Positions 1-43,517 of a stretch of 43,517 nucleotides of DNA are shown in pieces. The position numbers and the translations under genes are program-made. This DNA is from Naegleria gruberi (lineage: Eukaryota). The DNA lies in the NCBI GenBank assembly GCA_000004985.1, contig GG738958.1; one strand, written 5' to 3'. Numbering within the stretch: position 1 is the stretch's first letter; the number at the start of each line of letters is the position of its first letter. Under the pieces are notes generated by a model. It made no database searches. It saw nothing but the letters and a program-made list of their open reading frames with translations, and was not told the origin of the DNA.

Positions 1-46
1 TAATGCCAACCACATTTTACAAAACAGGATCCTAAGAACCACAACT

Positions 47-53
47 TATAAAT
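47..53 (+). promoter_or_regulatory. Candidate TATA element (tataaat) about 100 nt upstream of the ATG at 153
   Basis: Seen in sequence: cttataaatgg at 45-55. No other support; AT-rich genome makes chance matches likely. Confidence 0.2.
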
Positions 54-152
54 GGTGATATCGGTATACAGAAATGTTATCAGCACAACTCACCTTTTAA
101 TGTTTATCCTTACTCAAGAATGCGGATACAAGGCATTTGATTATATAATAGG

Positions 153-1655
153 ATGCAACCAACACACCATGACAATCCAAAACAACGACTGTCTTACAGT
201 TTAAAACGACATTATTGCCTCACAACTTCTAAAAAACAACACAACAATATGCAATCCAAATCCACATCCAAATTACCAAGCAAGAGGTTATCTTTGCAAA
301 CAACCAATTCCACATCTCGCCTCAACAATGAACATAATAGACGCTCTCTCAATTCATCCACAACTAATTGTGATACATGTTCCACTACATCTAGTAGCAC
401 CTCCTCAACCAATACTGATTCATTCTACTCAACTACAGAAGCAAGTATGCTGAGTGTGAGTATGGAATTGTTGGACACAATGATTGTTTATCCAGGTGGT
501 AAACACTCAGTATTACAACTCAGTGAAAAGCATCGTGTATTGTTAGTATTTATCAAATGGTTTGGTTGTCCAATTTGTCAGAATGTCATTGATGACTTAC
601 AGAGATATCTGTCAAGCTTTTTATTGTTAAATATTGTTCCAGTAGTTTGTCATCAAGAAGATATTTCCAAGTTTTCAGAATACCTTTCGAATACTCAATT
701 ATTGCATTGTAGGATAACCAAGGAAATGAAGAAGGAATTCTCTGTCAAGAAAGCTTCCCTCCTAAAACATGCCAAAGTAATGCCAAGCATGATCAAGTTA
801 ATGGTACAGAAAAAGAAGAAATTCTTCTTGCCTTCAGCTCATGAAATCAAAGGTATGGACATGCTTTCATCATTTGGCATGTATATTGTACATAAGGGAC
901 AAGTAACAAGCAGCTATTCATCTGATATTTTGAATGCAAGACCAGATTATGGTGTTTTCTTGTTCCACTTGAAAGAAGATCATTTATATTCAGATAGTTC
1001 ATCTCCAGAAGACTTTCTTCCAAGACTTTTAAAGCTATTCCCAAACATGAAGATGGTATTTGAGGAATTGAGAGAGAAGAGAAAACAACAACCTGAATTA
1101 TCATCCCTTCCACTCACACCTAGAGGATCTAATTTCAGTACTAGTTTTAAAAACAATGAAGAGGATGAATTCTCATTGAAAAATGTCTTGGAAAATGCAA
1201 CCATGAGAACATTCTTCAAGGCCTTCCTATCCAATCAATATTGTTTGGAGCCAGTTATCTTTTATGAGCAAGTTAAAATGTTCAGAATGTTGTGTCAGAG
1301 AAGATCACCTGCCAGCCCATCATTCGAATATCAAATGGAGAATATTCTTGCACACAATTCACCTAGCTCAGCATTGGATTTGAAAATTCAAGAATGCAAA
1401 CAAAAGGCCGAATACATAATTGATAACTTTTTGAAAGATACCTCCATGTTTCAAATCAAAACAAGTGGAAAGTTATTAAGGAAATTATTCTCAGCCATTG
1501 AAGAGAAATGCTCTGATGAAACACTTTTTGATGATATTTTACAAGATATCATATCGAGCATGTTAGTGTTTCGTTTCGAAAATTTTACTGATTCACCTTT
1601 TTTCCAAGACATGATTCATAGAGTACAATCGAATAAAGTTGTGACATCAAATTGA
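153..1655 (+). CDS. Thioredoxin-fold (CxxC, AhpC/TSA- or PRXL2/SelU-like) plus C-terminal RGS (regulator of G-protein signalling) domain protein, 500 aa, single uninterrupted ORF
   Basis: ATG at 153, TGA at 1653-1655. N-terminal S/T/N-rich low complexity. Mid region VLLVFIKWFGCPICQNVIDDLQ has the thioredoxin-fold CxxC signature (established family pattern). C-terminal about 140 aa fit the RGS helix pattern: TFFKAFLSNQYCLEPVIFYEQVKMF (F..FL..E.s.E...F), YIIDNFLKDTSMFQIKTSGKL, and IISSMLVFRFENFTDSPFF (RGS C-terminal ...F.RF..S..Y/F). The RGS call is by-eye motif matching, not a search. Confidence 0.6.
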   Translation: MQPTHHDNPKQRLSYSLKRHYCLTTSKKQHNNMQSKSTSKLPSKRLSLQTTNSTSRLNNEHNRRSLNSSTTNCDTCSTTSSSTSSTNTDSFYSTTEASMLSVSMELLDTMIVYPGGKHSVLQLSEKHRVLLVFIKWFGCPICQNVIDDLQRYLSSFLLLNIVPVVCHQEDISKFSEYLSNTQLLHCRITKEMKKEFSVKKASLLKHAKVMPSMIKLMVQKKKKFFLPSAHEIKGMDMLSSFGMYIVHKGQVTSSYSSDILNARPDYGVFLFHLKEDHLYSDSSSPEDFLPRLLKLFPNMKMVFEELREKRKQQPELSSLPLTPRGSNFSTSFKNNEEDEFSLKNVLENATMRTFFKAFLSNQYCLEPVIFYEQVKMFRMLCQRRSPASPSFEYQMENILAHNSPSSALDLKIQECKQKAEYIIDNFLKDTSMFQIKTSGKLLRKLFSAIEEKCSDETLFDDILQDIISSMLVFRFENFTDSPFFQDMIHRVQSNKVVTSN

Positions 1656-1767
1656 ATCATTTGAACACCTTTCTTCATGTCATTTGGAATGCTACCAAGT
1701 TCCCTTAATTCTGAAGATTTTCCCCACATTCATTATTTAATAATCATATTAATATATTGGATATCAA

Positions 1768-1848
1768 GTTGAGGTGGCCGAGTGGTTAAGGCGCCAGCCT
1801 GCTAAGTTGGTGGAGTAATCCGCGTGGGTTCGAATCCCATCCTCAACG
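1768..1848 (+). tRNA. tRNA-Ser (anticodon GCT), class II with long variable arm
   Basis: Cloverleaf folded by hand. Acceptor GTTGAGG/CCTCAAC (7 bp) with discriminator G1848; U8; D-arm GCC-AGTGGTTAA-GGC (typical Ser D-loop GCCGAGTGGTTAAGGCG); anticodon stem CCAGC/GTTGG with loop CTGCTAA (anticodon GCT, U33 and A37 present); 13-nt variable arm TGGAGTAATCCGC; T-arm GTGGG-TTCGAAT-CCCAT. A run of six T follows immediately (1849-1854). Confidence 0.85.
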
Positions 1849-1854
1849 TTTTTT
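1849..1854 (+). terminator. Pol III terminator (T6) directly after tRNA-Ser
   Basis: tttttt at 1849-1854 abutting the discriminator base. Confidence 0.7.
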
Positions 1855-2069
1855 CATGCTTGCATTTTTATCTCCAATCAACTTTCAAGTAGCTGCGGGT
1901 CAAGTCATCACACTAAATAATGGCACAATTTACAAAAAAACAAAAGAACTCACAACAGACCTTCCACCTCATCACTTCTTTAATCTTTTTCACATTAACT
2001 TCTCAACACATCATCACAATTAAAATTTAATAATTAATTTATTCGAAACTATTCGTCATCAGCATAATT

Positions 2070-5000
2070 ATGGATATTTTCTGTGTGTGTATAGCAGAAT
2101 TTGATTTACTCAAAGGAAACACACTTTCACATGTGTATCCACCCGAACGAAGAACTATTCTAAACACTTTCACATCTCATTTGGGAGATTATTGTCTTCC
2201 GGATGGTGCTCACTATTTTGAAGAGGATGCTACCTATCTGGTAATTCCTTCAAATGTTGTGAGTTCTTCTCTGTATAGTTATTTGAAATCGGGTGCTTCT
2301 TCTAACAATGTTTCTAGTGTTTCGAATAGTGAGAATAGTTCAGTTGTTAATAATACACAACAAGTAATGGAATTTATTGAACCCTATGTGGATAAACCAA
2401 TGTATGCTCATTGTTTATTTAGAAATAAGAAGGATGAACGTGTCAAGAGAGGTGCCATTCAAAAGTCAATTATTTTATTTTCATCAAAACCATTATTTAC
2501 TGTTTATGAGAATTTATTGAGATTGGCATTGAATAGAATTTTGGATTTGGATAATATTCACTTACAGGTTAATGCTACAGCTACTAAGAAACAACCAGGT
2601 GAAGAATTAAACGAAACGGATTTAAATCTTTTGAATCAAGTTCATGATCAGATTAATGATACTTTGAAAGAGTTTTATAACGAGTGCAGAAATTGTAACA
2701 TGTTACAATTGAAATTATTCCCAAATACTGATACTATTACTTTGAATATTCCACGTCAGATTGATCCATTCACACCAATTGCATTTACACATGGAACTTC
2801 TCTTGTACAATTAGTTCAATATTTTGGATTGGAAACAATGCTTGTTTGTTGGAATGCTCTATTGTTGGATAAGAGAATTATGGTAATTGGTTCACCTGCC
2901 AAGTTGGTTTCACAGATCTGTCTCACTCTTCCTCTCTTGATTTATCCATTCCAATATAATGTCAATCGTGTACATCCATATGTGCCACTCTCAGAGATGG
3001 ATGATGTGTTATCTGCAACTTCTAAAATTCCAGAATATATCATTGGTACGACGAATGCTCTCTTTGAAACTCAAGGAAAAAATCAGAGAACTCAATGGTG
3101 GGATGTTTGTTTGAGTGTCAATTCTAGAAAAGTTCAACTTGCTGAAAAGATGCCACCTCATTTCGGTGGTTCTGATTTGGCATTCCTCAATACCAATGAT
3201 AGCGAAGATGTTCAAATTGAAAAGCTCAATGCCTATCAGAAAGTATTCATGTTAAATGTCATTAGTGGAGTGAGAGATGGAAAGAGTGAACAATGGGTTC
3301 GTGATCAGTTCAAAACTCACAATCTCAAGTTTATTACCGAATTATTGACAAAGGGAAAGCTTACTGATATAGTTGAGAATGTTCCGTCTGATGTAGGTGT
3401 CGATCCACAAAAACAACAAGTGGCTTTGAAGAATATTTCAGGAGGTCAATTGAAAAAGATTCAAAGACAGTTCATTGCTGAATCCTCCAAGTTTAGAACC
3501 TATGCTTTCAAACAATATTCAACATTTAGAAGTTCACACTGTAGTGGAGATAAGAGTGATGACAAACAATCGGAATCTGTTCTCCAATTATTGCAATATT
3601 TACAGGACGATAGGATTATCAAGAAGCAAAAGCTTAAATACTTGTTTGATTTGGATAAGATGTTGTGTAATGTTGATCAAATTGACTTGTTATTGTCAGT
3701 TAGTGATAATTCAAGTATTTTTACAACTATTAAGAATAACAAGTGGTTAATTGATGATAATAATCAGTGGAGAAAGTACAGTGCCAGTATTTTATCCCAA
3801 TTGGCAATTAGTGTTAAAGGTCAAATTCAATTATTGTCTCTTCTTCCATCTATCAAACTCTTGACCGAAGATTCAATGCCAAATGTCAAGAGAATTGGTT
3901 ATTACTGTATTATGAAGGTTAGCAACTTGTACATTGGTACATATGCCATCTTGAGAAACCACCACGACATTATTGAAAAGATTCTTGATAACATTTTGAA
4001 TGAGAGTGTGACAGATGCCAATTTTTATGAAATTAGAATGTACAGCATTCAAACCTTGTTACAAATTTGTCACTATTTTGATTATTTCAAACAGAGTATT
4101 AATGTTATCATGACAGATAAGGTCAATAATAATATGATTGAAGATGACGATGCCTACGCCAAGATTGTCAGTGTTTCCGTTGATAATTCAATGATTTCTT
4201 CAATTGTTGAAAAATTGGAAGGATTTAAAACTAAAATTGCTGGCAGTTTCTCCTACAGTAGTATTTCCAATAACAGTGTAGCAAAAAGAAGTTTGAACGA
4301 TTACAAATTCATTGACAAGTTACTGATTCTCTACGATTACTATGAACTCTATAATAATTACCACATTCTCACTGAGAGTGCTCTCAAGTACAATATGAAT
4401 GTCTTTTATTATTTGAGAAATTTTGACAATTCTCAGGCAAATTCATCCTTCACTGAAATGTATCATCACATCTCATCTATCATTATGAATATTAAGAATG
4501 ATTTGAAGAAGAGTAGTTCAGTTCAACAATCAGAGGGCGAAGATTCCAGTGATCCTCAAACACACATCAATGAATTCCATCATCACCACATGAGTGTTTA
4601 CTTGTTAGCTCTCTTACAAAGCACCAATTTGATCAATATCATTTTCAATGAATTTATTTTGAACGTGAATCATATCAAAACTTACAAGAATTACAAAATG
4701 CTCTACATGGTCATGCAATTATTGTACTATGTCATTGATACCAATGTTGGAATGTACTATTTATTAATTTCCAATTATATTGAATATTGCTTGACATTTA
4801 TCAAGTACTTTTCCATTTTGAAGAACAATGATCCAGAGGAAAGCAGTGAGGGCAATTTGAATTTCAGACTTTTCAAATGTTATTCCTTTATCATGTTCCT
4901 CAAAAGACTTTGCAAGTATAAGAAGGCAGCGTGTAGACTCATTGAATCTAATGCTCTTCATATTTTAGGTCAATTCATCATTACTCATTATTACAATCCA

Positions 5001-5579
5001 TTATTATCCAATTTGACCTATGCAGCCATTGATGTATTCCAAGATCTTTCTGTATTTTACTTTACACACTATTCCAATCCATTGGATTCTCAATGTGTAA
5101 CCCAATATTTCATTGAAGAGGATTCCACCAATAGCAGTGGCAACCAAGACGAGGAAGAATTCTTTAAAAATCCACTCTATGAGAGAAATTCCACATTGTA
5201 CTTTAAGAAGAGAATTAAGGATCGTCTGGAAATTCTGCCAGAACTCAGAAAGAAACATTTATTCAATTCTCTCTACAAAATTGCCTCAGCAACCTCAAAA
5301 ACTGAAGATTTTGAAAAGAATTTCCAACACGAAGCCATGTTAGAAAGCTCAAACTTCAAATACCATTATCATTTACAAAAACCAAGTGAGAAATCTCCGA
5401 GAGTTCTTTCAAGACTTTCCAAATTTAAACAAAAATTTACAGTGCAAACTAGTGAAAATGATGGAGATGATCATTTTGAGATGAATGTTTTGGATCAGAA
5501 ATTGAGACAGTGTGTTCATATTTTGAATACTTTTATTTTCAATTCAGATAATGAAATGAAACTTTCTTCTGAGGAATAA
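2070..5579 (+). CDS. AVL9-like / DENN-related (late secretory pathway protein Avl9 family) protein with long C-terminal extension, 1169 aa, single ORF
   Basis: ATG at 2070, TAA at 5577-5579. The N-terminal 300 aa align by eye to human/yeast AVL9: LSHVYPP..LPDGAHYFEEDATYLV versus AVL9 FSYPPL...LPDGAHNYQEDTVFF; RGAIQKSIILFSSKPLF versus RETVQKSVCVLSKLPLY; LVQLVQYFGLETMLVCWNALLLDKRIMVIGSPAKLVSQICLTLPLLIYP versus LVLHFRHKVLILFKLILLEKKVLFYISPVNKLVGALMTVLSLFPGMI. The C-terminal about 800 aa are N/S/K/Y-rich and unassigned. AATAAA (5575-5580) overlaps the stop codon. Confidence 0.6.
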   Translation: MDIFCVCIAEFDLLKGNTLSHVYPPERRTILNTFTSHLGDYCLPDGAHYFEEDATYLVIPSNVVSSSLYSYLKSGASSNNVSSVSNSENSSVVNNTQQVMEFIEPYVDKPMYAHCLFRNKKDERVKRGAIQKSIILFSSKPLFTVYENLLRLALNRILDLDNIHLQVNATATKKQPGEELNETDLNLLNQVHDQINDTLKEFYNECRNCNMLQLKLFPNTDTITLNIPRQIDPFTPIAFTHGTSLVQLVQYFGLETMLVCWNALLLDKRIMVIGSPAKLVSQICLTLPLLIYPFQYNVNRVHPYVPLSEMDDVLSATSKIPEYIIGTTNALFETQGKNQRTQWWDVCLSVNSRKVQLAEKMPPHFGGSDLAFLNTNDSEDVQIEKLNAYQKVFMLNVISGVRDGKSEQWVRDQFKTHNLKFITELLTKGKLTDIVENVPSDVGVDPQKQQVALKNISGGQLKKIQRQFIAESSKFRTYAFKQYSTFRSSHCSGDKSDDKQSESVLQLLQYLQDDRIIKKQKLKYLFDLDKMLCNVDQIDLLLSVSDNSSIFTTIKNNKWLIDDNNQWRKYSASILSQLAISVKGQIQLLSLLPSIKLLTEDSMPNVKRIGYYCIMKVSNLYIGTYAILRNHHDIIEKILDNILNESVTDANFYEIRMYSIQTLLQICHYFDYFKQSINVIMTDKVNNNMIEDDDAYAKIVSVSVDNSMISSIVEKLEGFKTKIAGSFSYSSISNNSVAKRSLNDYKFIDKLLILYDYYELYNNYHILTESALKYNMNVFYYLRNFDNSQANSSFTEMYHHISSIIMNIKNDLKKSSSVQQSEGEDSSDPQTHINEFHHHHMSVYLLALLQSTNLINIIFNEFILNVNHIKTYKNYKMLYMVMQLLYYVIDTNVGMYYLLISNYIEYCLTFIKYFSILKNNDPEESSEGNLNFRLFKCYSFIMFLKRLCKYKKAACRLIESNALHILGQFIITHYYNPLLSNLTYAAIDVFQDLSVFYFTHYSNPLDSQCVTQYFIEEDSTNSSGNQDEEEFFKNPLYERNSTLYFKKRIKDRLEILPELRKKHLFNSLYKIASATSKTEDFEKNFQHEAMLESSNFKYHYHLQKPSEKSPRVLSRLSKFKQKFTVQTSENDGDDHFEMNVLDQKLRQCVHILNTFIFNSDNEMKLSSEE

Positions 5580-5604
5580 AAATTATATTCGAAAGTATAT
5601 CATG

Positions 5605-6153
5605 TTATGGAAATGTAATGTTTGGAAAGTAGTGGAGGAGTAATAGAAATATATTTTGGTAAATTTGCAAATTTGTTAACAATTGACAATCTGTTATTTG
5701 TGTGGAATTTGATCGCATGTCAGTAGCATTAGAATTACTTAGAGGAAAGTGGACGAAATGGCAATAATCTGATGGCGTGATTGTTGACGCATGCATGTCA
5801 TTTTCCATTTGCTGATTTTTCGCTTTGTTCAATTCTTCCAAAATCGAATATTCACTATCAACATGCATATTAGGATTACTGACATGTGTCTCGACATGCA
5901 TCTTGACAGGTAAGCTCATTACACTAGCTAAACTATCCTTCTTTGATAAAACTCTAAATTGTGATGTTGGCTCTTGATGTTTCTCTACATGAAATACGAA
6001 ATAATTATCCAAAAATCTTTCGTTTAATAAAGTCTTTCTTAAACGTTGAGTTTTCAGTTTGTTTTCACGTTTGGCTATTCGCATGGAAGTTCTCAATGTT
6101 TCGTCTATGAAAGAAACATCTCTTTGATTGAGTTTCGAATAAGATTGGGGCAT
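5605..6153 (-). CDS. Member A of tandem small-protein family (divergent copy, 182 aa), function unknown
   Basis: ATG = cat at 6151-6153, stop tta at 5605-5607. Shares the N-terminal module with the other copies (FIDETLRTSMRIAKRENKLKTQRLRKTLLNERFLDNYFVFHVEK versus F.DET.KTLNRI.KK.K.SAKHELRKQLCND.LLKNYFVLNPEK) and a C-terminal hydrophobic IFLLLLHYF versus LFLLQLCCA. Its stop lies 25 bp from the stop of the convergent AVL9-like gene. Confidence 0.55.
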   Translation of the reverse strand: MPQSYSKLNQRDVSFIDETLRTSMRIAKRENKLKTQRLRKTLLNERFLDNYFVFHVEKHQEPTSQFRVLSKKDSLASVMSLPVKMHVETHVSNPNMHVDSEYSILEELNKAKNQQMENDMHASTITPSDYCHFVHFPLSNSNATDMRSNSTQITDCQLLTNLQIYQNIFLLLLHYFPNITFP

Positions 6154-7192
6154 GTTTTTTTTTAGTTGGAAAGTTTCAAACTTTCTGTTCGATTCTTAAT
6201 GCACAAGGGTAATATCGAACAAGTCTGGTTGTGAGCACATTCAAAATGGTCAATGGTAAGATTTTTTAAAGTGCATGGTTATGGCATTATCCAAAAAGGG
6301 AACATTGACGGTCAATTAAGGTTTTTGCACATCAATTCAAAGTTGCCTTGTATAGTGCAATGAGTTCTTCCACAATAATTCTTGGTTAATACTACCAATC
6401 AAAAGTTAAAAGTTCCATTTTTGAACATTAACTTTAATACTGTTCTGTTTTCTGTTGTAAAAGTTAATTATTATTATTGCAATGTCGCACGAATGAAATT
6501 ATGCGTTTTATTGTTCTGATGATGGCACTCTTCTAAAATAGAAGTTTGATACTTGCTAATTATTGAGGCACCTGATGATTCGTTTCGTTTCTTTCGGTCT
6601 GTATGTGCTTAATGAAGTTGAGCAAACTTTCGAAAGTACACGTTTCGGTTTCACCACTTTCATTTCTAATAATAAGAATGTGGAAAGTACTGGTGGCAGT
6701 GGTGCAATGATTTTTCTGCAATAATTCTTGTATAAATTTCCATGATTGACCTTTGTTATTATAAGAAGGTTTCCACTCAACTTGTTGGAACATTAATTCA
6801 ACATTTTCTGCCTACATTTTAGAATATTAACAATTTGCTAATGATTGAAGCATCACCTGCTTGATTATCATGATAATTCTTCTGAAAGGTACACTTGTGC
6901 ACAAAATCACACTTAATATGCTGTAATCATTTAGTTTGACAGAGATTGGAAAATAGTTGTGGTTGTGGTATTGTTTCTACCTCGATATGGAACTGTGTGC
7001 TTAATGAAGTTTCCAATGAATTTTGATGAGAATCCTTTCGAATACAATCTGTTTCAGTTTCACTTAAAGAAGCGAGATGGGTAAAACAGAGATATTACTC
7101 AAAAGATAAGTTCTCAAAACAAAAGATCCCATTCTAAATCGCATTTATTAAAGTCATGAGAGTTGACGAAAGTTGCGACTCAACTGAGATTT

Positions 7193-7651
7193 TTATTGAA
7201 AGAAATTTCTGTTTTGTCCTTGATCCATAAGAGCACAACACAATTGCAGTAGAAATAAATCGAATTGTTGCTGATGGTTGTGGATAGTGTTTGGAGTTTC
7301 GTCTATTTGTTGTGTTTCATTTCGAATGATATTTGTTTCGAATAATTGATTTTGCTCGTGGTTATAGTTTGCTGATTGCAAGTTGTTGATCTTTGGTGGA
7401 GAAGTAGTAACGTGTTTAGTCACAATTAATTGTTCACTTTCGAATGATTTGGATCCATCAATTCGAAAGACAACAGTTTCGTCCTTTTCAGGGTTCAAAA
7501 CAAAGTAATTCTTCAATAAATCATCATTACACAATTGTTTTCTCAACTCGTGTTTGGCAGATATCTTGACCTTCTTTTGAATTCTATTCAATGTTTTACA
7601 AGTTTCGTCCTTGAACATTATTTGTTTCGTCTTCTTATTCGAATTATTCAT
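7193..7651 (-). CDS. Member B of tandem small-protein family, 152 aa, function unknown
   Basis: Complete ATG-to-TAA ORF: MNNSNKKTKQIMFKDETCKTLNRIQKKVKISAKHELRKQLCNDDLLKNYFVLNPEKDETVVFRIDGSKSFESEQLIVTKHVTTSPPKI...QQQFDLFLLQLCCALMDQGQNRNFFQ. It matches members C and D at about 75-80% identity by eye over the conserved blocks. AATAAA on the minus strand (tttatt at 7192-7197 on +) overlaps the stop codon. Confidence 0.65.
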   Translation of the reverse strand: MNNSNKKTKQIMFKDETCKTLNRIQKKVKISAKHELRKQLCNDDLLKNYFVLNPEKDETVVFRIDGSKSFESEQLIVTKHVTTSPPKINNLQSANYNHEQNQLFETNIIRNETQQIDETPNTIHNHQQQFDLFLLQLCCALMDQGQNRNFFQ

Positions 7652-8431
7652 CTTTGAGTTATTTTATTTAATATTAATTCAATGTCCAGCACACATGTTT
7701 CCATGATCAAAAGTTTGCCTTTATCAACTGAACCTGCCAAAATTGTCCTTTTTGATATTGACAATCAGATGTGCTGCATTTAAACAATCACATTTACAAA
7801 CTTAAAACGAAAGGAGATATTCGATATGGAAAATTGCAATTTCATTATGGAATTAAGAGACAATTGCGGCTCTTTCAAATTTTGGCTTCATGAACTCGAG
7901 GGAAAGCACTTTAAAAGGAATTAGCTTTATTTGTCAAATTTCCTAAGGGAAATGAGATTGTAGGAGCTCAATATCACAACATTTAAATATTTACAAATGT
8001 GAGAACAATCAGATTCGACGAAAGGAACACTGAATGATGAACTTAACCAAGTAGCTCACAAGCTATGAGAGTCGGATATTAAAGAAAGAAAGCAATTCAT
8101 CCATGATATTAATCCACACTTAATTATTTTCGTAAAATATCTAAAAATTGCTTAGACGTACAAGTAATTTGCCTTGTAATTAAACAAATTTACTACCCTT
8201 TGGTTATCATTTTACTTGCTCGTTGGATATCTAGGATCTAAGTTTCTTGTGATGCGTACAGTATTCGAAAGTCACGTCCTCCGTGCATGTAAGCCAAACA
8301 ACTGTCATCCTTTCCAATAAACACACTTCAATTTTGCTAAAGCAGATCAATAGCGCTTCAACTGATAATTGATGTAAAGGTAAGAGCATTAACTGATAAG
8401 TGGAGATTGAAGAAATCTCAAATTTACAGAT

Positions 8432-8869
8432 TTATTGAAAATTATTTCTGTTTTCTCCTTGCTCTAATTGTGCACAACATAACTGCAGAAGGAATAGATT
8501 GAATTGTTGTTGGTTGTGGAGAGAGTTTGAAGTTTCGTCTAGTTGGGGATCATTTCGAATAAGTGGAATTGGCTCTTGGTTTTGATATGATACGTTGCTG
8601 ATCTTTGGTGGAGAGCAGCTGACTTGTTTAGTAACAATTAATTGCTCATTTTCGAATGATTTAATGTCATCAATGCGAAAGACTGAAGTTTCGTCTTTTT
8701 CTCTATCCAAAACAAAGTAATTCTTCAATAATTCATCATTGCATAATTGTTTCCTGAGTTCGTGCTTGGCAGACTTTACTTTCTTCTTGTTTATTCTATT
8801 CAATGTTTTACTAGTTTCGTCTGTGAACATTAGTTTCGGATTCTTTCCATTATTCGAATTATTCATCAT
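8432..8869 (-). CDS. Member C of tandem small-protein family, 145 aa, function unknown
   Basis: Complete ORF MMNNSNNGKNPKLMFTDETSKTLNRINKKKVKSAKHELRKQLCNDELLKNYFVLDREKDETSVFRIDDIKSFENEQLIVTKQVSCSPPKI...QQQFNLFLLQLCCAQLEQGENRNNFQ. The substitution pattern relative to member B is conservative and codon-level, which is coding-like divergence. AATAAA (tttatt at 8431-8436 on +) overlaps the stop. Confidence 0.65.
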   Translation of the reverse strand: MMNNSNNGKNPKLMFTDETSKTLNRINKKKVKSAKHELRKQLCNDELLKNYFVLDREKDETSVFRIDDIKSFENEQLIVTKQVSCSPPKISNVSYQNQEPIPLIRNDPQLDETSNSLHNQQQFNLFLLQLCCAQLEQGENRNNFQ

Positions 8870-10035
8870 GGAATCTTTTTGGTATTTTATTTGATCACGT
8901 AATTTGAGATTTTTGCTTCTGAACCTGTAAACAAGTCAGCAAGGAGCACCACTTTCTATCAAGAAATTTCCAACAGAAAGAGTTGTATAGTTGACAGATA
9001 TCAAAATTAAGGCACCTGACATGTGTCATGAGAGGAAGATAAGGTTGAATAAAAACGAAACATGTTAAATTTAGTTTATTTCTTTTTTGTTTATTTCTCG
9101 TAGAAGCTCTTCGTTGCAGACCTCTATTTTCTCCATTACTCTTCATTAAATAGGCAATCCACATTTTCCAAAAACACTTTTATCATGTAAAAAAGGAGAA
9201 TTCATTTATAGACTTTACAGTCGAAATTTACCATTTGTTGATTTGTAATTATTCGAAAATGATCTATTTCAGAAATGATGAGTATCCTATTTAACTTTGT
9301 TATATTTCACTGAATAGTTTTTCAGAAAAAGTTTTCCACTATCACTCACTACATGTGTTGAAACACATTGTTGAACAAAGTTCTGAGTTATTTTTAATAC
9401 TCTTCAATTCCACATATAATTATTACTGCTTTCATTTACAATTATCGCACATTAAAATTGTGTTTGTTGATGAATTGATGTAAATTCTTGCCAGTTTTGA
9501 TGTGACAGACTGATTCGGTCTGGTTGACAATACATGTACTCACTACTAGCTGTTGATTGTTGATCCTCTAGATTCAATCTATTTGATTGTGGTATTAAAA
9601 TGTTACATGGCCACACCTTTTTTTGACACACATGTACATGTAGCTGTTGTGTGCATGTTCAGCAATTTAACAATTATGATAACAATTGAAGCATGCTATA
9701 TCTCTTTCGAAACCACCACTATTAACTTTCTTCTAACAACATTATTCCGGTGCTACATGTAAGCACACATGGTAAGCATGTTGTTATTTCTTTTTTGTTT
9801 GAACGTATTGGAAGTCTACATGTTGTAACCTCCACACACTTGTTAATATTTCAATTTCACCAAAAGCAGTGAAATGACTCATTTTAAGCAGGCAAATTGC
9901 TTTTAAACGATCTAATGAATTTGTAACAGTGGTTTTTTCAAGATTAGTTTGCCTAAATCTGCATTCTTCGCGTAATTGACTAGCCGAAAGTGATGGATTA
10001 ATGAGAGAAAATTTACAAATCTCCAACTTGCAGAT

Positions 10036-10479
10036 TTATTGAAAGCAATTTCTTTTTTGCCCTTCTTGTTGGTGAATGAGTGCACAACACAATTGTAGAA
10101 GGAATTGGTTCATTTCTTGTTGGTTGTGGATGGTGTTTATAATTTCGTCTGGTTGTGGATCATTTCGAATGGTTTCAGATACTGGTGGATTTGGTTCATG
10201 GTGATGAGTTGATTGGACGTTAGTGACCATTGAGTGTTTAGTCACAATTACTTGCTCATTTTCTAATGGTGTGTTTTCAATTCGAAAGACAACAGTTTCG
10301 TCCTTTTCAGGGTTCAAAACAAAGTAATTCTTTAATAAATCATGATTACACAACTGTTTTCTCAATTCATGTTTGGCAGATATCTTTTCCTTCTTCTTAT
10401 GTATTCTATTCAATGTTTTACAAGTTTCGTCCATAAACTTTATAACTTTCTCCTTCTTTCTAATATTCGAATTATTCAT
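10036..10479 (-). CDS. Member D of tandem small-protein family, 147 aa, function unknown
   Basis: Complete ORF MNNSNIRKKEKVIKFMDETCKTLNRIHKKKEKISAKHELRKQLCNHDLLKNYFVLNPEKDETVVFRIENTPLENEQVIVTKH...QQEMNQFLLQLCCALIHQQEGQKRNCFQ. AATAAA (tttatt at 10035-10040 on +) overlaps the stop. Its 3' flank is alignable with those of members B and C (agatttattgaaa..atttctgttttgtccttg). Confidence 0.65.
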   Translation of the reverse strand: MNNSNIRKKEKVIKFMDETCKTLNRIHKKKEKISAKHELRKQLCNHDLLKNYFVLNPEKDETVVFRIENTPLENEQVIVTKHSMVTNVQSTHHHEPNPPVSETIRNDPQPDEIINTIHNQQEMNQFLLQLCCALIHQQEGQKRNCFQ

Positions 10480-10874
10480 CTCTTTGAGCTTTTTTTATTT
10501 TAATCTGTAGAGACCTGTCATCAGTTACAAGATCTCGTGTATGTAAGTGAAGCATGAACAATTATAATTTGTAACTTCTAATCTGAGAATTTGAGATTTT
10601 TGAGTTGCATTTGGCAATTAATTTTGTCCTTTTCAGAACACATACATCAAATTGAAGTGTTTGACATGTGTGAGGGTAAGTGTATGTATACAATGAAGTG
10701 TTTGACATGAGTTCGTTTGTGGTACCATGACTTTATTCGAAACTAAAGTTAATTTTCATTGTTCTATTCAAGACCATTAAAATTCCAATTTTGATTCTTG
10801 TTTATTAACCAGTTTTTCAAATTATTATTCAAGGTTCAGCACATCAGTACAATAGAAAGGAGACGAAAGTTTTT

Positions 10875-11279
10875 TCAGTTTAATAATTCTTTTATTGATA
10901 TTGAAGTTCTTACCACTCGTGTATGGTTTCTATTAAAATTTGACTTATTCATTAATTGTGAGCTATTTTGATTAGTTTGCAATGTTTCAGGTTTAGTTTC
11001 TAATACTTTCTTTTCTTTTTTTCGTTTTGGAGGTTTCTTTGTTATTCCCTTCTTGTTGCTGACCTTCCACTTTTCAAGAGTCTCAGTCTTGGTCACTATC
11101 ATTCTATTAGAAGAATAATTATTAGACGAATCCCCTTTCTTTGGTCTTCCTCTCCCTCTTTTCATTATTTCTTCTCCGCCATTACTGTCCTTTCGTGGTG
11201 GCGAGAATTCCACCATAGAGAATGTGTGATAATTATTAATCTTGTAGGAAGATGTAGATGCTGTATTGATTAGTGTCAT
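10875..11279 (-). CDS. Small basic ORF with one canonical AT-hook (KRGRGRPKKG), 134 aa; possible HMGA-like DNA-binding protein embedded in the paralog array
   Basis: ATG (cat at 11277-11279) to TGA (tca at 10875-10877). Contains RGRP flanked by K/R (AT-hook core) and a second basic stretch KKPPKRKKEKK; the rest is S/N/T-rich low complexity. There is no paralog in the window. It could be a chance ORF in AT-rich DNA, so confidence is low. Confidence 0.35.
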   Translation of the reverse strand: MTLINTASTSSYKINNYHTFSMVEFSPPRKDSNGGEEIMKRGRGRPKKGDSSNNYSSNRMIVTKTETLEKWKVSNKKGITKKPPKRKKEKKVLETKPETLQTNQNSSQLMNKSNFNRNHTRVVRTSISIKELLN

Positions 11280-11636
11280 TTTTGTTTTTTGAAAAGAAAA
11301 TTACATGAAACACGTTTTCATTAAAAAGGCAATCCATAAAGTCTCTTTTTAATGGGGGAGATTCATGTCCACTTTAAGATATCAACACATTCTTTGAAAT
11401 GCTTTCTCGAAGGAGCAATTCATGTAATGCAGCTGTTTACTGCCGTTACATTACAATACGATTGAAAAGGCAAGTAAGTGTTCCAAAAACAGTTGGAAAT
11501 GAAATCTAAATGGAGTGTTTCAAAGGAGATGATAGCTCTTGGCCGGATTGGTATTTTCATGCCTATGGTTAAAAATCTGGTTTGAGAAATTGAGTGGGTG
11601 GAAACTTAGTTTCGAATAATTGTTTATTGGTGAATG

Positions 11637-12083
11637 TTAGTATTCTTGTTGGTATTGTAAGAGTAAGCTGTACAGTTGAAGGAGAAAGATCATTTCTTGT
11701 TGATAGGTAGAATTATCCATTTGTTGATTTGTATTCGAAACTGTGAAATGCTGATGATCCACAGCATGTGTATTCATTTCATCTTGTCTATTTTCTTGAT
11801 TTCTCTCCTCAATTCTATTCGATTCTCCAACTAGTCTAACATGTTGAGTTACCACACTATTTCCGATTTTAAACTCTTTATCTATTCGAAAGGTTGTCAA
11901 TTGATCCTTCCTATTATCAAAAACAAAGTAATTCTTTAAAATTTCATCATTCTGTAATTGCTTTCTCAATCCTGGATATTTACTTTTTGGTTTCCTCTTG
12001 ATAATCTTGTCTGTGGTCTTTACTGTTTCGTCTATTATCGAAAATTGTTTCGAACCTTTCTTCTGGTTTTGACCACTTGGCAT
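11637..12083 (-). CDS. Member E of tandem small-protein family (more divergent), 148 aa, function unknown
   Basis: Complete ORF MPSGQNQKKGSKQFSIIDETVKTTDKIIKRKPKSKYPGLRKQLQNDEILKNYFVFDNRKDQLTTFRIDKEF...QQEMIFLLQLYSLLLQYQQEY. It retains the IDET..KT...I.K, LRKQL.ND..LKNYFV, FRID and C-terminal FLLQL blocks, but CC is replaced by YS. AATAAA (tttatt at 11623-11628 on +) lies 9 nt past the stop. Confidence 0.6.
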   Translation of the reverse strand: MPSGQNQKKGSKQFSIIDETVKTTDKIIKRKPKSKYPGLRKQLQNDEILKNYFVFDNRKDQLTTFRIDKEFKIGNSVVTQHVRLVGESNRIEERNQENRQDEMNTHAVDHQHFTVSNTNQQMDNSTYQQEMIFLLQLYSLLLQYQQEY

Positions 12084-12484
12084 TGTTGTTTAATTTTTTA
12101 TTGAATTACATCTCCTCACAGCGCTTTAGCTGAGGATTAGTTTCGTGGAAATGTAATGCAGACCGAAACTATGAAACCTCAAATTTGGTCATTGATTTCC
12201 TAACTGTTATGAAATTGTAAAGATTAGTTTTAATCTTACCCGTTTCTCTTGAGGATATTGCCTTTAAAAGTCGTTATAATGCACTTTTGTTCTATATGGA
12301 GTCCACATTGTTTTCAATCTTTCGAATATAGACTGTTCAGCATGATGAAATAGAAGTGTTTCATAAACATTTAGCTGACTAATCTTCAGCTAATCTTCAG
12401 CATGCTGTGATTCTTGTTGGTTGTGGTGTAATTGAATGCAATGGAATCCACAGCTGATTGTATCTAGCAGCTCTATTATCCGTC

Positions 12485-15400
12485 NNNNNNNNNNNNNNNN
12501 NNNNNNNNNNNNNNNNNNNNNNNNNNNNNNNNNNNNNNNNNNNNNNNNNNNNNNNNNNNNNNNNNNNNNNNNNNNNNNNNNNNNNNNNNNNNNNNNNNNN
12601 NNNNNNNNNNNNNNNNNNNNNNNNNNNNNNNNNNNNNNNNNNNNNNNNNNNNNNNNNNNNNNNNNNNNNNNNNNNNNNNNNNNNNNNNNNNNNNNNNNNN
12701 NNNNNNNNNNNNNNNNNNNNNNNNNNNNNNNNNNNNNNNNNNNNNNNNNNNNNNNNNNNNNNNNNNNNNNNNNNNNNNNNNNNNNNNNNNNNNNNNNNNN
12801 NNNNNNNNNNNNNNNNNNNNNNNNNNNNNNNNNNNNNNNNNNNNNNNNNNNNNNNNNNNNNNNNNNNNNNNNNNNNNNNNNNNNNNNNNNNNNNNNNNNN
12901 NNNNNNNNNNNNNNNNNNNNNNNNNNNNNNNNNNNNNNNNNNNNNNNNNNNNNNNNNNNNNNNNNNNNNNNNNNNNNNNNNNNNNNNNNNNNNNNNNNNN
13001 NNNNNNNNNNNNNNNNNNNNNNNNNNNNNNNNNNNNNNNNNNNNNNNNNNNNNNNNNNNNNNNNNNNNNNNNNNNNNNNNNNNNNNNNNNNNNNNNNNNN
13101 NNNNNNNNNNNNNNNNNNNNNNNNNNNNNNNNNNNNNNNNNNNNNNNNNNNNNNNNNNNNNNNNNNNNNNNNNNNNNNNNNNNNNNNNNNNNNNNNNNNN
13201 NNNNNNNNNNNNNNNNNNNNNNNNNNNNNNNNNNNNNNNNNNNNNNNNNNNNNNNNNNNNNNNNNNNNNNNNNNNNNNNNNNNNNNNNNNNNNNNNNNNN
13301 NNNNNNNNNNNNNNNNNNNNNNNNNNNNNNNNNNNNNNNNNNNNNNNNNNNNNNNNNNNNNNNNNNNNNNNNNNNNNNNNNNNNNNNNNNNNNNNNNNNN
13401 NNNNNNNNNNNNNNNNNNNNNNNNNNNNNNNNNNNNNNNNNNNNNNNNNNNNNNNNNNNNNNNNNNNNNNNNNNNNNNNNNNNNNNNNNNNNNNNNNNNN
13501 NNNNNNNNNNNNNNNNNNNNNNNNNNNNNNNNNNNNNNNNNNNNNNNNNNNNNNNNNNNNNNNNNNNNNNNNNNNNNNNNNNNNNNNNNNNNNNNNNNNN
13601 NNNNNNNNNNNNNNNNNNNNNNNNNNNNNNNNNNNNNNNNNNNNNNNNNNNNNNNNNNNNNNNNNNNNNNNNNNNNNNNNNNNNNNNNNNNNNNNNNNNN
13701 NNNNNNNNNNNNNNNNNNNNNNNNNNNNNNNNNNNNNNNNNNNNNNNNNNNNNNNNNNNNNNNNNNNNNNNNNNNNNNNNNNNNNNNNNNNNNNNNNNNN
13801 NNNNNNNNNNNNNNNNNNNNNNNNNNNNNNNNNNNNNNNNNNNNNNNNNNNNNNNNNNNNNNNNNNNNNNNNNNNNNNNNNNNNNNNNNNNNNNNNNNNN
13901 NNNNNNNNNNNNNNNNNNNNNNNNNNNNNNNNNNNNNNNNNNNNNNNNNNNNNNNNNNNNNNNNNNNNNNNNNNNNNNNNNNNNNNNNNNNNNNNNNNNN
14001 NNNNNNNNNNNNNNNNNNNNNNNNNNNNNNNNNNNNNNNNNNNNNNNNNNNNNNNNNNNNNNNNNNNNNNNNNNNNNNNNNNNNNNNNNNNNNNNNNNNN
14101 NNNNNNNNNNNNNNNNNNNNNNNNNNNNNNNNNNNNNNNNNNNNNNNNNNNNNNNNNNNNNNNNNNNNNNNNNNNNNNNNNNNNNNNNNNNNNNNNNNNN
14201 NNNNNNNNNNNNNNNNNNNNNNNNNNNNNNNNNNNNNNNNNNNNNNNNNNNNNNNNNNNNNNNNNNNNNNNNNNNNNNNNNNNNNNNNNNNNNNNNNNNN
14301 NNNNNNNNNNNNNNNNNNNNNNNNNNNNNNNNNNNNNNNNNNNNNNNNNNNNNNNNNNNNNNNNNNNNNNNNNNNNNNNNNNNNNNNNNNNNNNNNNNNN
14401 NNNNNNNNNNNNNNNNNNNNNNNNNNNNNNNNNNNNNNNNNNNNNNNNNNNNNNNNNNNNNNNNNNNNNNNNNNNNNNNNNNNNNNNNNNNNNNNNNNNN
14501 NNNNNNNNNNNNNNNNNNNNNNNNNNNNNNNNNNNNNNNNNNNNNNNNNNNNNNNNNNNNNNNNNNNNNNNNNNNNNNNNNNNNNNNNNNNNNNNNNNNN
14601 NNNNNNNNNNNNNNNNNNNNNNNNNNNNNNNNNNNNNNNNNNNNNNNNNNNNNNNNNNNNNNNNNNNNNNNNNNNNNNNNNNNNNNNNNNNNNNNNNNNN
14701 NNNNNNNNNNNNNNNNNNNNNNNNNNNNNNNNNNNNNNNNNNNNNNNNNNNNNNNNNNNNNNNNNNNNNNNNNNNNNNNNNNNNNNNNNNNNNNNNNNNN
14801 NNNNNNNNNNNNNNNNNNNNNNNNNNNNNNNNNNNNNNNNNNNNNNNNNNNNNNNNNNNNNNNNNNNNNNNNNNNNNNNNNNNNNNNNNNNNNNNNNNNN
14901 NNNNNNNNNNNNNNNNNNNNNNNNNNNNNNNNNNNNNNNNNNNNNNNNNNNNNNNNNNNNNNNNNNNNNNNNNNNNNNNNNNNNNNNNNNNNNNNNNNNN
15001 NNNNNNNNNNNNNNNNNNNNNNNNNNNNNNNNNNNNNNNNNNNNNNNNNNNNNNNNNNNNNNNNNNNNNNNNNNNNNNNNNNNNNNNNNNNNNNNNNNNN
15101 NNNNNNNNNNNNNNNNNNNNNNNNNNNNNNNNNNNNNNNNNNNNNNNNNNNNNNNNNNNNNNNNNNNNNNNNNNNNNNNNNNNNNNNNNNNNNNNNNNNN
15201 NNNNNNNNNNNNNNNNNNNNNNNNNNNNNNNNNNNNNNNNNNNNNNNNNNNNNNNNNNNNNNNNNNNNNNNNNNNNNNNNNNNNNNNNNNNNNNNNNNNN
15301 NNNNNNNNNNNNNNNNNNNNNNNNNNNNNNNNNNNNNNNNNNNNNNNNNNNNNNNNNNNNNNNNNNNNNNNNNNNNNNNNNNNNNNNNNNNNNNNNNNNN

Positions 15401-18400
15401 NNNNNNNNNNNNNNNNNNNNNNNNNNNNNNNNNNNNNNNNNNNNNNNNNNNNNNNNNNNNNNNNNNNNNNNNNNNNNNNNNNNNNNNNNNNNNNNNNNNN
15501 NNNNNNNNNNNNNNNNNNNNNNNNNNNNNNNNNNNNNNNNNNNNNNNNNNNNNNNNNNNNNNNNNNNNNNNNNNNNNNNNNNNNNNNNNNNNNNNNNNNN
15601 NNNNNNNNNNNNNNNNNNNNNNNNNNNNNNNNNNNNNNNNNNNNNNNNNNNNNNNNNNNNNNNNNNNNNNNNNNNNNNNNNNNNNNNNNNNNNNNNNNNN
15701 NNNNNNNNNNNNNNNNNNNNNNNNNNNNNNNNNNNNNNNNNNNNNNNNNNNNNNNNNNNNNNNNNNNNNNNNNNNNNNNNNNNNNNNNNNNNNNNNNNNN
15801 NNNNNNNNNNNNNNNNNNNNNNNNNNNNNNNNNNNNNNNNNNNNNNNNNNNNNNNNNNNNNNNNNNNNNNNNNNNNNNNNNNNNNNNNNNNNNNNNNNNN
15901 NNNNNNNNNNNNNNNNNNNNNNNNNNNNNNNNNNNNNNNNNNNNNNNNNNNNNNNNNNNNNNNNNNNNNNNNNNNNNNNNNNNNNNNNNNNNNNNNNNNN
16001 NNNNNNNNNNNNNNNNNNNNNNNNNNNNNNNNNNNNNNNNNNNNNNNNNNNNNNNNNNNNNNNNNNNNNNNNNNNNNNNNNNNNNNNNNNNNNNNNNNNN
16101 NNNNNNNNNNNNNNNNNNNNNNNNNNNNNNNNNNNNNNNNNNNNNNNNNNNNNNNNNNNNNNNNNNNNNNNNNNNNNNNNNNNNNNNNNNNNNNNNNNNN
16201 NNNNNNNNNNNNNNNNNNNNNNNNNNNNNNNNNNNNNNNNNNNNNNNNNNNNNNNNNNNNNNNNNNNNNNNNNNNNNNNNNNNNNNNNNNNNNNNNNNNN
16301 NNNNNNNNNNNNNNNNNNNNNNNNNNNNNNNNNNNNNNNNNNNNNNNNNNNNNNNNNNNNNNNNNNNNNNNNNNNNNNNNNNNNNNNNNNNNNNNNNNNN
16401 NNNNNNNNNNNNNNNNNNNNNNNNNNNNNNNNNNNNNNNNNNNNNNNNNNNNNNNNNNNNNNNNNNNNNNNNNNNNNNNNNNNNNNNNNNNNNNNNNNNN
16501 NNNNNNNNNNNNNNNNNNNNNNNNNNNNNNNNNNNNNNNNNNNNNNNNNNNNNNNNNNNNNNNNNNNNNNNNNNNNNNNNNNNNNNNNNNNNNNNNNNNN
16601 NNNNNNNNNNNNNNNNNNNNNNNNNNNNNNNNNNNNNNNNNNNNNNNNNNNNNNNNNNNNNNNNNNNNNNNNNNNNNNNNNNNNNNNNNNNNNNNNNNNN
16701 NNNNNNNNNNNNNNNNNNNNNNNNNNNNNNNNNNNNNNNNNNNNNNNNNNNNNNNNNNNNNNNNNNNNNNNNNNNNNNNNNNNNNNNNNNNNNNNNNNNN
16801 NNNNNNNNNNNNNNNNNNNNNNNNNNNNNNNNNNNNNNNNNNNNNNNNNNNNNNNNNNNNNNNNNNNNNNNNNNNNNNNNNNNNNNNNNNNNNNNNNNNN
16901 NNNNNNNNNNNNNNNNNNNNNNNNNNNNNNNNNNNNNNNNNNNNNNNNNNNNNNNNNNNNNNNNNNNNNNNNNNNNNNNNNNNNNNNNNNNNNNNNNNNN
17001 NNNNNNNNNNNNNNNNNNNNNNNNNNNNNNNNNNNNNNNNNNNNNNNNNNNNNNNNNNNNNNNNNNNNNNNNNNNNNNNNNNNNNNNNNNNNNNNNNNNN
17101 NNNNNNNNNNNNNNNNNNNNNNNNNNNNNNNNNNNNNNNNNNNNNNNNNNNNNNNNNNNNNNNNNNNNNNNNNNNNNNNNNNNNNNNNNNNNNNNNNNNN
17201 NNNNNNNNNNNNNNNNNNNNNNNNNNNNNNNNNNNNNNNNNNNNNNNNNNNNNNNNNNNNNNNNNNNNNNNNNNNNNNNNNNNNNNNNNNNNNNNNNNNN
17301 NNNNNNNNNNNNNNNNNNNNNNNNNNNNNNNNNNNNNNNNNNNNNNNNNNNNNNNNNNNNNNNNNNNNNNNNNNNNNNNNNNNNNNNNNNNNNNNNNNNN
17401 NNNNNNNNNNNNNNNNNNNNNNNNNNNNNNNNNNNNNNNNNNNNNNNNNNNNNNNNNNNNNNNNNNNNNNNNNNNNNNNNNNNNNNNNNNNNNNNNNNNN
17501 NNNNNNNNNNNNNNNNNNNNNNNNNNNNNNNNNNNNNNNNNNNNNNNNNNNNNNNNNNNNNNNNNNNNNNNNNNNNNNNNNNNNNNNNNNNNNNNNNNNN
17601 NNNNNNNNNNNNNNNNNNNNNNNNNNNNNNNNNNNNNNNNNNNNNNNNNNNNNNNNNNNNNNNNNNNNNNNNNNNNNNNNNNNNNNNNNNNNNNNNNNNN
17701 NNNNNNNNNNNNNNNNNNNNNNNNNNNNNNNNNNNNNNNNNNNNNNNNNNNNNNNNNNNNNNNNNNNNNNNNNNNNNNNNNNNNNNNNNNNNNNNNNNNN
17801 NNNNNNNNNNNNNNNNNNNNNNNNNNNNNNNNNNNNNNNNNNNNNNNNNNNNNNNNNNNNNNNNNNNNNNNNNNNNNNNNNNNNNNNNNNNNNNNNNNNN
17901 NNNNNNNNNNNNNNNNNNNNNNNNNNNNNNNNNNNNNNNNNNNNNNNNNNNNNNNNNNNNNNNNNNNNNNNNNNNNNNNNNNNNNNNNNNNNNNNNNNNN
18001 NNNNNNNNNNNNNNNNNNNNNNNNNNNNNNNNNNNNNNNNNNNNNNNNNNNNNNNNNNNNNNNNNNNNNNNNNNNNNNNNNNNNNNNNNNNNNNNNNNNN
18101 NNNNNNNNNNNNNNNNNNNNNNNNNNNNNNNNNNNNNNNNNNNNNNNNNNNNNNNNNNNNNNNNNNNNNNNNNNNNNNNNNNNNNNNNNNNNNNNNNNNN
18201 NNNNNNNNNNNNNNNNNNNNNNNNNNNNNNNNNNNNNNNNNNNNNNNNNNNNNNNNNNNNNNNNNNNNNNNNNNNNNNNNNNNNNNNNNNNNNNNNNNNN
18301 NNNNNNNNNNNNNNNNNNNNNNNNNNNNNNNNNNNNNNNNNNNNNNNNNNNNNNNNNNNNNNNNNNNNNNNNNNNNNNNNNNNNNNNNNNNNNNNNNNNN

Positions 18401-21400
18401 NNNNNNNNNNNNNNNNNNNNNNNNNNNNNNNNNNNNNNNNNNNNNNNNNNNNNNNNNNNNNNNNNNNNNNNNNNNNNNNNNNNNNNNNNNNNNNNNNNNN
18501 NNNNNNNNNNNNNNNNNNNNNNNNNNNNNNNNNNNNNNNNNNNNNNNNNNNNNNNNNNNNNNNNNNNNNNNNNNNNNNNNNNNNNNNNNNNNNNNNNNNN
18601 NNNNNNNNNNNNNNNNNNNNNNNNNNNNNNNNNNNNNNNNNNNNNNNNNNNNNNNNNNNNNNNNNNNNNNNNNNNNNNNNNNNNNNNNNNNNNNNNNNNN
18701 NNNNNNNNNNNNNNNNNNNNNNNNNNNNNNNNNNNNNNNNNNNNNNNNNNNNNNNNNNNNNNNNNNNNNNNNNNNNNNNNNNNNNNNNNNNNNNNNNNNN
18801 NNNNNNNNNNNNNNNNNNNNNNNNNNNNNNNNNNNNNNNNNNNNNNNNNNNNNNNNNNNNNNNNNNNNNNNNNNNNNNNNNNNNNNNNNNNNNNNNNNNN
18901 NNNNNNNNNNNNNNNNNNNNNNNNNNNNNNNNNNNNNNNNNNNNNNNNNNNNNNNNNNNNNNNNNNNNNNNNNNNNNNNNNNNNNNNNNNNNNNNNNNNN
19001 NNNNNNNNNNNNNNNNNNNNNNNNNNNNNNNNNNNNNNNNNNNNNNNNNNNNNNNNNNNNNNNNNNNNNNNNNNNNNNNNNNNNNNNNNNNNNNNNNNNN
19101 NNNNNNNNNNNNNNNNNNNNNNNNNNNNNNNNNNNNNNNNNNNNNNNNNNNNNNNNNNNNNNNNNNNNNNNNNNNNNNNNNNNNNNNNNNNNNNNNNNNN
19201 NNNNNNNNNNNNNNNNNNNNNNNNNNNNNNNNNNNNNNNNNNNNNNNNNNNNNNNNNNNNNNNNNNNNNNNNNNNNNNNNNNNNNNNNNNNNNNNNNNNN
19301 NNNNNNNNNNNNNNNNNNNNNNNNNNNNNNNNNNNNNNNNNNNNNNNNNNNNNNNNNNNNNNNNNNNNNNNNNNNNNNNNNNNNNNNNNNNNNNNNNNNN
19401 NNNNNNNNNNNNNNNNNNNNNNNNNNNNNNNNNNNNNNNNNNNNNNNNNNNNNNNNNNNNNNNNNNNNNNNNNNNNNNNNNNNNNNNNNNNNNNNNNNNN
19501 NNNNNNNNNNNNNNNNNNNNNNNNNNNNNNNNNNNNNNNNNNNNNNNNNNNNNNNNNNNNNNNNNNNNNNNNNNNNNNNNNNNNNNNNNNNNNNNNNNNN
19601 NNNNNNNNNNNNNNNNNNNNNNNNNNNNNNNNNNNNNNNNNNNNNNNNNNNNNNNNNNNNNNNNNNNNNNNNNNNNNNNNNNNNNNNNNNNNNNNNNNNN
19701 NNNNNNNNNNNNNNNNNNNNNNNNNNNNNNNNNNNNNNNNNNNNNNNNNNNNNNNNNNNNNNNNNNNNNNNNNNNNNNNNNNNNNNNNNNNNNNNNNNNN
19801 NNNNNNNNNNNNNNNNNNNNNNNNNNNNNNNNNNNNNNNNNNNNNNNNNNNNNNNNNNNNNNNNNNNNNNNNNNNNNNNNNNNNNNNNNNNNNNNNNNNN
19901 NNNNNNNNNNNNNNNNNNNNNNNNNNNNNNNNNNNNNNNNNNNNNNNNNNNNNNNNNNNNNNNNNNNNNNNNNNNNNNNNNNNNNNNNNNNNNNNNNNNN
20001 NNNNNNNNNNNNNNNNNNNNNNNNNNNNNNNNNNNNNNNNNNNNNNNNNNNNNNNNNNNNNNNNNNNNNNNNNNNNNNNNNNNNNNNNNNNNNNNNNNNN
20101 NNNNNNNNNNNNNNNNNNNNNNNNNNNNNNNNNNNNNNNNNNNNNNNNNNNNNNNNNNNNNNNNNNNNNNNNNNNNNNNNNNNNNNNNNNNNNNNNNNNN
20201 NNNNNNNNNNNNNNNNNNNNNNNNNNNNNNNNNNNNNNNNNNNNNNNNNNNNNNNNNNNNNNNNNNNNNNNNNNNNNNNNNNNNNNNNNNNNNNNNNNNN
20301 NNNNNNNNNNNNNNNNNNNNNNNNNNNNNNNNNNNNNNNNNNNNNNNNNNNNNNNNNNNNNNNNNNNNNNNNNNNNNNNNNNNNNNNNNNNNNNNNNNNN
20401 NNNNNNNNNNNNNNNNNNNNNNNNNNNNNNNNNNNNNNNNNNNNNNNNNNNNNNNNNNNNNNNNNNNNNNNNNNNNNNNNNNNNNNNNNNNNNNNNNNNN
20501 NNNNNNNNNNNNNNNNNNNNNNNNNNNNNNNNNNNNNNNNNNNNNNNNNNNNNNNNNNNNNNNNNNNNNNNNNNNNNNNNNNNNNNNNNNNNNNNNNNNN
20601 NNNNNNNNNNNNNNNNNNNNNNNNNNNNNNNNNNNNNNNNNNNNNNNNNNNNNNNNNNNNNNNNNNNNNNNNNNNNNNNNNNNNNNNNNNNNNNNNNNNN
20701 NNNNNNNNNNNNNNNNNNNNNNNNNNNNNNNNNNNNNNNNNNNNNNNNNNNNNNNNNNNNNNNNNNNNNNNNNNNNNNNNNNNNNNNNNNNNNNNNNNNN
20801 NNNNNNNNNNNNNNNNNNNNNNNNNNNNNNNNNNNNNNNNNNNNNNNNNNNNNNNNNNNNNNNNNNNNNNNNNNNNNNNNNNNNNNNNNNNNNNNNNNNN
20901 NNNNNNNNNNNNNNNNNNNNNNNNNNNNNNNNNNNNNNNNNNNNNNNNNNNNNNNNNNNNNNNNNNNNNNNNNNNNNNNNNNNNNNNNNNNNNNNNNNNN
21001 NNNNNNNNNNNNNNNNNNNNNNNNNNNNNNNNNNNNNNNNNNNNNNNNNNNNNNNNNNNNNNNNNNNNNNNNNNNNNNNNNNNNNNNNNNNNNNNNNNNN
21101 NNNNNNNNNNNNNNNNNNNNNNNNNNNNNNNNNNNNNNNNNNNNNNNNNNNNNNNNNNNNNNNNNNNNNNNNNNNNNNNNNNNNNNNNNNNNNNNNNNNN
21201 NNNNNNNNNNNNNNNNNNNNNNNNNNNNNNNNNNNNNNNNNNNNNNNNNNNNNNNNNNNNNNNNNNNNNNNNNNNNNNNNNNNNNNNNNNNNNNNNNNNN
21301 NNNNNNNNNNNNNNNNNNNNNNNNNNNNNNNNNNNNNNNNNNNNNNNNNNNNNNNNNNNNNNNNNNNNNNNNNNNNNNNNNNNNNNNNNNNNNNNNNNNN

Positions 21401-24400
21401 NNNNNNNNNNNNNNNNNNNNNNNNNNNNNNNNNNNNNNNNNNNNNNNNNNNNNNNNNNNNNNNNNNNNNNNNNNNNNNNNNNNNNNNNNNNNNNNNNNNN
21501 NNNNNNNNNNNNNNNNNNNNNNNNNNNNNNNNNNNNNNNNNNNNNNNNNNNNNNNNNNNNNNNNNNNNNNNNNNNNNNNNNNNNNNNNNNNNNNNNNNNN
21601 NNNNNNNNNNNNNNNNNNNNNNNNNNNNNNNNNNNNNNNNNNNNNNNNNNNNNNNNNNNNNNNNNNNNNNNNNNNNNNNNNNNNNNNNNNNNNNNNNNNN
21701 NNNNNNNNNNNNNNNNNNNNNNNNNNNNNNNNNNNNNNNNNNNNNNNNNNNNNNNNNNNNNNNNNNNNNNNNNNNNNNNNNNNNNNNNNNNNNNNNNNNN
21801 NNNNNNNNNNNNNNNNNNNNNNNNNNNNNNNNNNNNNNNNNNNNNNNNNNNNNNNNNNNNNNNNNNNNNNNNNNNNNNNNNNNNNNNNNNNNNNNNNNNN
21901 NNNNNNNNNNNNNNNNNNNNNNNNNNNNNNNNNNNNNNNNNNNNNNNNNNNNNNNNNNNNNNNNNNNNNNNNNNNNNNNNNNNNNNNNNNNNNNNNNNNN
22001 NNNNNNNNNNNNNNNNNNNNNNNNNNNNNNNNNNNNNNNNNNNNNNNNNNNNNNNNNNNNNNNNNNNNNNNNNNNNNNNNNNNNNNNNNNNNNNNNNNNN
22101 NNNNNNNNNNNNNNNNNNNNNNNNNNNNNNNNNNNNNNNNNNNNNNNNNNNNNNNNNNNNNNNNNNNNNNNNNNNNNNNNNNNNNNNNNNNNNNNNNNNN
22201 NNNNNNNNNNNNNNNNNNNNNNNNNNNNNNNNNNNNNNNNNNNNNNNNNNNNNNNNNNNNNNNNNNNNNNNNNNNNNNNNNNNNNNNNNNNNNNNNNNNN
22301 NNNNNNNNNNNNNNNNNNNNNNNNNNNNNNNNNNNNNNNNNNNNNNNNNNNNNNNNNNNNNNNNNNNNNNNNNNNNNNNNNNNNNNNNNNNNNNNNNNNN
22401 NNNNNNNNNNNNNNNNNNNNNNNNNNNNNNNNNNNNNNNNNNNNNNNNNNNNNNNNNNNNNNNNNNNNNNNNNNNNNNNNNNNNNNNNNNNNNNNNNNNN
22501 NNNNNNNNNNNNNNNNNNNNNNNNNNNNNNNNNNNNNNNNNNNNNNNNNNNNNNNNNNNNNNNNNNNNNNNNNNNNNNNNNNNNNNNNNNNNNNNNNNNN
22601 NNNNNNNNNNNNNNNNNNNNNNNNNNNNNNNNNNNNNNNNNNNNNNNNNNNNNNNNNNNNNNNNNNNNNNNNNNNNNNNNNNNNNNNNNNNNNNNNNNNN
22701 NNNNNNNNNNNNNNNNNNNNNNNNNNNNNNNNNNNNNNNNNNNNNNNNNNNNNNNNNNNNNNNNNNNNNNNNNNNNNNNNNNNNNNNNNNNNNNNNNNNN
22801 NNNNNNNNNNNNNNNNNNNNNNNNNNNNNNNNNNNNNNNNNNNNNNNNNNNNNNNNNNNNNNNNNNNNNNNNNNNNNNNNNNNNNNNNNNNNNNNNNNNN
22901 NNNNNNNNNNNNNNNNNNNNNNNNNNNNNNNNNNNNNNNNNNNNNNNNNNNNNNNNNNNNNNNNNNNNNNNNNNNNNNNNNNNNNNNNNNNNNNNNNNNN
23001 NNNNNNNNNNNNNNNNNNNNNNNNNNNNNNNNNNNNNNNNNNNNNNNNNNNNNNNNNNNNNNNNNNNNNNNNNNNNNNNNNNNNNNNNNNNNNNNNNNNN
23101 NNNNNNNNNNNNNNNNNNNNNNNNNNNNNNNNNNNNNNNNNNNNNNNNNNNNNNNNNNNNNNNNNNNNNNNNNNNNNNNNNNNNNNNNNNNNNNNNNNNN
23201 NNNNNNNNNNNNNNNNNNNNNNNNNNNNNNNNNNNNNNNNNNNNNNNNNNNNNNNNNNNNNNNNNNNNNNNNNNNNNNNNNNNNNNNNNNNNNNNNNNNN
23301 NNNNNNNNNNNNNNNNNNNNNNNNNNNNNNNNNNNNNNNNNNNNNNNNNNNNNNNNNNNNNNNNNNNNNNNNNNNNNNNNNNNNNNNNNNNNNNNNNNNN
23401 NNNNNNNNNNNNNNNNNNNNNNNNNNNNNNNNNNNNNNNNNNNNNNNNNNNNNNNNNNNNNNNNNNNNNNNNNNNNNNNNNNNNNNNNNNNNNNNNNNNN
23501 NNNNNNNNNNNNNNNNNNNNNNNNNNNNNNNNNNNNNNNNNNNNNNNNNNNNNNNNNNNNNNNNNNNNNNNNNNNNNNNNNNNNNNNNNNNNNNNNNNNN
23601 NNNNNNNNNNNNNNNNNNNNNNNNNNNNNNNNNNNNNNNNNNNNNNNNNNNNNNNNNNNNNNNNNNNNNNNNNNNNNNNNNNNNNNNNNNNNNNNNNNNN
23701 NNNNNNNNNNNNNNNNNNNNNNNNNNNNNNNNNNNNNNNNNNNNNNNNNNNNNNNNNNNNNNNNNNNNNNNNNNNNNNNNNNNNNNNNNNNNNNNNNNNN
23801 NNNNNNNNNNNNNNNNNNNNNNNNNNNNNNNNNNNNNNNNNNNNNNNNNNNNNNNNNNNNNNNNNNNNNNNNNNNNNNNNNNNNNNNNNNNNNNNNNNNN
23901 NNNNNNNNNNNNNNNNNNNNNNNNNNNNNNNNNNNNNNNNNNNNNNNNNNNNNNNNNNNNNNNNNNNNNNNNNNNNNNNNNNNNNNNNNNNNNNNNNNNN
24001 NNNNNNNNNNNNNNNNNNNNNNNNNNNNNNNNNNNNNNNNNNNNNNNNNNNNNNNNNNNNNNNNNNNNNNNNNNNNNNNNNNNNNNNNNNNNNNNNNNNN
24101 NNNNNNNNNNNNNNNNNNNNNNNNNNNNNNNNNNNNNNNNNNNNNNNNNNNNNNNNNNNNNNNNNNNNNNNNNNNNNNNNNNNNNNNNNNNNNNNNNNNN
24201 NNNNNNNNNNNNNNNNNNNNNNNNNNNNNNNNNNNNNNNNNNNNNNNNNNNNNNNNNNNNNNNNNNNNNNNNNNNNNNNNNNNNNNNNNNNNNNNNNNNN
24301 NNNNNNNNNNNNNNNNNNNNNNNNNNNNNNNNNNNNNNNNNNNNNNNNNNNNNNNNNNNNNNNNNNNNNNNNNNNNNNNNNNNNNNNNNNNNNNNNNNNN

Positions 24401-27400
24401 NNNNNNNNNNNNNNNNNNNNNNNNNNNNNNNNNNNNNNNNNNNNNNNNNNNNNNNNNNNNNNNNNNNNNNNNNNNNNNNNNNNNNNNNNNNNNNNNNNNN
24501 NNNNNNNNNNNNNNNNNNNNNNNNNNNNNNNNNNNNNNNNNNNNNNNNNNNNNNNNNNNNNNNNNNNNNNNNNNNNNNNNNNNNNNNNNNNNNNNNNNNN
24601 NNNNNNNNNNNNNNNNNNNNNNNNNNNNNNNNNNNNNNNNNNNNNNNNNNNNNNNNNNNNNNNNNNNNNNNNNNNNNNNNNNNNNNNNNNNNNNNNNNNN
24701 NNNNNNNNNNNNNNNNNNNNNNNNNNNNNNNNNNNNNNNNNNNNNNNNNNNNNNNNNNNNNNNNNNNNNNNNNNNNNNNNNNNNNNNNNNNNNNNNNNNN
24801 NNNNNNNNNNNNNNNNNNNNNNNNNNNNNNNNNNNNNNNNNNNNNNNNNNNNNNNNNNNNNNNNNNNNNNNNNNNNNNNNNNNNNNNNNNNNNNNNNNNN
24901 NNNNNNNNNNNNNNNNNNNNNNNNNNNNNNNNNNNNNNNNNNNNNNNNNNNNNNNNNNNNNNNNNNNNNNNNNNNNNNNNNNNNNNNNNNNNNNNNNNNN
25001 NNNNNNNNNNNNNNNNNNNNNNNNNNNNNNNNNNNNNNNNNNNNNNNNNNNNNNNNNNNNNNNNNNNNNNNNNNNNNNNNNNNNNNNNNNNNNNNNNNNN
25101 NNNNNNNNNNNNNNNNNNNNNNNNNNNNNNNNNNNNNNNNNNNNNNNNNNNNNNNNNNNNNNNNNNNNNNNNNNNNNNNNNNNNNNNNNNNNNNNNNNNN
25201 NNNNNNNNNNNNNNNNNNNNNNNNNNNNNNNNNNNNNNNNNNNNNNNNNNNNNNNNNNNNNNNNNNNNNNNNNNNNNNNNNNNNNNNNNNNNNNNNNNNN
25301 NNNNNNNNNNNNNNNNNNNNNNNNNNNNNNNNNNNNNNNNNNNNNNNNNNNNNNNNNNNNNNNNNNNNNNNNNNNNNNNNNNNNNNNNNNNNNNNNNNNN
25401 NNNNNNNNNNNNNNNNNNNNNNNNNNNNNNNNNNNNNNNNNNNNNNNNNNNNNNNNNNNNNNNNNNNNNNNNNNNNNNNNNNNNNNNNNNNNNNNNNNNN
25501 NNNNNNNNNNNNNNNNNNNNNNNNNNNNNNNNNNNNNNNNNNNNNNNNNNNNNNNNNNNNNNNNNNNNNNNNNNNNNNNNNNNNNNNNNNNNNNNNNNNN
25601 NNNNNNNNNNNNNNNNNNNNNNNNNNNNNNNNNNNNNNNNNNNNNNNNNNNNNNNNNNNNNNNNNNNNNNNNNNNNNNNNNNNNNNNNNNNNNNNNNNNN
25701 NNNNNNNNNNNNNNNNNNNNNNNNNNNNNNNNNNNNNNNNNNNNNNNNNNNNNNNNNNNNNNNNNNNNNNNNNNNNNNNNNNNNNNNNNNNNNNNNNNNN
25801 NNNNNNNNNNNNNNNNNNNNNNNNNNNNNNNNNNNNNNNNNNNNNNNNNNNNNNNNNNNNNNNNNNNNNNNNNNNNNNNNNNNNNNNNNNNNNNNNNNNN
25901 NNNNNNNNNNNNNNNNNNNNNNNNNNNNNNNNNNNNNNNNNNNNNNNNNNNNNNNNNNNNNNNNNNNNNNNNNNNNNNNNNNNNNNNNNNNNNNNNNNNN
26001 NNNNNNNNNNNNNNNNNNNNNNNNNNNNNNNNNNNNNNNNNNNNNNNNNNNNNNNNNNNNNNNNNNNNNNNNNNNNNNNNNNNNNNNNNNNNNNNNNNNN
26101 NNNNNNNNNNNNNNNNNNNNNNNNNNNNNNNNNNNNNNNNNNNNNNNNNNNNNNNNNNNNNNNNNNNNNNNNNNNNNNNNNNNNNNNNNNNNNNNNNNNN
26201 NNNNNNNNNNNNNNNNNNNNNNNNNNNNNNNNNNNNNNNNNNNNNNNNNNNNNNNNNNNNNNNNNNNNNNNNNNNNNNNNNNNNNNNNNNNNNNNNNNNN
26301 NNNNNNNNNNNNNNNNNNNNNNNNNNNNNNNNNNNNNNNNNNNNNNNNNNNNNNNNNNNNNNNNNNNNNNNNNNNNNNNNNNNNNNNNNNNNNNNNNNNN
26401 NNNNNNNNNNNNNNNNNNNNNNNNNNNNNNNNNNNNNNNNNNNNNNNNNNNNNNNNNNNNNNNNNNNNNNNNNNNNNNNNNNNNNNNNNNNNNNNNNNNN
26501 NNNNNNNNNNNNNNNNNNNNNNNNNNNNNNNNNNNNNNNNNNNNNNNNNNNNNNNNNNNNNNNNNNNNNNNNNNNNNNNNNNNNNNNNNNNNNNNNNNNN
26601 NNNNNNNNNNNNNNNNNNNNNNNNNNNNNNNNNNNNNNNNNNNNNNNNNNNNNNNNNNNNNNNNNNNNNNNNNNNNNNNNNNNNNNNNNNNNNNNNNNNN
26701 NNNNNNNNNNNNNNNNNNNNNNNNNNNNNNNNNNNNNNNNNNNNNNNNNNNNNNNNNNNNNNNNNNNNNNNNNNNNNNNNNNNNNNNNNNNNNNNNNNNN
26801 NNNNNNNNNNNNNNNNNNNNNNNNNNNNNNNNNNNNNNNNNNNNNNNNNNNNNNNNNNNNNNNNNNNNNNNNNNNNNNNNNNNNNNNNNNNNNNNNNNNN
26901 NNNNNNNNNNNNNNNNNNNNNNNNNNNNNNNNNNNNNNNNNNNNNNNNNNNNNNNNNNNNNNNNNNNNNNNNNNNNNNNNNNNNNNNNNNNNNNNNNNNN
27001 NNNNNNNNNNNNNNNNNNNNNNNNNNNNNNNNNNNNNNNNNNNNNNNNNNNNNNNNNNNNNNNNNNNNNNNNNNNNNNNNNNNNNNNNNNNNNNNNNNNN
27101 NNNNNNNNNNNNNNNNNNNNNNNNNNNNNNNNNNNNNNNNNNNNNNNNNNNNNNNNNNNNNNNNNNNNNNNNNNNNNNNNNNNNNNNNNNNNNNNNNNNN
27201 NNNNNNNNNNNNNNNNNNNNNNNNNNNNNNNNNNNNNNNNNNNNNNNNNNNNNNNNNNNNNNNNNNNNNNNNNNNNNNNNNNNNNNNNNNNNNNNNNNNN
27301 NNNNNNNNNNNNNNNNNNNNNNNNNNNNNNNNNNNNNNNNNNNNNNNNNNNNNNNNNNNNNNNNNNNNNNNNNNNNNNNNNNNNNNNNNNNNNNNNNNNN

Positions 27401-30400
27401 NNNNNNNNNNNNNNNNNNNNNNNNNNNNNNNNNNNNNNNNNNNNNNNNNNNNNNNNNNNNNNNNNNNNNNNNNNNNNNNNNNNNNNNNNNNNNNNNNNNN
27501 NNNNNNNNNNNNNNNNNNNNNNNNNNNNNNNNNNNNNNNNNNNNNNNNNNNNNNNNNNNNNNNNNNNNNNNNNNNNNNNNNNNNNNNNNNNNNNNNNNNN
27601 NNNNNNNNNNNNNNNNNNNNNNNNNNNNNNNNNNNNNNNNNNNNNNNNNNNNNNNNNNNNNNNNNNNNNNNNNNNNNNNNNNNNNNNNNNNNNNNNNNNN
27701 NNNNNNNNNNNNNNNNNNNNNNNNNNNNNNNNNNNNNNNNNNNNNNNNNNNNNNNNNNNNNNNNNNNNNNNNNNNNNNNNNNNNNNNNNNNNNNNNNNNN
27801 NNNNNNNNNNNNNNNNNNNNNNNNNNNNNNNNNNNNNNNNNNNNNNNNNNNNNNNNNNNNNNNNNNNNNNNNNNNNNNNNNNNNNNNNNNNNNNNNNNNN
27901 NNNNNNNNNNNNNNNNNNNNNNNNNNNNNNNNNNNNNNNNNNNNNNNNNNNNNNNNNNNNNNNNNNNNNNNNNNNNNNNNNNNNNNNNNNNNNNNNNNNN
28001 NNNNNNNNNNNNNNNNNNNNNNNNNNNNNNNNNNNNNNNNNNNNNNNNNNNNNNNNNNNNNNNNNNNNNNNNNNNNNNNNNNNNNNNNNNNNNNNNNNNN
28101 NNNNNNNNNNNNNNNNNNNNNNNNNNNNNNNNNNNNNNNNNNNNNNNNNNNNNNNNNNNNNNNNNNNNNNNNNNNNNNNNNNNNNNNNNNNNNNNNNNNN
28201 NNNNNNNNNNNNNNNNNNNNNNNNNNNNNNNNNNNNNNNNNNNNNNNNNNNNNNNNNNNNNNNNNNNNNNNNNNNNNNNNNNNNNNNNNNNNNNNNNNNN
28301 NNNNNNNNNNNNNNNNNNNNNNNNNNNNNNNNNNNNNNNNNNNNNNNNNNNNNNNNNNNNNNNNNNNNNNNNNNNNNNNNNNNNNNNNNNNNNNNNNNNN
28401 NNNNNNNNNNNNNNNNNNNNNNNNNNNNNNNNNNNNNNNNNNNNNNNNNNNNNNNNNNNNNNNNNNNNNNNNNNNNNNNNNNNNNNNNNNNNNNNNNNNN
28501 NNNNNNNNNNNNNNNNNNNNNNNNNNNNNNNNNNNNNNNNNNNNNNNNNNNNNNNNNNNNNNNNNNNNNNNNNNNNNNNNNNNNNNNNNNNNNNNNNNNN
28601 NNNNNNNNNNNNNNNNNNNNNNNNNNNNNNNNNNNNNNNNNNNNNNNNNNNNNNNNNNNNNNNNNNNNNNNNNNNNNNNNNNNNNNNNNNNNNNNNNNNN
28701 NNNNNNNNNNNNNNNNNNNNNNNNNNNNNNNNNNNNNNNNNNNNNNNNNNNNNNNNNNNNNNNNNNNNNNNNNNNNNNNNNNNNNNNNNNNNNNNNNNNN
28801 NNNNNNNNNNNNNNNNNNNNNNNNNNNNNNNNNNNNNNNNNNNNNNNNNNNNNNNNNNNNNNNNNNNNNNNNNNNNNNNNNNNNNNNNNNNNNNNNNNNN
28901 NNNNNNNNNNNNNNNNNNNNNNNNNNNNNNNNNNNNNNNNNNNNNNNNNNNNNNNNNNNNNNNNNNNNNNNNNNNNNNNNNNNNNNNNNNNNNNNNNNNN
29001 NNNNNNNNNNNNNNNNNNNNNNNNNNNNNNNNNNNNNNNNNNNNNNNNNNNNNNNNNNNNNNNNNNNNNNNNNNNNNNNNNNNNNNNNNNNNNNNNNNNN
29101 NNNNNNNNNNNNNNNNNNNNNNNNNNNNNNNNNNNNNNNNNNNNNNNNNNNNNNNNNNNNNNNNNNNNNNNNNNNNNNNNNNNNNNNNNNNNNNNNNNNN
29201 NNNNNNNNNNNNNNNNNNNNNNNNNNNNNNNNNNNNNNNNNNNNNNNNNNNNNNNNNNNNNNNNNNNNNNNNNNNNNNNNNNNNNNNNNNNNNNNNNNNN
29301 NNNNNNNNNNNNNNNNNNNNNNNNNNNNNNNNNNNNNNNNNNNNNNNNNNNNNNNNNNNNNNNNNNNNNNNNNNNNNNNNNNNNNNNNNNNNNNNNNNNN
29401 NNNNNNNNNNNNNNNNNNNNNNNNNNNNNNNNNNNNNNNNNNNNNNNNNNNNNNNNNNNNNNNNNNNNNNNNNNNNNNNNNNNNNNNNNNNNNNNNNNNN
29501 NNNNNNNNNNNNNNNNNNNNNNNNNNNNNNNNNNNNNNNNNNNNNNNNNNNNNNNNNNNNNNNNNNNNNNNNNNNNNNNNNNNNNNNNNNNNNNNNNNNN
29601 NNNNNNNNNNNNNNNNNNNNNNNNNNNNNNNNNNNNNNNNNNNNNNNNNNNNNNNNNNNNNNNNNNNNNNNNNNNNNNNNNNNNNNNNNNNNNNNNNNNN
29701 NNNNNNNNNNNNNNNNNNNNNNNNNNNNNNNNNNNNNNNNNNNNNNNNNNNNNNNNNNNNNNNNNNNNNNNNNNNNNNNNNNNNNNNNNNNNNNNNNNNN
29801 NNNNNNNNNNNNNNNNNNNNNNNNNNNNNNNNNNNNNNNNNNNNNNNNNNNNNNNNNNNNNNNNNNNNNNNNNNNNNNNNNNNNNNNNNNNNNNNNNNNN
29901 NNNNNNNNNNNNNNNNNNNNNNNNNNNNNNNNNNNNNNNNNNNNNNNNNNNNNNNNNNNNNNNNNNNNNNNNNNNNNNNNNNNNNNNNNNNNNNNNNNNN
30001 NNNNNNNNNNNNNNNNNNNNNNNNNNNNNNNNNNNNNNNNNNNNNNNNNNNNNNNNNNNNNNNNNNNNNNNNNNNNNNNNNNNNNNNNNNNNNNNNNNNN
30101 NNNNNNNNNNNNNNNNNNNNNNNNNNNNNNNNNNNNNNNNNNNNNNNNNNNNNNNNNNNNNNNNNNNNNNNNNNNNNNNNNNNNNNNNNNNNNNNNNNNN
30201 NNNNNNNNNNNNNNNNNNNNNNNNNNNNNNNNNNNNNNNNNNNNNNNNNNNNNNNNNNNNNNNNNNNNNNNNNNNNNNNNNNNNNNNNNNNNNNNNNNNN
30301 NNNNNNNNNNNNNNNNNNNNNNNNNNNNNNNNNNNNNNNNNNNNNNNNNNNNNNNNNNNNNNNNNNNNNNNNNNNNNNNNNNNNNNNNNNNNNNNNNNNN

Positions 30401-33400
30401 NNNNNNNNNNNNNNNNNNNNNNNNNNNNNNNNNNNNNNNNNNNNNNNNNNNNNNNNNNNNNNNNNNNNNNNNNNNNNNNNNNNNNNNNNNNNNNNNNNNN
30501 NNNNNNNNNNNNNNNNNNNNNNNNNNNNNNNNNNNNNNNNNNNNNNNNNNNNNNNNNNNNNNNNNNNNNNNNNNNNNNNNNNNNNNNNNNNNNNNNNNNN
30601 NNNNNNNNNNNNNNNNNNNNNNNNNNNNNNNNNNNNNNNNNNNNNNNNNNNNNNNNNNNNNNNNNNNNNNNNNNNNNNNNNNNNNNNNNNNNNNNNNNNN
30701 NNNNNNNNNNNNNNNNNNNNNNNNNNNNNNNNNNNNNNNNNNNNNNNNNNNNNNNNNNNNNNNNNNNNNNNNNNNNNNNNNNNNNNNNNNNNNNNNNNNN
30801 NNNNNNNNNNNNNNNNNNNNNNNNNNNNNNNNNNNNNNNNNNNNNNNNNNNNNNNNNNNNNNNNNNNNNNNNNNNNNNNNNNNNNNNNNNNNNNNNNNNN
30901 NNNNNNNNNNNNNNNNNNNNNNNNNNNNNNNNNNNNNNNNNNNNNNNNNNNNNNNNNNNNNNNNNNNNNNNNNNNNNNNNNNNNNNNNNNNNNNNNNNNN
31001 NNNNNNNNNNNNNNNNNNNNNNNNNNNNNNNNNNNNNNNNNNNNNNNNNNNNNNNNNNNNNNNNNNNNNNNNNNNNNNNNNNNNNNNNNNNNNNNNNNNN
31101 NNNNNNNNNNNNNNNNNNNNNNNNNNNNNNNNNNNNNNNNNNNNNNNNNNNNNNNNNNNNNNNNNNNNNNNNNNNNNNNNNNNNNNNNNNNNNNNNNNNN
31201 NNNNNNNNNNNNNNNNNNNNNNNNNNNNNNNNNNNNNNNNNNNNNNNNNNNNNNNNNNNNNNNNNNNNNNNNNNNNNNNNNNNNNNNNNNNNNNNNNNNN
31301 NNNNNNNNNNNNNNNNNNNNNNNNNNNNNNNNNNNNNNNNNNNNNNNNNNNNNNNNNNNNNNNNNNNNNNNNNNNNNNNNNNNNNNNNNNNNNNNNNNNN
31401 NNNNNNNNNNNNNNNNNNNNNNNNNNNNNNNNNNNNNNNNNNNNNNNNNNNNNNNNNNNNNNNNNNNNNNNNNNNNNNNNNNNNNNNNNNNNNNNNNNNN
31501 NNNNNNNNNNNNNNNNNNNNNNNNNNNNNNNNNNNNNNNNNNNNNNNNNNNNNNNNNNNNNNNNNNNNNNNNNNNNNNNNNNNNNNNNNNNNNNNNNNNN
31601 NNNNNNNNNNNNNNNNNNNNNNNNNNNNNNNNNNNNNNNNNNNNNNNNNNNNNNNNNNNNNNNNNNNNNNNNNNNNNNNNNNNNNNNNNNNNNNNNNNNN
31701 NNNNNNNNNNNNNNNNNNNNNNNNNNNNNNNNNNNNNNNNNNNNNNNNNNNNNNNNNNNNNNNNNNNNNNNNNNNNNNNNNNNNNNNNNNNNNNNNNNNN
31801 NNNNNNNNNNNNNNNNNNNNNNNNNNNNNNNNNNNNNNNNNNNNNNNNNNNNNNNNNNNNNNNNNNNNNNNNNNNNNNNNNNNNNNNNNNNNNNNNNNNN
31901 NNNNNNNNNNNNNNNNNNNNNNNNNNNNNNNNNNNNNNNNNNNNNNNNNNNNNNNNNNNNNNNNNNNNNNNNNNNNNNNNNNNNNNNNNNNNNNNNNNNN
32001 NNNNNNNNNNNNNNNNNNNNNNNNNNNNNNNNNNNNNNNNNNNNNNNNNNNNNNNNNNNNNNNNNNNNNNNNNNNNNNNNNNNNNNNNNNNNNNNNNNNN
32101 NNNNNNNNNNNNNNNNNNNNNNNNNNNNNNNNNNNNNNNNNNNNNNNNNNNNNNNNNNNNNNNNNNNNNNNNNNNNNNNNNNNNNNNNNNNNNNNNNNNN
32201 NNNNNNNNNNNNNNNNNNNNNNNNNNNNNNNNNNNNNNNNNNNNNNNNNNNNNNNNNNNNNNNNNNNNNNNNNNNNNNNNNNNNNNNNNNNNNNNNNNNN
32301 NNNNNNNNNNNNNNNNNNNNNNNNNNNNNNNNNNNNNNNNNNNNNNNNNNNNNNNNNNNNNNNNNNNNNNNNNNNNNNNNNNNNNNNNNNNNNNNNNNNN
32401 NNNNNNNNNNNNNNNNNNNNNNNNNNNNNNNNNNNNNNNNNNNNNNNNNNNNNNNNNNNNNNNNNNNNNNNNNNNNNNNNNNNNNNNNNNNNNNNNNNNN
32501 NNNNNNNNNNNNNNNNNNNNNNNNNNNNNNNNNNNNNNNNNNNNNNNNNNNNNNNNNNNNNNNNNNNNNNNNNNNNNNNNNNNNNNNNNNNNNNNNNNNN
32601 NNNNNNNNNNNNNNNNNNNNNNNNNNNNNNNNNNNNNNNNNNNNNNNNNNNNNNNNNNNNNNNNNNNNNNNNNNNNNNNNNNNNNNNNNNNNNNNNNNNN
32701 NNNNNNNNNNNNNNNNNNNNNNNNNNNNNNNNNNNNNNNNNNNNNNNNNNNNNNNNNNNNNNNNNNNNNNNNNNNNNNNNNNNNNNNNNNNNNNNNNNNN
32801 NNNNNNNNNNNNNNNNNNNNNNNNNNNNNNNNNNNNNNNNNNNNNNNNNNNNNNNNNNNNNNNNNNNNNNNNNNNNNNNNNNNNNNNNNNNNNNNNNNNN
32901 NNNNNNNNNNNNNNNNNNNNNNNNNNNNNNNNNNNNNNNNNNNNNNNNNNNNNNNNNNNNNNNNNNNNNNNNNNNNNNNNNNNNNNNNNNNNNNNNNNNN
33001 NNNNNNNNNNNNNNNNNNNNNNNNNNNNNNNNNNNNNNNNNNNNNNNNNNNNNNNNNNNNNNNNNNNNNNNNNNNNNNNNNNNNNNNNNNNNNNNNNNNN
33101 NNNNNNNNNNNNNNNNNNNNNNNNNNNNNNNNNNNNNNNNNNNNNNNNNNNNNNNNNNNNNNNNNNNNNNNNNNNNNNNNNNNNNNNNNNNNNNNNNNNN
33201 NNNNNNNNNNNNNNNNNNNNNNNNNNNNNNNNNNNNNNNNNNNNNNNNNNNNNNNNNNNNNNNNNNNNNNNNNNNNNNNNNNNNNNNNNNNNNNNNNNNN
33301 NNNNNNNNNNNNNNNNNNNNNNNNNNNNNNNNNNNNNNNNNNNNNNNNNNNNNNNNNNNNNNNNNNNNNNNNNNNNNNNNNNNNNNNNNNNNNNNNNNNN

Positions 33401-35698
33401 NNNNNNNNNNNNNNNNNNNNNNNNNNNNNNNNNNNNNNNNNNNNNNNNNNNNNNNNNNNNNNNNNNNNNNNNNNNNNNNNNNNNNNNNNNNNNNNNNNNN
33501 NNNNNNNNNNNNNNNNNNNNNNNNNNNNNNNNNNNNNNNNNNNNNNNNNNNNNNNNNNNNNNNNNNNNNNNNNNNNNNNNNNNNNNNNNNNNNNNNNNNN
33601 NNNNNNNNNNNNNNNNNNNNNNNNNNNNNNNNNNNNNNNNNNNNNNNNNNNNNNNNNNNNNNNNNNNNNNNNNNNNNNNNNNNNNNNNNNNNNNNNNNNN
33701 NNNNNNNNNNNNNNNNNNNNNNNNNNNNNNNNNNNNNNNNNNNNNNNNNNNNNNNNNNNNNNNNNNNNNNNNNNNNNNNNNNNNNNNNNNNNNNNNNNNN
33801 NNNNNNNNNNNNNNNNNNNNNNNNNNNNNNNNNNNNNNNNNNNNNNNNNNNNNNNNNNNNNNNNNNNNNNNNNNNNNNNNNNNNNNNNNNNNNNNNNNNN
33901 NNNNNNNNNNNNNNNNNNNNNNNNNNNNNNNNNNNNNNNNNNNNNNNNNNNNNNNNNNNNNNNNNNNNNNNNNNNNNNNNNNNNNNNNNNNNNNNNNNNN
34001 NNNNNNNNNNNNNNNNNNNNNNNNNNNNNNNNNNNNNNNNNNNNNNNNNNNNNNNNNNNNNNNNNNNNNNNNNNNNNNNNNNNNNNNNNNNNNNNNNNNN
34101 NNNNNNNNNNNNNNNNNNNNNNNNNNNNNNNNNNNNNNNNNNNNNNNNNNNNNNNNNNNNNNNNNNNNNNNNNNNNNNNNNNNNNNNNNNNNNNNNNNNN
34201 NNNNNNNNNNNNNNNNNNNNNNNNNNNNNNNNNNNNNNNNNNNNNNNNNNNNNNNNNNNNNNNNNNNNNNNNNNNNNNNNNNNNNNNNNNNNNNNNNNNN
34301 NNNNNNNNNNNNNNNNNNNNNNNNNNNNNNNNNNNNNNNNNNNNNNNNNNNNNNNNNNNNNNNNNNNNNNNNNNNNNNNNNNNNNNNNNNNNNNNNNNNN
34401 NNNNNNNNNNNNNNNNNNNNNNNNNNNNNNNNNNNNNNNNNNNNNNNNNNNNNNNNNNNNNNNNNNNNNNNNNNNNNNNNNNNNNNNNNNNNNNNNNNNN
34501 NNNNNNNNNNNNNNNNNNNNNNNNNNNNNNNNNNNNNNNNNNNNNNNNNNNNNNNNNNNNNNNNNNNNNNNNNNNNNNNNNNNNNNNNNNNNNNNNNNNN
34601 NNNNNNNNNNNNNNNNNNNNNNNNNNNNNNNNNNNNNNNNNNNNNNNNNNNNNNNNNNNNNNNNNNNNNNNNNNNNNNNNNNNNNNNNNNNNNNNNNNNN
34701 NNNNNNNNNNNNNNNNNNNNNNNNNNNNNNNNNNNNNNNNNNNNNNNNNNNNNNNNNNNNNNNNNNNNNNNNNNNNNNNNNNNNNNNNNNNNNNNNNNNN
34801 NNNNNNNNNNNNNNNNNNNNNNNNNNNNNNNNNNNNNNNNNNNNNNNNNNNNNNNNNNNNNNNNNNNNNNNNNNNNNNNNNNNNNNNNNNNNNNNNNNNN
34901 NNNNNNNNNNNNNNNNNNNNNNNNNNNNNNNNNNNNNNNNNNNNNNNNNNNNNNNNNNNNNNNNNNNNNNNNNNNNNNNNNNNNNNNNNNNNNNNNNNNN
35001 NNNNNNNNNNNNNNNNNNNNNNNNNNNNNNNNNNNNNNNNNNNNNNNNNNNNNNNNNNNNNNNNNNNNNNNNNNNNNNNNNNNNNNNNNNNNNNNNNNNN
35101 NNNNNNNNNNNNNNNNNNNNNNNNNNNNNNNNNNNNNNNNNNNNNNNNNNNNNNNNNNNNNNNNNNNNNNNNNNNNNNNNNNNNNNNNNNNNNNNNNNNN
35201 NNNNNNNNNNNNNNNNNNNNNNNNNNNNNNNNNNNNNNNNNNNNNNNNNNNNNNNNNNNNNNNNNNNNNNNNNNNNNNNNNNNNNNNNNNNNNNNNNNNN
35301 NNNNNNNNNNNNNNNNNNNNNNNNNNNNNNNNNNNNNNNNNNNNNNNNNNNNNNNNNNNNNNNNNNNNNNNNNNNNNNNNNNNNNNNNNNNNNNNNNNNN
35401 NNNNNNNNNNNNNNNNNNNNNNNNNNNNNNNNNNNNNNNNNNNNNNNNNNNNNNNNNNNNNNNNNNNNNNNNNNNNNNNNNNNNNNNNNNNNNNNNNNNN
35501 NNNNNNNNNNNNNNNNNNNNNNNNNNNNNNNNNNNNNNNNNNNNNNNNNNNNNNNNNNNNNNNNNNNNNNNNNNNNNNNNNNNNNNNNNNNNNNNNNNNN
35601 NNNNNNNNNNNNNNNNNNNNNNNNNNNNNNNNNNNNNNNNNNNNNNNNNNNNNNNNNNNNNNNNNNNNNNNNNNNNNNNNNNNNNNNNNNNNNNNNNN
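12485..35698. other. Run of 23,214 N (assembly gap or hard-masked region); content unknowable
   Basis: Direct count from coordinates: first n at 12485, last at 35698. Begins about 400 bp upstream of family member E. Confidence 1.
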
Positions 35699-36051
35699 TC
35701 CAGATATTGCTCCTCCCTTTTGATGATGATTATATTTCCTGTTGTTCGTTATCATTTCTCTCCGATAAAAATCATAAGAAAAAACACACAAGCAGCACCC
35801 GATGCTGTCTCTTTGATTTCAGCACAGTCGCCACACAATCCAAAATTGTTGTGGGTGGCCCTGTTTTTGCTTATTCGTAGTGTGGAGCTTTTTTTTTGTG
35901 TGTTTGATTTGTGGTTTTGCAGAGACATAATTGGCAGAATATCATACACGAATGGGCATGTTCCCAACCCGATATGATCATATCTCACTGTTTACATGTT
36001 TAATGGAACAAACTTGAGAATCTTGAGAATTAAATTGATGTTTTATTTGAG

Positions 36052-37280
36052 TTATAAGAGAGTAGCTCTTTCACCAGAGACACGTTTGTAATTCCTTACA
36101 AACATGACAACGGTCACAATGAGTAAGGCAACTGCAAAGATTAAGAAGAGAGCACATAGGGAAATAATGATACCAAAGAAGGCCTTACCAACTTTCATAT
36201 CTTCTGAAATCACACAAGTATTCTTTGAGGCATTGTAATCATAACCATCATCACAAGCGAATGGACAATTGTTGGTAGTGGATGAGTTGGTGTAGACTGC
36301 ATTTTCAGCTGGCTTATTAGTACAAGCAGTACAGGAAAGTTGACCTGGGTTATATTCACCAATGGCACATGGAATGCAGTTCTTCTTTTCAGCAGAGAAA
36401 CCAAATCCAGGATTACAGCTGGTCAAGATACAGGTTGGAACATATTTACCAGTGTTGGTATTACAATTTTGAACACCTTGTCCATTTGTCAAGTTACATG
36501 CCTTGGTTTGCCATTTAGCACAAATATCAAAGAATTTCATAGTATCAATCCAAACCTTTGATCTATCAACAGCACTTTCCTTAGTATAACTCAATCTGAA
36601 ATCAGAACCTTCAAAGAAGAATTCCAAAGGTGTTAATTCATTTTGATTCCAAGCATAAGCTTCACGAATGGCAAATCTGAATCTTGATTGAACTGGAAGT
36701 GGCTTTGGAGTAACATCTGAATTAATGTTCAAACTCTTAATATCAGCAAGTAAATCTTCAAATTCATAAACTTGACCACCTGGAACTTGTGCAATTTGTT
36801 GTGGTTGACCACTCAAACCACCAACGACAACAGTCTTTACCTTTTGAGATTCTTGGAGGTGACGAGTGAACAATGCACAAGTGGAGGCACATCTACCATT
36901 TGAGAGGAGAATGAAATCATCTGGTGAGTACTTTAACAAATCTTCACCAGTGAAATAGTAATTATCAAATGATGGTTGACAATAATTTTCCTTAAGAATG
37001 GATGAATAGAATGCTGGTTTTCCATCAGTACCTCTAATGTAACTCTTTTGATTGGTATACCAAGTTTCATCTTTGAAATTCTTTCCATCAATAGTCTTCC
37101 AAGTAGCAAAATTCCAAATAGAATCAGCATCTGGTGACAATTTGGTTCCAGCAGTTGCTAATTGTCTTCCCAATTCTGTGGCAATCATGTCAGTTCTAGC
37201 AAAGAGAGTTTCAAAATTGCTAGAGAAGGCATTAGAGTGCAAATATTTAATGAGGGCATAACCCAAACATTCTTCACCAC
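36052..37280 (-). CDS. Terminal exon of a peptidase S41 (C-terminal processing/tail-specific protease family)-like type I membrane protein: catalytic-core C-terminal half, Cys-rich stalk, single TM, short cytoplasmic tail
   Basis: Stop tta at 36052-36054. Aligns by eye to E. coli Prc/CtpA around the serine motif: LLSNGRCASTCALFTRHLQESQKVKTVVVGG versus VLVDRFSASASEIFAAAMQDYGRALVVGE. This is followed by a Cys-rich region (CNLTNGQGVQNC...CIPCAIGEYNPGQLSCTACTN...CPFACDDGYDYNASKNTC; TNFR/furin/GCC2-GCC3-like spacing), then a hydrophobic TM FFGIIISLCALFLIFAVALLIVTVVMFV and tail RNYKRVSGERATLL. The exon starts at 37280 directly after an AAATAG acceptor. The ORF-track start at 37266 is a TTG printed as M, not a real start. 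AATAAA (tttatt at 36042-36047 on +) lies 4 nt past the stop. Confidence 0.8.
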
Positions 37281-37359
37281 CTATTTGTTATTAAATTAAT
37301 CAGAATAGTATTAGTATTTGGAAATTATTTGAATAATAATGTTAAAATAGAATACATAC
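37281..37359 (-). other. Spliceosomal intron (79 nt) of the S41-like gene: donor GGTG|GTATGT, branch-like TACTAAT, acceptor AAATAG|GT
   Basis: Read-through gives NNGG-MYSILTLLFK-stop inside this segment. Splicing 37360 to 37280 instead joins ...IIVDVTNNGG + G + EECLGYALIKYLH in frame. This recreates the S41 hallmark D.R.NGGG (Prc IIDLRSNGGG), and the upstream peptide ITVESLFPKDEVQFAKDFQTAMYLAKLNKIPRIIVDVTNNGGG parallels Prc IGVLKIPGFYVGLTDDVKVQLQKLEKQNVSSVIIDLRSNGGG. Confidence 0.8.
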
Positions 37360-37485
37360 CACCATTGTTGGTAACATCGACAATAATACGTGGAATCTTA
37401 TTGAGCTTGGCAAGATACATGGCTGTTTGGAAATCTTTAGCAAATTGAACTTCATCTTTTGGAAACAAAGATTCAACAGTAATAA
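37360..37485 (-). CDS. Internal exon of the S41-like gene (5' end truncated by the N run): ...ITVESLFPKDEVQFAKDFQTAMYLAKLNKIPRIIVDVTNNGG
   Basis: See intron evidence. The N-terminal roughly 250-300 aa expected for an S41 domain (PDZ plus signal peptide) must lie in the masked 37486-41735 interval. Confidence 0.75.
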
Positions 37486-40400
37486 NNNNNNNNNNNNNNN
37501 NNNNNNNNNNNNNNNNNNNNNNNNNNNNNNNNNNNNNNNNNNNNNNNNNNNNNNNNNNNNNNNNNNNNNNNNNNNNNNNNNNNNNNNNNNNNNNNNNNNN
37601 NNNNNNNNNNNNNNNNNNNNNNNNNNNNNNNNNNNNNNNNNNNNNNNNNNNNNNNNNNNNNNNNNNNNNNNNNNNNNNNNNNNNNNNNNNNNNNNNNNNN
37701 NNNNNNNNNNNNNNNNNNNNNNNNNNNNNNNNNNNNNNNNNNNNNNNNNNNNNNNNNNNNNNNNNNNNNNNNNNNNNNNNNNNNNNNNNNNNNNNNNNNN
37801 NNNNNNNNNNNNNNNNNNNNNNNNNNNNNNNNNNNNNNNNNNNNNNNNNNNNNNNNNNNNNNNNNNNNNNNNNNNNNNNNNNNNNNNNNNNNNNNNNNNN
37901 NNNNNNNNNNNNNNNNNNNNNNNNNNNNNNNNNNNNNNNNNNNNNNNNNNNNNNNNNNNNNNNNNNNNNNNNNNNNNNNNNNNNNNNNNNNNNNNNNNNN
38001 NNNNNNNNNNNNNNNNNNNNNNNNNNNNNNNNNNNNNNNNNNNNNNNNNNNNNNNNNNNNNNNNNNNNNNNNNNNNNNNNNNNNNNNNNNNNNNNNNNNN
38101 NNNNNNNNNNNNNNNNNNNNNNNNNNNNNNNNNNNNNNNNNNNNNNNNNNNNNNNNNNNNNNNNNNNNNNNNNNNNNNNNNNNNNNNNNNNNNNNNNNNN
38201 NNNNNNNNNNNNNNNNNNNNNNNNNNNNNNNNNNNNNNNNNNNNNNNNNNNNNNNNNNNNNNNNNNNNNNNNNNNNNNNNNNNNNNNNNNNNNNNNNNNN
38301 NNNNNNNNNNNNNNNNNNNNNNNNNNNNNNNNNNNNNNNNNNNNNNNNNNNNNNNNNNNNNNNNNNNNNNNNNNNNNNNNNNNNNNNNNNNNNNNNNNNN
38401 NNNNNNNNNNNNNNNNNNNNNNNNNNNNNNNNNNNNNNNNNNNNNNNNNNNNNNNNNNNNNNNNNNNNNNNNNNNNNNNNNNNNNNNNNNNNNNNNNNNN
38501 NNNNNNNNNNNNNNNNNNNNNNNNNNNNNNNNNNNNNNNNNNNNNNNNNNNNNNNNNNNNNNNNNNNNNNNNNNNNNNNNNNNNNNNNNNNNNNNNNNNN
38601 NNNNNNNNNNNNNNNNNNNNNNNNNNNNNNNNNNNNNNNNNNNNNNNNNNNNNNNNNNNNNNNNNNNNNNNNNNNNNNNNNNNNNNNNNNNNNNNNNNNN
38701 NNNNNNNNNNNNNNNNNNNNNNNNNNNNNNNNNNNNNNNNNNNNNNNNNNNNNNNNNNNNNNNNNNNNNNNNNNNNNNNNNNNNNNNNNNNNNNNNNNNN
38801 NNNNNNNNNNNNNNNNNNNNNNNNNNNNNNNNNNNNNNNNNNNNNNNNNNNNNNNNNNNNNNNNNNNNNNNNNNNNNNNNNNNNNNNNNNNNNNNNNNNN
38901 NNNNNNNNNNNNNNNNNNNNNNNNNNNNNNNNNNNNNNNNNNNNNNNNNNNNNNNNNNNNNNNNNNNNNNNNNNNNNNNNNNNNNNNNNNNNNNNNNNNN
39001 NNNNNNNNNNNNNNNNNNNNNNNNNNNNNNNNNNNNNNNNNNNNNNNNNNNNNNNNNNNNNNNNNNNNNNNNNNNNNNNNNNNNNNNNNNNNNNNNNNNN
39101 NNNNNNNNNNNNNNNNNNNNNNNNNNNNNNNNNNNNNNNNNNNNNNNNNNNNNNNNNNNNNNNNNNNNNNNNNNNNNNNNNNNNNNNNNNNNNNNNNNNN
39201 NNNNNNNNNNNNNNNNNNNNNNNNNNNNNNNNNNNNNNNNNNNNNNNNNNNNNNNNNNNNNNNNNNNNNNNNNNNNNNNNNNNNNNNNNNNNNNNNNNNN
39301 NNNNNNNNNNNNNNNNNNNNNNNNNNNNNNNNNNNNNNNNNNNNNNNNNNNNNNNNNNNNNNNNNNNNNNNNNNNNNNNNNNNNNNNNNNNNNNNNNNNN
39401 NNNNNNNNNNNNNNNNNNNNNNNNNNNNNNNNNNNNNNNNNNNNNNNNNNNNNNNNNNNNNNNNNNNNNNNNNNNNNNNNNNNNNNNNNNNNNNNNNNNN
39501 NNNNNNNNNNNNNNNNNNNNNNNNNNNNNNNNNNNNNNNNNNNNNNNNNNNNNNNNNNNNNNNNNNNNNNNNNNNNNNNNNNNNNNNNNNNNNNNNNNNN
39601 NNNNNNNNNNNNNNNNNNNNNNNNNNNNNNNNNNNNNNNNNNNNNNNNNNNNNNNNNNNNNNNNNNNNNNNNNNNNNNNNNNNNNNNNNNNNNNNNNNNN
39701 NNNNNNNNNNNNNNNNNNNNNNNNNNNNNNNNNNNNNNNNNNNNNNNNNNNNNNNNNNNNNNNNNNNNNNNNNNNNNNNNNNNNNNNNNNNNNNNNNNNN
39801 NNNNNNNNNNNNNNNNNNNNNNNNNNNNNNNNNNNNNNNNNNNNNNNNNNNNNNNNNNNNNNNNNNNNNNNNNNNNNNNNNNNNNNNNNNNNNNNNNNNN
39901 NNNNNNNNNNNNNNNNNNNNNNNNNNNNNNNNNNNNNNNNNNNNNNNNNNNNNNNNNNNNNNNNNNNNNNNNNNNNNNNNNNNNNNNNNNNNNNNNNNNN
40001 NNNNNNNNNNNNNNNNNNNNNNNNNNNNNNNNNNNNNNNNNNNNNNNNNNNNNNNNNNNNNNNNNNNNNNNNNNNNNNNNNNNNNNNNNNNNNNNNNNNN
40101 NNNNNNNNNNNNNNNNNNNNNNNNNNNNNNNNNNNNNNNNNNNNNNNNNNNNNNNNNNNNNNNNNNNNNNNNNNNNNNNNNNNNNNNNNNNNNNNNNNNN
40201 NNNNNNNNNNNNNNNNNNNNNNNNNNNNNNNNNNNNNNNNNNNNNNNNNNNNNNNNNNNNNNNNNNNNNNNNNNNNNNNNNNNNNNNNNNNNNNNNNNNN
40301 NNNNNNNNNNNNNNNNNNNNNNNNNNNNNNNNNNNNNNNNNNNNNNNNNNNNNNNNNNNNNNNNNNNNNNNNNNNNNNNNNNNNNNNNNNNNNNNNNNNN

Positions 40401-41735
40401 NNNNNNNNNNNNNNNNNNNNNNNNNNNNNNNNNNNNNNNNNNNNNNNNNNNNNNNNNNNNNNNNNNNNNNNNNNNNNNNNNNNNNNNNNNNNNNNNNNNN
40501 NNNNNNNNNNNNNNNNNNNNNNNNNNNNNNNNNNNNNNNNNNNNNNNNNNNNNNNNNNNNNNNNNNNNNNNNNNNNNNNNNNNNNNNNNNNNNNNNNNNN
40601 NNNNNNNNNNNNNNNNNNNNNNNNNNNNNNNNNNNNNNNNNNNNNNNNNNNNNNNNNNNNNNNNNNNNNNNNNNNNNNNNNNNNNNNNNNNNNNNNNNNN
40701 NNNNNNNNNNNNNNNNNNNNNNNNNNNNNNNNNNNNNNNNNNNNNNNNNNNNNNNNNNNNNNNNNNNNNNNNNNNNNNNNNNNNNNNNNNNNNNNNNNNN
40801 NNNNNNNNNNNNNNNNNNNNNNNNNNNNNNNNNNNNNNNNNNNNNNNNNNNNNNNNNNNNNNNNNNNNNNNNNNNNNNNNNNNNNNNNNNNNNNNNNNNN
40901 NNNNNNNNNNNNNNNNNNNNNNNNNNNNNNNNNNNNNNNNNNNNNNNNNNNNNNNNNNNNNNNNNNNNNNNNNNNNNNNNNNNNNNNNNNNNNNNNNNNN
41001 NNNNNNNNNNNNNNNNNNNNNNNNNNNNNNNNNNNNNNNNNNNNNNNNNNNNNNNNNNNNNNNNNNNNNNNNNNNNNNNNNNNNNNNNNNNNNNNNNNNN
41101 NNNNNNNNNNNNNNNNNNNNNNNNNNNNNNNNNNNNNNNNNNNNNNNNNNNNNNNNNNNNNNNNNNNNNNNNNNNNNNNNNNNNNNNNNNNNNNNNNNNN
41201 NNNNNNNNNNNNNNNNNNNNNNNNNNNNNNNNNNNNNNNNNNNNNNNNNNNNNNNNNNNNNNNNNNNNNNNNNNNNNNNNNNNNNNNNNNNNNNNNNNNN
41301 NNNNNNNNNNNNNNNNNNNNNNNNNNNNNNNNNNNNNNNNNNNNNNNNNNNNNNNNNNNNNNNNNNNNNNNNNNNNNNNNNNNNNNNNNNNNNNNNNNNN
41401 NNNNNNNNNNNNNNNNNNNNNNNNNNNNNNNNNNNNNNNNNNNNNNNNNNNNNNNNNNNNNNNNNNNNNNNNNNNNNNNNNNNNNNNNNNNNNNNNNNNN
41501 NNNNNNNNNNNNNNNNNNNNNNNNNNNNNNNNNNNNNNNNNNNNNNNNNNNNNNNNNNNNNNNNNNNNNNNNNNNNNNNNNNNNNNNNNNNNNNNNNNNN
41601 NNNNNNNNNNNNNNNNNNNNNNNNNNNNNNNNNNNNNNNNNNNNNNNNNNNNNNNNNNNNNNNNNNNNNNNNNNNNNNNNNNNNNNNNNNNNNNNNNNNN
41701 NNNNNNNNNNNNNNNNNNNNNNNNNNNNNNNNNNN
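37486..41735. other. Run of 4,250 N (gap/masked); hides the 5' portion of the S41-like gene and the 3' portion of the membrane-protein gene starting at 42280
   Basis: First n at 37486, last n at 41735, by coordinate count. Confidence 1.
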
Positions 41736-42280
41736 TGCCATCCAAGATGAACACCATAATAACGAATCACTCCACGACAATCATTTTCAGGTTGCCAAAC
41801 CACAAACTCATCCAAATTTGGAAAACTTCCACTTGCTTCCATCTTTTCATCTTGAGTTGGTTTTCTTGGCTTTACCTCCTCTGCCCAATGAATTCTCTCA
41901 TCCAAATGAGAATAATAATGAACTGTCATTTGTCCACTAATGTACCAAATGCCGAGCGTCAAATAATTCAACATGTTATTCCAGAAACATCTAAAAATAA
42001 TGCCAAAACCATGAGAAGTATCATAATTCAAACGACGATTACCAATTCTCATCTTTCTAACTTCGTAACGAGTAATTTGATTGACGAATAAGAGTTCTGA
42101 AAGTCCCAATGTGATTACCTTGAACAAGAAGAACATTATTGCTTCACATGGGTTGTGTTCTCTGCAACCAAAGATTCTATTCTTGACATGACGTTCTTGG
42201 TTGAGTTGGTGGATATTGAGAGGGGTCTTTTGCGAGGAAGGAGAGGTGGAGGTAGCTCCTTGCATTTCGTATGAAGCCAT
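41736..42280 (-). CDS. 5' exon or exons (N-terminal about 180 aa) of a polytopic membrane protein of unassigned family; remainder hidden in the N run
   Basis: ATG = cat at 42278-42280. Open in frame from the gap edge: MASYEMQGATSTSPSSQKTPLNIHQLNQERHVKNRIFGCREHNPCEAIMFFLFKVITLGLSELLFVNQ...GIIFRCFWNNMLNYLTLGIWYISGQ...DEFVVWQPENDCRGVIRYYGVHLGW. It has a hydrophobic helix about 50 aa in and aromatic/W-rich segments. I compared it by memory to P4/P5 ATPases and CDC50 and found no convincing match. Internal introns cannot be excluded. Confidence 0.4.
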
Positions 42281-42777
42281 TTTGAATTGTTTTTTTTGAG
42301 TATTGTTGTTATTGTGAAAGGAGAATGAGTGGGAAATTTATTCGAAAGTTGTTTTGAGTATGTTTTCATGTACTTACTATATTTGTTATCTTCATGTGGT
42401 TTCACTAAATTTCAGTTTGCGAAACATCACAATAAACTTGTTACTTGTCATTTTCCTTCTTCATTTGACTGAAGTCTAACATATCACACAAGACATATCC
42501 TAATTCACTGAAGTATATTCAAGACATTAGACTTACTAAACTTGGAAGGTTTTCCAAGTTTTTTTTCTTCATGCTGAAAACAAACTTGGCATCTCATGAT
42601 AACTAACACAATCTCGACTCGGAATAATAACTAAGGTTTTTACAATTTCATACACTTTCTTTTCTTTTAATAGAATCGAATTACATTAACCAAACTTCTC
42701 TTTTAGTTTATTGTAAAATGTTTTGGCTGCTAGTTCTATCTAAAAATTGGTTAAATTTCATAAAAATATTATAAAAA

Positions 42778-43384
42778 ATGCGTAAACGGACAGAAAGTGA
42801 TTCTTCTCTGTTGAAATTACCTACAGAAATTCTTAGAGTCATTCTCTCCTTTCTGAACTATCCGAATACATCAGAATATTGGAAAGTTGCAGACGAAACA
42901 CTTTTCCATCATCCGATTTCAATGATACTTGAAAATATGAAACGAATGGTTTTAAATTTGCAATCTATTTGTTCATTCTTTCAAAATGATGACATTCCGA
43001 TTGGAAGGGAATTAAACGAATTTTGGATAATTTTAATCCAGAGAGAATTTTACTTTCCAACAGGATTTATTGAAAGTAAAAAGGAAAAGATCAGACCAAA
43101 AGCTAAAAGATGTTATCTGCTATTACATAAAATGGTAGAAATGAAATTTAATAATGATTGTGGTGCTATTCGAAACATTCAACATTCAGTTCAAGAATCT
43201 AATAGTTTCAAAGTGTGTGTAATGGGAGAAGGAGGAGCAGGAAAATCAAATCTATGTAGAAGATGCGCCAATGATGATTTCTTTGAAGTGTTTGATATGG
43301 GAACTGTGGAAGAAATTTTTAGAAAACAAATTAGTGTCAATAATCAAAAATTTGAAATTGAATTTGAAGAACCTTCCAGTTATG
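42778..43384 (+). CDS. Exon 1 of an F-box-like / Ras-like small GTPase fusion protein (P-loop intact, switch II DxxGQ degenerate)
   Basis: ATG at 42778. N-terminal LLKLPTEILRVILSFLNYP resembles the F-box core (LP.eIL..Il..L), which is a weak call. C-terminal KVCVMGEGGAGKSNLCRRCANDDFFEVFDMGTVEEIFRKQISVNNQKFEIEFEEPSSY aligns to Ras [60 protein letters not shown] (G1 GxxGxGKS present; switch I T; DTAGQ replaced by EEPSS). The exon ends ...agt tat g|gtaagt. Confidence 0.65.
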
Positions 43385-43425
43385 GTAAGTTTATTTGAGA
43401 ATTTTTGAATTCAAATTTGGAATAG
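43385..43425 (+). other. Spliceosomal intron, 41 nt, phase 1: GTAAGT...AATAG
   Basis: Unspliced reading hits TGA at 43396-43398. Joining 43384 to 43426 gives ...SSY-D-EFEALRDMSVRNCQVSIIVFPSIHDS, matching Ras [31 protein letters not shown] (the ALRD/AMRD and VF motifs line up). Confidence 0.7.
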
Positions 43426-43505
43426 ATGAGTTTGAAGCACTTAGAGATATGTCAGTTCGTAACTGCCAAGTGTCAATTATTGTATTTCCATCGATTCATG
43501 ATTCT
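43426..43505 (+). CDS. Exon 2 of the F-box/Ras-like gene; probably ends at a GTAAAT donor at 43506 and continues beyond the window
   Basis: In-frame Ras core continues; the G4 NKxD and G5 motifs have not yet appeared. gtaaat at 43506-43511 is a plausible donor; otherwise TAG at 43515-43517 would truncate the GTPase domain, which is unlikely. Confidence 0.5.
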
Positions 43506-43517
43506 GTAAATCACTAG

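What the first reader, a model, noticed from the sequence alone, without database searches (positions are those of the whole stretch)
5605..12083. Tandem array of five same-strand paralogs of an unrecognised small-protein family (145-182 aa)
Five complete minus-strand ORFs at 5605-6153, 7193-7651, 8432-8869, 10036-10479 and 11637-12083 share an ordered set of blocks. (1) An N-terminal basic module M(N)NSN...F.DET.KTLNRI.KK.K.SAKHELRKQLCND.LLKNYFVL..EKDET.VFRID. (2) A central module ..SFE.EQLIVTKHV..SPPKI. (3) A variable Q/N/H-rich linker. (4) A C-terminal QQ.F.LFLLQLCCAL..Q..NRN.FQ with an adjacent Cys pair. Divergence is graded: B, C and D are close, A and E more distant. Substitutions are conservative and codon-wise, as expected of genes under purifying selection rather than decaying repeats. 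I cannot place the family in any fold I know. I considered MADS, Myb, HSF, bZIP, homeodomain and forkhead. The only faint echo is AKHELRKQLCND..NP versus the Myb third helix AKHL.GRIGKQCRERW.NHLNP, but no Trp is present, so I rejected it. The basic N-terminus together with the neighbouring AT-hook ORF suggests a nucleic-acid-binding or chromatin role. The C-terminal LLQLCCA could be a lipidation or metal site. The array abuts the 23-kb N run, so it may be larger than seen.
Basis: seen in the sequence. Interest (0 to 1): 0.7.

Follow-up and report, generated by a model that had tools for sequence, protein, structure and literature searches.

The report
Naegleria-specific tandem small-protein gene family
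Five neighbouring genes in the amoeba Naegleria gruberi encode real, selectively maintained small proteins of a family found only in Naegleria and its sister genus Willaertia; nothing known resembles them, but lineage-restricted families of this sort are common in protist genomes.

Summary
Five minus-strand ORFs sit at the stated coordinates and are clear paralogs: B, C and D are 60-65% identical, A and E are more distant. No sixth copy is visible in the window.

They are genes, not decaying repeats. dN/dS among B, C and D is 0.29-0.36. DNA similarity stops at the ORF borders.

The window is a whole Naegleria gruberi NEG-M scaffold and an alternative haplotype of a locus on a 351.7-kb scaffold, where the order is DENN gene, B', C', D', an extra D-like copy, then E'. 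B, D and E are already in GenBank as 'predicted protein'. A and C are not annotated.

An exhaustive HMMER search of 1.84 billion proteins found only 13 relatives. All that carry a source name are from N. gruberi or Willaertia magna. Pfam, PDB sequence search, AlphaFold2 plus Foldseek, and tests of LINE-1 endonuclease, importin-alpha IBB, Cip/Kip inhibitor and PP1-docking similarities all failed.

The proteins share two constrained modules. One is a basic N-terminal module ([FI]xDET, a basic linker, LRKxLxNxxLLxNYF, a beta-hairpin). The other is a C-terminal hydrophobic helix. A nearly neutral, disordered linker joins them.

My best guess, which is inference only, is small nuclear adaptor or activator-like proteins. 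Overall this is a new orphan family of an ordinary kind, of modest interest.

The parts
5605..6153 (-). Paralog A (182 aa), the most divergent copy, with a long insertion before the C-terminal hydrophobic stretch. It is not annotated in GenBank. N-module at nt 5950-6117; C-terminal hydrophobic stretch at nt 5614-5661.
   Evidence: ORF. Family HMM E = 6e-51. A 97%-identical ORF lies on metagenome contig L002, with pN/pS = 0.21. The exact sequence is absent from the protein collection. Sub-coordinates.
7193..7651 (-). Paralog B (152 aa) = NAEGRDRAFT_76319. N-module at nt 7460-7621; C-terminal helix QFDLFLLQLCCALMDQ at nt 7220-7267.
   Evidence: AlphaFold2 predicts a helix at residues 121-147, the only stretch with a 10-residue block pLDDT near 78. 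Sub-coordinates.
8432..8869 (-). Paralog C (145 aa), not annotated in GenBank on this scaffold. Its allele on the 351.7-kb scaffold is NAEGRDRAFT_71131 (93% identical). N-module at nt 8672-8833; C-terminal helix at nt 8459-8506.
10036..10479 (-). Paralog D (147 aa) = NAEGRDRAFT_76320. N-module at nt 10279-10443; C-terminal helix at nt 10066-10113.
11637..12083 (-). Paralog E (148 aa) = NAEGRDRAFT_76322, an older lineage of the family. A 60%-identical relative (P0007) comes from sequencing run SRR21279712, organism unknown. N-module at nt 11883-12044; C-terminal helix at nt 11652-11699.
7662..7668 (-). AATAAAA heptamer 17-22 nt upstream of the ATG. It recurs at the same relative position upstream of C (8885-8891), D (10493-10499) and E (12096-12102). 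It is the only shared upstream element and may be a core-promoter or TATA-like element (inferred).
   Evidence: It is the only 7-mer shared by at least 4 of the 5 upstream regions. The count itself is at chance level (1 observed against 0.9 in shuffles), so only the positional coincidence is notable.

Best explanation
What it is (high confidence, about 0.9): a tandem array of five functional, single-exon protein-coding genes. They belong to a taxonomically restricted family known only from Naegleria gruberi-type amoebae and Willaertia magna. Local duplication at this locus in the N. gruberi lineage generated the array. A and E are old copies; B, C and D arose later (dS 0.5-0.7 among them).

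How the proteins are built (shown): they have two modules.
- A basic N-terminal module of about 55 residues consists of a hydrophobic strand, an invariant DET that starts a basic amphipathic helix, a basic linker of variable length, the invariant LRKxLxNxx[LF]LxNYF, and a beta-hairpin ending in [FY][KRN][IVL].
- A short C-terminal hydrophobic helix is flanked by acidic residues in the distant members.
- A Q/N/S/T/H-rich linker joins the two. It is predicted to be disordered and evolves almost neutrally.

How they most likely work (inferred, about 0.3): they are small nuclear adaptor or regulator proteins. The lysine-rich N-module would carry the protein into the nucleus and dock it onto DNA or a conserved nuclear partner, folding on binding. 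The C-terminal acidic-hydrophobic helix would recruit a second factor, in the way a transcriptional activation motif does. Duplication and fast divergence of the linker would diversify dosage or specificity.
For: Real genes:
- dN/dS is 0.29-0.36 among B, C and D, with 95% bootstrap intervals below 0.6.
- A against its 97%-identical counterpart on L002 gives pN/pS = 0.21.
- DNA similarity is confined to the ORFs and the intergenic DNA cannot be aligned.
- Start and stop positions are conserved, and AATAAAA lies at -17 to -22 in four copies.

Modular constraint: omega is 0.19-0.37 in the N-module, 0.63-0.79 in the linker and 0.08-0.26 in the C-terminal helix.

Restricted distribution:
- Only 13 proteins reach E <= 1e-3 among 1.84 billion representatives. 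Every named one is from N. gruberi or W. magna.
- JGI metagenomes and IMG/VR hold no relatives.
- No copy lies within 10 kb of the orthologous DENN gene in N. lovaniensis or W. magna.

Tandem duplication recurs: W. magna also has a same-strand pair.

Architecture:
- The invariant columns are D, E, T, L, R, K, L, N, Y and F across 15-17 diverse members, with indels in the basic linker.
- AlphaFold2 predicts a helix at residues 11-27 and a hairpin at 42-57 of the N-module (pLDDT 65, pTM 0.24). The C-terminal helix is predicted, and residues 57-119 have pLDDT below 50.
- Net charge is +5 to +9 in the first 66 residues and -3 to -6 in the linker. KKxK-type patches are present in B to E.
- The C-termini of distant members are acidic and hydrophobic, for example NENLDLLQFLMQLTD, DDCESFLSSISFLYN, LDLEDFIQSLKDFR and SDDESTFL.
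Against: - No expression, localisation or interaction data could be reached. The one transcriptome table found is truncated before these gene IDs.
- The nuclear-adaptor reading rests only on charge, composition and motif shape.
- The invariant residues include acidic DET, which is unusual for a DNA-contacting surface.
- The array copies B to D have a barely acidic C-terminus (net -1 or 0), so the likeness to an activation motif is weaker for them than for the distant members.
- AlphaFold2 confidence is low, so a compact novel fold in the N-module cannot be excluded.
- No N. fowleri or N. lovaniensis member was detected. That argues against an essential, conserved nuclear role.
Confidence: 0.55

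Rival explanations
1. These are disordered regulators that dock onto a conserved enzyme through short linear motifs. One candidate is a protein phosphatase 1 regulator using an RVxF-like motif ([KR]x[VIL]xF) just before DET. Another is a PCNA-type partner using the LxxYF part of LLKNYF.
For: The proteins are mostly predicted to be disordered. The invariant residues are polar and clustered, as in linear motifs, and the spacing between the two sub-motifs varies. A, B, C, D, P0003, P0014 and P0016 fit the RVxF expression at the aligned position (my reading of the alignment; the RVxF consensus is from my own knowledge).
Against: Only about 8 of 17 diverse members fit RVxF. E, P0007, P0015, P0017 to P0020, P0022 and P0023 do not, and the invariant residues are DET rather than V and F. 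The Q of a canonical PIP box is displaced by two residues. No partner was tested.
Confidence: 0.15
2. These are small peripheral-membrane or lipid-anchored proteins. The C-terminal hydrophobic stretch would insert into a membrane, palmitoylated at the Cys pair in B to D, and the basic N-module would bind acidic lipids.
For: A strongly hydrophobic 9-11-residue C-terminal segment is present in all five copies and is under strong constraint (omega 0.08-0.26). B, C and D carry a CC pair. The N-terminus is basic.
Against: The hydrophobic run is too short for a transmembrane tail anchor and is interrupted by Q. The CC pair is absent from A, E, P0003 (YC) and all distant members. There is no signal peptide. 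In long members the helix is followed by polar tails.
Confidence: 0.1
3. This is a fast-evolving locus under balancing or diversifying selection, for example in self/non-self recognition, mating compatibility or genetic conflict, rather than a housekeeping regulator.
For: - The locus was assembled three times in NEG-M, with a copy-number difference: the extra D-like gene 71133 is on the main scaffold only.
- Allelic protein identity is only 93-97% for B, C and D, against 98% for the DENN alleles over the 53% of the query that the shorter main-scaffold model covers.
- Against contig L002, the A CDS differs at 13 of 549 sites and the DENN CDS at 4 of 1614 (Fisher p = 1.4e-5). Synonymous divergence is 0.066 against 0.014.
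- No copy lies at the syntenic site in N. lovaniensis or W. magna.
Against: Within-pair dN/dS is well below 1, with no sign of positive selection at this resolution. Elevated divergence in tandem arrays is expected from ectopic gene conversion and mis-assembly of paralogs. The sample is two or three haplotypes. The alleles are similar, not idiomorphic.
Confidence: 0.1
4. This is a diverged member or fragment of a known domain family: a LINE-1-type endonuclease segment, the importin-beta-binding (IBB) domain of importin-alpha, a Cip/Kip or KRP CDK-inhibitor domain, or Myb.
For: - The best PDB sequence hit of the family profile is a human L1 endonuclease variant, 2v0r, over 60 residues (E = 0.38).
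- By eye, ELRKQLCNDDLLKNYFV resembles VELRKNKRDEHLLKKRNV of importin-alpha IBB domains, and KNYFxFD resembles KWNFDF of CDK inhibitors (my own recall).
Against: - The L1 match is at chance level: 22.7 bits and 30% identity over 43 residues. No endonuclease or reverse-transcriptase remnants flank any copy.
- hhalign against IBB gives probability 2.3% over 18 columns. Against Cip/Kip and KRP it gives 0.1%.
- Pfam IBB, CDI, Exo_endo_phos and Myb models give no hit for any of 17 members even at E <= 10.
Confidence: 0.05
5. These are dead repeats, chance ORFs or an assembly artefact.
For: No expression data were obtained. A and C were not called by the original annotation.
Against: dN/dS is 0.2-0.36. 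Similarity ends at the ORF borders. All five ORFs are intact, as are their alleles on other scaffolds and on independent contigs from ENA and Logan. The five copies differ from each other by 35-70%, so they are not collapsed or duplicated reads.
Confidence: 0.03

Closest known systems
Taxonomically restricted ('orphan') tandem gene families of protists, such as the large accessory and species-specific gene sets described for the genus Naegleria (PMC9928731)
   Same: The genes are lineage-restricted, have no Pfam domain, are annotated only as 'predicted protein', were expanded by local tandem duplication, evolve fast and differ in copy number between haplotypes.
   Different: This particular family has not been described as a family. 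It has a recognisable two-module architecture shared between two genera (Naegleria and Willaertia), so it is older than a species-level orphan.
Small eukaryotic transcriptional activators or adaptors built as a basic docking module, a low-complexity linker and a terminal acidic-hydrophobic activation motif (VP16 or Gcn4-type activation motifs; general knowledge)
   Same: The order of the parts, the charge pattern, the disordered Q/N-rich linker and the short terminal amphipathic hydrophobic helix are alike.
   Different: There is no sequence or structural homology to any known DNA-binding domain. No DNA binding or activation has been shown. The C-terminus of B to D is hardly acidic.
Importin-beta-binding (IBB) domain of importin-alpha (Pfam PF01749)
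   Same: Both have a basic helical N-terminal segment with an 'ELRK...D(D/E)xLLK' stretch.
   Different: hhalign probability is 2.3% over only 18 columns. There is no Pfam hit. The arginine-rich RRRR and KRRN motifs are absent, and a beta-hairpin follows here.
Intrinsically disordered PP1 regulators with an RVxF docking motif (inhibitor-2, inhibitor-3 and the like; general knowledge)
   Same: They are small, largely disordered proteins with a basic residue and a hydrophobic-x-Phe motif followed by acidic residues.
   Different: The RVxF expression fits only about half of the members, and the invariant positions are DET and LRK...NYF instead.

Membership tests
Any Pfam-A family (including Myb_DNA-binding, bZIP, MADS/SRF-TF, HSF, Homeodomain, Forkhead, IBB, CDI, Exo_endo_phos) | Match to the family HMM at or above the gathering score | tested here: not met
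   The five copies have no hit better than E = 0.018, and all are below cut-off. Among 17 diverse members scanned at E <= 10, no family is hit by more than one member.
LINE-1 / APE-type endonuclease (EEP fold) | Significant sequence similarity across the catalytic motifs (GDFN ... SDH), with flanking endonuclease or reverse-transcriptase sequence | tested here: not met
   The PDB profile hit 2v0r_A has E = 0.38 over 60 residues.
Importin-alpha IBB domain | Profile-profile similarity over the roughly 40-residue basic helix, including the RRRR and KRRN motifs | tested here: not met
Pfam PF01749 is not hit.
Cip/Kip and KRP CDK inhibitors (Pfam CDI) | A cyclin-binding RxLF motif plus the CDK-binding WNFDF...YEW segment | tested here: not met
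   hhalign probability is 0.1%. There is no CDI hit.
PP1 regulators with RVxF docking | [RK]-x(0,1)-[VIL]-{P}-[FW] conserved at one aligned position in all members | tested here: not met
   About 8 of 17 members fit; E-type, P0015, P0017 to P0020, P0022 and P0023 do not (alignment).
PP1 regulators with RVxF docking | Physical binding to the PP1 catalytic subunit | not testable with these tools
   This needs a pull-down or a complex prediction.
Tail-anchored or lipidated membrane proteins | A C-terminal hydrophobic span of at least about 15-20 residues, or a conserved Cys acceptor | tested here: not met
   The hydrophobic run is 9-11 residues. The CC pair occurs only in B, C, D and close alleles.
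Functional protein-coding gene family (as opposed to decaying repeats) | dN/dS significantly below 1 between paralogs and between alleles | tested here: met
   Omega is 0.29, 0.36 and 0.33, with at most 0.1% of bootstrap replicates reaching 1. A against L002 gives pN/pS = 0.21.
Functional protein-coding gene family (as opposed to decaying repeats) | Evidence of transcription or translation | not tested
   The stored supplement of the N. gruberi time-course (10.1101/2024.01.08.573270) is cut before gene IDs 7xxxx. No other data were reachable.
Taxonomically restricted gene family | No detectable homolog outside a narrow clade in exhaustive searches | tested here: met
   There are 13 hits among 1.84 billion representatives, and every named one is from N. 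gruberi or W. magna. Metagenome and viral scans found no relative.

The most novel reading that the evidence does not exclude
The conserved N-terminal module ([FI]xDET, basic linker, LRKxLxNxxLLxNYF, beta-hairpin) would be a previously unseen nucleic-acid- or partner-binding domain unique to vahlkampfiid amoebae. The tandem array, unusually divergent between haplotypes and variable in copy number, would be a rapidly diversifying regulatory or compatibility locus in an organism whose sexual cycle and mating system have never been identified.
Probability: 0.1. Interest if true: 0.65.

Novelty: new member of a known kind. Interest (0 to 1): 0.3.

Why it matters
If the family is expressed, it adds a defined, alignable two-module protein family to the large pool of 'predicted proteins' in Heterolobosea. 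About 20 members are known, with invariant DET and LRKxLxNxxLLxNYF motifs. It also corrects the N. gruberi annotation, which misses two gene models on this scaffold.

The family offers a compact case for studying how short disordered regulators are born and diversify by tandem duplication. The elevated haplotype divergence at the locus is worth a look in population data.

It does not bear on a long-standing open question, and a specialist would not be surprised to find such a family in Naegleria.

Tried and rejected
- Pfam on the five copies and on 17 diverse members: nothing.
- PDB sequence search with two profiles: the best hits were an L1 endonuclease variant (E = 0.38) and a microsporidian ribosomal protein L6 (E = 0.3). 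Both are at chance level.
- L1 lead: followed up with blastp and tblastn. Rejected.
- AlphaFold2: full-length B gave pLDDT 51 and the N-module gave pLDDT 65 with pTM 0.24. Foldseek against PDB found nothing at E <= 0.001, as expected for such a model. I ran no further search on it.
- IBB and Cip/Kip/KRP resemblances noticed by eye: rejected by hhalign.
- RVxF, PIP-box, D-box, ABBA, SIM, LIR and NES patterns: checked by eye against the alignment. None is conserved across the family.
- Second word-indexed search with the N-module profile: returned only three known members.
- Metagenome and viral scans: no relatives.
- Exact-sequence look-ups of N. gruberi proteins: the index does not hold them, so the DNA of the 351.7-kb scaffold could not be compared.
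- Expression and proteomics: supplements of the chromatin proteomics preprint and the N. gruberi mitosis and differentiation transcriptome were searched. The first has no entries. The second is truncated before the relevant IDs, and the numeric hits were decimals.
- Literature search by locus tags and UniProt IDs: none found.
- Shared upstream motifs: only the positional AATAAAA.
- AT-hook ORF as a cryptic family member: rejected.

Full report
**Observation**

A five-way alignment has 24 invariant columns.

Within-window tblastn gives B-C 3e-54 (65% identity), B-D 1e-47 (63%), C-D 1e-44 (60%), B-E 2e-15, A-E 6e-10 and A-B 1e-6. The paralogy and the graded divergence are therefore real: B, C and D are close, A and E are distant.

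A six-frame scan of all non-N sequence with three family HMMs finds these five copies and no others. The window holds two N runs, 12485-35698 (23,214 nt) and 37486-41735 (4,250 nt).

**Where it comes from**

The window is a complete 43,517-bp scaffold of Naegleria gruberi NEG-M.
- B is NAEGRDRAFT_76319, D is 76320, the AT-hook ORF at 10875-11279 is 76321, and E is 76322.
- A and C are not in the deposited protein set.
- The flanking genes are an RGS-domain protein (153-1655) and a DENN/Avl9-type protein (2070-5579).

The same locus is assembled again on a 351,708-bp scaffold. There the DENN gene (NAEGRDRAFT_80839, UniProt D2VQ16; 98% identical over the 53% of the query covered by that shorter gene model) is followed by consecutive genes:

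| Locus tag | Copy | Identity to the window copy |
|---|---|---|
| 71130 | B' | 97% |
| 71131 | C' | 93% |
| 71132 | D' | 97% |
| 71133 | extra D-like copy | 82% to D |
| 71134 | not retrieved by any family search; identity unknown | - |
| 71135 | E' | one substitution |

A third scaffold of 15.5 kb carries the DENN gene again plus a D-like copy. The window is thus an alternative haplotype, or a very recent duplicate, of one locus. The other version argues that the array does not run far into the N gap. It has at most one more copy, and neither whole-database search found further array-type clusters.

**Genes or dead repeats?**

Nei-Gojobori estimates give the following:

| Pair | dN/dS | dS | 95% bootstrap interval |
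|---|---|---|---|
| B-C | 0.29 | 0.74 | 0.18-0.44 |
| B-D | 0.36 | 0.54 | 0.21-0.58 |
| C-D | 0.33 | 0.71 | 0.17-0.55 |

At most 0.1% of bootstrap replicates reach 1. Constraint is modular: omega is 0.19-0.37 in the N-terminal 66 residues, 0.63-0.79 in the middle and 0.08-0.26 in the last 26 residues.

Nucleotide similarity is confined to the ORFs plus about 19 nt after the stop codon. The intergenic spacers cannot be aligned; start-to-start spacing is 1212 and about 1607 nt among B, C and D, and about 1604 nt from D to E.

A metagenome contig (L002, 98.8% identical to window 3966-6511) carries an intact A with pN/pS = 0.21. These are selected protein-coding genes. No transcript or peptide evidence could be reached.

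**Distribution**

- The profile of 11 array-type sequences was run with HMMER against 1.84 billion representative proteins. It gave only 13 hits at E <= 1e-3.
- Besides the array types, these are dispersed N. gruberi genes (NAEGRDRAFT_72123, 76150, 71658/76731, 70228, 53199 and the partial EFC35725), two Willaertia magna proteins, and unnamed ENA or Logan contigs.
- Nothing was found in JGI metagenomes or IMG/VR. No N. fowleri or N. lovaniensis protein appeared.
- The orthologous DENN loci of N. lovaniensis (L003) and W. magna (L004) have no family member within 10 kb. The array at this site therefore arose in the N. gruberi lineage.
- W. magna has its own same-strand tandem pair at L005 2810-3265 and 3738-4226. 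The second copy has an in-frame stop or a short intron.

**Anatomy**

Across 15-17 diverse members the invariant columns are D-E-T, L-R-K, L, N-Y-F. The consensus reads: hydrophobic-x-[FI]-x-DET-x-[KRN]-[TV]-x-x-[KR]-hydrophobic, then a basic linker of variable length, then [KR]LRKx[LM]xNxx[LFI]LxNYF[VE]-hydrophobic-[DNH], then a short turn, then [FY][KRN][IVL].

AlphaFold2 on this module gives pLDDT 65 and pTM 0.24, with a helix at residues 11-27 and a beta-hairpin at 42-57. For full-length B the mean pLDDT is 51. Residues 57-119 fall below 50, and a helix at 121-147 includes the only block with a mean near 78.

The first 66 residues carry net charge +5 to +9, with KKxK-type patches in B to E. 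The middle is 43-58% Q/N/S/T/H/P and mildly acidic.

Most members end in a hydrophobic helix. In the distant members it is flanked by acidic residues:
- B: QFDLFLLQLCCALMDQ
- E: IFLLQLYSLLLQY
- P0018: NENLDLLQFLMQLTD
- P0015: NLLLALLYVLTAD
- P0023: DDCESFLSSISFLYN
- P0028: LDLEDFIQSLKDFR
- P0014 and P0016: ...ESTFL

The Cys pair is restricted to B, C, D and their close alleles.

**Comparison with known families**

- Pfam gives nothing, not even a recurrent weak hit.
- PDB sequence searches give only chance-level hits.
- I followed the top PDB hit, a LINE-1 endonuclease variant. blastp gives 22.7 bits, and there are no endonuclease or reverse-transcriptase remnants around any copy.
- Foldseek on the N-module model returns nothing meaningful.
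Importin-alpha IBB scored probability 2.3% over 18 columns. Cip/Kip and KRP inhibitors scored 0.1%.
- An RVxF-like PP1 docking pattern precedes DET in about 8 of 17 members but is not conserved.
- No membership in any known family is supported.

**Mechanism**

Shown: this is a selected, two-module, largely disordered protein family, amplified by tandem duplication.

Inferred: the charge pattern, the NLS-like lysine patches, the low-complexity linker and the terminal acidic-hydrophobic helix fit small nuclear adaptor or activator-like proteins best. The N-module would dock on DNA or a conserved partner and the C-terminal helix would recruit a second factor. I give this about 0.3.

Rivals, with rough probabilities:
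- Motif-based regulators of a conserved enzyme such as PP1: 0.15.
- Peripheral-membrane or lipidated proteins: 0.1.
- A rapidly diversifying compatibility or conflict locus: 0.1.
- A cryptic known domain: 0.05.
- Dead repeats: 0.03.

**A side observation worth keeping**

The array is much more divergent between haplotypes than its neighbour. Against L002, the A CDS has 13 differences in 549 nt and the DENN CDS has 4 in 1614 nt (Fisher p = 1.4e-5). Synonymous divergence is 0.066 against 0.014. Allelic protein identity for B, C and D is only 93-97%, with indels and one copy-number difference. Ectopic gene conversion among paralogs is the ordinary explanation. Balancing selection is not excluded.

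**Verdict**

It is wrong or unsupported in three details, namely the Cys pair as a functional site, the AT-hook neighbour as evidence, and the array possibly being much larger.

The family is new as a described family, but it is one more taxonomically restricted tandem family in a genus whose pangenome is dominated by accessory genes (PMC9928731). Interest is about 0.3.

Noticed in passing
window 5605-6153 and 8432-8869 (minus strand): Paralogs A and C are intact, selected ORFs but are missing from the GenBank protein set of this scaffold. B, D, E and the AT-hook ORF are annotated, so two gene models are missing.
   Followed up: yes
whole window, compared with the N. gruberi 351,708-bp and 15,509-bp scaffolds: The locus (DENN gene plus array) is assembled three times in NEG-M. 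The main scaffold has an extra D-like copy (NAEGRDRAFT_71133) that is absent here. The window is therefore an alternative haplotype or a very recent duplicate, with a copy-number difference.
   Followed up: partly
window 3966-6511 compared with L002: Against a 98.8%-identical metagenome contig, the A CDS has about ten times the substitution density of the adjacent DENN CDS (13 of 549 against 4 of 1614). Synonymous divergence is also higher, 0.066 against 0.014. Upstream of A there is a 10-bp indel at 6187-6196.
   Followed up: partly
window 10875-11279 (minus strand): An AT-hook ORF (134 aa, KRGRGRPKK; NAEGRDRAFT_76321) is embedded in the array between D and E. It is not a family member by HMM, has no Pfam hit, and has no twin above 90% identity in the protein collection. 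Whether the unretrieved NAEGRDRAFT_71134 on the main scaffold is its counterpart is unknown.
   Followed up: partly
window 7662-7668, 8885-8891, 10493-10499, 12096-12102 (minus strand): AATAAAA lies 17-22 nt upstream of the ATG of B, C, D and E. A has an A-run instead. It may be a core-promoter element. I did not check how common this is genome-wide.
   Followed up: partly
L005 2810-3265 and 3738-4226 (Willaertia magna JBEGDK010000073.1): W. magna has its own same-strand tandem pair of family members next to a BTB-Kelch gene. The second copy has an in-frame stop in the basic linker, which the annotation apparently bridges with a short intron.
   Followed up: partly
L003 and L004 (DENN orthologue loci of N. 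lovaniensis and W. magna): Gene order around the DENN gene is not conserved between the three species. N. lovaniensis has NAGPA and RdRP genes downstream. W. magna has a B-box gene. N. gruberi has the array there.
   Followed up: no
window 153-1655 (plus strand): A 500-aa protein has a C-terminal RGS domain (E = 5e-10). Its central region gives weak thioredoxin-fold-like (AhpC/TSA) and DUF929 hits, both below cut-off.
   Followed up: no
window 42778-43398 (plus strand) and 36052-37266 (minus strand): The islands between and after the N runs hold an ORF whose residues 145-195 match the start of a Ras-family GTPase, probably an exon of a spliced gene. They also hold a 404-aa ORF with a weak, sub-threshold TNFR/ELAPOR-like Cys-rich hit.
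   Followed up: no

What the first reader, a model, noticed from the sequence alone, without database searches (positions are those of the whole stretch)
12485..35698. 23.2-kb unreadable block immediately downstream of the paralog array
53% of the window is N. The block begins about 400 bp beyond member E, on the side where further array members, the upstream neighbours of the S41-like gene, or a collapsed repeat (transposon cluster, rDNA or satellite) could sit. The readable 350 bp on its far side (35699-36050) is compositionally distinct from the rest of the window: GC-richer, for example cagcacccgatgctgtctc and gtgggtggccctg. That suggests a different sequence class next to the gap or simply a 3' UTR. 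Anything hidden here cannot be evaluated; the three track ORFs spanning it are artefacts.
Basis: seen in the sequence. Interest (0 to 1): 0.5.

Follow-up and report, generated by a model that had tools for sequence, protein, structure and literature searches.

The report
Assembly gap in redundant Naegleria scaffold
The 23.2-kb run of N is an ordinary sized gap in a small, duplicate scaffold of the 2010 draft genome of the amoeba Naegleria gruberi, and the matching region appears to be assembled and annotated (about ten ordinary genes) on a larger scaffold of the same assembly.

Summary
The N block is real and sits exactly at 12485-35698 (23,214 N). A second N run, not mentioned in the finding, lies at 37486-41735 (4,250 N), so 63% of the window is N. 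The window is a complete 43,517-nt scaffold of the Sanger draft of Naegleria gruberi: a 12.5-kb contig plus two contigs of about 1.8 kb. Every annotated gene I could trace here has a near-identical, same-order twin on a 351,708-nt scaffold. Array members B, C, D and E match EFC41098, 41099, 41100 and 41103 at 93-99% identity. The S41-like gene matches EFC41114 at 100% over the readable part. On the window scaffold E and S41 carry consecutive accessions (EFC36018, EFC36019). On the big scaffold ten accessions (EFC41104-41113) separate them, close to the 8.9 genes expected in 23.2 kb. None of the ten was found by the array-family profile. Chromosomal rDNA does not exist in Naegleria, and no repeat abuts the gap edges. 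The "GC-richer" far edge (36.9% vs 33.3%) is within normal variation. My conclusion is a mate-pair-sized scaffold gap in a redundant, probably allelic, scaffold, so this is an assembly artefact and of low interest.

The parts
12485..35698 (.). N run 1 (23,214 nt): a sized scaffold gap, the subject of the finding
   Evidence: One search shows a single run of N. The flanking genes carry consecutive accessions EFC36018 and EFC36019, so nothing is annotated across 23 kb, where 8.9 genes would be expected (Poisson P of zero = 1.3e-4).
37486..41735 (.). N run 2 (4,250 nt): a second scaffold gap. It hides the first 337 codons of the S41-like gene and the 3' part of the ORF that enters it from 41738-42280 (-)
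   Evidence: P0001 and P0008 carry the missing N-terminal residues, and 'ITVES' is residue 338 of the 787-aa twin.
1..12484 (.). Contig 1 (12,484 nt): RGS gene, tRNA-Ser, DENN/SPA gene, five-member paralog array and an AT-hook-like gene
35699..37485 (.). Contig 2 (1,787 nt): the 3' two-thirds of the S41-like gene plus 353 nt of 3' flank
   Evidence: About the size of a Sanger read pair.
41736..43517 (.). Contig 3 (1,782 nt): the 5' part of an unannotated ORF (41738-42280 -) and an F-box/Ras-like ORF (42778-43398 +)
11637..12083 (-). Array member E = EFC36018.1 (NAEGRDRAFT_76322), the last gene before the gap. Its twin is EFC41103.1 on the 351.7-kb scaffold (147/148 identical)
36052..37483 (-). 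S41-like peptidase gene, readable part (residues 338-787 of the full-length twin), with a 79-nt GT..AG intron at 37281-37359. It is annotated here as the partial EFC36019.1
35699..36051 (.). Far-edge flank: the 3' UTR or spacer downstream of S41. It contains a 92-codon open frame (35699-35974 +) that has no support as coding
   Evidence: GC test. Shuffle test: 53/5000 on the + strand, 147/5000 on either strand. The exhaustive HMMER search found only a repetitive junk ORF at 30% identity. No RNA family matched.
12436..35977 (.). Envelope of the three spanning 'ORFs' (12436-35880 +, 12458-35977 +, 12476-35791 -): artefacts of translating N as X

Best explanation
The block is a scaffolding gap, not a biological feature. 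The window is a complete 43,517-nt scaffold of the Sanger whole-genome-shotgun draft of Naegleria gruberi NEG-M. A 12.5-kb contig was linked to two contigs of about 1.8 kb, and the distances were filled with N runs whose odd lengths (23,214 and 4,250) are presumably insert-size estimates from mate pairs (inferred). The scaffold is a redundant second copy, most likely the other allele, of a stretch of a 351,708-nt scaffold of the same assembly. The sequence missing here therefore most likely corresponds to the interval between NAEGRDRAFT_71135 (EFC41103) and NAEGRDRAFT_80844 (EFC41114) on that scaffold, which holds ten annotated protein-coding genes at normal gene density. Shown: the N runs, the source organism, the fact that the window is a whole scaffold, the one-to-one same-order twins, and the accession arithmetic. 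Inferred: that accession order equals map order on the big scaffold, that the two copies are alleles rather than a segmental duplication, and that the gap arose because reads from the less diverged interval were absorbed into the main scaffold.
For: (1): two pure N runs whose lengths are not round numbers. (2): the S41-like product is 100% identical to N. gruberi proteins, and the cluster member EFC36019.1 sits on a contig of exactly 43,517 nt, the window length. (3): the same gene is full length (787 aa, EFC41114.1) on a 351,708-nt scaffold and partial on an 8,124-nt scaffold (EFC35652.1). On the window scaffold it is annotated only as a 5'-partial protein, so the deposited record itself lacks the sequence under N run 2. 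(4): the window genes at 7.2, 10.0, 10.9, 11.6 and 36.1 kb are EFC36015 to 36019, so accessions follow map order. Their twins EFC41098, 41099, 41100 and 41103 occur in the same order at 97%, 93%, 97% and 99% identity. (5): E and S41 are consecutive on the window scaffold but separated by ten accessions on the big scaffold. The assembly averages 2.6 kb per gene, which gives 8.9 genes expected in 23,214 nt. (6): the only difference from both twins in the S41 product is a shifted G in a T run 15-20 nt from the N edge, as expected for a low-quality read end. (7): contigs 2 and 3 are 1,787 and 1,782 nt, about read-pair size. (8): the assembly has 1,977 contigs in 784 scaffolds, so roughly 1,190 such gaps exist.
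Against: I could not read the DNA of the 351.7-kb scaffold, because N. gruberi gene positions are not in the contig index. Colinearity therefore rests on protein identity and accession order and not on an alignment. The big scaffold carries one array member (EFC41101, D') that has no one-to-one partner in the window, so the two copies differ structurally, and the hidden interval could differ too. Third copies exist for two loci, on 8.1-kb and 15.5-kb scaffolds, and a simple two-allele picture does not by itself explain them. The identities of EFC41104-41113 were not retrieved. The mate-pair origin of the gap sizes is inferred and was not seen in an AGP file.
Confidence: 0.85

Rival explanations
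1. True segmental duplication: the window is a second genomic locus and not an allele, and its gap hides locus-specific sequence that may differ from the interval on the 351.7-kb scaffold.
For: Twin identities vary from 93% to 100% and include indels, and one array member (D', EFC41101) is present only on the big scaffold. Three copies exist for S41 and for member D.
Against: Order is conserved and the match is one-to-one for all traceable genes. The extra copies sit on tiny scaffolds (8.1 and 15.5 kb), some with genes truncated at a scaffold end, which is typical of leftover or allelic pieces. The strain is reported to be heterozygous (PMC9928731 citing Fritz-Laylin 2010). Either way the N run is still an assembly gap.
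Confidence: 0.1
2. Collapsed or unassemblable repeat: the gap exists because a transposon cluster, satellite or rDNA array in that position could not be assembled.
For: Large gaps in Sanger drafts often coincide with repeats. A metagenome contig from a related strain (L003) also ends at window position 12446, 38 nt before the gap.
Against: No tandem or dispersed repeat abuts either edge. Naegleria has no chromosomal rDNA (PMC10586121, PMC5805870). The genome is only 5.1% repeats. The matching interval on the big scaffold carries ten annotated genes at normal density. The second gap in the same scaffold demonstrably hides ordinary single-gene coding sequence.
Confidence: 0.04
3. Hard mask instead of a gap: the Ns replace real assembled bases, either through a repeat masker or through deliberate masking by whoever prepared the window.
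For: The run lengths are not round numbers, as would also be true for masked intervals. The tool notes say some stretches in one collection are masked.
Against: The public annotation on this very scaffold is truncated at N run 2 (partial EFC36019.1) and has no gene across N run 1. A repeat masker would mask all copies, yet the S41 5' half is annotated on two other scaffolds. There is a base-call-like discrepancy right at the N edge.
Confidence: 0.02

Closest known systems
Sized intra-scaffold gap (assembly_gap with paired-end linkage) in Sanger whole-genome-shotgun drafts
   Same: An uninterrupted N run of non-round length between contigs. Genes at its borders are truncated and flagged 'partial'. 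No annotation crosses it. The flanking contigs are very small, about read-pair size.
   Different: Nothing differs in kind. At 23 kb it is large, so it would have needed fosmid-size clones to span it (inferred, not checked in an AGP file).
Haplotig: a redundant allelic scaffold in an assembly of a heterozygous organism
   Same: A small scaffold whose genes match a large scaffold of the same assembly one-to-one and in the same order at 93-100% protein identity, with small indels and one copy-number difference in a fast-evolving tandem array.
   Different: Allelism has not been shown by read depth or by nucleotide alignment. Third partial copies on 8.1-kb and 15.5-kb scaffolds show redundancy beyond a simple pair.

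Membership tests
Sized scaffold gap in a draft assembly | Uninterrupted run of N between blocks of readable sequence | tested here: met
   12485-35698 is all N (23,214 nt), and a second run lies at 37486-41735.
Sized scaffold gap in a draft assembly | The deposited record itself lacks the sequence, so annotation is absent across the run and truncated at its border | tested here: met
   EFC36018 and EFC36019 are consecutive across N run 1. P of zero genes in 23.2 kb is 1.3e-4 at the genome's density. S41 is annotated as partial on this scaffold but full length elsewhere.
Sized scaffold gap in a draft assembly | Contig ends show read-end quality decay | tested here: inconclusive
   There is one GT/TG shift in a T run 15-20 nt from the edge of N run 2 relative to both twins. 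This is suggestive, but it could be a polymorphism. No twin DNA was available for the edges of N run 1.
Sized scaffold gap in a draft assembly | Gap feature with paired-end linkage evidence in the AGP or GenBank record | not testable with these tools
Redundant allelic scaffold (haplotig) | Near-identical genes, one-to-one and in the same order, on a larger scaffold of the same assembly | tested here: met
   B, C, D, E and S41 match EFC41098, 41099, 41100, 41103 and 41114 at 97%, 93%, 97%, 99% and 100%.
Redundant allelic scaffold (haplotig) | Half of normal read depth on both copies, or the same chromosomal position in a phased assembly | not testable with these tools
   No reads and no long-read N. 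gruberi assembly were available.
Collapsed repeat (rDNA, satellite or transposon cluster) | Repeat sequence running into the gap at one or both edges | tested here: not met
   TRF finds only trivial two-copy 9-13-mers near the edges. Self-BLAST of the three contigs finds only the paralog array.
Collapsed repeat (rDNA, satellite or transposon cluster) | For rDNA: chromosomal rRNA genes exist in the organism | tested here: not met
   Literature: Naegleria carries rRNA genes only on an extrachromosomal circle of about 14 kb (PMC10586121, PMC5805870). No rRNA match in the window.
Repeat hard mask | The same sequence is masked in every copy in the assembly | tested here: not met
   The S41 N-terminal half hidden under N run 2 is annotated on the 351.7-kb and 8.1-kb scaffolds.
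Continuation of the paralog array into the gap | Family members located between the E twin and the S41 twin on the colinear scaffold | tested here: not met
   The profile search of the five-member alignment found only EFC41098-41101 and 41103 on the big scaffold, and none among 41104-41113. Caveat: unannotated members would be missed, as member A is unannotated on both scaffolds.

The most novel reading that the evidence does not exclude
The gap hides a structural difference specific to this copy, for example a hemizygous insertion, a mobile element or extra members of the fast-evolving paralog array. Such a difference would have kept this copy from merging with the 351.7-kb scaffold, so the hidden content would not simply mirror the ten genes on the twin.
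Probability: 0.1. Interest if true: 0.25.

Novelty: not a real feature. Interest (0 to 1): 0.05.

Why it matters
It matters mainly as a caution. This window and its 'paralog array next to an unreadable block' come from a low-quality, redundant scaffold, so gene counts, array sizes and 'partial' proteins taken from it double-count a locus that is better represented on a 351.7-kb scaffold. Anyone interested in the small orphan gene family or the S41-like peptidase should work from that scaffold (EFC41098-41114). The block itself says nothing new about biology.

Tried and rejected
(1) Fetching the source or twin DNA by exact protein look-up failed. Window ORFs, P0001 and P0008 are 'not on record', because N. 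gruberi gene positions are not indexed.

(2) Synteny in relatives gave nothing. The closest S41 orthologue contigs (L001, a 14-kb ENA metagenome contig; L002, from a 155-kb JGI contig) share only the S41 gene with the window, so neighbours are not conserved.

(3) A concatenated 585-aa query (gap-edge frames, the 'MASYEM...' ORF and the AT-hook-like ORF) returned nothing. One search then showed that the AT-hook-like ORF is exactly EFC36017.1 and is in the collection. One search is therefore a false negative and I use it for nothing.

(4) The exhaustive HMMER search with the 92-aa frame leaving the gap found only a repetitive junk ORF at 30% identity, so I rejected that frame as coding.

(5) Short metagenome contigs from a related strain (L003, L004; ERZ929261) stop 38 nt short of the left N edge and 314 nt inside the right one, so they do not cross into the gap.

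(6) A literature search for the JGI IDs expected in the interval (NAEGRDRAFT_71136-71140, 80844) found no paper.

(7) The 2010 genome paper and the 2011 review are not held, so assembly details come from later papers' tables.

(8) Exact look-ups of the RGS, DENN, member A, member C and Ras-like ORFs failed, presumably because the deposited gene models differ from plain ORFs. Colinearity left of the array and right of S41 is therefore untested.
Full report
OBSERVATION. The first run is 53.3% of the window, and together the two make 63.1%. The readable DNA therefore falls into three blocks of 12,484, 1,787 and 1,782 nt. The gap starts 401 nt beyond the start codon of array member E (11637-12083, minus strand).

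The claim that the far edge (35699-36050) is compositionally distinct does not hold. Its GC is 36.9% against 33.2 +/- 2.6% for all N-free 352-nt windows, and 9% of those windows reach that value. The richest windows are inside the S41 coding region. The local 100-nt maximum of 48% is matched or exceeded elsewhere: 51% at 1761, which is a tRNA-Ser gene, and 48% at 42181.

SOURCE. The flanking genes are eukaryotic: RGS, DENN/SPA and Ras-like domains. The S41-like ORF next to the gap is 100% identical to 'predicted protein, partial [Naegleria gruberi]'. The 90% cluster of that protein has four members:
- EFC36019.1, partial, on a contig of exactly 43,517 nt. This is the window length, so the window is a complete scaffold.
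- EFC41114.1 (NAEGRDRAFT_80844), full length at 787 aa, on a 351,708-nt scaffold.
- EFC35652.1, partial, on an 8,124-nt scaffold.
- A metagenome copy from ENA.

The assembly is the Sanger draft of strain NEG-M: 40.9 Mb, 1,977 contigs in 784 scaffolds, 15,711 genes and 5.1% repeats. It therefore holds roughly 1,190 intra-scaffold gaps, and the window has two of them.

THE SECOND N RUN SHOWS WHAT KIND OF N THIS IS. The full-length twin and the 8.1-kb copy both carry the S41 residues that should lie under N run 2. 'ITVES...' at the N edge is residue 338 of 787, so at least 1,011 nt of ordinary coding sequence is hidden there. On the window scaffold the gene is annotated only as a 5'-partial protein, so the deposited record lacks that sequence. 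A repeat mask is excluded, because the same sequence is readable and annotated on two other scaffolds. The only amino-acid difference from both twins in the readable part is ES-LF-PKD against ES-FV-PKD. That corresponds to a G shifted by one position in a T run, 15-20 nt from the N edge. This fits a low-quality read end, although a polymorphism cannot be excluded.

THE WINDOW IS A REDUNDANT COPY OF PART OF THE 351.7-KB SCAFFOLD. A profile of the five array members found seven proteins in 5.8 billion, and cluster look-ups gave their accessions.

On the window scaffold:
- EFC36015 = member B (7193-7651)
- EFC36016 = member D (10036-10479)
- EFC36017 = the AT-hook-like ORF (10875-11279)
- EFC36018 = member E (11637-12083)
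- EFC36019 = S41 (36052 onward)

These are five points in strict map order, and the JGI IDs 76319-76322 run in parallel.

On the big scaffold:
- EFC41098 = B twin (148/152 identical)
- EFC41099 = C twin (128/138)
- EFC41100 = D twin (144/149)
- EFC41101 = an extra member, D', with no one-to-one partner in the window (best match 82%, to D)
- EFC41102 = not identified
- EFC41103 = E twin (147/148)
- EFC41114 = S41

The JGI IDs 71130-71135 run in parallel for the first six. The order is the same and the matches are one-to-one.

WHAT THE GAP MOST LIKELY HIDES. E and S41 are consecutive on the window scaffold but separated by ten accession numbers (EFC41104-41113) on the big scaffold. At the assembly's mean of 2.6 kb per gene, 23,214 nt should hold 8.9 genes, and the chance of no gene at all is 1.3e-4. 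The gap length and the ten-gene interval therefore agree. The absence of any annotation across the block shows that the Ns are in the deposited record. None of the ten is a member of the array family at E <= 0.001, so the twin does not support the idea that the array continues into the gap. The caveat is that unannotated members would be missed, and member A is unannotated on both scaffolds. I could not retrieve the ten proteins themselves.

REPEAT, rDNA AND SATELLITE IDEAS. Tandem Repeats Finder reports only trivial two-copy 9-13-mers near the edges. Self-BLAST of the three contigs finds only the paralog array. Rfam and ARAGORN find only the tRNA-Ser at 1768-1848. In Naegleria the rRNA genes are carried only on an extrachromosomal circle of about 14 kb and not in chromosomal DNA (PMC10586121, PMC5805870), so a chromosomal rDNA array is not expected.

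THE FAR EDGE. S41 is on the minus strand with its stop at 36052, so 35699-36051 is its 3' flank. A 92-codon frame is open from the N edge to 35974 on the plus strand. Of 5,000 dinucleotide shuffles, 53 (plus strand only) or 147 (either strand) reach that length. The exhaustive HMMER search of 1.84 billion representatives found only a 216-aa internally repetitive ORF at 30% identity. A gene with a twin in the N. gruberi proteome would have matched at high identity.

MECHANISM. The shown steps are the N runs, the source organism, the whole-scaffold status of the window, the truncated or absent annotation, the same-order twins and the accession arithmetic. The inferred steps are as follows. Mate pairs from large-insert clones linked a 12.5-kb contig to two contigs of about read-pair size. 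The assembler wrote the estimated distances as Ns. The scaffold is the second allele of a heterozygous strain; heterozygosity in N. gruberi is cited in PMC9928731. Its reads assembled separately only where they diverged or were of poor quality, while reads from the rest were absorbed into the main scaffold. A true segmental duplication cannot be excluded without read depth, and third partial copies on 8.1-kb and 15.5-kb scaffolds show redundancy beyond a simple pair. Under either reading the block is an assembly gap.

FAILED OR INVALID STEPS.
- N. gruberi gene positions are not in the contig index.
- Orthologue contigs share no neighbours with the window.
- My concatenated query was a false negative, as shown by the control, and I disregard it.
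- Metagenome contigs of a related strain do not cross the N edges.
- The genome paper is not held.
- No paper names the expected genes.

VERDICT. The block is an ordinary sized scaffold gap in a small redundant scaffold. Novelty: not a real feature. Interest: very low.

Noticed in passing
window 37486-41735: A second N run of 4,250 nt, not mentioned in the finding, cuts the S41-like peptidase gene. Residues 1-337 of the 787-aa protein are missing here but present on two other scaffolds of the same assembly (EFC41114.1, EFC35652.1).
   Followed up: yes
window 5605-12083 (minus strand): A five-member tandem array of small orphan proteins (145-182 aa) with no Pfam domain and conserved 'DET-KT...LRKQL-N...LKNYFV' and C-terminal 'LLQL' motifs. 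In 5.8 billion proteins the family was found only in N. gruberi, in N. gruberi-like metagenome contigs, and in one more distant Logan contig (P0017). The twin array on the 351.7-kb scaffold has an extra member (D', EFC41101), so copy number differs between the two copies. Member A (5605-6153) is unannotated in the N. gruberi records.
   Followed up: partly
window 1768-1848 (+): A tRNA-Ser(GCT) gene between the RGS and DENN genes. It explains the highest GC peak of the window (51% at about 1761).
   Followed up: yes
window 37466-37471 (minus strand, 15-20 nt from the N edge): TTGTTT here against TTTGTT implied by both twin proteins (ES-LF-PKD vs ES-FV-PKD). This is probably a base-calling error at a read end. 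It alters two residues of the S41-like protein on this scaffold.
   Followed up: partly
L003 (= window 11506-12446, 96.0% identity) and L004 (= window 36013-37307, 99.5% identity): An ENA metagenome (ERZ929261, run ERR1078381, PRJEB11402) contains genomic contigs of a strain very close to N. gruberi NEG-M. The array region is much more diverged (96%) than the S41 gene (99.5%). L003 ends 38 nt before the left N edge, which may be coincidence.
   Followed up: partly
window 41738-42280 (minus strand): A 181-codon ORF ('MASYEMQGATSTSP...') runs into N run 2 from the right. It has no Pfam domain. The only search that included it was shown to be unreliable, so its status is unknown.
   Followed up: no
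window 42778-43398 (+): An ORF with an F-box-like N-terminus (LPTEIL...) followed by the start of a Ras/Roc GTPase domain. It ends in a stop after the P-loop region and probably continues after an intron beyond the readable end of the scaffold.
   Followed up: no
window 36052-37218 (minus strand): The deposited gene model on this scaffold (EFC36019.1, 369 aa) lacks 19 residues of the transmembrane segment (GKAFFGIIISLCALFLIFA) that are present in the plain ORF and in the full-length twin. This looks like a spurious predicted intron.
   Followed up: partly

Follow-up and report, generated by a model that had tools for sequence, protein, structure and literature searches.

The gene at the 3′ end of the window (the whole stretch of DNA analysed, 43,517 nucleotides, which is one entire 43.5-kb scaffold of Naegleria gruberi) belongs, as an unremarkable member, to a large Ras-family GTPase expansion specific to Naegleria. 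On balance, we favour an explanation in which this member combines a divergent F-box-like head with a pseudoGTPase-type G domain and would be coupled to SCF. The window covers the front two-thirds of the gene, the scaffold end cutting off the remainder. The gene structure, domain identities and motif states observed are as follows.

42778..43384, plus strand: exon 1, residues 1–202 and the first base of codon 203
42808..42855, plus strand: F-box-like helix 1, LLKLPTEILRVILSFL, residues 11–26 (positions 1–18 of the Pfam F-box and F-box-like profiles, E 0.04–0.26, below cutoff)
42856..42936, plus strand: 27-residue insertion, residues 27–53 (family alignment)
42937..43041, plus strand: part resembling F-box helices 2/3, MKRMVLNLQSICSFF ... 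LNEFWIILIQ, residues 54–88 (family alignment, hhalign)
43099..43149, plus strand: helical linker with the family motif KAKRCYLLLHKMVEMKF (family alignment; consensus LKRKxLL)
43225..43248, plus strand: G1/P-loop GEGGAGKS, residues 150–157 (fits GxxxxGK[ST]; within the Ras Pfam match)
43291..43320, plus strand: switch I/G2, FDMGTVEEIF, residues 172–181 (Rap2A and Rap1b alignments)
43369..43383, plus strand: degenerate G3/start of switch II, EPSSY, residues 198–202 (Rap2A alignment)
43385..43425, plus strand: spliceosomal intron, phase 1, 41 nt, GTAAGT...ATAG (stops if unspliced; splicing restores the Ras alignment)
43426..43517, plus strand: start of exon 2, with the rest of switch II (DEFEALRDMS) and β4 (VSIIVF); coding runs off the scaffold

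The window region represents the 5′ part of N. gruberi gene XP_002668758. Its protein is 100% identical to P0001, annotated as "predicted protein, partial [Naegleria gruberi]"; this NCBI model begins only at M54 and so omits the F-box-like helix. The ATG at 42778, the first position of the stretch given in the preliminary description, is present and is the first to follow a stop. Without splicing, the frame comprises 206 amino acids and ends four codons inside the intron (GKFI, then a stop). The N-terminus encoded by exon 1 is conserved from residue ~8 onward in the paralogues P0003 and P0004, and exon 1 agrees exactly with the corrected gene model given in Table S8 of Herman et al. 2021 (BMC Biol 19:142; PMC8296547), where the gene is already catalogued with the same splice model. 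The GC content of the region is 32–35%, against 33% for N. gruberi. According to the same study, the F-box is the commonest extra domain on Naegleria GTPases of Rab, Rho, Ran and Gα type (PMC8296547, Suppl. Material 4); with SMART, Pfam and CDD, its authors flagged no F-box on any Ras-family entry (PMC8296547). Thus the literature already contains this gene with its splice model, as well as the general theme of F-box-GTPase fusions in Naegleria. Since Herman et al. list the gene and describe such fusions, our finding is incremental, Ras being absent from the GTPase types (Rab, Rho, Ran, Gα) for which fusions had been named.

The sequence lying beyond the scaffold end was recovered from L001, a metagenome contig that is 99% identical and encodes a full protein of 373 amino acids. 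Over the 687 nt of shared coding sequence, L001 and the window differ by two synonymous changes and one non-synonymous change. The preliminary description had recommended extending the gene past the window and looking there for the G4 and G5 motifs; L001 supplies this missing C-terminal third, complete with G4 (TKSD), G5 (SAK) and a CaaX prenylation box (CNMM). The architecture deduced from the full-length copy runs from an F-box-like head through a helical linker and a Ras G domain to a family-specific C-terminal helix and the CaaX box.

Within the head, helix 1 (LPTEILRVILSFL) is followed by the 27-residue insertion and then by the QSIC..F / NEFW part. Taken singly, the protein scores 11.7–14.4 bits against PF00646 (cutoff 20.5), over profile positions 1–18 only, and 12.3–13.6 bits against PF12937 (cutoff 24.3). 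Alignment of helix 1 with F-boxes gave an hhalign probability of 88.5% over 18 columns, and F-box-clan families were the best Pfam match, always sub-threshold, for 7 of 11 family N-termini. The insertion varies in length across the family and is absent from XP_002668120; the only native member without it matches PF12937 over positions 2–38 of 47. When the insertion was removed by hand, a step on which all results with trimmed profiles depend, the family consensus reached 25.4 bits against PF00646 (E 1.2e-5, positions 1–36 of 43, cutoff 20.5). Comparison of the trimmed family profile with ten F-boxes, a reference set assembled partly by hand, returned an hhalign probability of 95.1% (P 3e-8, 44–48 columns), aligning FQSixKK to l..VcK.W of the F-box, and FW to its trailing LW. 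None of 200 column shuffles attained this score, and 1 of 200 did so when helix 1 was kept and the rest shuffled; thus, the second half of the domain adds to the score. Residues S63, F82 and W83 are invariant or near-invariant in the family. Because the trimmed consensus passes the Pfam cutoff and hhalign gives 95%, the head is probably a divergent F-box split by the 27-residue insertion. The F-box-like N-terminus proposed from the sequence alone gained support at the family level, after trimming, and fell short in Pfam for the single protein. The evidence becomes convincing only for the family as a whole, once the variable insertion is removed, and as such it weakly supports an F-box.

Alternatively, the N-terminal extension could be no working F-box and instead a helical domain specific to the family, with a role in, for example, dimerisation, autoregulation or localisation; its first helix would only look like the LPxE(I/L)L with which F-boxes start. 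In that case, the gene would specify a Ras-like signalling protein or pseudo-switch bound to membranes and unconnected with ubiquitin ligases. Several observations point this way. Every native family member stays below cutoff, most of them matching profile positions 1–20 only, and the untrimmed consensus scores just 17.9 bits against PF00646. Almost all members have 20–30 inserted residues between the putative helix 1 and helix 2, and where V-[CS]-K-x-W canonically has its tryptophan, I, L or F is found. Searching PDB sequences with the family profile, untrimmed and trimmed, produced nothing significant (best F-box proteins FBXO42, E 0.59, and cyclin F, E 0.74), and Herman et al. flagged none. 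Against these stand the trimmed consensus, which exceeds the cutoff over most of the profile, the significant contribution of the second half of the domain to the hhalign score, the consistency with which F-box-clan families come out as top Pfam matches, and the frequency of bona fide F-box-GTPase fusions in the same genome. We give the family-specific helical domain a minor, if appreciable, share of the probability and retain the divergent F-box as the probable identity of the head.

The extension has no detectable relatives beyond the lineage: a phmmer search of the 142-residue N-terminus against 1.8 billion representatives returned only the protein itself, the Naegleria-type P0003 and P0004, and two low-complexity false positives. 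Word-indexed protein searches with the single sequence, the N-terminal profile or the full-length profile found 2–4 proteins each. AlphaFold2 modelled the N-terminus with a pLDDT of 43 (4-sequence MSA); for the full-length homologue P0004 (7-sequence MSA) values were 70–86 in the G domain and below 50 in the N-terminus. The linker was predicted, with low confidence, to form a long helix. Weak Pfam matches to Forkhead and TnsA_C on the N-terminus were dismissed because their E-values exceeded 0.03 and they did not recur in paralogues.

The Ras homology is far above chance. PF00071 matches the window fragment with 38.8 bits (E 9e-10) and the full-length copy with 51.6 bits over profile positions 1–159 of 162 (cutoff 21.6). 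Thus, of the two Pfam families named in the preliminary description, this one was recovered above its cutoff, while PF00646 stayed below for the protein alone. Alignment E-values were 5.9e-10 with Rap2A and 5e-15 with Rap1b, whose NKCD faces TKSD; the domain is a Ras-family G domain nearest to Rap and Ras. The P-loop GEGGAGKS was found where first described, with G150, G155 and K156 invariant across the family. Switch I is likewise Ras-like: set against YDPTIED, FDMGTVEE is one residue longer (MG for P) and keeps the equivalent of Ras T35. The DTAGQ box is degenerate, as had been claimed, but its replacement was initially read as EEPSS. In the Rap2A register, D57-T58-A59-G60-Q/T61 correspond to E-P-S-S-Y, so that EPSSY takes the place of DTAG(Q/T) and both the G3 DxxG and the catalytic Gln61 are missing. 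Judging from this alignment, the box responsible for sensing magnesium and γ-phosphate and for catalysis has been lost, DTAGQ having become EPS(S/I)Y. The other nucleotide-binding elements, namely the P-loop, the switch I threonine, G4 TKSD and G5 SAK, are kept. Because G4 and G5 are intact in the full-length copy, it is reasonable to predict a protein that binds nucleotide and is defective in switching or hydrolysis. Class-ii pseudoGTPases have a degraded switch II (Stiegler & Boggon 2017, PMC5593906), and this condition is found here together with retention of G1, G4 and G5.

A further reading holds that, within a gene family evolving by birth and death, this copy is dead or decaying, its switch II broken by drift and its frame truncated by a frameshift before G4 and G5. 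Relative to L001, the window has a one-base deletion, of the C at 43507, 11 nt before the scaffold ends; as a result it reads VNH followed by TAG where L001 reads VKSLEH. Both L001 and a second N. gruberi copy, ACER01000421, read on. The G60-equivalent position alternates between S and I among 99%-identical copies, L001 and ACER01000421 carrying EPSIY where the window has EPSSY. In ACER01000421 the G12 position is occupied by V, and the CaaX box is gone owing to a C-terminal frameshift. The paralogue L002 has lost GKS, ~21 residues of switch I/β2 and 7 residues of switch II. No one-to-one N. fowleri orthologue is listed, and Herman et al. report birth-and-death evolution and disrupted copies in F-box Rab-like clades. 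The S/I alternation at G60, the G12V-type change, the lost CaaX and the 43507 frameshift suggest weak constraint on the G domain. Nevertheless, we judge it unlikely that the gene is dying. The deletion is situated near the end of a scaffold, a region often affected by assembly errors, and the open reading frame of L001 is intact, with only the three substitutions mentioned above. The dN/dS ratio against L002 is 0.29–0.44, not ~1; both paralogues keep the intron's phase and its splice sites; and Herman et al. put no putative-pseudogene mark on the gene.

The 41-nt micro-intron noticed at 43385–43425 withstood scrutiny and, by its GT-AG borders, the restoration of the frame and the conservation of its position in homologues, appears genuine. 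With these nucleotides removed, the alignment to Rap2A and Rap1b is gap-free across the junction. The L001 intron is identical, and that of L002 agrees with it in position, phase and length (41 nt), with 31 of 41 nucleotides identical; the same junction appears in the curated model of Herman et al. A second short intron had been suspected from the GTAAAT at 43506, which resembles a donor and would close exon 2 in phase 0, coding resuming past the window. The homologues refute this idea. At the 43506 site L001 has GTCAAATCACTAGAACAT (GTCAAAT) and continues in frame, as DSVKSLEHSF..., for 152 further codons; the read-through stretch aligns with Ras α3/β5 up to G4 (Rap1b counterpart ILRIKDCDDAPCIIAFTKSDL). 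ACER01000421 and L002 are also coding through this point. The apparent second intron thus results from the single base missing near the scaffold end. A chance open reading frame is excluded by the Ras score, conservation and the literature.

We postulate that the protein is farnesylated and attached to membranes. It would bind guanine nucleotide, with GTP hydrolysis and the normal switch II transition lost, and would thus behave as a class-ii-type, Rnd-like pseudoGTPase. One may speculate that the F-box-like head links the Ras-like module with Skp1/SCF, in which case the module would be what directs a ubiquitin ligase to membranes or binds its targets. Recruitment to SCF, already suggested in the preliminary description, is conjecture on our part.

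At least 15 of the N. gruberi 'Ras' entries in Table S8 of Herman et al. share an N-terminal extension, a C-terminal LLKxVI motif and a CaaX box; switch II has the canonical DTAGP in some of them, for example XP_002677816, and in many is degenerate. Scanning metagenome contigs with the sub-clade alignment gave 346 pattern matches, none of which was confirmed. Tentatively, this subgroup of at least 15 genes might constitute an unflagged F-box class with a farnesylated Ras-like domain as its SCF target-recognition or gating module. DTAGP members would be true switches, and the EPSSY gene and L002, which has neither GKS nor switch I, would be pseudoGTPase adaptors. If so, the subgroup would form a natural series of membrane SCF receptors, from ones gated by GTP to ones independent of nucleotide. 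Its members, at differing stages of G-motif loss, would suit the study of how pseudoGTPases arise from switch GTPases. Should the F-box reading be true, Naegleria would link ubiquitin ligases to Ras-type GTPases besides Rab, Rho, Ran and Gα, which would strengthen the published idea that GTPase-dependent ubiquitination is a major regulatory mode in this organism. The value of the single locus is modest: it corrects the NCBI start at M54, explains the second 'intron' and recovers the C-terminal third from a near-identical contig.

The closest known systems are the F-box-GTPase fusions of Naegleria itself (Rab-like, Rho/Rac, Ran and Gα), in which, as here, an N-terminal F-box or F-box-like extension precedes a divergent Ras-superfamily G domain. 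Like the present gene, they often carry a CaaX box, belong to lineage-specific expansions and show signs of birth and death. Unlike them, the present gene and its relatives are filed as 'Ras' without an additional domain, and its F-box would be split by an insertion and detectable at the family level only. Among solved structures the closest are Rap1/Rap2 and H/K/N-Ras (1kao, 3x1w), which have in common with this protein the P-loop, the switch I threonine, FRKQ, the ALRD part of switch II, the ILR(I/V)KD helix, xKxD, SAK and CaaX. The present protein differs from them in having EPS(S/I)Y for DTAG(Q/T), T for the N of G4, ~30% identity, and extensions of 143 residues at the N-terminus and 50 at the C-terminus. 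It resembles Rnd-type class-ii pseudoGTPases in keeping nucleotide-binding motifs while the surroundings of switch II are degraded, a pattern that predicts constitutive binding without hydrolysis. Rnd proteins, however, retain DxxG and differ at catalytic positions, whereas here the Asp and Gly of DxxG are themselves replaced. Finally, RhoBTB is a Cullin-3 adaptor in which a Rho-type GTPase is joined to BTB domains. It too places an atypical small-GTPase domain inside a cullin-RING substrate adaptor, the same logic as proposed here. It differs in using BTB/Cul3 in place of F-box/Skp1-Cul1, in belonging to another GTPase family and in carrying its adaptor domain C-terminal to the G domain, which is the only region of homology between the two proteins, rather than N-terminal to it.

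The window is the whole of a small Naegleria gruberi scaffold carrying the GTPase gene at its extreme 3′ end, and its GC content (32-35%) agrees with the 33% published for the N. gruberi genome (PMC8296547). Two runs of N (12485-35698, 23,214 bases, and 37486-41735, 4,250 bases) account for 63% of its length, making an ORF listing across these intervals meaningless. The neighbouring genes are:

153-1655, plus strand: ORF of 500 aa with a C-terminal RGS domain (PF00615, E 4.7e-10)
2070-5579, plus strand: DENN-type ORF of 1169 aa (Afi1, DENN, SPA: PF07792, PF02141, PF08616; SPA E 2.6e-23)
5605-6153, 7193-7651, 8432-8869, 10036-10479 and 11637-12083, minus strand: five paralogous ORFs (145-182 aa) in tandem
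41736-42280, minus strand: upstream gene divergent to the GTPase gene, starting at 42280 (MASYEMQG…) and entering the N gap

Being of the DENN type, the 2070-5579 product is likely a Rab/Arf regulator. The tandem paralogues (pairwise identity 31-69%) have in common the motifs DET.KT..RI.K…LRKQL.N..LLKNYFV and C-terminal LLQLCCA; neither of the two members scanned matched Pfam. No significant Pfam match was found for the divergent gene, whose start lies 497 bp from the GTPase ATG and is also present on L001, a 2,390-nt contig of the ENA metagenome assembly ERZ929261. This contig is 99.0% identical to window positions 41977-43517 and contains the whole GTPase gene.

From the ATG at 42778, an ORF of 206 codons runs to a stop four codons past 43384 (…SSYGKFI-stop). 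Excising positions 43385-43425 (41 nt, GTAAGT…ATAG, phase 1) produces an in-frame join to DEFEALRDMSVRNCQVSIIVFPSIHDS, confirming the micro-intron of the preliminary description. The L001 intron is identical in length and sequence, and an intron of 41 nt occupies the same codon position and phase in a paralogue, P0003, on a second contig of the same sample (L002). The N-terminus of P0003 is 55% identical to that of the window gene; the two introns match at 31 of 41 positions, about equal to the exon identity of 74%. With a mean intron of 203 bp in N. gruberi and a 30-bp minimum applied for N. fowleri (PMC8296547), the intron is short but not exceptional. The NCBI model (P0001, XP_002668758.1, "predicted protein, partial [Naegleria gruberi]"), 100% identical to the window product in a protein search, ends at …RDMS and starts at M54 (42937); it therefore lacks the conserved helix LPTEILRVILSFL. 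The 53 codons upstream of M54 (42778-42936) are conserved in paralogues and form part of the corrected model of Herman et al.

A second donor, GTAAAT at 43506, had also been proposed. The window sequence GATTCTGT-AAATCACTAG reads GATTCTGTCAAATCACTAGAACAT in L001, indicating that a single C is missing from the window at 43507, 11 nt before the scaffold end; the gap creates both the apparent donor and an in-frame TAG (43515-43517). With the C restored, the frame remains open for 152 further codons, and the rest of the gene was thus recovered from L001 as a 373-aa protein. A protein match on that contig, P0002, begins within the intron and runs past the window end. Since the downstream part aligns to Rap1b through ILRIKDCDDAPCIIAFTKSDL (E 5e-15), the sequence past 43506 is plainly coding; the GTAAAT is not a donor, the second intron is an artefact and the two-intron model is refuted. 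The gap at 43507 reflects an assembly error or else a true frameshift (allele).

The spliced 229-aa product matches the Pfam Ras family PF00071 (E 9e-10; 38.8 bits, cutoff 21.6) across aa 145-223, corresponding to profile positions 1-79 of 162, and the match of the full L001 protein reaches 51.6 bits over positions 1-159. Alignment to Rap2A (1kao, E 5.9e-10) crosses the splice junction without a gap. The P-loop and Ras-like switch I were found as previously described:

43225-43248, plus strand: P-loop GEGGAGKS
43291-43320, plus strand: switch I FDMGTVEEIF, T35 equivalent retained
43369-43383, plus strand: switch II box E-P-S-S-Y (aa 198-202), aligned through Rap2A with D57-T58-A59-G60-Q/T61 of Ras/Rap

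The switch II box does depart from the canonical sequence; its earlier reading as EEPSS was, however, one residue out of register. Neither conserved residue of DxxG is kept, and the catalytic Gln position is changed as well. L001 supplies the remaining motifs: TKSD (N→T) for G4, SAK for G5 and a terminal CaaX box, CNMM. The product has a Ras-type G domain that keeps G1, the switch I Thr, G4 and G5, with a probable, divergent F-box ahead of it and a CaaX box behind. Over 687 nt of common coding sequence the window and L001 differ at three sites, the only non-synonymous one being the Ras G60 position (aa 201, window 43379): the window encodes Ser (AGT) there; both L001 and the second N. gruberi copy, ACER01000421, encode Ile (ATT).

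Herman et al. 2021 (BMC Biol 19:142, PMC8296547) revised the annotation of over 350 N. gruberi Ras-superfamily genes. Their Table S8 lists the window gene as 'Ras', XP_002668758.1*, with neither pseudogene flag nor extra domain; the corrected sequence is its spliced model, read through to …PSIHDSVNH. ACER01000421.1 appears there as a near-identical, newly predicted full-length copy (PMC8296547). It carries six substitutions within the first 229 aa, reads EEPSIY and GEVGAGKS, placing V at the Ras G12 position, and has a C-terminal frameshift, the CaaX box being absent. No one-to-one N. fowleri orthologue of XP_002668758 is listed. Many 'Ras' rows have the layout of the window gene: LPxEIL..ILSF, a variable insertion, NFQS[IL]xKK and FNEFWW, followed by an LKRKxLL linker, the G domain, an LLKxVI..D helix and CaaX (X mostly M). 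Switch II is DTAGP in some members (canonical except for Q61P) and degenerate in others (DCST, EMKG, DTDA, GVAG, KLYT, DAMF); it reads DTYAM in P0004, a further relative, and EPS[S/I]Y in the window gene and its near-identical copies. In the paralogue on L002 (4422-5092; ENA ERZ929261 k127_368570), GKS is gone (GENAGEEKL), together with about 21 residues of switch I/β2 and 7 of switch II; its frame and 41-nt intron persist, making it a candidate nucleotide-free pseudoGTPase. Upstream of it, the product of L002 3186-4361 is of Kelch/beta-propeller type, with a Pfam match to Beta-prop_FBX42.

F-boxes are the commonest additional domain on Naegleria GTPases, occurring with Rab, Rho, Ran and Gα (Suppl. 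Material 4, PMC8296547). Divergent Rab-like clades, one with a CaaX box, show birth-and-death evolution and a conserved N-terminal extension "in at least some … identifiable as the F-box" (PMC8296547); none of the Ras-family rows of Table S8 bears an F-box flag (PMC8296547). Taken alone, the N-terminus of the window protein is not an F-box: it scores 11.7-14.4 bits with PF00646 (cutoff 20.5) and 12.3-13.6 with PF12937 (cutoff 24.3), each time over profile positions 1-18 only. An F-box-clan family is the best Pfam match for 7 of 11 subgroup N-termini, always below threshold, and XP_002668120, the only member without the insertion, matches PF12937 over positions 2-38 of 47 (E 0.026). The F-box-like character emerges at the family level: the subgroup consensus, trimmed manually by projecting the alignment onto XP_002668120, exceeds the PF00646 cutoff (25.4 bits, E 1.2e-5, positions 1-36 of 43), whereas the untrimmed one scores 17.9 bits, all from helix 1. 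When the trimmed profile was compared by hhalign with ten F-boxes (six that Herman et al. flagged on Naegleria GTPases, four classical ones), the probability was 95.1% (P 3e-8, 44-48 columns), FQSixKK aligning with l..VcK.W and FW with the trailing LW. Shuffling whole columns gave a mean of 3.7 ± 2.4, never reaching the score of 36.5 in 200 trials. Shuffles of columns 19-50 alone (mean 26.3 ± 3.2) reached it once in 200, so the second half of the domain adds real signal. Against PDB, the trimmed profile found the F-boxes of FBXO42 and cyclin F at E 0.6-0.7 only and the untrimmed profile found no F-box; AlphaFold2, run from few sequences, gave the N-terminus a pLDDT below 50. We consider homology to F-boxes probable and have less confidence in a working, Skp1-binding F-box. 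That the extension is instead a helical domain peculiar to the subgroup, lacking F-box function, seems somewhat unlikely.

Decay of the window copy, a reading compatible with the others, is suggested by the frameshift at 43507, by the occurrence of S or I at the G60 position in copies 99% identical, and by the second copy, which has a G12V-type change and has lost its CaaX box. We regard it as improbable: the dN/dS values of the window gene against L002 (N-terminus 0.44, F-box-like core 0.29, remaining G domain 0.30) denote moderate purifying selection, not neutral decay.

The observation in the preliminary description is thus largely real and its interpretation reasonable, yet a sub-threshold motif was partly over-read. 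Earlier work had already described the gene, its splice model and the combination of F-box and GTPase in Naegleria; the additions, both modest, are family-level evidence for a split, divergent F-box on a Ras subgroup too and an account of switch II degradation within the sub-clade.

In Ras, the Mg-coordinating water is placed by D57 and the catalytic water oriented by Q61; the G60 amide touches the γ-phosphate and brings about the transition of switch II. Given these roles, the G domain probably binds guanine nucleotide with poor hydrolysis and abnormal switching. The CNMM box presumably directs farnesylation, following CaaX rules, and the F-box-like head would tether the membrane-bound Ras-like module to Skp1/SCF. 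Judged by its sequence motifs, the protein would be similar to class-ii pseudoGTPases such as the Rnd proteins, whose switch II is likewise degraded (PMC5593906). Tethering to Skp1/SCF would parallel the GTPase-dependent ubiquitination that Herman et al. proposed in Naegleria for other GTPase classes (PMC8296547).
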